Part shown: positions 1 through 64,000 of the stretch, in pieces
How the letters are laid out: each line of letters opens with the position of its first letter
How positions within the stretch are numbered: the first letter of the stretch is position 1
Assembly: GCF_036365525.1 (NCBI RefSeq)
Contig: NC_090402.1
Span: 8,707,079-8,771,078, forward strand
Direction of reading: 5' to 3'
Length of the DNA stretch: 64,000 nucleotides
Source of the DNA: Heterodontus francisci
Taxonomy: Eukaryota
Translations under genes and position numbers: made by a program
The notes under the pieces: model-generated
What the model was told of the DNA's origin: nothing
Database searches by the model: none
What the model saw: the letters and a program-made list of their open reading frames with translations, nothing else

Positions 1-880
1 CCGCGAGAATCCGCTTCGTGTTTTGTTTAGTTTGCTCCGAGTCGCGGTGCGAGGGAGGGCAGACAGAGAGAGAGAGAGAGAGAGGGGGGGGGGGGGGGGC
101 GGGGAGATCAGCAGCCTCAAGGGGCAGGCTCGGGGCGGCTGGAAGCCGGCGCGAAGCCCGGGGCCGCCGGGTTGGCTCGGGACTCAGGCCCGGGGACACA
201 AGGGTCGGCGCTTGGCCCACATCCGACCACCCGGGAGCAGGGCATCGGCGCGGAGCGGGGCTGGCTCCCTCCTCATCAGCCACACAGCGGCTTCCCTCCC
301 GCTCCAGAGACCGGCTGCTGAGGGACCGGGGAGGGAATTTATTTTCTTATTAAATGTTCCCTCACAGAGGCGCCGCCGCCTCCGGAAGTTATTTTCAATG
401 CTTTCCCCTCCGCTTCTCCTCACACACCCGACCCGCTGCTCTTCCCCCGGCCTCCTGTCAACGACTCGGCGGCCGCGCTCCTCCTTCTTCCCGCCTCCCC
501 GCCAGTCAGCCACTCCAATCAAAACGCACCGTCCATTGGCCGCACGGCCGGGCGCATTAACGACACCTTTAATTGGTTCCATCCAAACAATGAACGAAGG
601 ACAGTGCTGATTGGCCAGAAATCAAACTGTCCGAATCAAACCTTTTCATTGGACTGCACGCTGCACAAAGATAAAAGAGCAACGCCGATTGGCGAACATC
701 TAAACGTCTTCAGCTACGTCGTCTTCGATTGGTTAGTTGGGGGCCGACGTCACCTGCGAACGTCTGATTGGTTGCTGATGCTCGCATCTGATTGGTTAGC
801 TAAGATTCGTATCTGATTGGATTATTTCTTGACTTCTGTTTCATTTGTATCAATTGTTATTGGTTACTTATTGGGAGGAC
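1..880 (-). promoter_or_regulatory. CpG-island promoter and probable 5' UTR of a minus-strand gene that continues off the left edge (candidate FAM102A/EEIG1 by synteny only)
   Basis: Very GC/CpG-rich 1-560; GC box near 490-503, ETS CCGGAAGT 382-389, CRE-like GACGTCA 746-752, eleven ATTGG (CCAAT on - strand) at 535-870 lying to the right of the island. No coding sequence recognised; gene identity is inferred from human gene order around SLC25A25. Confidence 0.7.
64..99. repeat. (GA)n microsatellite followed by poly-G
   Basis: Directly visible agagagag...gggggggg. Confidence 0.9.
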
Positions 881-1044
881 AGGATATCAAGGGATTTAAT
901 AGGCGTTGTTTATTTACCATTTGTGTAATGTTTACGTGCAACTGATAGGCCAGTTCTCAGCACAGCCTTTGAGGTGATTTTATTAGCATGAAGTGTACAT
1001 GTTTCTGTCATCAGCACCAAAAGCCAAACCTAACACGTGGACCA

Positions 1045-1127
1045 AAGCAAAATACAGTGGAGGCTGGAAATACTCAGTAGGTCAGGCAGTATCTGTGGAA
1101 AGAGAAACAGAGTTAAAGTTTCAGACT
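1045..1127 (-). mobile_element. Penelope-like pLTR fragment
   Basis: gctggaaatactcagtaggtcaggcagtatctgtggaaagagaaacagagttaa matches the termini of the element at 49754-53244. Confidence 0.75.
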
Positions 1128-1134
1128 TAGGAGA

Positions 1135-3850
1135 CAAAGGTGCTCCACAGGAGCATTATAAGACAAAATATGACTCCAAGCTATATTAGCTCAGATGACC
1201 AAAAGCTTGGTCAAAGAGGTAGGTTTTAAGGAGTATATTAAAGGAGGAAAGCGAGGTAGAGAGATTTAGGGAGGGAGTTCCAGAGCTTAGGGCCCAGGCA
1301 ACTGAAGACACTGCCACCAGTGATGGAGAAATTAAAATTGGCGAAGTCATGGAGGAATTTGAAAACAAGGATGAGAATTTTAAAATCAAGATGTTGCTTG
1401 GCTGGGAGTCAATGTAGGTCAGCGAGCACAGGGGTGATAGGTGAATGGGACTTGGTGCGGATTAAGACACGGGCAGCAGAGTTTTGGACCTCAGGTTTAC
1501 AGAGGGTAGAATGTGGGAGACCAACTAGAAGTGCATTGGAATAGTCAAGTCTAGAGGTAATGAAGGCCTGATTGAGGGTTTTAGCAGCAGGTGAGCTGAG
1601 ACGGGGCGATGTTACGGAGGTGGACATTGGCAGTCATAGTGATGGCGCAAATATAAGCTCAGAAGCTCATCTCGGGGTCAAATGTGACATCACGGTTGTG
1701 AACAGACTGTTTTAATCTCAGACTGCTGCCAGGGAGAGGGATGGAGTCGATAGCTAGGGAACAGAATTTGGAGCGGGGACCAAAAACAATGGCTTCAGTC
1801 TTCCCAATATTTAATTGGAGGAAATTTCTGTTCATTCAGTACTGGATATCAGATAAGCAGTCTGATAGTTTAACAACAGTGGAGCAATCAAGAGAGGTGG
1901 AGGTGAGGTAGAGCTGGGTGTCATCAGCGTACATGTGAAAACTAAGGCTATGCTTTCACATGATGTTTCTGAGGAGAGCATGTAGATGAGAAATAGGAGG
2001 GGGTCAAGGATAGAACCTTGGGCGATGCCAGAGGTAACTGCAGGAGCAGGAAGAGAAGCCATTGCAAGTGATTCTCTGGCTATGATTAGATGGATAAGAA
2101 TGGAACCAGGTGAGAGCAGACCCACCCAGCTGGACAACAGTGGAGAGGTGTTGGAGGAGGATGATGTGGTCAACCATGTTAAAGGCTGCAGACAGGTCGA
2201 GAAGGATGAGGATGGAAAGTTTACCTTTGTCACAGTCACATAGGATGTCATTTGTGACTTTGTTAAGAGCTGTTTTGGTTCTGTGGCAGGGACAGAAACC
2301 TGATTGGGGTGGGGGGGGCGGGGGGATTCAAACATGGAGTTCCAGGAAAGATGGGAATGGATTTGGGAGGTGAAAACATGTTCCTGGACTTTACAAGGAT
2401 GGTAGAATCAAGGGTTGGTTTGTTGAGGCGGGAGTGATGACGGTAAATTTAAAGGGGAGAGGGACAACACCTGGAGAGAGAGAGAGAACCGTTAACCGCT
2501 AACATTGGGACCAGGAGGGGAAGTTGAGTGGTCAGCAGTTCAGGGGGAATAAGATTGAGGGAGCAGGAGGTGGGTCTCATGGACAAGATGAGCTCGGAGA
2601 GGGCATGAGGGTAGATAGGAGAGAAACTAGGTAAAGATGTGAGTTCAAGGCTAGGGCAGCGGGGAGCATTAGAGGAAGTTTGGCCTGTTGGGTTACTGGA
2701 AGGGAGGGACACGGCAGAGGCAGCTGATCAGATGATCTCGATCTTAGTGACAAAGAAGTTCATGAGCTCCTTGCGCTTAGTGTTGGATGTGAGGGTGAAG
2801 GGAACAGGGAGAGGGTTTTAAGAAGATGGTTTGCAGTATAGAAAAGAAGCCGGGTGTTATCTTTGTCTTACAGGATGATCTTGGAATAGTGAGCAGCTTT
2901 AGCAAATGAGGGCAGGACCCGATAGTGGCCCAGACAGATCTGACGCCGATGGCTCAACCACTCATCTGTCATATCCTTTCAAGTCTGTGGCCCTTGGACT
3001 TAAGGGAGTGGAGATGAGGGCTGTACCAGAGGGGTTGGCCAGGGTGAGAGAGACTGATCTTTTTATTTGTGACTGGGGCATCAGAGGTGGAGGTGAGGAT
3101 ATAGTTGAGCAAATCAGTAGCTGCAGAAATGTCATAGCAAACAAAGGGCCAAAAGCTAGAGAGTTGGGATTTTGAAGGTATGTTTGTACTTGAGTTGGGG
3201 AATAGTTTTTCCAGGGACAGGTATAGAAGGAGATAGTGGTGGGGAATGGAAAGGGGTGTGCCTGGTGAGTGATACAGGGAACTGATCAGAGATGGCCTTA
3301 TCTGTGATTGATACAATGTGACTAGCAAGACCACGTGAGATGGGTGTGGTCGTGAATATGGGGTGGGGAGTTTACACAGAGGGAGAGATTTAGGGAGGAT
3401 CAGAGGCAATGACCTCAGAGGAGAGAGAACATGATGTTGAAATCGCTGAGGATGAGAAGTCGCTCAGTTCAGAGGGAGGAAAGCAGTGCAGATAACTGGG
3501 TAAGAACATTTTTATCGTACTTGGGAGGAAGGTGCAGGATGATGATTTTGAAAAAGAGGTGACAGGGTGGAACAAGGCAATATTCTCAAAGGAGGTGAAA
3601 GTGCCAGAGGAGTAGAGATCAGGCCAAGATGTGATGTGGTGATAAGTGCCACACTATCACCGCGACAGTCTTGGTGGGGCAAGTGATGGAAGACGTAGCC
3701 AGGCAGGGAGGCTTCATTAAGTGGCAAAGTGTCATCACCCCTCAGTCAGGTTTCTGTTAAGGCCATGATGTCGATGCAATCATCCACAAGAAGTTCATGG
3801 ATGGCAAGGGCCTTGTTCACAAGTGAACGGATATTCTAGAGGGAGAGGGT
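1135..3850 (-). mobile_element. Degenerate L2-clade LINE covering most of ORF2 (APE endonuclease to RT/C-terminus)
   Basis: Minus-strand peptide fragments AFITSRLDYSNALLVGLP...QNSAARVL...PITPVLADLH, VTSGIAQGSILDPLLFLIYM, EASLPGYVFHHLPHQDCRGDSVALI; 3' end FNILLKTYLFDQAF; many frameshifts. Confidence 0.9.
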
Positions 3851-3942
3851 GGAAGGGAAGATCTGTGGCAGGCAGGAGTGATTTCAATGACAAAAGGGAG
3901 ATGACAACGGGACAAGCAAATGGATACATGATGGGTCTAGAG

Positions 3943-4805
3943 GACAGAAAATGCTGGAAATACTCAGCAGGTCAGGTAGCATCTGTGGAGAGAGAAACAG
4001 AGTTAACATTTCAGGTCAATTACCTTTCATCAAGACTGGAAAAAGTTAAGAGATGTGACAGCTTTAAAGCAGTATAGAGGCAGGGAAAGGAGGCAGGAGA
4101 GAATAGAACAAAACGGAAGCTCAGAGAAAGGGTAGAAGGCAGGAGAGATTGAATGGTCTGAAATTGTTGGATTCAATATTAATTCCGCACGTCTGTAAAG
4201 TGCCTAATTGAAAATTAGGGTGCTCTTCCTCAAGCTTACATTGAGTGTCATTAGGACAGTGTAGGAAACTGAGGACAGAGAGATCAGAGTGGGACTGGGG
4301 TGGAGAATTCCAGAATCCACAGTATTTTGCTTTTCCATCGATCTAGAGGAGCTGCAAACTGCAACAGCTGAACGATTACCAGTACTCGCTGTCCGAGAAA
4401 ATGGGAGCAGCAGTTATGATGCGAAATCGCTGAACTCAATTTTGAGTCCAAAATATTGTGGAAAGATGCCTCATGGAAAGGTGAGATGCTGTTCCTCAAG
4501 CTTGTGTTGAGTTTCTTCTCCGGAACAGTGTAGGAGGCTGACAGCTGAGAGATCAGAGTGGGAACAAGGTGGAGAATTAAAATGACGGGTGACCAGAAAC
4601 TCAGGGTCATGCTTGCAGACTGCAGAGAGATGTTCAGCAAAGCGGTCACCCAGTCTGTATTTGGTCTCCCCAATGTAGAGGAGACCACATTGTGAGCTGT
4701 GAATACAGTATACTAAATTGAACTGAGGGGGAGGGGAGAAGTGAAAGCAGAAGGGTGGGAAATGGGTCGGACACAGTTGAGGTACTTGTCAACCACAGTG
4801 GTTTG
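3943..4805 (-). mobile_element. Penelope-like element fragments (pLTR plus GIY-YIG end, internally rearranged)
   Basis: pLTR at 3945-4040; remainder similar to 50170-50480 (ggtcacccagtctgtatttggtctccccaatgtagaggaga...aatacagtatactaaattg). Confidence 0.8.
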
Positions 4806-4911
4806 GGGGCTGGGTGGGGCAGCGTTAGGGGAGTTGGGGGTATAGAGATGTTTACTGTTTGTGTATTGCATGAAACTGGTGACATGTTTTAAACTAAAAA
4901 TAAGTGATTGT

Positions 4912-5810
4912 CACAGAATCACAGAATTGTTACATTTCAGAAGGAGGCCATTCAGCCCATCGTGACTGCACTGGTTCTCCAGATGAGCATCTCACCTAGT
5001 GCCATTCCCTGCCTTCTCCCCGTAACCCTGCACATTCTTCCTTTTTATATAACTGTCTAGTTCCCTTTTGAATGCTTCAATTGAACCTGCTTCCACCACA
5101 CTCTCAGGCAGCGCATTCCAGACCTTAACCATTCACTGCATGAAAATTTTTTTCCTCATGTCACTTTTGCTTCTCTTACCAAATAATTTAAATCTGTGCC
5201 CTCTCGCTCTCGACCCTTTCACGAGTGGGAACAGTTTCTCTCTATCTACTCTGTCCGGACCCCTCATGATTTTGAATACCTCTATCAAATCTCCTCTCAG
5301 CCTTCTCTTCTCCAAGGAAAATAGTCCCAACTTCTCCAATTCATCTTCATAACTGAAGTTCCTAATCCCTGGAATCATTCTCATGAATCTTTACTGCACC
5401 CTCCCTAACGTCTTCACATCCTTCCTAAAGTGCGGTGCCCAGAACTGGACGCGATACTACAGCTGTGGCTGAACTAGTGTCTTATACAAGTTCAACATAA
5501 CCTACTTGCTCTTGTACTCTCTGCCCCTATTAATAAAGCCCAGGACACTGTATGCTTTATTAACCGCGCTCTCAACCTGTCCTGCCACCTTCAATGACTT
5601 ATGCACATATACACCCAGGTCCCTCTGCTCCTGCACCCCCTTTAGAATTGTACCCTTTATTTTATATTGTCTATCCATCTTCTTCCTACCAAAATGAATC
5701 ATTTCACATTTCTCCACATTAAACTTCATCTGCCACCTGTCTGCCCATTCCACCAACTTGTCTACGTCCTTTTGCAGTTCTACACTATCTTCCTCACAGT
5801 TCACAATGCT
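4912..5810 (-). mobile_element. CR1-clade LINE, 5'-truncated 3' fragment
   Basis: LVEWADRWQMKFNVEKCEMIHFGRK...QEQRDLGVYVHKSLK and LGLFSLEKRRLRGDLIEVFKIM; (ATTCTGTG)2 tail at about 4912-4928. Confidence 0.92.
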
Positions 5811-5984
5811 TCTCATTCTTAATGAGTGACTTTCTGAAAGTCTGACTGTGTGCACAGAGAATAAACACAATATTGCAAGGTGTGGGAAACAGAGATCTGG
5901 AGTGAAGTTAAGGTTCATTCAACATCAGCACAGTAAAGTAATGCGTGCACACAGTGAATGAGTTACACTCACCCAATTCTTGGG

Positions 5985-6395
5985 TTTGTTTTTTTAAAAA
6001 CTTTTCATGGGCTGTGGGCATCGTTGGCAAGGCCAGCATTTGTTGCCCGTCCCTAATTGCCCTTGAACTGAGTGGCTGGCTAGGCCATTTAAGAGGGCAG
6101 TTAAGAGTCAGCCACATTGCTGTGGGTCTGGAGTCACATGTAGGCCAGACCAGGTGAAAGCAGCAGATTTCCTTCCCTGAAGGACATTAGTGAACCAGAT
6201 GGGTTTTTACACAATTGATGATAATTTCACGGCACCATCACTGAGACCAGTTTCAATTCCAGATTTTTATTAAATTAATTGAATCTAAATTCCACCAGCT
6301 GCCGTGGTGGGATTTAAACCCACGCCCCCAGGGCATTAGCCTGGGCCTCTGGATTACTAGTGCAGTGACATTAACACTACATCACCATCTCCTCT
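5985..6395 (-). mobile_element. tRNA-derived SINE (central domain resembles Meta domain) sharing its tail with the LINE at 35320-36210
   Basis: tRNA-like head on - strand near 6310-6390, central GTCCTTCAGGGAAGGAAATCTGC...TGGCCTACATGTGACTCCAGAC, tail AAGGGCAATTAGGGA.GGGCAA...CCCATGAA-A-rich. Confidence 0.8.
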
Positions 6396-6959
6396 CCCTT
6401 CAGTAATCTCCCCGGCTCATTTAAAAATAGTGACTAATCCATTGAAGCTTTGCCAAGCCACCACTGCAGATGTGAAGGCAGACAATAGGTTTTAATTGGA
6501 GTCCATGGATTTGAGCATGTCTATGAGGTCATCAGAATTCTGTATTGTATAATTTGCTGCCCTTGTTTACTCCCTTGCAGTGATTGGTATTTTCGGTAAC
6601 GTCGGCACTGTTTCCCTTTGGGTGGATGAGATTGTGATTTGTAAATGGGGACAGTGGGTGCTAGGTGTATATTCATATTGTCAGGGATCGTCCACTGTAG
6701 AAGTTGGACAATCATGATCTGGATGACAAAAATCACCCGAATCTCTCCTGCATCTGAAGCAGATCTCGCTGGATGGTGATCAGGAGCAGGGATCCGAGCT
6801 TATTTGCTCTTTCAGCCCAGGCACATCTGGAACACAACGTAGCCCAGCAATAGCACCTGGGAATTTTCTTGGTTTTCTGGCTATTCCCTCACCATGCATT
6901 GGAACAGCTACAGCTTGCTTATCTGCCCATAAATGGCCAAGCATCAGGATGTGGCCGCT

Positions 6960-7590
6960 TGATTCAGTGGGTAGCGCTCTCGTTTCTGAGTTCAAAGGTT
7001 GTGGCTTCAAGTCCTCACACCAGAGACCTGAGCACAAATCCAGGCTGGCACATCCAGTGCCAGTACTGAGGGAGTGCCGCACTGTTGGAGGAGGTGTTTT
7101 TGCAGATGAAATACTAAATTGAGGCCTCCATCTGCCCTCTCAGGTGAAGGTAAAAGATCCCATGGCACCATTTTGAAGAGGAGCAGGGGAGTTCTCCTGG
7201 TGCCCTGTGGCCAATATTTATCCCACAGCCAACATCACTAATAACAGATTATCTGGACATGATCACATTGCTGTTTGTGGGATCTTGCTGTGTTCTTTAA
7301 AATTTATTCATGGGATGTGGGCGTCACTGGCTAGGCCAACCTTTATTGCCCATCCCTAATTGCTCTTGAGAAGGTGGTGATGAGCTGCTCAAGGGCAATT
7401 AGGGATGGGCAATAAATGCTGGCCTAGCCAGTGATGCCCACATCCCATGAATGAATAAAAAAAATTGCTGCCACATTTCCTATATTACAGCAATGACTAC
7501 ACTTCAAAATAACATCATTGGCTCAAAAGTATTTTGGAATGTCCTGATGTTGTGAAAGATGCTATAGAAATGCAAGCTATTTCTCTTCTA
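6960..7590 (+). mobile_element. SacSINE1/DeuSINE-like SINE, interrupted by a hairpin insertion at about 7295-7463
   Basis: tRNA-like head, cagtactgagggagtg hairpin, Deu-like core tgcagatgaaatactaaattgaggcc...gtaaaagatcccatggcac, tail gctatagaaatgcaag. Confidence 0.85.
7306..7452. repeat. Inverted repeat formed by two opposed LINE 3' tails
   Basis: Arms 7306-7370 and 7388-7452 are near-perfect reverse complements with a 17-nt spacer. Confidence 0.92.
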
Positions 7591-7609
7591 TGCGTCTTTA
7601 CACATATTT

Positions 7610-8125
7610 TAGAAATTACTCAAATTTTGCAGCACAGAAACAGCCCATTTGGTCCACCTGCTCCGTGCTGGTGTTTATGCTCAACACGAGCCTCCTTCCA
7701 CCCCCTCTTCATCTCACCCGATCAGCATATCCTTCTATTCCTTTCTCCCTCATGTGTTTATCCAGCTTTCCCTTAAATGTATTGATACTATTCACCTCAA
7801 TCACTCCCTGTGGTAGTGAGCTCAACATTCTCACCACTCTCTGGGCAAAGAAGTTTCTCCTGAATTCCCGATTAAATTCATTGATGACTATTTTATATTT
7901 ATGGCTCCTAGATCTAGTCTCCCCCACATTTTCTCTATGTCTACTTTGTCAAACCCTTTCATTATTTTAAAGACCTCTATCAGGTTCCCCTCCCCCCTTC
8001 GCTTTTCTAGAGAAAAGAAGTAGAACCTCTCAGTCCTGGTATCATTCTTGTAAAAAAAAAAGACAATTGCACCTTCTCCAGTGCCTCTACATCCTTCTCG
8101 GAAACTTTCCCAGTACTCCCAAGTG
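7610..8125 (-). mobile_element. CR1 3' fragment
   Basis: RSHKYKIVINEFNREFRRNFFAQRVVRMLSSLP...TFKGKLDKHMREKGIEGY. Confidence 0.88.
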
Positions 8126-9899
8126 TTAAATTATGTTTTATTTTCAAGGTTAAGACAAGCTAAGGAACTCCCCGATGACCTGGATGTACTAAATGTAGCG
8201 CATGACAGTGTCTTAAGCATAAACCTTGTGTTCGATCACTAGGTGTGTACTGAGCTAGCTGACCTCAGCCAGGCTGGTGATTGCACACTACAACTTCCAC
8301 AGGCTCTTGAGGCTAGGGAGGGGATAAAGCACCCAGTTTGCCAGCTGTTGTTCACCATCTAATGATGCTGGCTAGAAAGTGGAGACATATTGGGCGAGAT
8401 TTGGATCAGGCTCCGCTGTGATAGCACCCATAGTTGCATGGCTGCTCAGGTTTGAAGGAAAAGAATGAGATACTTGGGGATGGTGATAAGTCTCCATTAC
8501 CCATGGAACAAGTACCCCAGCATGAGTCACTGTCTTCCGGACAGGAAGGGATAAATTAGGACTAAAAGGATCAAAAATAAAACTTGTCCCTACTTTGCGT
8601 TCCACCCAAAAATAAATGTTCCTAGCACATAAGAGAAGTAGCTCTTTAAAAGTAATCCTTAACAAATGCATATTGTGGCAATGATTACATGCTTGTACTT
8701 GATGTAAAACATTGAAGGGAGCCAGGCCTCCATCTGGTTGGTTTGCATGTTTGAGTCACATTCATGACATCGAGAGTCAAAGGAGTGCCAATTTTGGAGA
8801 AAAAAAAGCAATCCAAATCTCGCCAAAATGACTAATGTTTGCTCTGCAACTGTGCTGTCGCAGTTCATTCCCAGCAGAGTTCTGCAGAATGCAAATCGTA
8901 CCAAGGCCCATTTTCACCCTGTACCTCTTTCATGGGCATAGCTAGGAGATGTCAAGGCTGCTTCTGTTTGTCCTGATTATCGTATAGAATATGCTTCCAG
9001 TGTGCTTATTTTACTGAAACGTGTATTTATAAAATAATTGAGCAATTATCATGACCTCATTTTGTAAAAAAAAAATCCTGCAGAGAGGGAAATAGCTTGG
9101 CAGACATCACATCAGGGCCCCCTAGAGGGAATAAGATGATATCATGATGTTTTACAGCTATGAAAAATACATTGCTTGGAGAGCATTTAATTTGCAAATT
9201 AAATATAAATGCAAAAAACGCAAGAGCTATCTATGGCCACAAATAGCTGTGCTTTTTAAGATGAGCCAAACTTATTGTTAAAATATTTTGGATGTGTTAG
9301 TTTACCTAAGAGAGGGAGAAGGACACACAACACATAACACATATATTTCTTTGCTCCAATAAAGATACAATTGAAAAGCAACAAGCTCCAGGTTTCAGCG
9401 CTGATTATTACAAAGGTGTTCAGCCAGTCCCACCTGGCACTCACAGCAATAGGAGTGGCTTCCTCAATTTATGGACTAATTAATTCCATAGAGAATAGAT
9501 CAGCCTGACCTCCTCCTGGCCAGCATTCTTCACAAGCTTCACCGAGATCTGACAGGGCGCACAACTCCCTACAGAATCACGACCGCAAGATCAGCAGCCG
9601 TAGCTAATGCATTTGCTACTTTAAGTTAGTGGCTCCCGATCCATTTACAGTTTCACTGGAGCAGTCAAAGCCACAAGTCAACATTCCTCAATAGTCCATA
9701 AGGTCTGTGCAGAATTATCAGCAGCAAAGCTTCACACAGGAATTCCTATCGAACACGCTCTCAGATAACACCATTAGCTGCAAGATTCAGCCATTCAAAG
9801 ACATATTGAACCAGGGTTGTTGAAGCATGCATCAGGTTAGGAAAAAAGCACTGTGGACTTCATTGTTGGCAGCCCAAAACGATCCCTTGTGATTTGGTG

Positions 9900-10750
9900 A
9901 AAGCTGTGACTCACCACTTTCATTTCCGAGTCAGTCAGTTGAAATCCAACTGCAGAAACTTCAGCCAGGCTCAGACTCCAATGCAGTATTGAGGGAGCGC
10001 TGCACTGTCAGAGGCACTGTCTTTAGTATGAGCTGTTAAACTGAGGCCCCATCTGCCCTCTCAGGTGGATGTAAAAGATCCCATGACCCTATTTCAAAGA
10101 ACATAGGAGCAGGAGTAGGCCATTCAGCCCATCGAGCCTGCCCCGCCATTCAATATGATCATGGCTAATTGTCCACTTCAATACCTTTTTCCCACACTAT
10201 CCCCATATCCCTTTATGTCATTGGTATTTAGAAATCTGTCAATCTCTGCTTTAAACATACTCAATGACTGAGCTTCCACAGCCCTCTGGGGTAGAGAATT
10301 CCAAAGATTCACAACCCTCTGAGTAAAGAAATTTCTCCTCATCTCTGTCCTAAGAGGCTTCCCTCTTATTATGAAATTGTATCCCCTGGTTCCAGACTCC
10401 CCAACCAGGGGAAACATCTTACCTACATCTACCCTGTCTATCCCTTTAAGTATTTTCTAGGTTTCGATGAGATCACCTGTCATTCTTTGAAACACTAGAG
10501 AATTCAGGCCCAGTTTCCCCAACAGTCCCGCCATCCCGGGAACAAGGAAGAGCAGGGGAGTTCTCCCTCGTGTCCTGGCCAATATTTATCCCTCAACCAA
10601 CATCACGAAAACAGATTATATGGTCATTTTTGCTGTTTGTGGGATCTTGCTGTGGGCAAAATGGCTGCCTCGTTTCCTACATTGCAACAGTGACTACACT
10701 TCCAACATACTTCACTGGCTGTAAAGAGCTTTGGGATGATCTGAGAACCT
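9900..10750 (+). mobile_element. SacSINE1-like SINE split by a nested CR1 insertion
   Basis: SINE sequence stops near 10100 (ctatttcaaaga) and resumes near 10547 (gaagagcaggggagttctcc). Confidence 0.8.
10098..10545 (-). mobile_element. CR1 3' fragment nested in SINE
   Basis: MFPLVGESGTRGYNFIIRGKPLRTEMRRNFFTQRVVNLWNSLPQ; CR1 3' UTR aggagcaggagtaggccattcagccc. Confidence 0.88.
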
Positions 10751-11324
10751 TTTACTGTTTCCTCTGACAGCACCTTATACCTGACCTGTCTAAAACACAA
10801 CAGAGGCTTAGTTTAAAAAGTAAAACTGCTTTATACAGATGGCAAATAAAAGAATTCCCATATATCCAGCCTGTGCACTGTACTGTCAGTCCCTCCTCAA
10901 CCCCAACACCCCTCCCCACCCTTCCCCATTCCCCCCCCTCACCTCCCCTCCCCATGCCCCTCCCCACCTGAGTAAGCCATTCAGTTAAGGACAATTAGGG
11001 ATGGACAAAACCTGCTGGGCTGGCCAGTGACGCCCTTGTCCCATGAATGAATAAAAAAGACGGGAAATAGGACTGAGATACAGATTAGCCATTATCTAAT
11101 TGAATGGTGGAACAGGCTTGAGTGGCTGAATGGCCTGCTCCTGCTCCTATGCTCTTTGTCCTCACAGGCCCTTTCCCATTGATTTCTAATCCCTTCTCCA
11201 TGACATCCTGAAACTACTAGTAGGTTCCTTTTTTTAGTGGAATATACTTATTTTATACACTCTCTCTTTTCAAACGGAGAACCCAGTGCTGCTCTGCAGT
11301 GCATCAGTGTCTCTATTTCCACAG

Positions 11325-12395
11325 CCTTACACCCCTCCCTATCTCTGTAACCTCCCCCAGCCCCTACACCCCTCCCTATCTCTGTAACCTCTCCAGCCCC
11401 TGCAACCCTCCCTTTCTGTAACCTCCCCCAGCCCCTACAACCCTCCCTATCGCTGTAACCTCCTCCAGCCCCTACACCCCTCCCTATCTCTGTAACCTCT
11501 CCAGCCCCTGCAACCCTCCCTTTCTGTAACCTCCCCCAGCCCCTACAACCCTCCCTATCTCTGTAACCTCCCCCAGCCCCTACACCCCTCCCTATCTCTG
11601 TAACCTCCTCCAGCCCCTGCAACCCTCCCTTTCTGTAACCTCCCCCAGCCCCTACAACCCTCCCTATCGCTGTAACCTCCCCCAGCCCCTACAACCCTCC
11701 CTATCTCTGTAACCTCCCCCAGCCCCTACAACCCTCCCTATCTCTGTAACCTCCTCCAGCCCCTGCAACCCTCCCTTTCTGTAACCTCTCCCAGCCCCTA
11801 CAACCCTCCCTATCTCTGTAACCTCCTCCAGCCCCTACAACCCTCCCTATCGCTGTAACCTCCTCCAGCCCCTACAACCCTCCCTATCTCTGTAACCTCC
11901 TCCAGCCCCTGCAACCCTCCCTTTCTGTAACCTCCCCCAGCCCTTACAACCCTCCCTATCTCTGTAACCTCCCCCAGCCCCTACAACCCTCCCTATCTCT
12001 GTAACCTCCTCCAGCCCTACACCCCTCCCTATCTCCGTAACCTCCTGTAATCTCCTCCTGCCCCACAACCTTCCCTATCTCTGTAAGCTCCTCCAGCCCA
12101 ACAACCCTCCCTATCTCTGTAACCTCTTCCAGCCCTACACCCCTCCCTATCTCTGTAACCTCCTGTAATCTCCTCCTGCCCCACAACCTTCCCTATCTCT
12201 GTAAGCTCCTCCAGCCCAACAACCCTCCCTATCTCTGTAAGCTCCTCCGGCCCAACAACCCTCCCTATCTCTGTAACCTCCTCCAGCCCTACAACTCTCC
12301 CTATCTCTGTAACTTCCTCCATCCCCTACAACCCTCCCTATCTTTATAACCTCCTCCAGCCCTACAACCCTCCCTATCCCTGTAAGCTCCTCCGG
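11325..12395 (+). repeat. 35-37 bp C-rich minisatellite derived from the L2 ORF2 3' region
   Basis: About 29 units of CCAGCCCCTACAACCCTCCCTATCTCTGTAACCTCCT; single-copy counterpart in the L2 at about 22960-23005. Confidence 0.95.
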
Positions 12396-12695
12396 CATGC
12401 TGAGATCTTTGCATTCCTCCAATTCTGGCCTCTTGCACATCCCCGATTTCATTTGTCTCACCATTGGCGGCCGTGCCTTCTGCTGCCTGAGCCTTAAACT
12501 CTGGAATTCCCTCCCTAAACCTCTCCGCCTCTCTCTTCTCCTTTAAAACGTTCCGAAAATCCCGCTGCCTGGCCACTTCTGAGGTGTCTGTCCAAATATC
12601 ACCTTATGTGACTCACTGTTTGGTAATGTTTCTATGAAACGCCTTGGGACATTTTACTATGTTAAACATTTGGGTATATAAATGCGAATTGTATT
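12396..12695 (+). mobile_element. L2 3' end contiguous with the minisatellite
   Basis: gagatctttgcattcctccaattctggcctcttgcacatcc...ctctggaattccctccctaaacc...tatataaatgc. Confidence 0.85.
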
Positions 12696-12699
12696 TGCT

Positions 12700-13200
12700 T
12701 TTCACAACCTCAGGACATCCCAAAGCGCTTTACAACCAGTGAAGTGTAGTCTGTTATACAGTAGGTGATATGGTAGCTAATGTGCACACAGCAAGCTCCC
12801 TGACATAGTGACCAGATCATCTGTTTTTATTTTTACTGATGTTGGTTGAGAGATAACTATCAGCTGGGACACTGGGGAGTCCCATCTTCAGCTTGTGTCA
12901 TGAGATCTTTTACATCCACCCGAGAGGCAGCAGGCCTTGCTTTATCGCATCCAAAAGACGACAGCAACAGTGCAAGCAAGACTTGCATTTATATAGCGCC
13001 TTTCACAATCACCGGATGCCCCGAAGTGCTTTACAGCCAGTGAGGTATGCTCACTTGTAAGGTAGGACTGTGAAGCACCCTCTCACTACTGTGTCCAGAG
13101 TGTCAGCTGAGACTGATATGCTCAAGCCTCTAAAATGGGGAATTGAAAACATGACTTTCCGACTCAGAGGGAAGAGTGCTACCAGCCATGGCTGACACTA
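12700..13200 (-). mobile_element. SacSINE1-like fragments
   Basis: acaacctcaggacatcccaaagcgctttaca; tcttttacatccacccgagaggcag; acttgcatttatatagcgcc. Confidence 0.7.
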
Positions 13201-13528
13201 TGGAAAGTAGTTGTACGTCAGTGGAGAATGTCACACTACGGTTTGGATTGGAAGGGGAGAAGCTCCTCTATTGTGGGAGGCGCAGAGGCCTGCAAAAGAG
13301 AACCGGGCAGAGTGTAAAACCGGGTGACAATGTGCTATCGCCCAAAACAAGTTTCATCCCCTGCAAATTAATTCAGGCTGATAAATTAAGAACTTCCACT
13401 TGGGAGAGATACGATGAGCTAATGTCACCAATGGGGAGCTGCAGCCAGCAGCAATGTAGAAAGAAGCAAGGAAACTGGGCTAAAAATAACCCAAGTACCA
13501 GTAACATTTATGCCCTCAGATAATGAGA

Positions 13529-13547
13529 TTCCACCATCTAGTGGTGA
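13529..13547 (-). promoter_or_regulatory. CTCF-like motif
   Basis: Reverse complement TCACCACTAGATGGTGGAA versus CTCF core CCACYAGRKGGCR. Confidence 0.5.
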
Positions 13548-14564
13548 TCGTGAAAACTGTTCCTCTAAAGCAAAAAAACTGGACACTGCGAACGCTGGAA
13601 ATCTGACATCAAAACAGAAAACAAAGGGACTCCTGACAACACAGAGGCAAGCCGACATCATCAGAGCGCTCCAAGTTGCGTACATGTGCAAACGGTCTGC
13701 TGCTCTCAGTGAGATGCTGCGCATACGCAGCCTACGTCTTTCCAGGACTAATTGGCACATGCATGGGAAGACGTCATCAGCTACTCTTCCCCGCCCCATT
13801 GGCTGCTGTCCCCCCTCGGCCACTCGCTCCAGGCCTCGACGCTTTCTCTCCCTCCCCTCTCGTCCCCACCGGTCGCTGCCCCCGCTCTCCGGCCACTCGT
13901 TCCCCCCCCCCCCCCACCACCCAGCCGCTCGCTCCCAGCTCCCCCCCCGCCCACTCCAGCCGCTAGCTCTAGGCTGCGTCGCTTTCCCTCCTCTTGGCCA
14001 CTCACTCCTACGTCACTCCATCATCCCTCGCGGCCTGCCTTGCTTCTTCAGGCGGTGCGGTGAGGAACGATCGAACGTGGGAGCGAGTGGCTGAGAGGAG
14101 GGAAGTGGTGCAGCCTGGAGCTAGCTCCTGGTCGGGGGGGCGGGGTTAAGCAGGGAGCGAGAAGCTGGAGAGCAGGGTGGGGGGGGGGGGGGGTGGGAGG
14201 GGGAGAAATGTGGAGCAGGGAACAATCGGCCGAGGGGAGGGAAAGTGGGGGGAGGGAGCAGTGGCAAGATCTGGAATGAGTGTTAATGTGTGGACTGGGA
14301 GAATGGGTGACTACAAATGGAGGGGGGGGGGGGGGGACAGAAATTCACAGTTATTTCCTCCATAAACATCACAGTGTAAATGATGACTTTACCGACCATA
14401 GAAAGTTGCTTTACATTCCAAATTTCAATGGCAGTATCATACCAGAGGTCTGTCTTGTTTTTTGTGATGAATTGAGCAGCGCCATCTTTAATCCTGGCAG
14501 CTGCCTGAACGTTGCTGACAATGACGTTTCAGTGGAAGAGGCTGCATTTGCACATGTGCTAGTA

Positions 14565-14583
14565 TAGCGCCACCTAGTGGTTA
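14565..14583 (-). promoter_or_regulatory. Strong CTCF motif
   Basis: Reverse complement TAACCACTAGGTGGCGCTA, a near-consensus CTCF site. Confidence 0.7.
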
Positions 14584-14602
14584 TGTTGTCAGCAAACACA
14601 GG

Positions 14603-14735
14603 CAACAGAAAATGCTGGAAACACTCAGCAGGCCTGGCATCTGTCGAGAGAAACAGAGTTAAAGTTTCAGGTCTGTGACCTTTCATCAGAACTGCTAGTT
14701 GCTGAGTGTTTCCAGGGTTTTCCTGTTTTTATTTA
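14603..14735. mobile_element. Short Penelope-derived element with inverted ends and a degenerate hammerhead motif
   Basis: aaaatgctggaaacactcagca ... tgctgagtgtttccagggtttt inverted ends around gagttaaagtttcaggtctgtgacctttcatcagaact. Confidence 0.8.
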
Positions 14736-14897
14736 AAACTTTTCTTTGCGAGTTTGGCGAATGTTTTTTGGGGATAATCAGGAACAGTTAAATACTGTTC
14801 ATGCATTAAGGTGCATTTTCCTTTCTATAAAAGATCCAAAAACAGTGTGACAGAAGTTCTCCTATCCAACAGATTCAAGCCATAGAACAACAGTGTG

Positions 14898-15350
14898 AAT
14901 GAGAGGTTATACCTATCAGGAAAGATTGAACGGGCTGGGGGTCTTTTGCGGAAGAGAGTTCCAAACTTTTACCCCCCTTTGTGTGAAGAAATGTTTCCTA
15001 ATTTCACTCTTGAAAGGTCTGGCTCTAATTTTTAGACTCTGCCCCCTAGTCCTAGACTCCCCAACCAGTGGAAACAGTTTCTCCCTCTTTACCCTATCTG
15101 TTCCCCTTAATATCTTGAAAACTTAGATGAAATCACCCCTTAACCTTCTAAATTCCAGGGAAAACAACCCGTTTGTTTAATCTCTCATCATACTTTAACC
15201 CTTGGAGTCCCGGTATCATTCTGGTAAATCTACACTGCACTCCGTCCGAGGCCAGTATATCCTTCCTAAGGTGTGGTGCCCAGAACTGCTCACAGTAACT
15301 CCAGGTGTGGTCTAACCAGGGCTTTGTACAGCTGAAGCATGACTTCTACC
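14898..15350 (-). mobile_element. CR1 fragment with a short inverted (+) piece at its left end
   Basis: ORF 14899-15126 switches from sense CR1 (RGYTYQERLNGLG) to antisense CR1 (CGREFQTFTPLCVKKCFL). Confidence 0.75.
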
Positions 15351-15425
15351 CACTTTGTGCACTCAATAGGCACTGATACTATTTATAGTGACCACCAGCC
15401 AATGACCCTGATTGAAATGGGTATG

Positions 15426-15662
15426 TGTGGAGGGTCAGTACTGAGGGAGTGCTGCACTGTTGGAAAGGCAGTACTGAGGGAATGCTGCACTGTTGGAAGG
15501 GCAGTACTGAGGGAGTGCTAGACTATTGGAGGGGCAATACTGAGGCGACGTTGCACTGTTGGAGGGGCAGTACTGAGGGGACGTTGCACTGTTGGAGGGG
15601 CAGTACTGAAGGAGTGCTGCACTGTCGGCGGGTCAGTACTGAGGGAGCGCTGCACTGTCAGA
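15426..15662 (+). repeat. 33-bp tandem repeat (7 units) derived from a SacSINE1 internal hairpin
   Basis: agtactga at 15437, 15470, 15503, 15536 (variant), 15569, 15602, 15635. Confidence 0.95.
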
Positions 15663-15955
15663 GGTGCCGTCTTTTGGATGAAACATAAATGATCCAATTG
15701 CGCTATTTTGTAAGAGATTAGGGGAGTTCTCCCTGGTGTCCTGGCCAATTTTTATCCTTCAATCAACATCACAAAAACAGATTATCTGGTCATTATCACA
15801 TTGCTGTTTGTGAGATCTTGCTGTGTGCAAATTGGCTGCTGCATTTCCTACATTACAACAGTGACAACAGTTCAAAAGTACTTCACTGGCTGTAAAGCAC
15901 TTTGGGACTTCCTGAAGTTATCAAATGTGCTATATAAATGCAATACTTTATTCTT
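15630..15955 (+). mobile_element. 5'-truncated SacSINE1-like SINE
   Basis: gaggtgccgtcttttggatgaaac...gctatataaatgcaa. Confidence 0.85.
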
Positions 15956-15959
15956 TACA

Positions 15960-16405
15960 GGGATATTAAACAAAGTTTGAAACTGAGTCACATAAGACAA
16001 TATTAGGACAGGTGATCAAAGGCTTGGTGAAAAGAGGTATGTTTTAAGGAGCATCTTAGAGGAGGATAGAGCCAGAGAGAGGTGGAGAAGTTTAGGGAGG
16101 GAATTTCAGAACTTAGGGCCTTGACAACTGAAGGCATGGCCACCAATGGTGGAGTGATTAAAATCGGGGATGTACAAGAGGCCAGAATTGAAGAGAGATC
16201 TCAAAGGGTTGTGGGGCTGGAGAAGATTACAGAGATAGGGAGGGTTGAGGCCAAAGATCTGAAAACAAGGATGGGAATTGTCAAATTGAGGTGTTACTGG
16301 ACTGGGTGCCATTGTAAATCAGCGAGTGCAGGGGGGATGATTTGTGAACAGGAATTAGTTTGAGTTAGGCTGTGGACAGCAGAGTTTTCGATGACTTCCA
16401 GTTGA
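15960..16405 (-). mobile_element. L2 3' fragment
   Basis: PPYLCNLLQPHNPLRSL...STIGGHAFSCQGP. Confidence 0.8.
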
Positions 16406-17249
16406 AGAATGCCCATTCAGACGAGCTGCTGGTAACGCTGTTGTCCGCCAAGGAGTAGTGCCTTTGTGTGACCTGCTTTTTGCAGCAAAGCAGTGAAAGC
16501 TATTAACAAGCTCTTTCCTCTGGCAGCAAAACATTTCCTTTTCCAATTATTCCAGTTCAGCAGCAGTATTTGAGGTTAGTGTGCCGATCCTAATCCCCAG
16601 TTAACGATGTGCCCCTAAACTAGCCAAGAACTGAAAAAACAAATTGCCTGTGAAAGTGACTTTTAATTGGCTGTTATAAAGGATAATCAGGTCATAAAAC
16701 TCCTCAGATAATCAGACATTTTGAAGTTGGGCCCAATTTTAAGTCATTCAAAATCCATTCACTTAGACAGAGTTAAAATTGGGCCATTCATCTCTATGGA
16801 AAACCTATGAAGCAACACAGAATGGGTTCTAGTGTTTGTTTATCTGTCCTCAATATATTCTTGGAGAATTTGGGGGGGCGAGGGGGGTGATGGGAGGGTT
16901 GTAGGTCTGGATGAGATTACAGAGATAGGGGTGGCTGAGGCCAGGAAAGGGTTTGAATATGAGGATGTCCATTGGGAGACAAGGAGCAAACACAAACCCG
17001 CAAGGGCAGGGATGATGGGTGAGTCATGAAACTTCATAGGCTCCAGGAACAATGTTCAAGTTTTCCAAATGCACTCTCACCCAACCTCATCTCGCCCTAG
17101 ACAGCAGTTGGGGTTTTAGAAAGTAGCTACCAATCTACAGATCCTTTCCTAGGCATATTAAGCTCTAACAGGCCCTAGAATGTGCTTATTCAGGTCACTT
17201 TCCCCACTGGGAGTACCTGCACTCCAAGGGTCAAATTACAAAGAGAAAT

Positions 17250-17670
17250 TCACACAAACTAGGGTTGAATTCCCTGGAGTTTAGAAGGTTAATGGGTGAT
17301 TTAATCAAAGGTTTCAAGATATTGAGGGGAACAGGTAGGGTGGATAGAGAGAAACTATTTCTGCTGGTTGGGGAGTCTAGGACTAGGGGACAGAGTCTAA
17401 AGATTAGAGCCAAACGTTTCAGGAGTGAAACTACAAAGCACTTCTTCACACAAAAGGTGATAGAAGTTTGGAACTCTCTGCCGCAAAAGGCAATTGATGC
17501 TGGATCAATTGTTAATTTTAAACCTGAGGTTGATAGATTTTTGTTAACTAAAAGTATTGAGGAATAGGGGACAAAGGCAGGTATTTGGAGTTTGGTCACA
17601 GATCAGCCATGATCTCATTGAATGGCGGAACAGGCTCGAGGGGCTGAATAGCCTCCCCCTATTCCTATAT
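17250..17670 (+). mobile_element. CR1 3' fragment
   Basis: SLEFRRLMGDLIKGFKILRG...KHFFTQKVIEVWNSLPQ followed by CR1 3' UTR. Confidence 0.88.
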
Positions 17671-18347
17671 TTTTAAGCTTTGGCCTTAAAAGAACACAAC
17701 AGGTTCCACCTTAGACAGAGCTTCATCCTCGAAGCTGAAACATCACGATCAGGCTCCAGAGGATATCAGTTAGCATACATAGAAAAGTCAACTGCAGCTT
17801 ACTACAGGAGTGGGGCAATTATAGAATCACATTTAGTATTCAAGAAGAGTATTGATCAGATTCAGTGAAATTCACTTTCAGATCTGGTGCCTCATTACTG
17901 CCAGCACTACAGACCACCCAGTCAAATTGGTGAGTGGTTTTAGAAGAGGTTAATAAGAACAAACCATGATGGCTTCTTGTCCGAGCATTCCCCTCCCTCC
18001 TGGTTACATTTGTACTGAATCTCTCCTCCCTGCATTGGCCGCTGTGTGGAAAGAAGTTGATGTTCAGTGAGGCAAGGCAGTGAAGAATCCAGGAGTGCTT
18101 AGTATGCATGAGCTTTGTGTCGGATGTCACTGCAATGATTTATGTAGCTTATGTAATATAACACTGTACTTGTTAACATTTTAAAATGGGACAAAGTACC
18201 GGGGGACTGGAGTTTCGTTCTGGGAAATCAACGTTTGGCTTTTCACAGGGTATTTGTTTAATTTAATCATGTGGTACTCATTCCACTCGGCTCTGTAATA
18301 GAGCACTAAAAAACAGCAAGTGTCAGCATGATTCAGTTACTCAATCT

Positions 18348-18775
18348 GTGGCTCAGTGAGTAGCATTTTCACCTCTAAGTCAGAAGGTTGTGGGTTCAAG
18401 TCCCACTCCAGAGACCTGAGCACAAAAATCTAAGCTGGCACTCCAGTTCTGTTACTACACTGTCCGAGGTGCTGCCTTTCAGATGAGATGTTAAACTGAG
18501 GCCCTGCCTGCATTTTCAGGTGGATGTAAAAGATTGCACAGCTGCTATTTTGAAGAAGAGCAGGGGAGTTCTCCCTGGTTATCCTTCAATCAATGCCACT
18601 TAAAAAAAATGATCTGATAATGATCACAATGCTGTTTGTGGGATCTTGCTGTGTGACAATTGACTGCTGTGTTTCCTACATTACAACAGTGACTACACTT
18701 CAAAAAGGTACTTCATTGGCTGTAAAGCACTTTCGTCATGAAAGGTTCCATACAAATGCAAAGTCTTTTTTTCTT
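18348..18775 (+). mobile_element. SacSINE1-like SINE, near full length
   Basis: gtggctcagtgagtagc...gggttcaagtccc tRNA head, Deu-like core, aaatgcaaagtc tail. Confidence 0.85.
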
Positions 18776-19386
18776 CCAGTTGCCGAGGTTTGCAGTCACC
18801 TCCCCCAGTCACATACCGTGTGTATGTTGAATCCTGCGGTGCTCTGATTGTGCCCGATCCAGAGTTTTGGCTGAGTACATACCCGCTGCTGGACTTGGTC
18901 AGGATTTGGAGAGGAAGGTGGATGTGTTTAAAGCATTCAGAGTGGATTGAACTGTATTTTAAATTCGCTGGAGATTTACCATGACTGTTTTATGTAAGAT
19001 GGAGTGAGTGAAAGGAACACAGGATGACTCTGTCCCATTTACTGATTTCATGCCTGCAGTTAAATGATTTCAAAGCTACGTTTGACAGTAGTGTCAGGCT
19101 TTTTGGCTGGGTGGAGCCAAAGAGCAAGAGTGGGACTCTATTTTGAGATGGGAATTGAAGGAGAGTCTGTCAGAGTGACAACTAAATTAATGCTTGGTGT
19201 GGCAGATTGTTGAACAATAGGATACTTGGTTTTATAAAAAGAATAAATTTGACAGAATTTTAAACATAGATTAAAAGAGCATTATAAGGCTTTGTGGATT
19301 TATTATTTGGAAAAGAATTTAACAATGGCATTTTTGACCTGGTTGTGATGTACAATAGATTAATATATAGGAGTACAGTACATAGT

Positions 19387-19505
19387 AATAAAAGCAAAAT
19401 ACTGCAGATGCTGGAAATCTGAAATAAAAATAAAAAATGCTGGAAATACTCAGCAGGTCTGATGAAGGGTCACTGACCTGAAATGTTAACTCTGCTTCTC
19501 TCTCC
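19387..19505. mobile_element. Penelope-derived short insertion with hammerhead motif and 12-bp flanking direct repeat
   Basis: ACAGTACATAGT at 19375-19386 and 19506-19517; ctgatgaagggtcactgacctgaaatgttaact. Confidence 0.85.
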
Positions 19506-19509
19506 ACAG

Positions 19510-19922
19510 TACATAGTGGTTATGTTACCTGACTAATAATCCAATGGCTTAGATTAGTGATCTGGAGTCATGTGTTCAAATTCCTTCATGACAGTGGGGA
19601 CATGTGAATTCATTTAATTAAATAAATCAGCAATAAAAAAAAATAGTATCAGTAATGGTGGCTATGAAACTATCAGATTGTTGTAAAAACCCATCTGGTT
19701 CACTGATGTCCTTTAGGGAAGGAAATCTGCCATCCTTACCCGGTCTGGCCTACATGTGACTCTAGACCCACAGCAATGTGGTTGACTTTTTAAATGGCCT
19801 TGCCAGCCATTCAGTTGTATTCAAGAAAGTAACCCACCACCAGTTTCTCGAGGTCATTAGGTATGGGCAATAAATGCTGGCTTTGCCAGTGTTGCCCACA
19901 TCCAATGAAAGAATAAAAAAAA
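19510..19922 (+). mobile_element. tRNA-derived SINE (same family as 5985-6395)
   Basis: tagtggttatgttac...gttcaaattcc head; gtcctttagggaaggaaatctgcc core; gggcaataaatgctgg...aataaaaaa tail. Confidence 0.8.
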
Positions 19923-20993
19923 TCATGGGCAACAAATTGAGCTTTACTTTCTACTATAAGCTAATAAATGGTAAAGGAATGATTGTAAGGTACAAAGGAA
20001 TGATCACCAGGTTGTAAATGTGTTGAGCAGAGATGGCACGGGTTAGCACTTGACTGGGAAATCACCTGGGAATAAAATCTGCAATGGGCTTACCCTGCTT
20101 CAGGTCCGTAAGTCTTGCCCATGCCCAGGTGACCCTGGAGGGTCTGCTGGTATGCTTGAGGTCTTCTCTGGACACTGGAGGTTGCTGTGAGTGTTGAACT
20201 ATATTGCCTCTCCTCATTCTTCCTCCTTTTCCCACTCCAAGTTTTTGGGCTCAATGCACCTGCGGCATTGACTCTGTTTCTGTCTCTGTGGATGCTGTCT
20301 GGCCTGCTGAGTATTTCCGGCATTTTCTCCTTTTGTTTCAGATTTCCAGCATCCACAGTATTTTGCTTTTGTTTTATTGCAGGTGTTGCTCGCAGAACTG
20401 AGTCGAGAAACACAGACAGACCAATTAAGAGCCAGTTTGTATTGGGGTGGGTGTTGGATGTGGAAGTCGGTCCCTGAGTTCCTGTGTAGGTCTCTTTGTT
20501 GCATAAGTTTGAGCTAGAGATAGAGGAGAAGCTGCTGGGTTTAACCCCGAGTACTTTTGAGCCCAGTTGGGCCCAGTAATTCCAATATGAGACTGTCGAG
20601 GGAGGTAGCTTCCAGGGGAGATGAAGTTGCTGAACGGACACCAACTACTCAATGTAAAAGGCAGGGACTTGATGCACCGAATGACCTCCTTCTGTACAGT
20701 AAATGATTCTGAGACGCCAATGGATGCTAGGTATAATATTATTGTTTAGTTTTATACATTTCCATTTTCCTTTAAGTTAAGTTATTAGTGATGGCCTCTT
20801 TAAAAAAGGGGCACATTTATTATCTGTTTTTTAGTTGATGTGACTGAGGTACCCTTATTGGTTAAATTATAAGAAGGCATTCTGATGTTGCTGAGTACTT
20901 CCAGCATTTTCTGTTTTTATTTCAGATTTCCAGCATCCGCAGCCCTTGTTCTTGTATTACTGATGTTGTTGTTTTGTTAGTCACTGGCTCTCT

Positions 20994-21012
20994 CGTGCAG
21001 CAGATGGCACTG
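20994..21012 (+). promoter_or_regulatory. CTCF-like motif (forward)
   Basis: CGTGCAGCAGATGGCACTG resembles CCASYAGRKGGCRS with one mismatch. Confidence 0.5.
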
Positions 21013-22469
21013 TCCTCCCTTCCTCAATCTCTTGCTGAGGTGGTGACTGTGCCCTGTGAACGAAAATGTAGCCAGCTTGATAAAATGCCTTAGGTGCATA
21101 ACAGGCTCACCTGTGACAAACTGTGCTCACCTGTGACAAGGTTTCTGGTCAGTGTGTCTATTGTATGTGCAGCCTCAAGGAAGTGCTTCTACATTTGTTA
21201 CTCTAATATTGCAACGCTCTCCTGGCCAACCTCCCAATCTCCATTCTAAAATATCACAAGGTGCTTCATAAGAATGATTATGAAACAAAATTTTGACACT
21301 GAACCACATAAGGAGATGGTAGGACAGGTGACCAAAAGCTTGGTCAAAGTGGTAGTTTTTGAGGAGTGTCTTAAAGGAGGAGAGAGAGCATTAGATGGAA
21401 ATTGGGGATGCACAAGAGGTCAGAATTGGAGGAGGGCAGAGATCTCGGAGGATTGTCGGACTGAAGGAGGTTACAGAGATAGAGAAGTGGAGTGTTCAAA
21501 AAAATTAGTCCAGTGAGTCTTAGCTGAAGGACTGCTCAATTGACTTGATGGCTCTCAGGATTCTATACATTATGTTACTTGCTGTTAACCAGTAAGCTGT
21601 CAGCCACAAGAGCAAAGTTGCAGGAAGCCAAACGTATTACCCAAACTTACTGAATCATGTAATCATCTCCAACATCTTTTAACCCATTTTTATTCTGCAA
21701 TGGAAGAGGAGGAAGCTAACATAATACATGCAATTTGATATTTTCTAGCCTTTTAAACTCACTTGTACCCTGGGATGTATCACCTGCTCATCAATTCACC
21801 AAATGGACAAGTGTTGGGTGCCTTAAAATATTCACAAGTTGTTCTGAAACTCAGCCTTCTATAATGAATCACCTGCCCCCATCCTTCACCTTCCCACCCC
21901 AACAGACCCAGCCCCTGCCTTCAGGCCCCCATCTCCCTTCACCAAACAGGAGCTTGAAATCCTACCAACATTTCAAACAGTTTCCAGTGCTGTGAATTAT
22001 GCAGATTGCCTCTGTGCTTTTAATTAGTTGGCAAAGCTGCTTTCATTGGTTAAAGAAAAACAATGGCAAAAATGTGCTTAATATGGAAACTGTTGCAGGT
22101 CCCTAAGGCAGCTGCAGGCACAAAAGGCCATTTGTCCTCACTTAGCTCATCCAGCCAGAAAAAAATCCCATGGTACCCTCTCCATTGCTCCACCCAAATG
22201 ATTCCCGGAATTTGTTGGAAGCCCATTCCATGCAATCATTACTGCATGAAAAACAAAGTCCTCAACATGTCCTAAATTTGCTTTTCAGCAATTAGTATCT
22301 ATGCTGCGTTGATCCACTCTCATGGTTTTAATTTGAAGTTGTGTCTGGGAGCAGTGCTTCTAGACTGTTAACCATCTTCTATTCATCTGTAATGTGAACT
22401 CTCCATTATCTAAATTTGGCTTTGCCAGTGTCACGCACATCCTGAGAACAGGAACAAACCTCCTTCAAT

Positions 22470-23310
22470 GCGATGACCATCACAACATTCTCATCTTCAA
22501 GCCATCGATTTTGGTCCCCACCACAAACTCTGTTCCTTAACTACCAATTCCATACTTCTCCTCAGTAAATGTCTGAAGCTTAACCAGACTTTTGGCACTT
22601 GGTGTTGTATTTCACCTGAGTTGAGCTGCCAACTACATATCCATGCCATCACTAAGATCACCTACTGCCAAGTCTGTAAGATCACCCCTCTCTGCCCCTG
22701 CATCAGCTCATCTGCTGCTGAAACCCTCATACATGCCTTTGTTACCTCTAGACTTGATTATTCCAATGCACTCCTGGCCAGCCTTCCATCTTCCATTCTC
22801 CATAAACTTGAGCTCACCTAAAACTCTGGTGCTCATATCCTAATTTACACCAAATCCAGTTCACCTATCAGATGTGCTCTCTGACCTACATTGGCTCCCC
22901 GTCCAACAACACCTTAATTTTAAAATTCTCATCGTTGTTTTCAAATCCCCCCATGCCCTCACTCCATCCATCTCTGTAACCTCCTCCAGCCCCACAACTC
23001 TCCGAGATATCTGCGCTCCTCCAATTCTGGCCTCCTGAGCATCCCCAATTTTAATTGCTGCACCATTGGCGGCAGTGCCTTCAGCTGCCTGGTTCCTAAA
23101 CTCTGAAATTCCCAGCCTAAACCTCTCTGCCTCTCTCTCTGCTCCTCTAAGATGCTCCTTAAAACCTACCTCTTTGACCAAGCTTTCGGTGACTTGTCCT
23201 GATATCTTTATGTGGCTTGGTGTCAAATCTTGTCTGATTATACTCCTGTTAAGTGCCTTAGGACATTTTTCGACATTAAAGGGGCTATATAAATGCAAGT
23301 TATTGTCATC
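22470..23310 (+). mobile_element. L2 3' part with tail
   Basis: AAETLIHAFVTSRLDYSNALLASLP; ends gctatataaatgcaagttattgtc. Confidence 0.9.
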
Positions 23311-23559
23311 GTTGAAACGACAGCTCTTTTCTTTCTCACTCTTTGGGTGAAACTCTACTAACTTCATCCCGTTTCAGAGCCCATACTTCCTCAGCTCAAG
23401 ATCAGCTGCCTCAGGGTAGAACATGGGTTCAATCTGGTTGAATGACTTGGTGTCACATCTGTAAGCACATTTACCTATTGATCCATCAGGGGATCTATCA
23501 TACAAGTGCTCGAGCTTATGGTTTGCAACACCCTTTACTAGATTAAGTTTTATGTAAGA

Positions 23560-24045
23560 TTACATAGTATTTGCAGCACAGAAACAGGCCATTCAGCCCA
23601 ACTGCTCCATACTGGTGTTTATGCTCCATACAAGCCTCCTCCCACTCCTCGTCATCTCACCCTATCAGCATATCCTTCTCTCCCTTTCTCCCTCATGTGT
23701 TTATCCAGCTTCCCCTTAAATGCATCTATACTATTCACCTCAACTACTCCTTTTGGTAGTGAGTTCCACATTCTAATCTCTCTTTGGGTAAGGAATTTCT
23801 CCTGAATTCCCTATTGGATTTAAGAGTGACTATCTTATATTCATGGCTCTTAGTTCTGGTCTCATCCCACCAGTTGGAAATATCTTCTATACGTCTACCC
23901 TATCAAAACCTTTCAGAATCTTAAAGACGCCTTTCAGGTCACTCCTCAGCCTTCTCTGTTCTAGAAAAACGGAGCCGTGCCTGTTCAATCTTTTCTGATA
24001 GGTATAACCTCTCAGTTCCGGTGTCATCCTTGTAAATCTTTACGC
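23560..24045 (-). mobile_element. CR1 3' fragment
   Basis: gcagcacagaaacaggccattcagccc 3' UTR; same subfamily as 7610-8125. Confidence 0.85.
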
Positions 24046-24619
24046 TGGCATCTCTGTGCCTGATCTTGAGGAAGTGGCATAACATTGATAAAGTGGCTGG
24101 TCCCACTCCGCATGAATGTGCTCATGAGGCAGGAATAAAAAAGCAGCCACATCCCATGAGGATTGCTCCGGGACAAACATGGGAAAATTCCATGGGACTC
24201 AAAACATTTTCAACAGTGTTTGCATATTGCACACAGGCACATGATTTGCAATGCTTGTTAGCAAAGCCCAATATATTTATAAACAAGCAGATTAGGACCA
24301 AGTCTGATAGTACTGGAATGTAGCAAGACTTGGTGAATTGTTACATTCTGGAGGCAAAGGTTACAAAGCTACACAAAAAAAAAACTCCACCAGGTCTAAA
24401 GACTTAAATGGAAACTTTTCTGCTGACTCAGGTTTGTAAAGACGCCATAGCCATCAAAAGGTAATTGGGTTCGTTGTGGAAAGAGACAGGAGATGCTGGA
24501 AGGAGCACCTCTTTATGGAGAGGCCTTTCCCCCAATGTGTGTGGTTTGAAGAACTTAATTCAAACACAAACAGAAGTGTGTTTGTCCCCCTTTAAAAGAA
24601 TCCCAAGCCACATGAAAGA

Positions 24620-25010
24620 AGGAACTTGCATTTCTATAGCTCCTTTCACATCCTTGGGATGTCACTTAAAGCTTTACAACTAATGAAGTACTTTTGAAGT
24701 GTGGTCATTGTCGTTATGTAGGAAACACGGGAGCCAATTTGCGCACAGCAAGCTCCTACAAACAGCAAATTCAATGATGTTGCTTGAGGGACAAATATTG
24801 GCCAGAACACCAGGGAGAACTCCCCTGCTCTTTTTAGTGTCATGGGATCGCTCACCTCGAGAGGGCCTACGGGGCCTCGGTTTATCGACTCATCCAAAAG
24901 ACAACATCTCTGGCAGTGCAGCACTCCCTTAGTACTGCATTGGAGGGCCAACCTGGATTTTGTGCTCAGATCTTTGGGATGTGACTTGAACCCACAACCT
25001 TCTGATTTAT
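24620..25010 (-). mobile_element. SacSINE1-like SINE
   Basis: Reverse complement of the 18348-18775 family. Confidence 0.85.
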
Positions 25011-25039
25011 ACATGAATGATACCCAACTGAAGCACTAG

Positions 25040-25640
25040 TGGGATAAAATTGAAAAGAGAAGTTTTATTAAACTTGTATCGAACCGCTGGTTATACTGCC
25101 CTGGGAATACTGTGAACAGTTCAGATCTTCATATTATAAAAGAGGTATAAAGGCACAGGGGAGGAGACAAAACTGATTTACAGGAATGATACTAGAACTG
25201 AGAGGTTATACCATCAGGAAAGATTGAACAGTCTGGGGCTCTTTTTTCTAGAAAAGAGAAGACTGAAGGGTGACCTGATAGAGATATTTAAAATCATGCA
25301 GGGTTTCAATAGTGTAAATGTAGAGATGTTCGCACTTGTTGGGGAGGCCAGAACTAGGGGCCATGAATATATGATAGTCATTAATAAATCCAATAGGGAA
25401 TTCAGGAGAAACTTCTTTCCCCAGAGAGTGGCGAGAATGTGGAACTCGCTATTGCAAGGACTAGTTGAGGCAAATAGCATAGATACATTTAAAGGGAAGC
25501 TGGATAAGCACTGGAGGGAGAAAGGAATAGAAGGATTTGTTGATAGGGTGAGATGAAGTAGGGTGGGAGGAGACTCGTGTGGAGCATTAACACTGGCACA
25601 GACCTGTTGGGCCGAATGGCCTGTTTCTGTGCTGTAGATT
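25040..25640 (+). mobile_element. CR1 3' fragment
   Basis: LGLFFLEKRRLKGDLIEIFKIMQG...NFFPQRVARMWNSL. Confidence 0.88.
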
Positions 25641-25671
25641 TGGCACAACTCAATATAAAGCACTTTGGAAT

Positions 25672-25847
25672 GAGAGCATAAAGTGCCAGAAATACTCAGC
25701 ATGTCTGGCAGCATCGGTTTAGACAGAAACAGAGTTAACATTTCAGGTCTGTGACCTTTCATCAGAACACTGATACTAATACTGCTGAGTATTTCCAGCA
25801 CTTTCTGTTCTCACTTCAGAGTTGCAGCATCCACAGAATTTTGCTCT
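25672..25847. mobile_element. Penelope-derived short element with inverted ends and 18-bp flanking direct repeat
   Basis: TATAAAGCACTTTGGAAT at 25654-25671 and 25848-25865. Confidence 0.85.
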
Positions 25848-27464
25848 TATAAAGCACTTTGGAATTTGTAATATGGCGCTATAGAAATGCAAGTCTTGTC
25901 TCTCTTTTAGCTAAGGGACATTGCAACTTTTCCCACCAGCATCCCAGTACATTGTGGGATTTTAAATATTTTCTCCAAATCTCTGAGCTCTCAGCAATCT
26001 GTAAGAGTCTTGTTCCCATTAGTCGCCTCTGGCTATACTCCCAGTTTCCCACCAATGATGCCCTTTTATTTCATCAATGCAACTTATATACTCCATTGTA
26101 ACAACTCGGCCACGTTACATTTGAGATATCATGAGCAAAGCACTACCCCACAATTCGGTACAGGGGAGGTGAGGGAGAGAACTGAAGGTATCAGAGCTTC
26201 TTCTGGTCCAGTGCTATGCACTGGCCAATGAACCATCGCTAAGAATGTAGTTCTGATGAAAGGTTATCAACCAGAGTATTTTCTGTTTCAGTTTTGACAG
26301 AGCGCGGATAATGTGTACCCTGAGAAGCGGCTTCAGAATGCAGCATAGTGAAATAGAACGTGGAGTGTCGACAAGAGGATTAATCCAGCAGTAAATCTAT
26401 TTATGTTATTCTATTTGTGAATTAATCCCAGCAAAAGCTGTGCCAGCAGCAATTACTTTATCCTTTTGCAGATTAAGGACACCAAATATGCACCACTGGA
26501 GGGGAGGTTTACAGCATTGTGACCATGTTCAACCTCAGAACCTGCACAGCATTCTGCTCTTACCACTTGAACGCATTAGTTTTCAAAAGTTATGCTTCAA
26601 TGAAACCATTATACTAGTAAAAGGTTGTAAAAAAATGTTTCACTAGGGTCAGAAATAGGATAAAGTTTGCAATAAAGTAACTTACAGCTTAACACCTTAT
26701 CGGCTGTTGAATTTTACAGCACCAATACCTCAGCTAGCTAAATTTTACATTAAAATACTAGACTAACACAGCATTCTAAAAACCTGCGAGCAGCAAATAC
26801 TGCCTCTAATGCAGAACAAACATCTTTGCTTTTGAAACACTTTGCTGAAGGCGTTCAGCAGGTTGCAAAAGAAAAAGAGCTCCTTTAAATGGGAAAGAAA
26901 TATAAACAATGATAACAATTGCTGACCTTTGTGATTTTGGAACAGATTTGTCTTTTGCCTAACTTGCATTAAAAGTGCACAAAACAAAGAGATTGTGTGC
27001 TGGACACCTAGGCAATGGTGATAGCAAAACCCTGATCACTTTGTCAACTACTTTTGGGTTGCGTATTGCAAACACATCTTTCCACGATTGTACATGTATG
27101 GACTTGACAAAAGATTAGTTTGGTACGATTCATTGTCTAGTAAAAATGTAGGAACCCCCGCCCCCACAAGGCGATCTCCACTCTTGCCTCCACGTGTTTC
27201 CTTCCATTCAGAGCCCATGTAGCCAAAATGCATAATGCCAAACAAAGATTAAACAATTCCCTAACCAGTAAGCACTGGATGGCTGCTTACTTCTCAAGTG
27301 CACTTCATTTAATTAAACAGTTAATTGGCTCATTCTCTCAACAATCCAGATATAAAATGCAGTGCAGATATTTTGGATGTTGGTTTTAATACAATGGAAA
27401 TCGGTCATAGCCCTATATGTTTTCTATTTTGCTTTGACGCATTTTAGTGACAAACAATAGCAAC

Positions 27465-27800
27465 TATTTGCATTTATATAGCCCCTGCAACACAGTAAAA
27501 CATCCCAAGGTGCTTCACAGGAGCATAAACAGACCGAAATTGTCACTGAGTGGCACTAAGAGATATTAGAACAGGTGCTGAAAAGCTCCATCGAAGAGGT
27601 AGGTTTTAAGGAGCGTCTTAAAGGAGGAGAGAGAAGTAGAAAAATGGAAAGGCTTCGGGAGGGAATTCCAGAGCTTGGGAACCTGGCAGCTGAAGGCACG
27701 GCCACCAATGGTGGAACAATGAAAATCAGGGATGCACAAGAGGCCGGAATTGGAGGAGCGCAGAGATCTCGGAGTGTTGTAGGGCTGGAGGAGGTTACAG
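27465..27800 (-). mobile_element. L2 3' end
   Basis: CNLLQPYNTPRSLRSSNSGLL...GGRAFSCQVPKLWNSLP...FKTLLKTYLF; tail ttgcatttatatagc. Confidence 0.88.
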
Positions 27801-28184
27801 AACATCAATATACAATCACTCAGGTTGACATTATATGGCATCAAATTACCAACAAGAGCAGTAGTACTGCTGCCCTGACTCATTAACTAACTCAGGTTTA
27901 TGTCTTTGTGCCATAACTAGGTAACTCAGAATAATTGTTATTAATATTTAAACTTCCTAGAGACATTAAAAAAAAATGACATCCTTATTGATCACTACAC
28001 TTCAAATCAGATCCATAGGTCAGCAAATGGCAAGGACACATAATGTGCAACATTTAACATGTATACATCATCACGACATTGACGGATAGAGGCAGCTGGG
28101 CAATCTATAGTTCAATCTCCCTAATTTTTCCCACTAACAAAGGGGAGGAAGATTTAGTGCTGAGCAGTCAAGGTACACCGGAGA

Positions 28185-28580
28185 ACACAAGAACAGAAAA
28201 AATAGGAGCTGGAGTAGGCCATTCAGCCCTTTGAACCTGCTCTGCCATTCAATAAGATCATGTCTGTCTTCTACCTCCATTCTACTTTCCCACCCAATCC
28301 CCATTGCCCAAAAATCTATTGCTCTCACCCTTGAATATACTGAACAACAGAACACCCACAGCTCTCTGGTGTAGAGAATTCCAAAGATTCACAAACCTCT
28401 GAGTGAAGAAATTTCTCCTCATCTCAGTCCTAAATGGCCGACCAATTATCCTGAGACTGTGACCCTTAGTTTAAGACTCTCCAGCCAAAGAAAGCAAACT
28501 CTCAGCATCTACCTTGTCAAGCCTTCCAAAAATGTGAGACGTTTCAATGAGATCACCCGCAATTCTTCTAAACCCGAGAA
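28185..28580 (-). mobile_element. CR1 3' fragment
   Basis: ataggagctggagtaggccattcagccc...agagaattccaaagattcacaa. Confidence 0.82.
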
Positions 28581-30075
28581 TGTGGGCCATTGTACTCAGT
28601 GGCATGGGTTTTGCAGTTAGCAGCGAAGCAAGGGCGCTTACCACTGACCTCGAAGAAAGATGCGCTGAGAGATCTCACGATCTCTATGGTGAGAACTCTA
28701 ACACTCTCAATGTGCAACTGATTGTAGTGTTGTTTAATGGAGAGTCCCAGAATCTCACATCACAGAGTGATGTCATCAATCTATCCAAACAGCCAATCAC
28801 ATTAAAGAATTCTCCCAGACCGCCAACTCAGGAAATAAAAAACACTAAAATCAAATCATTTCACATTTTTTACAGAGAGTGGAATAAAGATTGGGACATA
28901 ATGGGGGATGAAGGTAGAAGCTGAAATATCATGAACAAACACTATAAAAAATTAAAATATTGAGTTTTTAAAAATCTAGTAATTAATCATAATGGAGACA
29001 TTTAATAACATTCCATAAATATAAAATTATATTTCCAGGGCCAGACTGGTTGCTCAGCAGTAGTTATTTCTCAGATCGCAGTTAGAAATGCAGTTACACT
29101 TCATTGAACAAGCCTCTAACACTGATATGAGAGCGGAAAAGGTCAGGTTCTTGCCAGGTTAACTGATTTCACCGATTGCCAGCCCTGGTTCACAGCACAG
29201 CCTGTGACATAGCAGTGAGTGACAGACTGCAACTTCAGGATTTCTGTGTTAATCTGCGCTTGTGCTAAATCCTAAAACTGTGGACAGTTTCAGAAGGGTA
29301 ATGGCGTTAAACTGCCATTCCACTGAAAGAAAAAAGAGGACACAAGGACAAAGTCTTTAGTCCAAATATTTCTCCTTGACTAGAAACTAGCAGGAGACAA
29401 AATCAAGGATTTAAGGAGTTCAAAGGCAAGAAATTACATTCCAAAGATCATTCACCTGCCAAAATAAAACATTTAATAGGTTCTAAAAATTCGCAGGCCT
29501 CAGTCATTTAATAGCATTTCGGAAAGAGAGACTAGTCTGGGAATATCATCCCCCAGCTTTCCTGTAGATAACCCATACTTCAGGGTCAACTACTTCTCCA
29601 ACAGCATCCGGACTCAGACATTATGGCCCCAATTTTAATTGCCTTCCTGCCTGGCAGAATCTGGTCAGGACTGCAGGGTGGGGTGGGGGGGGGGGGGGGG
29701 GGGGGTGGGGGGAGAGGTGGTGGGGGAGCTGGCAGTCAAAATAAGGGCAGTCACAAACCCCCTCTGATCCCACTGCCTTCTCGCCGTGTCTCGATCTGAA
29801 TCTGCTTTTTTTGAGCAGGCAAGCAGGCCACCTTTGGAAGGGAAGAAGGTTCCCACTATATAGCCCCAGATCACGGCCTGACACCCTCCCCATGATCATG
29901 GCCCGATTCCACCCCCGCCCCCCCTTCCCGCTGATCATGGCCAGATGCTCTCCCCCTAATTGTGGTCAATCCCCTCAGGTGGAGTTGGGGTAGGGTCTCC
30001 TAATGGGACATTATTTGTGTTATGGTATTTGTGGTGCTCTAAATATGTGGTCTAATACCCTGTGACACCGGTGCC

Positions 30076-31005
30076 ATTCATCGACAGGATTGCGGCTGCC
30101 TGCAACGAACTTGGCCTAACCATCAGCCTCAAGAAAACGAATATCATGGGACAGGACGTCGGAAATGCTCCATCCATCAATATCGGTGACCACGCTCTGG
30201 AAGTGGTTCGAAGGTTCACCTACCTAGGCTCAACTATCACCAGTAACCCCCTGTCTCTTGATGCAGAAATCAACAAGTGCATGGGAAAGGCGTCTGCTGC
30301 TATGTCCAGACTGGCCAAGAGGGTGTGGGAAAATGGTGCACTGACACAAAAGTCAGTGTATCAAGCCTGTGTCTTCAGTACCTTGCTCTACGGCAGCGAG
30401 GCCTGGACAACGTATGTCAGCCAAGAGCGATGTCTCAACCCATTCCATCTTTGCTGCCTCCGGAGAATCCTTGGCATCAGGTGGCAGGACCGTACCTCCA
30501 ACGCAGAAGTCCTTGAGGCGGCCAACATGCCCAGCATATACACCCGACTGAGCCAGCGGCGCCTGAGATGGCTTGGCCATGTGAGCTACATGGTAGATGG
30601 CAGGACCCCCAAGGACTCATTGTACAGCGAGCTTGTCACTGGTATCAGACCCACCGGCCGTCCATGTCTCCGCTATAAAGACGTCTGCAAACGCGACATG
30701 AAGTCCTGTGACATTGATCACAAGTCGTGGGAGCCAGTTGCCAGTGATCGCCAGAGCTGGCGGGCAACCATAAAGGCGGGGCTAAAGTGTGGCGAGATGA
30801 AGAGACTTAGCAGTTGGCAGGAAAAAAGACAGAAGCGCAAGGAGAGAGCCAACTGTGTAACAGCCCCGACAACCAATTTTATCTGCAGCACCTGTGGAAG
30901 AGTCTGTCACTCTAGAATTGGCCTTTATAGCCACTCCAGGCACTGCTTCACAAACCACTGACCACCTCCAGGCGCTTACCGATTGTCTCTCGAGACAGGG
31001 AGGCA
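30076..31005 (+). mobile_element. RTE-clade LINE, 5'-truncated, with an open 299-aa ORF2 remnant
   Basis: GLTISLKKTNIM, FTYLGSTI, STLLYGSEAWT, RRLRWLGHV, C-terminal CSTCGRVCHSRIGLYSHSRHC; GACACCGGTGCC repeated at 30064-30075 and 31022-31033 (TSD-like). Confidence 0.92.
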
Positions 31006-31139
31006 TGTTCTAGTTCTATAAGACACCGGTGCCCATTGATGAACTAAAAAAAAGGCCCCTATCTGATTCCAGGGTCACATCTGAAAACCTGTATTTGGAA
31101 TGAATGGAAAAAACCCATAAGCCAAGCTTCTCAATGACA

Positions 31140-31938
31140 TCCAATGCTCAATCATTGGCCAACGGTTATTGGATAACAAAGCTGTCACTCATTTAGACAC
31201 CGCCCCTTCCACGTCGCCATGATCTGATTGGCCAGATTCAATGACAAAAGAAAATCCGTTAAGAACTCAAATCCTATTGGTGGATGGTGCTGTCAATCTA
31301 TGTCCAGCCAACGCTCTCCCGCCTAGTGATAAACTATTGGCTAATTTAGCGCACACGCCCACCGAGATCCCCAATTCTAGTGGTCGATGCTGCTGTCAAT
31401 CTGATTCCCGCTCACGTTTCCCCACCCATGCACCGCGTGAGATATTATTGGCTGATACAACGCACACGCCCACGGAAACCACCCCCCCCCCACCAAATCT
31501 AATGGTGGCTGGTGCTGTCAATCTGAATCCCTCCCGCCCAGCTGCCCAACCGGCCGAGAGATTATTGGCTGATTCGGGCACGCGGTCGCAGAGATCTGCG
31601 CTCGGAGTGGTGGATGGAGCTGTCCATCTAAGCGCCGCCGTCCGCCTCCCACCCAACCCCCCGGGAGGTGAGATATTATTGGCTGACCCGGCGCACGCGG
31701 CCTCAGAGATCTGCGACTGGAGTGGTGGACAGCGCTGTCAATCTCAACTGTCCCCGTCTGCCATCATCCCGGGAGCGGAAGGCCGGGATCGTGAGCGGTT
31801 CCCGCCGGACGGCAGCGCACGCGAGACGTGATCGGTCAACCGGCGGCAGGGGGAAAAAAAAACCACCTTTTCTTTTAAAAGTTTAACCGTCAGTTCGGGG
31901 GCCGCTTTTCTCTTCAGTTTGCAGCTGGCCCCCCGGGA
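31140..31938 (+). promoter_or_regulatory. SLC25A25 distal CpG-island promoter and 5' UTR with a tandem TALE-decamer/CCAAT module array
   Basis: CpG-rich 31200-32260; CTGTCA(A/C)TC-type motifs at 31182, 31290, 31393, 31515, 31620 (variant), 31735; ATTGG at 31154, 31168, 31227, 31276, 31336, 31447, 31564, 31678. Confidence 0.85.
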
Positions 31939-32157
31939 ATGAAAGAACGGGCCGGCGCCTCACCCTCGTCCAGCGGCCTCTTGTGCGAGTGCGAGCCGGC
32001 TGACGGTCAGGGCCCGGCGGCCCGGCTGGAGCAAGAGCAGCGGCTGCACCTCCTCTTCCAGCAGCTGGATGTCAACCAGGACGGCGGGCTGTGCGTCAAC
32101 GACCTGGCGGCCGGCCTGCAGCGGCTCGGCGTCTACCGGACCGAGTCCGAGCTGAGG
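31939..32157 (+). CDS. SLC25A25: SCaMC-2 first coding exon, isoform b type (contains EF-hand 1)
   Basis: 73 codons ending LFQQLDVNQDGGLCVNDLAAGLQRLGVYRTESELR, matching recalled human isoform b LFQTLDVNRDGGLCVNDLAVGLRRLGLHRTEGELQ; AGG|GTGAGT phase-0 donor at 32158. Confidence 0.95.
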
Positions 32158-32319
32158 GTGAGTCCAGATATTTCCCTTCGTCAAACCGAGCGGAGGGCAG
32201 GCCTGGGGCCGTGGAGCGAGTGACAGGGGCGGCCCGCTGCTGTGGGCGAGGGGAAGCGACTTAAAATCTAGATCAACGCTTGAAATTTGGATCTAAGGTC
32301 ATCCAGTTGTGGCCAAAGC

Positions 32320-33195
32320 ACCGATCCTCATAAGGAGATGTTAGGACTGGTGGCCAGAGGTTTATTTTAAGGAGCATCTTCAAGATGGAGAGAGGTAGGG
32401 AGGAATTTCCAGAGTTGAAGACCAGGGATCAGTCACACTCTGGAATTTCCTTTCTAAATCTCTCCCTCTGTCCCTCCCTCTTTGACCAAGCAACCTGCCC
32501 TAATATCTCCATGCCTGCCCTCTGTGTCTAATTTTGCTTCATAAAGCTCCTGTGAACTGTCATGTTCTACTCTAAAGGCGCTATATAAATGCAATCCGTC
32601 AAGGCGAGCTCCCCAGCTCCTTGGAGTTGGTGTTGCGGGGTCTTCTGCGCCCTCCCGAGAGGGCGGACTCTGCTTTAACGTCTCGTCCGGAAGACGGCAC
32701 CCATGACCGTGCAGAACACCGTGGAGCGCTGTGAGCAGTTCTGGGCACCACACCTCAGGAAGGGTATATTAGGCTTTGAGGGAGTGCCGCGTAGGTTTAT
32801 CAGAATGGTACCTGGAATTTAGATGGTTAAGGTTGTTTTGATCCCATTAATAACTTGAAAACCAGAGTAACTAGAGAGAAACTATGTTCTGCTGATTGGA
32901 GAGTCTAGGACTAGGGGACATAGCCTAAAAATTAGAGCCAGATCTTTCAGGAGTGAAGTTTGGCAACACTTGCGCGTGCAAAGAGTGGTGGAAGTTTAGA
33001 ATTCTTTTCTGCAAATGGTAATTAATGCTAGATCAATTGTTCGATTTAAATCTGAGGTGAGATTTTTGTTAGCCAATGGTATTAAGGGATTTGGGGCAAA
33101 GGTGGGGATATGGGAGTTCAATCACAGATTAGCCATGATCTTATTGAATTGCGGAACAGGCTTGAGGGGTTAAATGGCCTCCTCCTGCTCCTACC
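32320..33195. mobile_element. Cluster of L2 fragments (both orientations), a SINE fragment and a CR1 3' fragment (+, about 32730-33195)
   Basis: ctctggaatttcc...gcgctatataaatgca; agtctaggactaggggacatagcctaaaaattagagcc; CR1 3' UTR at 33125-33195. Confidence 0.75.
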
Positions 33196-34197
33196 TTCGC
33201 TCCCTCTCTACTGGCAATATTAGCCTGGATTATGCACCTAAGTCTCTACGACTTGATCCTTCTCATCCAGAGTTGATACCATTGAGCCAAGGCTGACCAG
33301 CACAAGGCTGGTTCATTTTGAGGAGGGATGGTTGTAACTGTTCAGTACATTTTAAAAATTAATGTCAAATTGAACATATTGTCCTAGATGGTGGTTCTTG
33401 ATTTTAAGCAGATTGGGTGTTTCGATTGTTTGCAGCTACATAGTCACTTACCCTTTTTTTAAAAATGGATACGGAGTGTACTGTTTGCTGGTGATTACTT
33501 AATACCTATTTTGTCTGAATTGTTAGAGTGGCATTGAATACTCAAAGCCACAAAACAGACTGCTAATTCCTAACAAGTGCCCTCTTCCTTTTTCCAGTGC
33601 CCTTTAGCCTGTTTCAGGATTCAAGTAGATCGTGGTTGATCTGTGCCTCAATCCCATTTACTTGCCTTTGGTCCACATCCCTTGATACCCTTACCTAAAC
33701 AAATCTATCAGTCTTGAAAATTTCAGTTCACCCAGGTCGAGTTTTCCAAATTTCCATTACTGCTAAACGGCCTGGCTTTAATTTCCAGATGTGCCCCCTT
33801 ATTCTGGATTACCCCACCAGAAGAAATTGTTTATGCCCAGTGTTGCTCACTGGGCCTGGACAAAAATAGAGCCAATATCAATTTATTCTGGCTAGGACTT
33901 ATTATTGCTTTTTCTTTGCTCTGAGTTGACATTTTCTACTGCAGTTTCAAAGCTTTCAGCATCAAAATGTTGCAAGTTATTAGAATTTTGAAGTTCCATA
34001 CAGGCACATTTCAGTTGGGTAGTAGGATTCCTTAATGAAATGCGCAATTGACTATGCATCAGGAGCAAAAGCAAAGCCTAAATACTATGGGGTAGGTGGT
34101 ATCTTTAAAAAAGTTACACATTACAATGTTTCAAGTTTACAATAATTTTAAGTCACTTTACAGTAAAGTTTTCCTTTGTAACCCAGAGATGATGTGG

Positions 34198-34330
34198 GTT
34201 TCAAAGAAGGGTCACTGACCCGAAAGGTTAACTCTGTTTCTCTTTCCACAGATGCTGCCAGACCTGTTGAGTAGTTCCAGCATTTCTTGTTTTTATTTCA
34301 GATTTCCAGCATCCGCAGTATTTTGCTTTT
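34198..34330 (+). mobile_element. Penelope-derived pLTR insertion with 9-bp flanking direct repeat
   Basis: ATGATGTGG at 34189-34197 and 34331-34339; gaagggtcactgacccgaaaggttaactctg. Confidence 0.85.
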
Positions 34331-34879
34331 ATGATGTGGCTGCTGTAGTTTTTTGTTTTCTACAGTTTGTCTTATTCGTTATACTTCTAAGCGTTTCTTG
34401 ATTTGATTTAGAAAATCTCATTTTATCACATTTTATTTCTGAGGCTGGTGTCATGTTTTTATCTTATACATTGTTGTTTTTTTTAGCTTGGATTTGGCAA
34501 GGAAGTTCCTAAAATGAAATATAATCACCTTGTAATGTGATGCTAGATATAATTTCAAGCCTGTAATTTCATTCTCTGGTTCAAATGATGGTTATGAAAT
34601 GTTTCAGCTTTGCTCAATTGTTGTCCTGAACAATTGGATAAGATTACAGCCTTGAAGTCACTTGCAGCCATCTATTTCAGTAGTGACTGGCACAGGTTTA
34701 TACTTTATATGGAAGAACTTGGAACAAGGCTGGAGTTTTGTGCTGTTCTGCTATTACATGGCATATCAAAATGCAATTTACTTTCTCAACCCGCATGGTA
34801 TAAAGAGGAATTCTGCAGCCATTGCAGGTAGAACAATGAACATCATTCTGACGCTTTGTCTTGCAAGCCACTTTTTCTT

Positions 34880-35230
34880 ATGCAGTCCCTTGGGATTGAG
34901 GATGACTGCTTCCATCCAGTTGGATGAGTTCTCAGATGGCTGATGAGGATGGCTCCTTAGACAGCACCTTCCAAACCCGCGACCTCTACCACATGAGGGG
35001 CAGGTGGTGCTTAAAGGGTCAGGTAGATGAGTAGTTTGGAGGTTTGTGCGCTCCCTCCGACGCCTCGACTTCACCTCCGCATGTTCCCGACCAAGTCACT
35101 TGGTGTGTACGATGCCTTCCCGAATGAGCTTTCTCCATCTAGGACAGTCACGAGCCAGGGACTCCCATGAGTCAGCAGGGATGTTTGATCTCTTCAGGGA
35201 TGCTTTGAGGACATTTTTAAAGTGTTTCCA
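34880..35230 (-). mobile_element. RTE-like 3' fragment, degenerate
   Basis: KSRRRRERTN...TTCPSCGR on - strand; agggatgctttgaggacatttttaaagtgttt (R-F-K-x-V-L-K-A-S-L-K-like). Confidence 0.6.
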
Positions 35231-35319
35231 CTCTGCTAGTTGTCACTAGGTTTATTTCATTGTCGGGTAGGAAAGGTTGCATGCAACTGAACATGGTGTA
35301 GCATTGTGTGATACTCAGT

Positions 35320-36210
35320 TCAGCGCATCGTTCAGCACCATTCGTGACTCCTCAGATACTGAAGCAGTCCGTGTAGAAATGCAGCAAGACCTGGACAATA
35401 TCCAGGCTTGGGCTGAGAAGTGGCAAGTAACATTCGCGCCACACAAATGCCAGGCAATGACCATCTCCAACAAGAGAGAATCTAACCATCTCCCCTTGAC
35501 ATTTAACAGCATTAACATCGCTGAATCCCCCACTATCAACATCCTAGGGGCTACCATTGACCAGAAACTGAACTGGAGTAGCCATATAAATACCGTGGCT
35601 ACAAGAGCAGGTCAGAGGCTAGGAATCCTGAGGCGAGTAACTCGCCTCCTGACTTCCCAAAGCCTGTCCACCATCTACAAGGCACAAGTCAGGAGTGTGA
35701 TGGAATACTCTCCACTTGTCTGGATGGGTGCAGCTCCAACAACACTCAAGAAGCTCGACACCATCCAGGACAAAGCAGCCCGCTTGATTGGCACCCCATC
35801 TACAAACGTTCACTCCCTCCACCACCGACGCACAGTGGCAGCAGTGTGTACCATCTGCAAGATGCACTGCAGCAATGCACCAAGGCTCCTTAGCACCTTC
35901 CAAACCCGCGACCTCTATCAACTAGAAGGACAAGGGCAGTAAATGCATGGGAACTCCACCACCTGTAAGTTCCCCTCCAAGTCACACACCATCCTGACGT
36001 GGAACTATATCGCCATTCCTTCTCTGTCGCTGGGTCAAAATCCTGGAACTCCCTTCCTAACAGCACTGTGGGCCTACCTACCCCAAATGGATTGCAGCGG
36101 TTCAAGAAGGCAGCTCACCACCACCTTCTCAAGGGCAATTAGGGATGGGCAATAAATGCTGGCCTGGCCAGTGACGCCCACATCCCATGAATGAATTTAA
36201 AAAAAAAAAT
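35320..36210 (+). mobile_element. CR1/L2-group LINE 3' portion (distinct family) whose tail is shared with a SINE
   Basis: QQDLDNIQAWAEKWQVTFAPHKCQAM...ILGATIDQKLNWSSHI...IYKAQVRSVMEYSPLVW; tail aagggcaattagggatgggcaataaatgctggcc...cccatgaatgaatttaaaa. Confidence 0.9.
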
Positions 36211-36509
36211 TATTACTGCTAGCAGCCATACTGCCAATACTTCACTCTAGTTTTTTTTTTGAAGTGCAACTGAGTTTTGTGTTTTCCTGCATTACAACAG
36301 CGAGTACGCTTCAAAAAGTATTTCATTGGCTGTAAAGAACTTTGAGTGAAAGTTGCTGTATAAATGCAAGTCTTTTTTCTTCCAGAATTATCGTGGTATT
36401 GCTGGATCAAGTAGTTTGTGGCTGTACAAAAATTTTATTAATTATACCTTACTGTAATCTGAATTGCATGCAAGCAACAGTTGTGGAAAAAGTAGGTGAT
36501 AGTTACTTA

Positions 36510-37130
36510 TAATCATCCCTGGGACCATTCTTGTGAATCTTTTCTGCACCCTCTCTAATGCCTTCACATTCTTCCTAAAGTGTGGTGCCCAAAATTGGAC
36601 ACATAACTACAGTAGAGGCTGAACCAGTGTTTTATACAGGTTTATCATAACTTCCTTGCTTTTGTACTCAATACCCCTACTTTTAAAGCCCAGGATTCCG
36701 TAGGCTTCATTAAACCCTTTTTCAACCAGCCCTGCCACCTTCAATGATTTGTACACATATACCCCCAGGTTCCCCTTTAGAAATGTATCCTTTGGTTTAG
36801 ATTGCCTCTCCTCGTTCTTCCTACCAAAATGAATCACTTCATACTTCTTCGCATTAAATTTCATGTGCCACTTGTCTGCCCATTCCACCAGCCCATCGCT
36901 ATCCTCCTCACAGTTCTCAATACTTCCAAGTTTTGTGTCATCTGCAAATTTTGAAATTGTGCCCTGTACATACAAGTCTGTCATGAATATATATCGGGAA
37001 AAGCAGGGGTCCTAACACTGAACCCTGGGGAACCCCACTGTATAGCTTTTTCCAGTCCGAAAAACAACTGTTCACCACTGCTCTCGGTTTCTTGTCTCTC
37101 AGCCAATTTTGTATCTATGTTGCTACTTTC
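36510..37130 (-). mobile_element. CR1 RT fragment
   Basis: [11 protein letters not shown]...LVEWADKWHMKFNAKKYEVIHFGRKN. Confidence 0.9.
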
Positions 37131-38451
37131 AGAATATAGGTTTAGGTGCATGTGATCAAAAGTAAGAAAGGTTGCTGTTAGTGAGTATTAAAGACAAAAT
37201 ACATGTGTCAGAGAACATACTGACTGGATTTCTTTCTCATTGCTTTAGTCAGGTTTTTAGTTTTATTAATAATGAATAGAGTCAATAATGTTGTATAAAT
37301 CCTAACCATCTTACTAAGGCAGGTGTCTCCCCAAATAACACTCTCTGTAGGGTGACTGATTTCTTCACTGAAATAAGAGTGACAAAACCCAAATGCGACT
37401 AATTTCAAAGCACCCTGTAACCTGGCACTTGCAACCTACTGTCTCATGCCTCTTGATATTTTTATTAACTACTGTACTTTACTGTGAATTGTCAACTGTT
37501 TTGTAGAAGGTGTCATTTCATTAAGTGTATTTTGTTGGTATTAATTAATATGGCTGTTCATGCCAGCATTTTGTTTTGAACCAACAGTGCCTGCTGTTCA
37601 TTTCACTTCTAAGACCCTTTACCTTTTTAAACCTGCTGTGTAATTTATATTATTGAACAATCGAAGTTGAAAAACGTAGCGTTGTAGGACATCTTCAAGG
37701 AATCAACTGTAGGAGTTTTTGGTGCTATCTGCTCTATGTATCCTGAAGCAATAGAATATTAATACATAGTTGTTTTGGTTATTTTTCTTTGCAATTAATA
37801 GTGCTGCAATAAGTGAGCATTTATGTTTGTAGTTTAGCAAGATTGATCTTCATTTAGACTAAATTCAGAATTTTTGTCCCTTTTCACAACTTGTGCATAA
37901 CTTGTGCACTTTGAGTTCCTGTTGCATGATGAGAGTACCCCATCTTGCACCAGGTCCAGCAGTTTCTATCCTCATCCACCATGCCAATTCTGATTGCCCT
38001 CCAATTCCCCCTGCCAAAAGATGTGGTCATGGCTTACCGGCTGCATGGACAGAATAATGTTAAAAGCTAGTAAAACTTTAGTTATTTTGGGCTGAAGGAT
38101 AAAACAAGACTCCTGTGCAGATATCCTGGTTAGCAATTTCAGGAGGGGGAGAGGTTTATTTTTCATTTTGTTAAATATGTAGCAGAGATTTTCCCTACAC
38201 AGGGCACAGCTTTTGTTGGGGAAGTCATTGATGCCAACTATCCACTCTGAGTTAGAATATATGTAAGATCTTTGTTAATGAGGTTTGGAAGCCCTTGCTA
38301 TCCTTTGGTGTTGATCCAAGAGGAGTGACAGCAGATAATATGCTACATTCAAATTCACGTATGGTGAAATTGCATCAGCCAAGGAATGAGAAGGGATGAT
38401 CCACTATTGGGATTGGTGAGCAGCAGTCTTTCTTCTTAACATGGCCTTATT

Positions 38452-38869
38452 GGAATAAAAACAAGAAATACTGGAAATACTCAGCAGGTCTGCCAGCATC
38501 TGTGGAGAGAAGTAGAGTTAACGTTTCAGGTCAGTGACCCTTCATCAGAACTGGTAAAGGTTGCAAATGTAATAGGTTTTAAGCAAATAAAGCAGGTGTG
38601 GGGCAAGATATAACAAAAAGCAAGGTGTTGCTAGGACAGTGTCACAGAGAATAACTGACCAGAAGTTCATGGCGCAAAGGCAAATGGTATTTTAATGGTG
38701 TGCTGAAAGACAAAGCGTTAGTGCAGAGAGGGCGTTAATGGACAGAAAAATGAACAGCCCTGGCCCAAAGCGCAGACGTGAAAAAAACAGTGGGCAGGCA
38801 CATGGTAAGAAAAATGAATGATGGAGCAAACTGAAATAAAATAAAAATAACTGAAAAATAAAAAGGGGG
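38452..38869 (-). mobile_element. Penelope pLTR/3' UTR insertion with an intact hammerhead core and 9-bp flanking direct repeat
   Basis: GGCCTTATT at 38443-38451 and 38870-38878; sequence matches 49757-50165. Confidence 0.88.
38516..38553 (-). ncRNA. Minimal type I hammerhead ribozyme motif
   Basis: Minus strand CAGTT-CTGATGA-A-GGGTC-ACT-GACCT-GAAA-CGTT-AACT: core CUGAUGA/GAAA, helix II, palindromic helix III, helix I AGTT/AACT. Confidence 0.7.
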
Positions 38870-39404
38870 GGCCTTATTAGATATGCCTGTGTTCAAAAAG
38901 GGAACACATTGGACCTACTGCAAAATGGAAGACATGGTTGGAGAGTAACGACCCACTCTGCTCGCTATAAAATTGTCAGCAAAGAAGTTTGATTTAAAGA
39001 TTGCTTTCATTAAGACACAACTTCTATTTGTTGAATGGGAAACTAAATTATCAAGGCAAGGCTATCTGGATAGTTTGATTTGTACAAAGGCATCAATCTA
39101 ATATAAGTTTTTTTTTTGTTAATGATTGAAAGTAAATATTTTTCACAACACAGTTCAGGAAGCTGATCCTGTTCCATATATATGACTGTGAAGTAAGTAC
39201 AGTTATGTATTGTCAAAATATGAAATGATGCATTCCATACTGAGTTTTTTATTTCCTTGTAATGGAAAAGGATGGGTCTTGCTGAAGATTGGAATTTATG
39301 GCTTTACTCAACATCTGGTGCTGTAACACATTGCATTCCACAAGTGTTCTTCCCAGATATCAGTTTTGGGTAGATACTAATTTAAATTAATCCATTAATT
39401 ATAC

Positions 39405-39670
39405 AGTAATGACAAAGGCAGCGGGTGCATGTTGACACCATCACCTCCAGGTCACATGCAATCTTGACTTAAACGTATATCACTCACTCTGCCATCAGTG
39501 CTCAGTCAGAAGCCTGGAACTCCCTACCTAATAGCATTGTGGACGTGCCTTCACAACATGGATTGCAGCTGTTCAAAAAGGTGGCCCACCATTATCACCT
39601 CAAGGACATCAAGAGATGGGCAGTAAAGGCTGGATTTACCAGCGATTATATCATCACAAAGAATGATTTA
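39405..39670 (+). mobile_element. Degenerate 3' end of the 35320-36210 LINE family
   Basis: gacaaaggcagcgggtgcatg...cctggaactccctacctaatagcattgtgg. Confidence 0.7.
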
Positions 39671-40638
39671 AACATACCACCTCAACTATAATTAATATTC
39701 TATGCCTTTTGCTAGAAATATCTTCCCCCTAATTGGTGAGGCATTTTATTTTGTCATTATTTCCGTTGAAACTTGTTCAGCCATCTAGACAAATCCTGAA
39801 ATGGCTGGATCTGGAATCCGAACTCGTCTTGTATTCCTCATTTCAGTTCATCAGTACCCTTACAAAAATATGTTTCATTTTAATGCTGCTTTCACTAGTA
39901 TGAATTCTTGTCATCTATCTTGGGTTTGTTTTTAAAAATGTCTTTAATCTGTTCCAATACTGTTCCAAAGTATTAAAATAAGAGTTAAATTATTCAGAAG
40001 TAGATTTGTGTGGTTAATATTTTTGTTTTATGCTAGTATTACAGTTTTACAGATTGGTTGTCTAAATATTCAAAGCAGTGGCAATTAAACTTCTTTCGTC
40101 ATAAACCTAGGGCAAGAGTGATTCAAAAATCACCTGAAGTGCCTCCCCTTGATCACCACTTTTGTACTGTTATGTGCTGAGAGGAATCAATTGGATTAAC
40201 TCGGTTTATGTTTCCTCAATGTATCCCATGAAAACAAATGGTGCAGGCTAATGTTCACTGTATCTGAGTGAGCCTGCCTGCATATAAAGCATAATGTTCT
40301 GGTTTGACAAATGAGAAATTGATGGATCAATACAAACCACTCAGCAGCTTTTCATCAACAGTGACCCTGAAGATGCTTCAGCATCACCATCTATAATGTG
40401 ATTGGCTAAAAGGTGGTACCTAATAAAGCATCTTAGTATCTTGTTCTGTGAGTGGCTAAGAAAATGCTGCATTGAGTCTGCAGGCTTTGCGACACTGCAG
40501 AGAGAATGAGACTTCTGCAATACTTTCACATACCTTTTTTGGCCTGTGGTTCAGTGTATATAGCACAGTGTAGGGTGCTGCAATACCTCCCCAATAGGAC
40601 TCTTACAAATTTCCAATCTCAAACTATTAAGATACAGG

Positions 40639-40839
40639 ATGCTGAAAGCTGTATATGAGTATCTGTATAAAATATTCCTGAAAGTGGTGTGTCAGGATCC
40701 AGGTGTGGGGAGGGAACAGACCAATTACTTGGACAATGCAACTGAAATGCAGGGAAAACCCAGTGACACAGAGGATGGAAATGATGCTGACGGAAATCGA
40801 CATGGGCAGGATCATAAATCTGTGCAGGAACCAGTAAAG
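40639..40839 (+). CDS. SLC25A25: Probable SLC25A25 alternative first coding exon, isoform c type
   Basis: MLKAVYEYLYKIFLKVVCQD aligns in pattern with recalled human isoform c MLQMLWHFLASFFPRAGCHG; A at -3 of ATG; two phase-0 GT donors (40834 and 40840); lies between b- and a-type exons as recalled for human. Low identity and the donor is ambiguous. Confidence 0.6.
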
Positions 40840-41951
40840 GTAGTGTGTGATGATTCTTGTGGTCAGAGAGCAAAACTGTTTTCTTTCAACAGCTTTAGAG
40901 AGTATATAGTGGTACATACAGTAGAACAGATGTTGCTTTAAAGTTTTAACGAGATCCAGTTTCATATCCTTTAGAAAACAGCCTTTTAATTGTGAAATAA
41001 TCACAAAAATAACATACTTAAAACATGTTAGGGGGTTAAAATGATTTTCAGAGTTTGTTCGAAAGAAGTATGTCTTTGTTATCCATTTTATTAACTGTAT
41101 TCAGCAACAGTTTGCAAAATAAATGCCACCTCACTCAATTCTATGAAAAAGGTTTCATAGAACAATTTCAATAGTAAGTATCAAAAGATGATCTATATGT
41201 GGAGTGATTGTCTACATAATGTGGAATGCGATTTGCTTTATCTTTGTCTGCATTATAATACTTAGACCAATCAGTTTTAAGTTTTTGCTATCCTTCAAGA
41301 GAGGCAAACAAAGAATCTTATGTATTTGGTTAGATAATGATAACTGCTTGCTGGTGAGCACTTTGCCTGGAATAGTGGACATAATGTATCTGAGAGGGGG
41401 AAAAAATGAGCCTGTCCTAATGCAGTACATGTCGTTCTGCCCCTCAAACATGTCTCCACTGCAGTTGACTCGCAGTTTGAAACCTACAAAGTTTGGGGGT
41501 CCTGAAACAATTTCTGGATTGTAGTGTGTGGTTCTCAAAGGATCAACTGTGACTGTTATTCAGGATGTCGCGTTTGAAGGTTTTGCAGAGTGGGTAATCA
41601 CTCAAACATATTTCAATGTTGAATGGAGGGTGCCTACTTTGCTACTTAGAGTTAAGACATTGTCTAAAATACCTCAAATAACTAGAAAAGGCTTCATCGG
41701 TGTATAATTTGCTTAGTCTCTTCTGAGAAATCAAAAGCTACTGCATTGTATTTTCACAGAAAGTTATTCTCTCTGTCCTTCCAGCTCTGTGGTTGCTTCA
41801 AATTCCAGATCTTCTGAAAATCCTCCAGAGAGAAACCAATTATCCAGTATCTGACTTTAAAGAACACAGCTGATTACCTTTAAAAACTCTATCTATATGT
41901 CCTTTTCAGTCTATTCTATTGATGTTTAAGAGGAATGTGATGCAATGTTGA

Positions 41952-42082
41952 TGAAGGGTCACTGACCCGAAACGTTAACTCTGCTTCTCTTTCCACAGAT
42001 GCTGCCAGACCTGCTGAGTGGTTCCAGCATTTCTTGTTTTTATTTCAGATTTCCAGCATCCGCAGTATTTTGCTTTTATTTT
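41952..42082 (+). mobile_element. Penelope-derived pLTR insertion with 8-bp flanking direct repeat
   Basis: AATGTTGA at 41944-41951 and 42083-42090; tgatgaagggtcactgacccgaaacgttaactctg. Confidence 0.85.
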
Positions 42083-45000
42083 AATGTTGAAAATTGGCTT
42101 GGTTTGAACACAAATGAATATATTTTTTTTAATATATTCTTTCATGCGATGTGGGCATCACTGGCAGGCCAGCATTTGTTGCCCATCTCTAATTGCCCTT
42201 GAACCGAGTGGCTTGCTAGGCTGTTTCAGTATTGTACCAACTGGTTTATCAAAAATTCCAAAATATTATGAAAACACAGCTGCATCTGTTCCCTGCTGGT
42301 CTGACTGTAAGTGCATGGAATTCCTTAAATTACCTTAGTTAAACTGTATTTTGGAATTAATCAAAGCTCAAACATGTTAACTTAAATTCAGTTGCGTTGT
42401 GTCGTTATTGTCTGCTGTGACAAACAAACCTAAAAGAAGCTACTTGTTTGTGTTGTTTGGCTTGAAGATGGTTGCAGAAATCTTAAAGCTGGATTTTGTT
42501 TAATATTGTATTTCTCCAGAATGTGTTATGATCTGACTCTTATCTATGGGAATGAATCTTTGCATCCTATGCAATTAAATAATTTTGTAGTGCAAGTGGC
42601 TAGTAACTATTTGGAACTATTAGATTTTTTAGTACATTTAAGTGGAGATAACATCAAGATGTACCTTTTTTTTTTAGTAGTTGCGAACAGGTGTAATTTA
42701 ATAAGCCAGAAAATGGCAACATTCCATCTAAAACGTAGATGGATTATTATGAGCATAGTGAATTATTACACTTTGACTGTTTTTCCTATAATTCAGTGGA
42801 ATCTAGAGTAATGGGTTGAAAATGCATTCTTGGAATAGCAGTTGTCCAAATATTGAATCTGTAAAACTACCCCCTTATCTCGATGATTAAGATATGTACT
42901 GTAGCTTTTTGATATGTTACTGTGGGTTTGCTGAGCCTGTTACTGTAATTACTTTGGCATTTAATCCTGATAATATGGACAAAATAGTTTGTTTACCTCT
43001 TCATATGGTGAATTGGATTTTACTGAATTTGAGAACTGAGCCAAATATTGATTTTTTTTTTTTTTTGTTACACACCATTTTTCAAGAAACTTTCATTCAG
43101 TATAGCAGTGAGGAAGAATTCTGTGCTGAGCTTCTGCATCTCTATATTCTATGAAAATAAATAAGAATTGTGGTTATATTCTTCAGTAAAACTTAAGAGT
43201 CAGACACGCACTTCTTCCTCATAATCATTTCATCTCAGAATTATTCCGATGGATGTAGTGTGGTGAAACTAAAGTTGCAAATTTCTGTGAATATAAACCA
43301 ATGAAATTCTATTAAGAAAAACACAACCAATGATAAAGAATTTCTGTGGAAATAACACAAATCCTGGCAGTAAAATTTCATTAAGCAAAATGCAAGGGAT
43401 TGCCGCCCTTCATAATGAACAGCTAATAAAATTGTATTCTGAAAATTGCATGTTTCAAAGCTGTTTGTTAGTGGGTTGTTAATTCTGAAGAAAACGGTCC
43501 TTTTTTTTTTAGAGAATTTGAGTTTAGTTAGTTGGAAAGCAGCTTTGTAAAAGATTTATATAAAAAAAGTGATGTTGATGTTTTTGGAAAATGTATGTTC
43601 CATTCGTATAGTGGACTATTACTGAAGCATTAGCAAATGGAGATAAAGGCCTAGGATTTCTGATTGTAACATTGATAACCCACTTGTAGTGAATAGGTTA
43701 CTATTGGTATTACAATTATAAAATCTGGACCCTGTTATTTTAAAGCTGCTTTTCCAATCAAAAGTAATTCATCTACAAAAACTGAGAGATTACCTTTGCC
43801 TTTCGCTGGCTACTGTAGTTTGTAATGTCAGTCTAGTGTCAGTTGTTCACGGATCCAGTATTGTTCCCTACAACAGGTAGCTTGCCTCCTTTTAAACTCA
43901 ACAGCCTTGACACAGGATTTGCAAGTGGGCAGCGTGCTTGCAAGAGGCCATTGCTGGGAGCTGGGACAGACTGTCACTGGCAATTGCATGGGAGGGGTCC
44001 AGTAGTGGTTGGGGTAGGGAGTGTGGTACCATGGTCCAGATGTGACATATGAAGACGGGCCACTGGGATCTTTTCTAAAGCAGTTCTTTTCAGATGGCTT
44101 TGAGAATTAATCTGGCAGGTTTTTGCAGCATCTCCGGAAAGATACAGCACCAGGAATTTTAGCTGTCCCGCACTGGATCTTGGCAGGGTTTCTTCAGAGG
44201 TAGGGAAAGAGGTAAGCTGGGTCATTCCCTTATCCTTGGCAGGCAAAACACCAACTGTCTTCAAAACAGTTCACACCCCAACTGACTTGAAAACGATATT
44301 TAACCCCCAAACAGAAAGTCAACCACTTGACCTCCATAAGCCTTGACATGTGGCTTCTCTGTAAATATCTTCCCCAGGTCACCAATGTTTATGTTGTTTA
44401 CTGAGCTTAGCACATGATTTCCAGCACAGGTTGTTTTCAAACAACATCTCCAGTGTCCTTACAGTGAACTTGGTTCAAAAAAACTTCTTGTGGAACCTTT
44501 TCAGTTTTAACACAAGTCCTCAAAACAAAACATTAAAAAATGGAAGCACTTTCATAACCGTGTACTGAAACATACAGAAGAGAAGCAACTAGGTTTGATC
44601 CTTGACCCATACAAAATTAATTGGTCTCCGTTCAAGAGGTAGTAAGGACACTACATTTGACTTCAGTATCCCGGAGGTCAAGGGAGGGGGTGGGGGGTGG
44701 TGGTGGGAAGCAAACTCAACTGGGATCTTGCTCCACTGACAGTTTACTACCTCCTCACTGACATTGCTTTGCCTTGCTCACTGAAATTTCCATCTGTGAT
44801 ATGTCTCCTGTTGACCTATTGGGCTGATTTTTTCCTGGTCCTTATCTTGGGAATGCCCAATTTACTGGTTGCAAAGATCAGGAAAAAGACTTCGCCTTTT
44901 TGACCTGGGTTTTCTGGGGCTTTCCTCGGGAGTGTATCTTGGCCTGTATGTGCAGCAGGCGCTGGCGCAATTAAGCTGCGCTAATTGGGGTTGGGGAGTG

Positions 45001-45129
45001 GGGAAGTGTCTTCCTGGCCACCTGCCCCTGTCCAGCAGGGGGGCATAGCCTCCAGTGGTCATCCGTCTGTCTAGAAGCCTCAACTTGTCCAAGTCTCAGT
45101 ACAGAACAGTATACAAATAGCTGACTTCT

Positions 45130-45385
45130 TGCTGACCTACAGTTTAAAGATCTCTGTCCTTGTCTTCAAATCTTTCAGTGGCCTCACTCCATCTCATCTC
45201 TACAATCTGCTCCAGAATTATTTACTCTTCTGTCCCTTTTGGTCTTCTGAATCTAGCCTCTGCCCCCTATCTTCAGCTGCCACTGCTCCACTTTCTGAAA
45301 CTCTCCACTTCTCTGCTTGTCCCTACCATTTTTGTTTAAGGTAAAATTTTTTGAATATCCAACTTTTGAACCAAGCTTTTAACAA
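45130..45385 (+). mobile_element. Old L2 3' fragment
   Basis: LKISVLVFKSFSGLTPSHLYNLLQ. Confidence 0.65.
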
Positions 45386-45424
45386 TGCTTAATTGATAGT
45401 TGTTTGGTAGTACAGAACTTGACA

Positions 45425-45878
45425 ATTGCTGAAGATAGAGACATGTTGAAGCTTTCCGTCTTGCACTCGGCAGGACAATATGCAAGAATAACCAATGTAA
45501 GGGAAAACAACAACATACTGCTTGAGAAGAGAGTGCTGATTGGTAGAGACATTACAATGGCGAATGCACCAGTTTACAGTGACTGACAGTTAACTGCCAA
45601 GCTTTGTTTTAAATTTAAACCAGGCAGCTTGACTCTGGTCAAGACATTGCCCTGAGGAATGAACCAACGAATGGCTGTCATTTATTTTGTTCTGCTGAAA
45701 CAGGCGCAATGTGTGCTAAGAATTACGATGACAACCAATTTAAGATTGTTGGTAGGGTTCACAGTGTGGCGCATTTGCGCGTACTGGAAGCTACATGTAT
45801 TAATACACAGAGCCCTGTTCTTTGCAGGAAGAAAGAACATCTACACACACTGTGCCTGTTTAAATTTCAAACAAAGCT
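45425..45878. mobile_element. Second Penelope-like family (Poseidon/Penelope type): inverted pLTR piece plus GIY-YIG C-terminus
   Basis: FKIVGRVHSVAHLRVLEATCINTQSPVLCRKKE on +; 45597-45626 is an inverted copy of 45853-45879. Confidence 0.7.
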
Positions 45879-45879
45879 T

Positions 45880-47577
45880 CTACGCTCCAATGAGAAAAGC
45901 CCTAGCATCCTCAATCTTTCTTCGTAGGACATGCCCTCCAGTCCAGGCAGCATCCTGGTAAATCTCCTCTGCACCCTCTCTAAAGCTTCCACATCCTTCC
46001 TATAATGAGGCGACCAGAACTGAACACAATATTCCAAGTGTGGTCGAACCAGGGCCTTTTAGAGCTGCAGCATAATCTCGCGGCTCTTAAACTCGATTCC
46101 CCTGTTAATGAAAGCCAACACATCATTTGCCTTCTTAACAACCCTATCATCTTGGGTGGCAACTTTGAGCGATCTATGGACATGGACCCCAAGATCCCTC
46201 TGTTCCTCCACACTACCAAGAATCCTGTCTTTAAGCCTGTATTCCGCATTCAAATTCGACCTTCCAAAATGAATCACTTCACACTTTTCCAGGTTGAACT
46301 CCATCTGCCACTTCTCAGCCCAGCTCTGCATCCTGTCAATGTCCCGTTGCAACCTACAACAGCCTTCCACACTATCCACAACTCCAGCAACCTTCGTGTC
46401 ATCGGCAAACTTGCTAACCCAGCCTTCCACTTCCTCATCCAAGTCATTTATAAAAATCACAAAGAGCAGAGGTCCCAGAACAGATCCTTGTGGTCACCGA
46501 GCTCCATGCTGAATACTTTCCATCTACTACCACCCTCTGACTTCTATGGGCCAGCCAATTTTGTATCCAGACAGCCAGCTTTCCCTGAATCCCATGCCTC
46601 CTCACTTTCTGAATGAGCCTACCATGGGGAACCTTATCAAACGCCTTGCTAAAATCCATATACACCACATCCACTGCTCTTCCTTCATCAATGTGTTTTG
46701 TCACATCTTCAAAGAATTCAATAAGGCTTGTGAGGCATGACCTGCCCCTCACAAAGCCATGCTGACTGTCTCTAATCAAACCATGCCTTTCCAAATAATC
46801 ATAAATCCTGTCTCTCAGAATCCTCTCCAATAATTTGCCCACTACCGACGTAAGACTGACTGGTCTATAATTCCCAGGGTTATCCCTATTCCCTTTCTTG
46901 AACAAGGGAACAACATTTGCCATCCTCCAATCACCCGGTACTACTCCAGTGGACAGTGAAGACGCAAAGATCATCGCCAAAGTCGCAGCAACCTCTTCTC
47001 TCGCTTCCCGTAATATCCTTGGGTATATCCCGTCTGGCCCCGGGGACTTATCTGTCCTCATATCATTCAAAATTTCCAGCACATCCTCCCTCTTAACCTC
47101 AACCTGTTCGAGCATATCAGCCTGTTCCACGCTGTCCTCACAAACGACCAGGTCCCTCTCACTAGTGAATACTGAAGCAAAGTATTCATTTAGGACCTCC
47201 CCTACCTCCTCCGACTCCAGGCACAAGTTCCCTCCACTATCCCTGGTCGGCCCTACCCTCACTCTGGCCATCCTCTTGTTCCTCACAGAAGTGTAGGAGG
47301 CCTTGGGATTTTCCTTAATCCTACCCGCCAAGACTTTTTCATGTCCCCTTCTAGCTCTCCTAAGTCCATTCTTCAGTTCCTTCCTGGCTACCTTGTAACC
47401 CTCTAAAGCCCTGTCTGATCCTTGCTTCCTCAACCTTAAGTAAGCTTCCTTCCTCTTCACTAGCTGTTGCACATCTCTTGTCATCCAAGGTTGCTTCACC
47501 CTACCATTCCTTCCCTGCCTCATCGGGACAAACCTATCCAGCAGTCGCAGCAAGTGCTCCCTAAACAACCTCCACAT
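45880..47577 (-). mobile_element. Relatively young CR1 ORF2 internal fragment (RT)
   Basis: 377-aa ORF with KSPGPDGIYPRIL, PGNYRPVSLTSVVGKLLE, QHGFVRGRSCLTSLIEF, YMDFSKAFDKVPH; continues after a deletion/frameshift as FINDLD...SKFADDTKV. Confidence 0.95.
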
Positions 47578-47602
47578 TTATGGTTCTTTTGTGAGGTGTG
47601 GT

Positions 47603-48617
47603 TCACTACTGCTGGGTACAGGTCTGTCACTGTATAACACTGGGTGACAGGTCTGTCACTGTATAACACTGGGGTACAGTACTGGTGGGTACAGGTCTGT
47701 CACTGTATAACACTGGGGTACAGTACTGCTGGGTACAGGTCTGTCACTGTATAACACTGGGGTACAGTACTGCTGGGTACAGGTCTGTCAATGTATAACA
47801 CTGGGGTACAGTACTGCTGGGTACAGGTCTGTCACTGTATAACACTGGGGTACAGTACTGCTGGGTACAGGTCTGTCACTGTATAACACTGGGGTACAGT
47901 ACTGCTGGGTACAGGTCTGTCAATGTATAACACTGGGGTACAGTACTGCTGGATACAGGTCTGTCACTGTATAACACTGGGGTACAGGTCTGTCACTGTA
48001 TAACACTGGGGTACAGGTCTGTCACTGTATAGCACTGGGGTACAGTACTGCTGGGTATAGGTCTGTCACTGTATCACACTGGGGTACAGTACTGGTGGGT
48101 ACAGGTCCATCACTGTATAACACTGGGCGACAGTACTGGTTGGTACAGGTCCGTCAATGTATAACACTGGGGTACAGTACTGGTGGGTACAGGTCCGTCA
48201 ATGTATAACACTGGGGTACAGTACTGGTGGGTACAGGTCTGTCAATGTATAACACTGGGGTACAGTACTGGTGGGTACAGGTCTGTCAATGTATAACACT
48301 GGGGTACAGTACTGCTGGGTACAGGTCTGTCAATGTATAACACTGGGGTACAGTACTGCTGGATACAGGTCTGTCACTGTATAACACTGGGGTACAGGTC
48401 TGTCACTGTATAACACTGGGGTACAGGTCCGTCACTATCACACTGGGGTACAGTACTGCTGGGTACAGGTCCATCACTGTATAACACTGGGGTACAGTAC
48501 TGCTGGGTACAGGTCCATCACTGTATAACACTGGGGTACAGTACTGGTGGGTACAGGTCTGTCAATGTATAACACTGGGGTACAGTACTGGTGGGTGCAG
48601 GTCTCTCAGTGTATAAG
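47603..48617. repeat. 44-bp minisatellite (about 24 units, with shorter deletion variants)
   Basis: GTCTGTCACTGTATAACACTGGGGTACAGTACTGCTGGGTACAG repeated. Confidence 0.97.
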
Positions 48618-49005
48618 TTCAGATCTCACCAGAGCAGCTGGTGAAATTTAAATTCAATTAATAAAATAATTGTTAGGAATAATAAAAGGCTAATCTGATT
48701 AATGGTGACTGTGAAACTACCGGATTTTAAAAAAACCCATCTGGTTTACTAATGTCCTCACCCAACCTGGCCTATGTGTAACTCCAGACTCTCAGCCATG
48801 TGGTTGACTCTCAACTGCCCTCTTAAATGGCCTAGCAAGCCACTCAGTTGCATCAAACCACTACAGAAAAGTGGCATAACAGAACTGTGGGTGTACTACA
48901 GCACATGGACAGCAGCGGTTCAAGAAGCGGCTAACCACCACCTTCTCGAGGATAATTGGGGATAAGCCTTGCCAGTGATGCTCACATCCCATGAATGAAT
49001 AAATG
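48617..49005 (+). mobile_element. Head-truncated tRNA-derived SINE (5985-6395 family) with LINE tail
   Basis: gttcagatctcaccagagcagctggtgaaatttaaattc...cccatctggtttactaatgtcc...cacatcccatgaatgaataaa. Confidence 0.75.
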
Positions 49006-49753
49006 TAAAACATTTTTTTTATCTTCTTTCATAAATTGTTGAATCATTGGTTTTCAGCTGTAAAGAAAGGACTTGTGCTATATACGTTTTCACAGCATCA
49101 GGATGTCTTAAAGTGCTTTACAGCCAATGAAGTATTTTTGATCTGTGGTCGCTATTGTAATGGAGGGAAGTGTTGCTAATTAATAGTCATGAGGGTGTCT
49201 CTTAGCAAGCTACCAGTACAGACTGACAAAGGTGAAGTCGTGAATTCTACATCTTTAATCCAAGTAAGTAGTACAGCAGAATATCTGGGTCACAGCTGAG
49301 TTATTTAAACCATTTGGATCAACTCTTTGATTTGTGACTTCCATTGAAACCAAGGTGGAAAAAGGTCTTTATACAAAATTGGAATGCCTGCAGCTTATTT
49401 TGAAGTGAAAAAGAACTCTGTTCCTGGAATAGAATGACCTGATCAGCAAACTGAGTGATTTGTTAATTGGAGCTGTCCTCTTCTCTCAGTGTTGTCGAAT
49501 TATTTGTCATTAACTGCCTTTATGTCCCTAGAGGCTTTCCCAAGTTGCCCTCTCTTTATTTCCATTCCCCATCCTTCCATAAACTTTCTCTATATGGAGC
49601 AAAGAATTAATGTTGACAGTCCACTTGTTGATCAGGAGCAGGTTTTATTGAGACTTGCATCCCTTTCTCCACTCTTTGCTGCAAGGCTTCCAGGTCTCCT
49701 TTACAGTATTGCACATTTGCCAAGGGATGTACTTTAATACAAATATTCAGCTT

Positions 49754-52700
49754 CACAAACAAGAAATGCTGGAAATACTCATCAGGTCTGGTAGCATCTG
49801 TGAAGAGAGAAGCAGAGTTAACGTTTCAGGTCAGTGACCCTTCATCAGAACTGGCAGATATTAGAAATGTAAAAGGTTTTAAGCAAGTAAAGCGGGGGTG
49901 GGGCAAGAGATAACAAAAGAGAAGGTGTTGATAGGACAAGGTCACAGAGAATAACTGACCAGAAGGTCATGAAGCAAAGGCTAATGGTGTGCTGAAAGAC
50001 AAAGCATTAGTACAGAGAGGGTGTTAATGGACAGAAAACCGAGCAGCCTAGTCCCAAGCACAAACATGAAAAAAAAAATTGGGTAGGCACAGTAGAAACA
50101 AACTAAAATAAAATAAACACATAAAATCGAAAAAATAACTAAAAAAAAATAAAAAGGGGGGGTGTCCGTCATGCTCTGAAATTATTGAACTCTATGTTCA
50201 GTCCGGCAGGCTGTAGTGTGCCTAAACGGTAAATGAGATGCTGTTCCTCGAGCTTGCGTTGATGTTCACTGGAACACTGCAGCAATCCCAGGACAGAGAT
50301 GTGAGCATGAGAGCAGGGGCGAGTGTTGAAATGGCCAGCAACCAGAAGCTCGGGATCATACTTTTGGACTGAGTGGAGGTGTTCCGCAAAATGGTCACCC
50401 AGTCTGGGTTTGGTCTCCCCAATGTAGAGGAGACTGCATTGTGAGCAGCAAATACAGTATACTAAATTGAAAAAAGTACAAGTAAATCGCTGCTTCACCT
50501 GAAAGGAGTGTTTGGGGCCTTGGATAGAGAGGCGGTAAATGGGCAGGTATTACACTTCCTGCAATTGCAGGGGAAGGTGGTGGGGGTAATGGAGGAGTGG
50601 ACCATGGTGTCGTGGAGGGAATGATCCCTTCGGAATGCTGACTGGAAGGGAGGGGAAGATGTGCTTGGTTGTGGCATCACGCTGGAGGTGGCGGAAATGG
50701 TGGAGGATGATCCTTTTGGATGTGGAGGCTGGTGGGGTGGAAAATGAGGACAAGGGGGAACCCTGTCGCAGTTCTGGGAGGGAGGGTATGGGGACACTGC
50801 CACTTCTTTTCCAGGAATGCCTACCTTGAAGATGTTCTGCTCTTCTCTCTGACAGGATTTCCGTTTGTCTCCTTTACCTTGTTCACCCTCATTGCTTTCT
50901 ATTTCCCACCTGATGTTTGATAAAGTGTCCACCAAAACTCGTTTTCACAGCCACATCTCCTTCCTCAGTGGCTGTCTCCGGCTCCGACTTATTCCACGTG
51001 GATTCCAACTGCAGTTTCACCCATCATGTTTTGAATCCACCCAGGATTACAGATATCTCCGAGAAATACAACATTCCTCAGACTGCTGTTCTTGCCGCAC
51101 CCTGAGATCCACACTGAGTGCCATGCGCCGCCATATGTACGCACTGCCTCACCTTATCTCAAAGCTGTTCTACTCCGCAGTTTCATTTCATCCTTCGTCT
51201 TCTTTGATGCATTAACAAAAAACTTTTTTTCTTCCTTTTTGAAGTGTTAAGGAATGCAAACTCCAGCAGCTGATGGGGACTAATGCCTCTCCAGATCCTT
51301 CTTCCCCATCACTTCCCTCTAACCAGCAGACCCATTCACCCACCTCTAGCATTCTGCATCTACCTGGACCCCTCCCTCTGGCCTCTTACCCACTCGTGAT
51401 CTTTTCATGGAAAACTGTCGGCGAGATGTCGGCCACCTCAATTTCTCTGCCCCGCTCTGAACTTGTCACACTCCATTCTCTCAGGTCTAACCCTGACGTT
51501 GTCATCAAACCTGCAAACAAGGGTGGTGCTGTTGTCTGGCGTACCAACCTCTACCTTGCAGATGCTGAACACCACTCTCTGACACTTCCTCGTACCTCCC
51601 CCTGGACCATGACCCCACCGTCGAACATCAAGTGACTGTCCACAGGACTGTCACTGACCTCATCTCCTCTGGGGATCTTCCCTCTACAGCTTCCAACCTC
51701 ATAGTTTCACAACCCCAGACAGCCCGCTTCTACCTCCTTCCCAAAATCCACAAACAGGACTGTCCTGGCAGACCCATTGTTTCAGTCTGTTCCTGCCCCA
51801 CTGAACTTATTTCTTCCTATCTTGACTCTTATCTTTTCTCCCCTGGTCCAGTCCCTTCCCACCTACATCTGTGACTCTTCTGACACCCTACGTCATTTTG
51901 ACAATTTCCAGTTTCCTGGACCCAACCGCCGCCTCTTCACTATGGACGTCCAATCTCGCCACACCTCCATCCCCCACCAGGACGGTTTGAGGGCTCTCGC
52001 TTCTTCTTTGAACAGAGGCCCAACCAGTCCCCATCCACCACCACCCGCCTCCACCTGGCTGAACTTGTTCTCACATTGAACAACTTCTCCTTCAACTCCA
52101 TTCACTTCCTTCAAGTAAAAGGTGTTGCTATGGGTACCTGCATGGGTCCTGGTTAGGCCTATCTATTTGTGGGATATATCGAACATTCCTTATTCCAGTC
52201 CTATTCAGGCCCCCTCCCCCAACACTCTTTCTGGGTACATTGATGATTGTATCAGTGCCGTTTCCTACTCCCGTCCGGAACTGGAAAACTTTATCAACTT
52301 TGCTTCTAATTTCCACCTTTCTCTCACCTTTACATGGTCCATCTCCGACACTTCCCTTCCCTTTCTCGACTTCTCTGTCTCCATCTTTGGGGATAGGCTG
52401 TCTACTAATATTTATTATAAGCCCACCAACTCCCACAGCTACCTAGACTACACTTCTTCACACCCTACCTCCTGTAAGGACTCCATTCCATTTTCCCAGT
52501 TTCTCCGTCTCTGATGGAGAATTTAGTATAGTGTATTTGCTGCTCACAATGCAGTCTCCTCTACAGTCGGGAGACCAAACGCAGACTGGGTGACCGTTTT
52601 GCGGAACACCTCCGCTCAGTCCAAAAGCATGACCCCGAGCTTCCGGGGTTGCTGTCCTGGAATTGCTGCAGTGTTCCAGTGAACACCAACGCAAGCTCGA

Positions 52701-53244
52701 GTAACAGTACCTCATTTACCGATTAGGCACGCTATAGCCTGCCGGACTGAACATAGAGTTCAGTAATTTCAGAGCATGACGGGTCCCACTTTTTAATTTT
52801 AATTTTTTGTTATTTATTCTTTTTTAAGTGTTTTATTTTAGTTTGTTTCTACTGTGCCTACCCACTTTTTTTTTCCATGTTTGTGCTTGGGGCCAGGCTG
52901 CTCAGTTTTCTGTCCATTAACACCCTTTCTGTACTGATGCTTTGTCTTTCAGCACACCATTAACGCACTATATTGCCTTTGCTCCATGACCTTCTGGTCA
53001 GTTATTCTCTATGACCTTGTCCGATTAGCTCCTTTTTTGTTATCTCTTGCCCCACCCCTGCCTTACTTGCTTAAAACCTTTCACATTTCTAATATCTGCC
53101 AGTTCTAATGAAGGGTCACTGACCTGAAGCGTTAACTCTGCTTCTCTCTTCACAGATGCTGCCAGACCTGCTGAGTATTGCTAGCATTTCTTGTTTGTGT
53201 TTCAGATTTCCAGCATCTGCAGTATTTTGCTTTTATTGCAAACC
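49754..53244. mobile_element. Penelope-like element (Neptune type) with an inverted architecture: minus-strand 3' copy (about 49754-50790) joined to a plus-strand degenerate body (about 50830-53240)
   Basis: RT motifs FTMDVQSRHTSIPHQDG, GVAMG, YIDD; Cys linker FPCNCRKCNTCPF; GIY-YIG NLVYCICCSQCSLLYIGETK; pLTRs at both outer ends; TTCAGCTT at 49746-49753 and 53245-53252. Confidence 0.92.
49816..49853 (-). ncRNA. Minimal type I hammerhead ribozyme motif
   Basis: Same intact motif as 38516-38553. Confidence 0.7.
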
Positions 53245-53316
53245 TTCAGCTTGTCTGGGTAACTGTCCGGCTGCTGCTATACACAGACATTTGTGTCCCC
53301 TGCATAAAGTGAAGAA

Positions 53317-53660
53317 TTTATTTATTTATTTTGAGATACAGCACTGAAACAGGCCCTTTGGCCCACCGAGTCTGTGCCGACCAACAACCACCCATTTATA
53401 CTAATCCTACATTAATCCCATATTCCCTACCACATCCCCTCAATTCCCCTACCACCTACCTACGCTAGGGGCAATTTACAATGGCCAATTTACCTATCAA
53501 CCTGCAAGTCTTTGGCTGTGGGAGGAAACCGGAGCACCCGGCGAAAACCCACGCAGTCATGGGAGAACTTACAAACTCCGCACAGGCAGTGCCCAGAATC
53601 GAACCCCGGTTGCTGGAGCTGTGAGGCTGTGGTGCTAACCACTGCACCACTGTGCTGCCC
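53317..53660 (-). mobile_element. V-SINE (HE1-like), near full length
   Basis: GGGCAGCACAGTGGTGCAGTGGTTAGC tRNA head; V domain TGCGTGGGTTTTCGCCGGGTGCTCCGGTTTCCTCCCACAG; CR1-type tail GGGCCAAAGGGCCTGTTTCAGTGCTGTA followed by (AAAT)n. Confidence 0.9.
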
Positions 53661-54409
53661 CATCCTTAATATCTTTATATTGCAGCTGTGGGAATAGGCA
53701 AAATGATTTGGTTTCCATTTAATCATTTGTTAATATGTTGGCTCAGAATACCAGTTTTAAAAGGCATCAAAATCTATGTAAGGATAAGTAAGTATCACAG
53801 TGAAGGAGGAAGAGCTATTGCTGTTTTTGCTAACTGTGTATTAATTTAAACAAATTCAATTTCTCAGTTGCATTTTATATTGGTGATTGTATTAATGAGC
53901 TGTACAGTTTGGTTGAAGTAAAAGATTACTTTAATTATTCTCTATATACCATTGGTAAGCCGGGCAGTCCATCTGGGAAATTGCTTTGGATACTTTGCGA
54001 TTTTAATCTGTACCATGTGACTTCTCTTCTCAAGTACCCAATCATCATATTTCCTTGCCTCGGTAGCTTCTGTTCCTGCACATAAGTGATTGTCATTCAA
54101 ATTTACATCCATTGTAAAAATGCCTTTTTCAACTATCTGTTGGCAATTGATGCCAGTCATAGCTTCTCTGAATTTCTAACCGAAATTAATTGATACAAAG
54201 GAAGCCTGGGGGTGGGGGAGAGAGTTCAACAGCTTGTTAAAAATGCTATTAAAACCAGGAAGTTTAGAAATTAATTTTGGTATGAATAGATGATTACTTA
54301 ATGCATTCATGACCTTTCACTTTTTATTTTAAAAAAGGCATTAACCCATCTGAAATAAGCAGGTTAGCGCCTAGAGTAAAATACCAGGAGAGGAATGTCA
54401 TAGGACTGC

Positions 54410-54612
54410 AAGGCCTGGCCAGTATTTATCCCTCAATCAACATCATAAACAGATTATCTGGTCATTATCACATTGCAGTTTGTGGCAGTTCCTGTGTGCA
54501 AATTGGCTGCTGCGTTTCCGACATTACAGTAGTAACTACATTTCAAAAGTACTTCATTGGCTGTAAAGCACTTTGGTCATGAGAGGTGCTCTATAAATGC
54601 AAGTTGTCTTCA
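54410..54612 (+). mobile_element. SacSINE1-like 3' half
   Basis: cctggccagtatttatccctcaatcaac...ctataaatgcaagtt. Confidence 0.82.
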
Positions 54613-54699
54613 TTAAGAGTTGATCTATCACCAACAATTTCTATAATTGCTTATAAGCCACTGTACACTTGTGGGCAAGGCAGAGACTTCTGGTCTTGC

Positions 54700-55862
54700 T
54701 GAATATGTTCTGCCTTTGTGACTGCCCTTGACATCAAGGCATCATTTGACAGACAGTGTGTCACCAAAGAGCCTGAATAAAATTGGTCAATGGGCTGAGG
54801 ACTCTGCCTGTGAGGATCAGGGGAAACTCTCCAGTGGCTGGAATTATACCTGTTACAAGGGAAGATGGCTGTGGTCATTGGAAACTGATCTTCGAGCCCC
54901 TGGACATGGCTGTTAACATTCCTCAGGGCAGTGTCGTAGTCTTAACTATCTTCAGTTGTTTTCGTTAATGACCTTCCCTCCATCCTAAGGTCTGAAGATT
55001 CACCTGTGGATTGCATTGTTCAGCTGCACTCAATTCCTTAGATAATGGAACAGTCCACGCCTGCTTGCAACAAGACCTGGACAACATCCAGGCTTGGGCT
55101 AAGAGCTGATTTAACATTTTTGCCACACAAGTGTCAGGCAGTGACCATTTTCAAGTGAAAGCATAACTACCTGTGATTAACATTTAACGCAACTACCACT
55201 GCAGAGTGTTCCCCTCCACTTTTCAATATGTTGAAGGTCACCATTGAACTATACCAGCTACCTGCGTGCTGTGGCTGGGGTTACTGTAGCGAGTGGCTCA
55301 CCTCCTGATTTCCCAAAGCATCTTCACCACCCTACAATTCACAAGTCAGTAGTGCGATGTAATACTTCCTATTTGTCAGATGGGTGCAGCTCCAACAGTG
55401 CTCAAGAAGGCTGAACGCTATCCAGGGCAAAGCAGTCCGCTTGATTGGCACCCTCTCCACAGGCTTGAATATCCACTCCCTACGCCAGCGCCATACCATG
55501 GCTACAGTATGTACCATCTGTCGGATGCACTACAGTAATTCGCCAAGACTTCTTTAGCAGCACAACCCAAACCCATGACCTCCACTGACTAGAAGGACAA
55601 GGGCAATAAGTGCATGGAAGCGCCATCACCTCCAAGTTCCAATCCAAATTGCACAGCATCCTGAGTTATACATATATTGCCATTCATTCATTTTTGTTGG
55701 ATTAGAATCCTGGAACTCCCTACTGAACAACATTTTTGGAGCCTTCACCACATGGACTGCAGAGATTCAGGAAGGCCCATCACCACCATCTCGAGGGCAA
55801 CAAGGGAGTGATCATAAATGCCAGCCTAGCCAGCATCCCAAGAATGAGCTTAAACAAAAAAA
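54700..55862 (+). mobile_element. Degenerate copy of the 35320-36210 LINE family
   Basis: cccttgacatcaaggcatcatttgacaga (LDIKAxFDR), caagacctggacaacatccaggcttgggct, tail remnant. Confidence 0.8.
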
Positions 55863-56064
55863 GTACACTTTTTACCACCATGAGGGAAAAACCACATAGC
55901 TATTTCAGGTTCACATCAGCCAAAATATCAAAGCTTGCATTTTGGTTGATAGAAAATAAACTATAAAGGACGACTTTAACTTTTCATAACTTGTATATTG
56001 ACTTTAGAGTGAGTTTTTTTTTTTCCTGATCAAGGTAAGGGGAGTTTCATGCTGATAAGGGAAT

Positions 56065-56532
56065 TAGAGTCATAGTTATACAGCACAGAAACAGGCCCTT
56101 TTGGCCCAACGTGTCTGTGCCAGCCATCCAGCACCCAACTATTCTAATCCCATATTCCTGCACTTGGCCCGTAGCCTTGTATGTTATGGCGTTTCAAGTG
56201 CTCATCTAAATACTACTTAAATGTTGTGAGGGTTCCTGCCTCCACCACCTCTTCAGGCAGTGCGTTCCAGATTCCAACCATCCTCTGGGTGAAAAATGTT
56301 TTCCTCAAATCCCCCCCCCTAAACCTCCTGCCCCTTACCCTAAATCTATGCCCCCTGGTTCTTGACCCCTCTGCTAAGGGAAAAAGTTTCTTCCTTTCTA
56401 ACCTATCAATTCCCCTCATAATCTTGTACACCAAAATCATGTCCCTCCTCAGCCTTCTCTGCTCCAATGAAAACAACATTAGCCTTTTCAGTCTCTGCAT
56501 AGCTGAAATGGTCCAGCCCAGGCAACATCCTG
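56065..56532 (-). mobile_element. CR1 (HER1-like) 3' fragment
   Basis: LFSLEQRRLRRDMILVYKIMRGIDR...FFTQRMVGIWNALPEEVVEA. Confidence 0.88.
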
Positions 56533-57499
56533 TTGCAGATTTTTTAGCTCGTGGGTGTACCATCCCACATTTTCCAAACCCTTGTGGCCTCAAGGTCATC
56601 TGTATAACATTATTTTTCTTACTGATGGTTGAAACTGCCACAGGCAATAGAATTGGACCCCAAACACCTTACATCACCATTAAAACTATATTACTTTAAA
56701 TTAATTGTTCCTTTTAGTCATTAGTTTCAGATTATACAGACACTTTAAATACATTTCCTTTTGGTTAGTTACAAAGAATTGCTAAGGTGCAAGCGTTCTG
56801 CTCATGCCCTATTTGCATAATCTATTTGCATAATCAAACCTTATATAAATTTTAACAAAACACATGTGTTTGCAATGTTGCCTCGGGGGTGATGGGGAGC
56901 AGGAAGGAAGATGGGGTGCCATATTAGCATTTGAAAATTAGGTCCTATGCTTTGAGGACTTTCTGGATCAGCTATAAATTAACTCAACAATAAATAATGT
57001 ATTGTGTATTGCAGGACAATAATATGCAAATCAATAATGGAAACATTTTAATGAATTCTAACAAATAAATATCAAACATAGCAACATAAAACATTTACAC
57101 ATAAACCAGTGTAACACTGGAAAAAGTAGCATCAGTATTTTTAATAATTGCACATTTATTCTGGATTTATTTTGAGCCCCTCATTGTTGCAGTTAAACCT
57201 TCTGCACATAGTAAAAGTCCCTGATAGGTTTTAAAGGAATGCTGGGTATTCAGTAGCACCATGGAATTCTGACTGGCTTATCTTGGGCACCACTTGGTAA
57301 CATTGGCTAGGATGACCAGTTGAGTAAACCAGCTGCTGCTGTCACTTAGTTATGTTGGAAAGCTTCCTATTATGTTAAAATGTTAACATCTGTTGATCAG
57401 GAAGTTTTCCCTCGGAATCTTTAAGGTAAGTTAGTCAATGGATGATTCTGGGCACCCTTGAATTTAAGCTGTGAGGAAATGTTAAGCAAGCTTTACTTA

Positions 57500-57770
57500 C
57501 TGAAAGAAGGGACTTAATGATCTAATTGAAGCTTTCAAGATTTTGAAGAGAATTGATGTAAATAAGGTGCTTAAATATAAGGGACACAGGTGAAACATTG
57601 GGAAGGTAGGATTAAGAAGGATAGTCAAATGGATTTTTTTCACTCAAAGATTGAGTAAATTTTGAGATTGGATGCATTTCTGAACAGAAAAATGAGGGAT
57701 CTAGTGAGAAAGCAGGTAGGTATAATAGTTGAAAAATTGATAGTTTGTTGGCCTAATGCTTTTTTCTTTG
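57500..57770 (+). mobile_element. Old CR1 3' fragment
   Basis: gatctaattgaagctttcaagattttgaagagaattgat; ttttttcactcaaaga. Confidence 0.6.
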
Positions 57771-59594
57771 CTAAAATTCTTTTATTTCCTTTCTTGACAG
57801 CAAGTTTAGCCATGCAGTTACACCACTTTTAGAAGTGGATTTTCGTATTTCATGGCATGGTATCACTAGTGAATAAGGTGGGACAAGAGACTCAAAATTC
57901 CACAGATGGTGATCCTGACCATTACACTGGGATTGTGGATAATGGTTTTCACCAACACTGATCCCAGCTGGAATTTGCAGAGTCAGTGGGAGGGCACCTC
58001 ATTTGCATGGCATTACTTGAGCTGCATCTTTGGTGCCTGCCTGTCCCATGCCAGTGGAAAATCAACCATCTGTGCCCCAGCCATCACTTGTCTTGTAAGG
58101 GAAAGACAGATATTCTGCCTGTTAAGGCCACCAAGAAATTCTTGGAGACTTGAGTTAACCGGTCTCCTCGGTTTCTTAGCAGTTTCAGATGGTCTCCTAC
58201 TGAAATTACGACTGGAGAGCATTAGAACCTCAGTGAAATCTCAGGGCTACGGTTTTCCTTTTACTTAAACTCATTTTTAATTTTCTCAGTTTATCCCATC
58301 TAAAAGGTAGTGGTTTGATCCAGGGTATGTATGGTCTTGTGGGCAGTACTATTCCTCAGGTATTTCACTGAGGCAGCCATTATTCTTGTGTGCATTTGAA
58401 AAGTGTCAGCTCAAAGCTGCTGTTAGCTTGTATTCTGGGACACAGATGTCTGTGAGCTGGCTCCTTGAGTTCACACTAATTTTGGTTACTTTATCCTAGC
58501 AACAGAATCGTAGGCCCAATATTTCAATTTAGATTTTTCTACCAGGATGAGGGAACTGCATTTAGTAGCTTTAAACTCCAGGTGACAGCTTACAGCATCC
58601 AAATTAAAACAGCACTAGCTTAAAACCAGCGCCACTTTTTACTCACAAGGGATCCACGGTATACATTTAAAGCAGGAATTGCTGAGTAATTATTAAAAGT
58701 GAACCCTGTCATTGTTTTAACTTCTCTTGTCCCTCCACAGCTGAAGTCTGCTCACTTCACATATGCAAGGATTCAAGCTGGATATTGTACTTGTCTGTAT
58801 GGCTGTTAAACATGATGTGGATTTACCCACTGAGCCATTGGGGTACTTTGGTTTTTGCTAAGTTTTATGGTCTAAAATAGAAAATAAATTCTCTACACAG
58901 CTAAAATTGATTATGTTTAAGGCTGTTCTACTTGTGAACTCCAGTTCCCTGAAAAAAACATGTGCAACTTGATTGTGTAATTTAGACCTCGCATCTAAAG
59001 TCACTTGTTTGTGGGAATGAGTGAATTGAACACATCTCCTCCATTCTGTCCTCTGATCTTGCCAAGATACATATGTGTTTGCAGCCGAGAGGGCATTGTT
59101 GATTAAATTTGGTCCCAAGGCACCGTCATCGTTGCTATGGAATCGCTGTACTCTTGTGGTGCTATTCACTGGTGTTCTAGTGCATGGCACCATTACATCA
59201 GCTCCATGGCCAAACTTTTATTACTTGTGGTGGAGTTCAAGTGAACATTATGAAATAGTGTACACATGCTAGGTTATATAGAAGTTCATTGTATCTTTGA
59301 AATGTAGCATCTTGAACTATTTGAACTTGTAACAGCACTTATGCTGATGGACTTTACTCATTTGCGTATGTTTGAACGTCATTGTACCCCTTGCAAAACT
59401 CTGGAGAATTACCAGACAAATTATTGATCAATATGCAATCAATACTTTACTGGCTAGTGTGTATCACTGAATCAGATATGTTTAGTGCAATATAAAACAA
59501 AGTATTGAATTTTGCAGCCAGTTTGTCTTGAGTACGTTGTAGATATTTTTCAGAAAGCTAGTTGAAAATTCTTAGTTACTGATCCTCAGCAAGA

Positions 59595-59850
59595 CTTAAC
59601 TTGCATAACTATATTAGGTATGTAGATCTGCTTCGTGATTGGTGAGAATGCAGGGCGTCTTGACACTGCGTAGACAGGAAGGGCAGGGGAAACTGATCTC
59701 TGCTATAAAAGTGACGTAGCTGACTTCCAGTAATGTGATTCTCAGTCAGCCGGCATTTCAGCACTGCCTCAGTGCAATCATTTTAATTTATTTATTTTAT
59801 GCATCTGAATTTGTAAAGAATCATTTATTTTTTTCTGTCAAAAAGTCAGT
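59595..59850 (+). promoter_or_regulatory. TATA-containing promoter and 5' UTR of the SLC25A25 a-type exon
   Basis: TTGCATAA about 59601-59608, inverted CCAAT (GATTGG) about 59637-59642, TATAAAAG 59704-59711, TGACG half-CRE 59712-59716. Confidence 0.7.
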
Positions 59851-60009
59851 ATGTTGTGCCTATCGTTAAATGTACCAGTGCTGGACACTTTGGCACGGGA
59901 ATTTGAATACTTTGAATCAGGACGGCTGCCTGCTGAGCTAAAATCTTTGTTCAGGCTCAGCCTTTTCATCCCTTCGCAAGAGTTATCAACTTATCGCCAG
60001 TGGAGACAG
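59851..60009 (+). CDS. SLC25A25: SCaMC-2 alternative first coding exon, isoform a type (below the ORF-track length cutoff)
   Basis: Translates MLCLSLNVPVLDTLAREFEYFESGRLPAELKSLFRLSLFIPSQELSTYRQWRQ, matching recalled human isoform a MLCLCLYVPVIGEAQTEFQYFESKGLPAELKSIFKLSVFIPSQEFSTYRQWKQ; CAG|GTAAAT phase-0 donor at 60010. Confidence 0.93.
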
Positions 60010-60317
60010 GTAAATCAAAATGCTATCTGAGTTGATTCAGGTTTGTCAGTACATTATAATTTCACATGTTCTGGAGAATTTTAAGTTTTGAGTCCTGTGC
60101 TATTTGATGGCTACTCGGAAGATACTTCCTTATATTGCTACATGTTCAACATTTCAACAATACTGGGCTGCCTACTGAATGACTGACTGCACTAACTGTG
60201 GAAGTAGGATAGGCTGAGTCTCCTGCATACAAGCTCCTGTTAATGTCACCACTTTTATGCCAGATACTGGAAGCTGACTGACAATATCACAGCAAAGACA
60301 TTTCCTTTCTTAACTAA

Positions 60318-61745
60318 GAGCAAAATACTACAGATGTTGGAACTCTGAAATGAGAACAGAAAGTGCCGGAAATACTCTGGTCTAGCAGCATCTGTGTAGA
60401 GAGAAACAGAGTTAACGTTTCAGGTCTGTGACCTTTTATCAGAACTGGTAAAAGTTAGAAATATAACAGTCTTTGAGCAAGTGAAAGCAGGGAAGACTAA
60501 CAAGAAGGAAGGACTGTGATAGGACTGAGGGGCGAAGTGATTAAATGACAGGTGTGATGGAACAGAATGCAAATGGAGTACAAAATAGTGTAGTGAAAGA
60601 CAAAGCACGAATCCAGAGAGAGTGCTAATGGCAGAATAATGAACTGCTCCGTACAAAAGCAAAAACATGAAAAATAAGTTAGAGACTATCACATGGTTAA
60701 AAAATAAATAAATAACATATATCAAAAAATAAAAATAATGGGGCACATGGTCTGATATTATTGAACTCAATGTTGAGTCCAGTAGGATGTCGACTGCCTA
60801 ATTGGAAGATGAGGTGCTGTTCCTAGAGCTTGCATTGATGTTCACTGGATCACTGCAGCTGGACGAGGACAGAAATGTGAGCATGGGAACAAGGTAGTGA
60901 ATTAAAATGACAAGCACTCAGAAGCTCGGGATTATGCTTGCGGACCGAACAGAGGTGTTCTACAAAGGGGTCACCCAGTCTGTGCTTGATCTCCCCAGTG
61001 TAGATGAGATCACGCTGTGATCAGCGAATACAGTATACTAAATTGAAAGAAATACAAGTAGATCGCTGCTTTACCTGGAAGGAGTGTCCAGAGCCTTGAA
61101 TGGTGAGGAGAAAGGAGGTAAAAAGTCAAGTGTTACACCTGTAATGGAAGAGGATGATCCTTTGGATGCGGAGGCAGGTGGGGTGGAAAGTGAGGACAAG
61201 GGGTCCTGTCACAGTTCTGGGAGGGAGGGGGAGAGGTGAGGGCAGAAGTGTGGGAAATGGGTCAGACACAGTCAAAGGCCCTGTCAACCTCTGGGTAGGG
61301 GGGTCCTCGCTTGAGGAAAAAGGAGACGCTGTTGTGGAAGGTTGCATCATCAGAACAGATGCGTTGGAGACGGAGAAACTGGGAAAATGGAGTGGCTTCC
61401 TTACAGGAAGCAGAGAGTGAGCAAGTGTAATCAAGGTAGCCGGTAGGCTTATAATAAATACTAATGGACAGCCTATTCCCAGAGATGGAGACAGAGAAAT
61501 CGAGGAAGGAAAGGAAAGTGTTGGAGATGGACCATGTGAAGGTGAGAGAAGGGTGGAAATTGGAAGCAAAGTTGATGAAGTTTTCCAGTTCGGGGCAAGA
61601 GCAGGAAGCGACACCGATACAATCAGCAATGTACTGGAAAAACAGTTGGGAAAGGGGGCCTGAGTAGAACTGGAACAAGGAATGTTCAACAAATCCCACA
61701 AAAAGACAGGCATAGCTAGGACCCATGTGAGCACCCATAGCAACA
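60318..61745 (-). mobile_element. Penelope-like (Neptune type) 5'-truncated copy
   Basis: VAMGAHMGPSYACLFVGFVE...YIADCIG...FLDFSVSI...YYKPT...PFSQFLRLQRICS; pLTR at 60318-60450. Confidence 0.9.
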
Positions 61746-64000
61746 CGTTTTATTTCCTTTCTTTTCTCTTTCCACAGCAGCACAACTCAAAAATGAGAAA
61801 TCTGAGGGGCGATCAGTCTTACAATGTTCAGTTCACAATATAGTGCATTAATGTACTCGTGTCCTGTTTCCTTTTGTGGCTAAAAGAATTTGGTGTTTCT
61901 GTTATGTTGCAATATTGCAAACCAGTTGGATTTTGCATATTTTATTCAGGATTACTTTGTGGCTAAAGTAATGCTGGAAATTTGAAAATGAGAAAAAAAC
62001 ATAAATATTGAAAAGGCACAGCAGTCTCCCACAGCAAGTTAACTTTGCAGGTGGAACCTTGCCTCAGCAGAACTGTACCACCTGAGACATTGGGATAAAT
62101 AGGCACAGGGGAAAATTGATGAGTTTGAATCCCAGCTGAATTCTGTGACAAAGTTCACAAACTAAAATATTTTTTAGTTCTGTTCTGGAACATGATCATA
62201 AAATTAAACTGCAAATGGATTTCCATAATTAAGGAACTGCTAATGTGAGGAGCATTGCAGCATCCTAAATCGGATTATGACAGAAGTTTAACAATGTGTG
62301 TCAGGCAGTCCAGCTGAATTTGGGAGAATGCTGCTACCGCAAACCAGTGAAATCTTTTCCATCATTTCTTCTTGTGTTATCCTTGGGGCACATGCTTTGA
62401 GCAATGCTATAAGGAGCTTCCTATCCAAGACTTAATTCACTGCTAAGGATTTCCGAGTGGCCATAATATCAGAGTTTGGATTGCTCTTGCATTATGGGGG
62501 TTCCTATTATTTCATCATTTTCTGAACAAGATTTTTAATAAATGGTTAGTATTTTGAAGTTTTCATTTGCTAAAGGTACACCGATGTTTTCCAATGCATG
62601 CACTGGCCCAGGCTTCTTATAACCATTCACATGCTACTTCTTTAGAAGGCTTGCAATGAAATAGCTTATAATTGAACCATTGAGATTGAACCTGCTTTCA
62701 CCACATCAGCAGTACTACAGATTGCAGGGTTTTACCTGGCACTGCTAGTAGATATTGATAGTTAAGCTAGTAACTTGATGAGAAACATTTTAGAGAAACA
62801 GTCCTCTCTTTCCACACTGTCCTGTGCTGTTTACTGATCAAGAAGACAGGCAAGCAACCCTTGCAGGGTATGTTTCATTTGCTCCAGTGAAATACTTGGT
62901 GGTTTGTGCTCAGCACGTTGCCTGAGTAGTTGAAATTTGAGTTCACTGAGAATAAAATGGAGAACTCTTTCCTACTAATCCCACTGCACATAAAATGTGA
63001 GATTACACAATCCTCGAGTCCAAGGTGACTAAACCACCTCCAGTATATATGTCTTTATTCAACAAGTAACTACAAAACCTTAATTATAGTGTATCCCACA
63101 TCAGCCATGCCTCAGTTATTGAAGTAAACATAGATGCTGCTTGGGTTGCAGAGTGCTGAGATAGCTCTGCTTGCCATCAGCTGACATAGCATTCAACTCA
63201 ATGAGGAACTGATCGCCCCCACTGCATCCAAAAATTTTGTTGGAGCTTGACCTTTGGTATCAGGTGCTGTGTAATCACAACCCTAACTCCATTTAAAAGT
63301 CATGCTGCAAAGTACATCTTGATAAAATGTGTATTTGAGGGTGGGGAGGGAATAAAACCTCAAGATTCTTGAAATTTTATGGTCCAGAAGGCAGCTATTT
63401 AACTTGTACTGTGTCACCTGTGGAAGAACTATTAACTTAGTCCTATGCTTTTTGTTCAGTGTAGTACTAGGCAGTTATATATTGTGACAAAACTTAAAAG
63501 TATCAATGGAATGCTTACCCATAGCATTTTAGTGTCTTCCCTTAAAAGAAAATCAGTTCAAATGTATGTTGCACTAGATGCATGCATAAATGGCTTGGGT
63601 ATGAGGTAACCAGATTCCATAATGGTGATCTTAGCAATGTTGAAAAAGGTCAGCTTGTTGCAATTTCTTTTATATTAAAAAAAATTGCTCAGATCGACCA
63701 CCAATGTCAAGTTAAGTCTGTAACTCCTTCAATGCAAATAATTGTTCAGGCATGGGTAGAATCTGCATTTAATGAAGATGACACTGAATATCTTTTATGT
63801 TCTAAGCATAGATAGATGCTATTTCTATAGTCTGTGTGATGGACTAGTAGTTTTAATTTGTCTGTTATCAAGATGAATCATAGGAAAGCCTGTGATATAT
63901 GGTATTTGTGGAATAGTACTTTACAAATATGCTCGTACAAAAGAAAATGCTTAGTATTACAGAAACCTGACAAATCTGTAAAATAGGTGTTGAACAAAAA

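Follow-up and report, generated by a model that had tools for sequence, protein, structure and literature searches.

The closest described system is the DECA-CCAAT element, GAnnGAC-11bp-CCAAT, which is bound by PBX/PREP and NF-Y with the N-terminus of Sp2 bridging the two (bioRxiv 10.64898/2026.02.16.706105). The spacing of 11 bp is also given as the optimum in PMC7793273, and spacings of 10-12 bp are tolerated in models; the bases contacted by NF-YA include CCAA, and NF-Y helps to hold the upstream border of promoters (bioRxiv 10.64898/2026.02.16.706105). The mouse Sp2 promoter bears five CCAAT boxes and three DECA-CCAAT pairs (same preprint), and about 70% of the top Sp2 sites have at least two CCAAT boxes. 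The mouse Prep1 consensus is tGAxtGaCag with a weak first T (PMC4395233), the NF-Y consensus is RRCCAATSR (PMC11802806), and an Sp/KLF-type motif CC(C/A)C(G/A)CCC is found near zebrafish DECA sites, only one of seven zebrafish DECA/NF-Y elements having driven a reporter in HEK293 (PMC6023610). The element, its spacing and its occurrence in multiples in one promoter are already known, as is the formation of sites by local duplication (PMC3188502, fly modules). Among the matches shown, in part, by a search of the open-access literature, there was no account of the array described below or of an alignable tandem DECA-CCAAT repeat; a search by name for slc25a25 in seven supplementary files of PMC6023610, and for Slc25a25 in two of PMC4694823, gave no match.

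The gene downstream of the array, Slc25a25, was searched by name in the supplementary tables of the mammalian occupancy studies. A Prep1 peak lies at -536 of mouse Slc25a25 (score 3100, 152-fold, among 3902 peaks; PMC4395233 Table S1), and the ratio of Slc25a25 expression in Prep1 knockout over wild-type ES cells is 0.84 (adjusted P = 1.2×10−6), which falls short of the authors' cut-off of 0.7 for regulation; the ratio for Naif1 is 1.16, not significant (PMC4395233 Table S2). Endogenous Sp2 is enriched 59-65-fold at mouse Slc25a25 (765 and 659 tags, which drop to 11 and 9 in the knockout), and the human SLC25A25/NAIF1 Sp2 peak is 36-fold and at most 500 bp from both starts (PMC3439921). Slc25a25 stands in row 38 among 761 listed for Flag-Sp2 and in row 105 among 717 listed for the Sp2 N-terminus only, and is absent among the 12 rows listed in the sheet for the zinc fingers only; the first sheet is ordered by tag count, and the same order is assumed for the others (PMC4368557). 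NF-Y occupancy at mouse Slc25a25 depends on Sp2 for two of its subunits: NF-YA falls about five-fold, from 3.30 normalised tags in wild type to 0.61 and 0.54 in Sp2 knockout, and NF-YC from 2.77 to 0.66, whereas NF-YB changes little (5.11 versus 3.98), and Sp1 and Sp3 are present as well (PMC4368557). The mammalian peaks lie 540-620 bp upstream of the 5'-most listed start, and NF-Y has a further peak at about -100 (PMC4368557, PMC3439921, PMC4395233). From this occupancy we infer that the mammalian Slc25a25 promoter would contain a DECA-CCAAT sequence. The 5'-most listed start of the mammalian gene, which is on the minus strand, presumably carries the EF-hand first exon, as in the shark.

The shark locus lies in a 64-kb stretch of Heterodontus francisci DNA (hereafter the window). 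The array is 195-785 bp upstream of the ATG in the first coding exon of SLC25A25 (SCaMC-2-B; 31939..32157, plus strand), which encodes residues 1-73 with an EF-hand and ends at a splice donor GT at 32158. The initial annotation had assigned the gene as SLC25A25, and a protein comparison bears this out, the exon product matching the first 73 residues of H. francisci SCaMC-2-B isoform X2 at 100% identity; the next matches are five other chondrichthyan proteins (72-82%), and the closest solved structure is SCaMC-1. No other exons of SCaMC-2-B were found within the window. By eye, a possible small intron in the 5' leader (31791-31924) can be made out from a GTGAG at 31791 that resembles a donor and, just 5' of the ATG, two CAG acceptors with a pyrimidine tract (about 31905-31924); one donor/acceptor pair would link a frame opening at 31223 in phase to the exon, likely a coincidence. 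A CpG island covers the array and the first exon (31201..32200), with an observed/expected ratio of 0.87-1.14 in 200-bp windows against 0.31 for the whole window, and the repeat units themselves have ratios of 0.71-1.06. By their position relative to the ATG and a CpG ratio of about 0.9, the modules are within a CpG island and probably promoter-proximal.

Upstream and outside the array, about 120 bp away, is a 5'-truncated LINE fragment on the plus strand (30064..31033, body 30076-31021), with a 12-bp direct repeat on either side (30064 and 31022). It has a 301-codon open frame without a Pfam match, no second copy of it was found in the window, and we take it to be RTE-like from its C-terminal CCHC finger. 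The duplication is clean and resembles a target site, which suggests that the insertion is fairly recent and bounds the promoter. Elsewhere in the window there are a CpG-rich patch at 13500-14100 (observed/expected 0.73) with overlapping long frames, two ATTGG boxes and no Pfam match, and minisatellite-like arrays at 11328-12393 (37-bp units), 15428-15658 (33-bp) and 47640-48616 (44-bp), the last containing CTGTCA hexamers in a layout unrelated to that of the promoter array. An Rfam scan of the window gave 0 matches.

All motifs that the initial annotation had listed are present: six decamers at 31182, 31290, 31393, 31515, 31620 and 31735 (periods of 108, 103, 122, 105 and 115 bp), six pentamers starting 14 bp upstream of them (ATTGG twice, AGTGG three times, AATGG once), and five second boxes, each ATTGGC, of which the last four are followed by GCACACGCCC or GCACGCGG. 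The core GAnnGAC is found on the minus strand in all six modules, exactly 11 bp from the pentamer, and no GAnnGAC/CCAAT match occurs in the array at any other spacing from 7 to 15. The claim of a TALE decamer and a CCAAT box at a known fixed distance agrees with the published 11-bp geometry in 6/6 modules, a gap of 9 bp after the decamer being the same as 11 bp after the core. The gap is kept, but its constancy says little by itself, as indels like those in the longer spacers would often miss an interval of only 9 bp, which is an estimate from interval lengths and not a computed test. The interval 31000-32000 holds 6 instances of GAnnGAC-N11-CCAAT with at most one pentamer mismatch, where 3000 dinucleotide shuffles give 0.03 on average (maximum 2), and 2 exact ones, where the shuffles give 0.002; because the six composites are duplicates and hence non-independent, this enrichment shows that the pattern is real, not that it had six separate origins. 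Away from the array, the 64 kb contain a single exact composite (53951-53973, minus strand, intronic and outside CpG islands), which is compatible with chance.

The modules score 10, 9, 9, 9, 8 and 9 of 10 on the full decamer consensus TGANTGACAG, and the first base is off consensus in five of them (AGAT for TGAT); because the first T is weak in the Prep1 consensus, AGATTGACAG fits. The initial annotation described a decamer/CCAAT module, but the linked pentamer is an intact CCAAT in modules 1 and 2 only; modules 3-6 have CCACT, CCATT, CCACT and CCACT. All four are altered at the fourth base, one of the listed bases contacted by NF-YA. On the NF-Y consensus RRCCAATSR the decamer-linked boxes reach only 7, 7, 7, 6, 6 and 6 of 9, whereas the second boxes reach 9, 8, 8, 8 and 8, and the box at 31154, at which the annotated span began although its motif list lacked it, reaches 9. 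The second boxes lie 45, 46, 54, 49 and 58 bp from the preceding decamer and 49, 43, 54, 42 and 43 bp from the next pentamer, four of the latter five distances being within the 30-50 nt typical of Sp2 sites. Judged by sequence, modules 1 and 2 would be canonical DECA-CCAAT members, and modules 3-6 would at best work like them.

Module 1 (31154..31232; this and all following units are on the minus strand) has the best-matching sites: the perfect decamer TGAGTGACAG at 31182-31191, CCAAT at 31168-31172 at the canonical 11 bp, 9/9 NF-Y boxes at 31154 and 31227, and a GC box at 31200. Unit 2 (31262..31362) has its decamer at 31290-31299, an intact CCAAT at 31276-31280 (11 bp), the second CCAAT at 31336-31340 and CACGCCC at 31354. 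In unit 3 (31363..31484) the decamer is at 31393-31402, CCACT at 31379, the second CCAAT at 31447-31451 and CACGCCC at 31465; the CACGCCC of both units fits the zebrafish Sp/KLF-type motif (PMC6023610). The motif downstream of the second box in units 4 and 5 is GCACGCGG, with GCACGCG at 31578 and 31693, respectively. Unit 4 (31485..31589) further has a decamer at 31515-31524, CCATT at 31501, a GC box at 31534 and a second CCAAT at 31564-31568, and unit 5 (31590..31704) a decamer at 31620-31629 (8/10, with GAnnGAC kept), CCACT at 31606 and a second CCAAT at 31678-31682. The last is a half unit (unit 6, 31705..31747), with a decamer at 31735-31744 and CCACT at 31721, without a second CCAAT; it is nearest to unit 5. 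Its sequence includes a near-palindrome GGACAG-CG-CTGTCA (31728-31741), two TALE half-sites back to back, which may be due to chance.

Aligned with each other, units 2-5 are 63-74% identical. With the motif letters removed, all six pairs among them are still alike (z = 3.6-12.3), as is the pair 5-6 (z = 7.3). Profiles built with one unit left out recover units 2-5 at E = 2×10−13 to 8×10−11 and half unit 6 at E = 1.9×10−5 over 31706-31747, and units 6 and 5 share 35 of 46 positions in the anchor block. A full-length sixth unit was rejected (5/5 comparisons with z ≤ 1.2); a GCACGCG at 31817 is a candidate remnant of its second half (z = 1.0, not significant). Module 1 is not recovered at E ≤ 5 by a profile built on modules 2-6 and, without its motif letters, shows no similarity to units 2-5 (z = −1.3 to 0.5); it shares with the repeat only the motifs and their order. 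A match of module 1 to a profile at E = 4×10−13 was rejected as circular, because module 1 was inside that profile. One short match, of 17 nt, joins module 1 to sequence that follows unit 6 (z = 5.2). The proposed six-fold tandem array thus stands as regards a duplication origin for modules 2-6, but not for module 1, which may be a far earlier copy whose spacers are saturated, or else a module of the same grammar that arose independently. What can be shown as a tandem array amounts to about 4.4 units, four complete ones and a half (31262-31747). Tandem Repeats Finder did not report it in the window because the units are only 63-74% alike, and nhmmer found no further unit copies in the 64 kb (best other match E = 0.29). 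Dating with the shark pedigree mutation rate of 7×10−10 per generation (PMC10587355) was rejected, as spacer distances of 0.46-0.70 would need several hundred million generations, which is not credible; the array is old or fast-evolving.

If the motifs are functional, they should change less than their spacers, as the initial annotation had proposed. We compared the positions defined in the papers only (five core bases and two pentamers, 15 columns) with the other columns of units 2-5, leaving out of both classes ten GCAC-box columns (7 invariant) and two AG columns. Among motif columns 14/15 are invariant, whereas 24/65 other ungapped columns are (P = 6×10−5, one-sided Fisher's exact test, unchanged under three MAFFT settings). 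Restricted to the ungapped blocks beside the motifs, which is meant to lessen misalignment bias, the comparison is 14/15 versus 15/40 neighbouring columns (P = 1.8×10−4), and the proposal is upheld. All columns of the decamer core (5/5) and of the second CCAAT (5/5) are invariant, and non-motif columns differ by 34-45% between units. When the invariant columns were tested for clustering without regard to the motifs, the result was nonsignificant (P about 0.15-0.18). These results suggest that purifying selection on the decamer cores and second CCAAT boxes is likely, not proven, as the motif test rests on four to five paralogous copies picked after the fact, with columns that are not independent of the unit tree.

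Several features of the array have parallels in the described systems. It is like the mouse Sp2 promoter in its GAnnGAC core, orientation, 11-bp spacing, and several composites with extra CCAAT boxes in one proximal promoter (bioRxiv 10.64898/2026.02.16.706105), and unlike it in having six decamers over about 560 bp, of which units 2-6 are recognisable 103-122-bp duplicates, and a degenerate linked CCAAT in four. The fly modules of PMC3188502 likewise have neighbouring sites born by local duplication and then diverged by point mutation; there the similarity is statistical and extends to about 50 bp, whereas the shark unit is a directly alignable 110-bp segment with multiple sites. Multiple CCAAT boxes of the same orientation are also seen in NF-Y promoters with tandem CCAAT and in LTRs with CCAAT repeats (PMC4368557, PMC4982600, PMC12065363); the shark array differs from these in having intact boxes every ~110 bp with mostly degenerate ones in between, and neither element ends nor dispersed copies in the window.

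The description as an unusual multi-module promoter has to be tempered in view of the multi-CCAAT Sp2 promoter, the Sp2 sites in general, and a second region of 12 boxes in the same window, which makes the layout less unusual than first claimed. This cluster (515-874, beside a CpG island at 1-750) has 11 ATTGG and 1 CCAAT, the first seven boxes being spaced by 37, 38, 38, 40, 40 and 39 bp and the rest by 24, 25, 43 and 11 bp. The density of CCAAT/ATTGG boxes per 600 bp is 12 at 501 and 10 at 31101, against a window mean of 1.7. The cluster contains no DECA-CCAAT composite and is probably the promoter of a minus-strand gene that leaves the window. The view of the repeat as a composite TALE/NF-Y/KLF unit also needs amending, as it left out Sp2, which accounts for the spacing.

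Taken together, the array is real and is probably functional, as a variant layout of the known DECA-CCAAT element. We put at about three in four the probability that it is a DECA-CCAAT-class proximal promoter of the 5'-most SLC25A25 first exon, with the unit multiplied by duplication and the sites kept by selection. PBX/PREP (TALE) dimers are predicted on the decamers and NF-Y on the CCAAT boxes, with Sp2 bridging TALE and NF-Y where the sites are 11 bp apart, as the published role of this geometry would imply, and Sp/KLF factors on the GC and CACGCCC boxes. Jointly these factors would hold the CpG island open and nucleosome-free, leading to broad basal transcription from a start site whose position is likewise predicted. 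Several rounds of head-to-tail duplication would have multiplied a segment of about 110 bp, [CCAAT-decamer ... CCAAT ... Sp/KLF box], the last of them presumably giving units 5 and 6; as the spacers drifted, selection would have preserved the core of each decamer and each second CCAAT box, and the decamer-linked CCAAT would have been weakened in four copies. Because of that weakening, modules 1 and 2 are probably full TALE/NF-Y/Sp2 sites, and modules 3-6 probably TALE sites with a strong NF-Y box 42-58 bp away.

The same observations could be explained if only modules 1 and 2 work and units 3-6, generated as a by-product of duplication in a CpG island, are decaying neutrally, their motif conservation being a residue of well-aligned blocks. 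The loss of the linked CCAAT in four of six modules, the nonsignificant motif-blind test, the invariance of 15/40 non-motif columns beside the motifs, and a redundancy of sites that makes single copies dispensable would all fit such decay. We consider it unlikely, as the decamer core and the second CCAAT are invariant at 5/5 columns each against the 34-45% difference elsewhere, the conservative test remains at P = 1.8×10−4, and units 3-6 are the closest to the exon. It is also conceivable that the array is the relic of a transposable element (an LTR, or the subterminal repeats of a DNA transposon) that brought NF-Y and TALE sites and was co-opted or not, given that LTRs with several CCAAT boxes are bound by NF-Y, which occupies human MER57 together with TALE factors (PMC12065363), that LTR12 has a repeated CCAAT spacing (PMC4982600), and that the window is rich in retroelements. 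But the nhmmer search gave no second copy within 64 kb, no inverted repeats flank the ends of the array among those listed, the TALE site of MER57 has a different geometry (PMC12065363), and the same factors occupy the promoter of the mammalian orthologue, which make this origin improbable.

All six composites point away from SLC25A25, and the mammalian region overlaps or is shared with Naif1/NAIF1, the human Sp2 peak being close to both starts (PMC3439921), so that the modules might mainly serve a divergent transcript or an enhancer, with the real SLC25A25 start elsewhere; the splice-like signals in the leader (31791; 31905-31924) would allow other 5' exon structures. There is no sign of Naif1 upstream in the shark window, and no NAIF1-like or other divergent coding gene was found within about 1 kb, where the LINE fragment lies directly upstream. 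No gene-type Pfam match was found in 84 of the 106 minus-strand frames of at least 55 aa upstream (window 500-31150), including all 47 between 15518 and 31009. NAIF1 would give a Myb-type Pfam match. The LINE fragment, the empty frames and a CpG island that reaches downstream over the exon and not upstream make this assignment marginally less probable even than a transposon relic, and a non-coding first exon of a divergent neighbour is possible upstream. A stop-free frame of 202 codons (31223-31831, plus strand), of a length attained in 3.6% of 2000 shuffles, might suggest that the repeat is protein-coding. This was rejected and has a negligible chance of being right: periods of 103, 122 and 115 are not multiples of three, which puts the copies in different frames, Pfam gave no match, and 1.84 billion representatives yielded only 3 weak unnamed matches (E = 5×10−5 to 2×10−4, 36-37% identity) and none at 10−10.

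Within the preferred reading, a selectively kept DECA-CCAAT-class promoter of SLC25A25, the finding concerns no new kind of element, and its effect on expression may be small. It is worth noting that the mammalian promoter of the same gene is occupied by the same factors. One may speculate further that DECA-CCAAT control of SLC25A25 is ancestral to jawed vertebrates, with the mouse Prep1/Sp2 site near -550 as the orthologue of module 1, that it was amplified long ago in sharks, that the copies with CCACT or CCATT placed exactly 11 bp away load NF-Y via Sp2, and that copy number tunes expression of the carrier among cartilaginous fishes. This extension is doubtful, if less so than neutral decay of units 3-6; if true, the array would be a natural allelic series showing TALE/Sp2 loading NF-Y on non-CCAAT pentamers. 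The locus extends, by sequence, the TALE/NF-Y/Sp2 promoter grammar of mouse, human and zebrafish to a cartilaginous fish, and it offers an alignable case in which a whole multi-site promoter unit would have been duplicated, with selection pruning it afterwards; its paralogous copies may serve as a probe set for the CCAAT degeneracy that the Sp2 bridge tolerates.

Follow-up and report, generated by a model that had tools for sequence, protein, structure and literature searches.

Hammerhead ribozyme motifs recur in and around a carrier gene of Heterodontus francisci, and the only two intact copies in its intron both lie antisense to the gene. Is this arrangement the product of selection against cleavage of host pre-mRNA, or do the motifs come from a mobile element whose copies decay without regard to strand? 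We analysed a stretch of 64,000 nucleotides (the window), together with introns elsewhere and genome-wide matches. Our reading, to which we give a probability of about 85%, is that these are minimal type I hammerhead sequences heading the terminal repeat (pLTR) of a Penelope-like element (PLE), left in the intron as broken insertions, likely not cutting host RNA and likely decaying regardless of strand.

Hammerhead motifs and their genomic setting

The gene is presumably the SLC25A25 paralog, a name given by the sequence-only reading on the basis of motifs. Everything in the window 3' of its first coding exon is intron 1 of the long form, the next exon lying ~230 bp past the window end; a search of this intron for an alternative first exon, with one motif as query, found none. 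Motifs had been described throughout the SLC25A25 introns and the intergenic DNA: copies do occur upstream of the gene, but the intronic ones are confined to this single intron (Table 1).

The two motifs described as intact (38516-38553 and 49816-49853, minus strand) are exact to the letter. When as many as 3 mismatches are allowed, a 26-mer matches the window 8 times, against 0.00 expected (100 shuffles). A generic hammerhead descriptor recovers three family copies plus one unrelated match, and under stricter settings (helix II of 4 bp or more, helix III of no more than 4 nt) matches nothing in 20 of 20 rough 2-mer shuffles; an Rfam scan of the window, taken as far as E=10, matched none of the hammerhead families. 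Variant copies reported near 4000, 14655, 19459, 25730, 34200, 41948, 53100 and 60410 are all present, while that at 26250 proved to be merely a 5' half, on the plus strand. Three further observations held: helix II variants preserve pairing (A-U, G-U and G-C at 10.1-11.1 all occur), helix III in both intact copies is limited to the palindrome AACGTT, and the predicted cut falls after GUU.

Table 1. Positions of the carrier-gene exon and of Penelope-like and hammerhead sequences in the window.
Feature	Position	Strand	Remarks
pLTR without 5' half of ribozyme	1050..1124	-	
3' end of old element	3942..4801	-	core C3U, mismatch in helix II
Older pLTR upstream of gene	14603..14694	-	intact core, helix III 16.2 G>U
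Inverted pLTR pair, head-to-head	19389..19509		plus copy: intact core, 15.2 C>U; flanked by a 12-bp duplication
Two decayed pLTR tail fragments	20252..20945	+	20252-20370 and 20889-20945
Inverted pLTR pair	25660..25849		minus copy: intact core, 15.2 C>U
5' half-motif	26249..26275	+	without GAAA
First coding exon, EF-hand, SCaMC-type mitochondrial carrier gene	~31939-32158	+	
Solo sense pLTR, young C4/G10.1-C11.1 subfamily	34198..34332	+	C3U, G5A, 15.2 C>G; 9-bp duplication
Penelope-like 3' end (3' UTR and pLTR)	38449..38871	-	5'-truncated; 9-bp target-site duplication
Intact canonical minimal hammerhead (U4, G10.1-U11.1)	38516..38553	-	predicted cut between 38520/38519; antisense to gene
Solo sense pLTR, G10.1-C11.1 subfamily	41950..42083	+	5'-truncated at ~position 7 of core; 8-bp duplication
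Inverted 3' arm of 49754-53237 insertion	49754..50793	-	GIY-YIG remnant, 3' UTR, pLTR
Intact canonical minimal hammerhead	49816..49853	-	predicted cut between 49820/49819; antisense
Main arm of 49754-53237 insertion	50795..53237	+	RT ORF frameshifted and partly deleted, 3' UTR, pLTR
Sense pLTR	53098..53236	+	damaged core (G5A, A15.1G)
Older (A10.1-U11.1) element	60314..61755	-	5'-truncated, RT remnant

Hammerheads such as HH9 and HH10 are host-conserved within introns, and the host gene might have co-opted the two intact copies as ribozymes with an antisense or regulatory role. The two exact 37-mers of the 64-kb window do exceed the average of a genome with 2,624 in 6.0 Gb (1,324 forward, 1,300 reverse), but the window was chosen because copies had been noticed, and both copies are antisense and sit in ordinary broken insertions with decayed flanks (81-90% identical to other copies). 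We consider co-option highly implausible.

The Penelope-like element

Assignment of the motifs to the pLTR of a Penelope-like element is borne out by the anatomy of that element, reverse transcriptase (RT) and GIY-YIG fragments of which occur in the window. The unit is 3,290 bp – one ORF, a 3' UTR and a ~135-bp pLTR that begins at helix I of the ribozyme – and an intact head-to-tail tandem array of it, 100% identical, is located outside the window. In most cases a copy is 5'-truncated, solo or inverted and has a target-site duplication. The copies at 49816 and 53100 belong to the two arms of a single insertion, one 8-bp duplication flanking both. The ORF (924 codons stop to stop) encodes RT and then a C-terminal GIY-YIG domain, with matches to RVT_1 (E=6e-6) and GIY-YIG (E=0.002) that are both under Pfam's cut-offs; it has 1,557 relatives, RVT_1 is found in most of the 120 listed, and the hits include no named reference. 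A PDB search with the ORF gave nothing significant (one match, E=0.74), and a Pfam search of the window's broken ORF pieces gave no family. A tree of 29 endonuclease-region copies, in which 4 of 26 inner branches are well supported, served for terminal branch lengths and not for rooting.

The single RT and GIY-YIG ORF, a C-X4-C-X2-C linker before GIY-YIG (read from the translation and fitting the CX2-5CxxC criterion), tandem or partial-tandem pLTRs, an inverted 5'-truncated arm and an optional 30-40-bp tail are shared with EN+ Neptune/Nematis-type PLEs (summarised in Craig et al. 2021, PMC8557442), a likeness of features rather than of RT phylogeny. Two preferred 3' ends define the tail, as in PAc, a Poseidon element of Anolis that also has a pLTR hammerhead (Frangieh et al. 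2024, PMC11167929); the PAc ORF, however, starts within the ribozyme, whereas the long ORF here starts ~150-170 bp downstream of it.

Minimal type I hammerheads in PLE pLTRs are an already known kind (Cervera and De la Pena 2014, PMC4209133). The min-HHRs of metazoan PLEs share with those described here type I topology, CUGANGA with one extra base, a 5-bp helix II, GAAA-C-G-U-U, a 4-bp helix I and a mostly dispersed, single-copy distribution; many rows of Fig. S3 in that paper end in C-G-U-U, and the 10.1-11.1 pair is mostly G-C, with G-U and A-U also occurring in its alignment. The copies at 38516 and 49816 have the CUGANGA...GAAA...UH core, a paired 10.1-11.1, and a palindromic 15.2-16.2 without a real helix III, and the PLE in whose pLTR they lie encodes RT. 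Non-LTR retrozymes (bioRxiv 10.64898/2026.07.22.740005) share PLE-related type I hammerheads and solo monomers, but are short tandem units, whereas in the window the copies form the ends of a coding element and lie scattered, kilobases apart or inverted.

The idea that the pLTR has a spliceosomal intron with the ribozyme inside it, prompted by a branch-point-like TTAAC where the cut would fall, a pyrimidine tract and a CAG, is unsupported, if still conceivable: contigs of 4 runs compared with L043:1-400 contain no such joint among the joints listed (15 of 30), and contigs show presence only, their RNA status being a guess. The same contigs are uninformative on cut ends or strand; several span the predicted cut site.

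Strand and core integrity in introns

Finding the motifs is in itself ordinary; the new inference drawn from them, of selection by strand, is unsupported. It holds that intact sense copies in introns cut host pre-mRNA and are then removed or inactivated by selection, and it was based on three damaged sense copies against two intact antisense ones. That the antisense hammerhead at 60410-60447 (pLTR copy 60314-60448) is damaged as well, by G8A, was overlooked, so that the tally becomes 0/3 sense versus 2/3 antisense intact (Fisher P=0.4). The direction remains that expected under selection, as it does within the 49754-53237 insertion, where two core changes fall in the sense arm and none in the antisense arm. 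One of the three sense copies, however, was truncated at insertion: the pLTR at 41950-42083 (97% identity to the intact array unit) is cut short within the core, preceded by an 8-bp target-site duplication, and was thus incomplete when it arrived.

If sense copies are selected against, introns in general should show a sense-strand deficit of intact cores – the comparison that the sequence-only reading had itself named as its refutation. The introns of 11 gene regions (1.58 Mb, of which three neurexin-like genes supply 1.0 Mb) were searched, with gene spans inferred from Pfam exon matches rather than annotation; as a control of orientation, the strand assigned as sense has more T than A in 13/13 stretches. 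There is no bias in copy number (49 sense versus 53 antisense, P=0.77). Nor is there one in core integrity among the 68 copies scored (34 of each orientation): an intact U4 core with its helix III pair is present in 8/34 sense and 5/34 antisense copies (P=0.54), any intact core, C4 included, in 16/34 and 13/34 (P=0.62), and core mismatches number 15/334 and 13/337 (P=0.70). U4-intact cores total 10 sense and 9 antisense. Fourfold sense depletion is rejected (P=0.001-0.002) and a twofold one only borderline excluded (P=0.03-0.06): strong depletion is contradicted, while a weak one is compatible with the counts. In spectrin-repeat genes (0.58 Mb) total copies lean antisense (15 sense versus 20), with intact ones even (3 versus 3). 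Genome-wide, changes at the same CpG that restore the core (C4U, 1,083) are not rarer than those that destroy it (G5A, 933). A preprint reports an overall depletion of Xenopus retrozymes from introns; a literature search on the orientation of intronic hammerheads found nothing. Selection against sense cores is, on these data, improbable.

Since the sampled introns carry intact copies equally often on either strand relative to the gene, these copies are likely harmless remnants. Judging from published relatives, a cut after GUU would need either two copies that share the ACGU helix III, such as a tandem transcript provides, or help from the element's own protein; the min-HHR monomer is inactive and the dimer weak (PMC4209133), and cleavage by the Anolis PLE ribozyme required protein (PMC11167929). 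An active dimer can be drawn at -8.5 and -13.7 kcal/mol, while the predicted lowest-energy dimers (-23.6 and -24.8) have other folds. Lone intronic copies would have little chance to cut, leaving selection little to remove; intact minimal hammerheads on the sense strand of introns, without visible cost, fit such inactivity.

Ribozyme subfamilies and the U4C core

Variants of helix II and core characterise subfamilies and were inherited from a succession of source elements, and much of the later damage to copies is CpG decay. Positions 15.2/16.2 are still CG in 20/20 G-C copies, 8/17 G-U copies and 6/20 A-U copies; an A at 9.1, the extra base between 9 and 10.1, is found in 63/68 copies. Genome-wide the hammerhead pattern has 57,299 matches, above the vertebrate maxima of ~4,000-9,000 in PMC4209133, which used a different search method. 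The canonical CUGANGA core accounts for 19,097 and C4 for 38,202, and the core CCGAAGA (U4C), that of the youngest subfamily including the intact array, stands in 23,220 exact 37-mers.

U4 is present in 56/56 rows compared from PMC4209133, none of them from a cartilaginous fish; here C4 is both the commonest and the youngest form. An identical substitution is known from a natural viroid hammerhead (Ambros and Flores 1998, in the passage of PMC3088659 that cites it), as a single variant rather than, as here, in most copies of a retrotransposon family whose helix III is minimal. According to that passage, U4C considerably lowers activity in vitro, yet the activity left to the viroid variant sufficed for infectivity; a literature search on position 4 of viroid hammerheads found nothing. 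U4C in the youngest lineage is a new point, and would likely weaken cutting.

It is quite conceivable, if short of an even chance, that the youngest ribozyme is dead or dispensable, U4C having become fixed since transposition needs no cleavage, and the remaining core being kept by recent descent or another role (promoter, protein binding). C4 in the 100% identical array and in two thirds of matches is consistent with this, as are the lowered activity of U4C in vitro and the Anolis ribozyme mutants, which still inserted in vitro (PMC11167929). Against it, every other core position is retained, the viroid variant stayed active enough for infection, and alongside U4C the lineage regained a canonical pair, G10.1-C11.1, while a competing fold disappeared: predicted helix I probability rises from 0.27 to 0.57, and the predicted hammerhead fold goes from -5.9 to -7.8 kcal/mol. 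These features suggest a weakened but retained switch, and C4 ribozymes, though their core departs from CUGANGA and they are a variant rather than canonical members, likely work like the min-HHRs of metazoan PLEs. We tentatively entertain the idea, somewhat doubtful as it is, that a successful vertebrate retrotransposon lineage retuned its hammerhead by these three changes into a slow or protein-gated ribozyme, which went on to be both the youngest form and the one with most copies in a 6-Gb genome. If so, the dated natural series of cores from U4 to C4 would offer a direct way of testing how cleavage serves Penelope elements, a role now testable with an intact young non-consensus core alongside older canonical ones. 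Descriptors and surveys based on CUGANGA would miss the C4 motifs, about two thirds of those here.

Hammerhead motifs within one host intron

The two minimal hammerheads that the sequence-only reading had placed at 38516-38553 and 49816-49853 are both exact on the minus strand of the window, and that observation is confirmed. Read as a type I hammerhead, the motif has AGUU as the 5' arm of helix I, a core of C3-U4-G5-A6-U7-G8-A9 with one additional A, helix II (GGGUC/GACCU, loop ACU), then G12-A13-A14-A15.1, C-G, U16.1-U17, the predicted cut and AACU. Eight near matches were found in the window against 0.00 expected, and a profile of 30 genomic copies gave 16 matches, part of them only fragments of the tail – the 3' part of the ~135-bp terminal repeat (pLTR) of a Penelope-like element (PLE). 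An Rfam scan of the window found no hammerhead. The identity of the motifs is already known.

The EF-hand exon in the window, together with further EF-hand and mitochondrial-carrier exons on the plus strand ~230 bp to ~14 kb beyond the window end, places all intronic copies within intron 1 and makes plus the sense strand. The host gene may be the paralog SLC25A25, a name based on sequence motifs. No Pfam family was found for reading frames at 13.4-14.1 kb.

Features of the window
Position (strand)	Feature	Detail	Flanking duplication
34198	sense copy	C4 (U4C) subfamily with C3U, G5A, 15.2 C>G	8-9 bp
41950	sense copy	cut off within core	8-9 bp
53098	sense copy	G5A, A15.1G	
38516-38553 (-)	antisense copy	intact	
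49816-49853 (-)	antisense copy	intact	
60410	antisense copy	G8A	
38449-38871	insertion		8-9 bp
49754-53237	one insertion	inverted 3' arm	8-9 bp
~31939-32158 (+)	EF-hand exon	best PDB match SCaMC-1	
31501-32500	CpG-rich	spans exon 1	
1-500; 13501-14000	CpG-rich	may be other promoters	
38500-38520 (-)	branch-point-like TTAAC in pLTR	overlaps predicted cut site; pyrimidine tract and CAG after	
7337-7421	long, near-perfect hairpin	mir-549 score 46 bits (gathering 93), both strands; likely inverted repeat of another element	
6299-6381 (-)	tRNA-like match inside a repeat	weak (22 bits); likely SINE head	
30056-30958 (+)	LINE-like long reading frame		
46447-47577 (-)	LINE-like long reading frame	RVT_1 match	

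Core integrity on sense and antisense strands

It had been proposed that intact cores are selected against on the sense strand of introns, sense copies being damaged and two antisense copies intact. Within the window the sense copies lack an intact core (0/3 intact) and two antisense copies, 38516 and 49816, are intact; the third, 60410, is not (2/3; P=0.4). The comparison was extended to 1.58 Mb of large genes found through Pfam exon matches: 1.0 Mb lying between laminin-G exons in three neurexin-like genes, plus 0.58 Mb taken from eight regions with spectrin-repeat genes. Only the 62-bp tail was used to detect copies, so that finding a copy is independent of its core. As a control of orientation, introns are expected to carry an excess of T over A on the sense strand, and T exceeded A on the assigned strand in 13/13 stretches (slightly in two).

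Tail matches numbered 102 (49 sense, 53 antisense), with three of the 13 stretches having none. Before scoring, 34 were left out: seven without the tail start (1 sense, 6 antisense), 21 without a recognisable ribozyme part (10 and 11) and six without the 5' half (4 and 2). Among the 68 scored (34 per strand), canonical intact cores – undamaged, with U4 and a paired helix III – were found in 8/34 sense and 5/34 antisense copies (Fisher P=0.54). An intact core with mismatched helix III occurred in 2 sense and 4 antisense copies, and C4 with the rest of the core intact in 6 and 4; any intact core, C4 included, was thus present in 16/34 and 13/34 (Fisher P=0.62). The damaged class (18 sense, 21 antisense) takes in helix I failures plus some alignment noise. 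Mismatches were similarly distributed, both in the core (sense 15/334, antisense 13/337; P=0.70) and in the stems (34/471 and 34/463). The counts reject a fourfold depletion of intact copies on the sense strand (P=0.001-0.002), and a twofold one is borderline (P=0.03-0.06). Strand bias is absent at this sample size, and the proposed selection is not supported.

A genome-wide comparison concerns the CpG formed by C4-G5 in the young subfamily, where deamination restores U4 on one strand and yields G5A on the other. U4 was restored in 1,083 copies and G5A found in 933, with 23,220 unchanged; the slight excess of U4-restoring change (P=0.0009) is contrary to purging of restored cores, with the counts pooling both strands and including U4-restored copies some of which may have spread on their own.

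The carrier element and its young lineage

Remnants of RT and GIY-YIG adjoin the motifs in the window, and a decayed unit (L043) runs from ribozyme to ribozyme. At C1, 23.22 Mb, 3,290-bp units form a head-to-tail array with 100% identity across 5,927 bp: two units have an unbroken 924-codon frame, with weak matches to both RVT_1 and GIY-YIG, and one is 5'-truncated. The frame's linker is C-X4-C-X2-C; a linker of this kind marks the Neptune/Nematis type (PMC8557442). Relatives of the frame number 1,557 among 8,000 scored, the closest named one among the matches listed being a bamboo shark protein (71% identity), which makes a cartilaginous fish the likely host. Many solo copies begin at most a few bases away from the helix I arm. 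Clusters of 3' ends fall at about +96-108 and +133-142, the known tail.

Several further features of the element were observed. The last 625 residues of the array ORF (L181:5874-8645, minus strand) are 50-57% identical to many proteins, the named ones from sea urchin, snails and coral, which would fit slow evolution or horizontal transfer. Unit bases ~57-150 hold a 30-codon upstream ORF within the pLTR; it shares the frame of the long ORF, with a single TAA between the two. At C1:22616651-22646863 six C4 motifs lie on a single strand with spacing alternating between ~5.8 and ~6.3 kb, which suggests a ~12-kb tandem duplication carrying two short PLE ends.

One degenerate pattern, allowing either U or C as base 4, matched at least 57,299 times genome-wide, at least 19,097 with U, leaving 38,202 (67%) with C4; these lower bounds are skewed to young copies. 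The C4 copies look youngest. Terminal branches are 0-0.036 for C4 vs 0.023-0.15 for U4 in a tree of 29 copies whose resolution is weak; the helix III CpG is intact in 20/20 copies with G-C at 10.1-11.1 vs 8/17 with G-U and 6/20 with A-U. Intact frames were seen in C4 units only, and the one full-length U4 unit examined has no frame above 400 codons. In contigs of four runs from two studies, presumed to be RNA, C4 makes up 29-43% of depth. The C4 majority differs from Fig. S3 of Cervera (PMC4209133), where the 56 rows considered, none from cartilaginous fish, all have U4, although the descriptor used there fixed the core. According to Perreault 2011 (PMC3088659), a U4C viroid variant was considerably less active in vitro, infectivity still being possible. 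The young U4C-dominated lineage appears to be a modest new variant with putative ribozyme activity.

Predicted folding of the U4/U7 motif favors a core-sequestering fold (-7.3 vs -5.9 kcal/mol for the hammerhead), while in the C4/A7/G-C motif the hammerhead (-7.8) lies close to the minimum (-7.9); with 60-nt flanks it is predicted to be the minimum-energy fold for neither. Beyond the observed anatomy, arrays, duplications and subfamily states, we infer that cleavage after GUU would follow when array transcripts join two motifs or when the element protein folds the RNA; copies on their own lack a partner motif and are likely inert. Two-motif or protein-assisted cleavage draws on relatives: minimal hammerheads are described as inactive as monomers and weak as dimers (PMC4209133), and the Anolis PLE ribozyme as cleaving only with protein, insertion in vitro not needing cleavage (PMC11167929). 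For Xenopus, one of nine dimers is given as active.

No splice joint matching the acceptor-like sites of the pLTR was found among 15/30 joints listed from contigs of four runs (presumed RNA). Such a site follows the branch-point-like TTAAC, and a second lies ~50 bp further along the pLTR.
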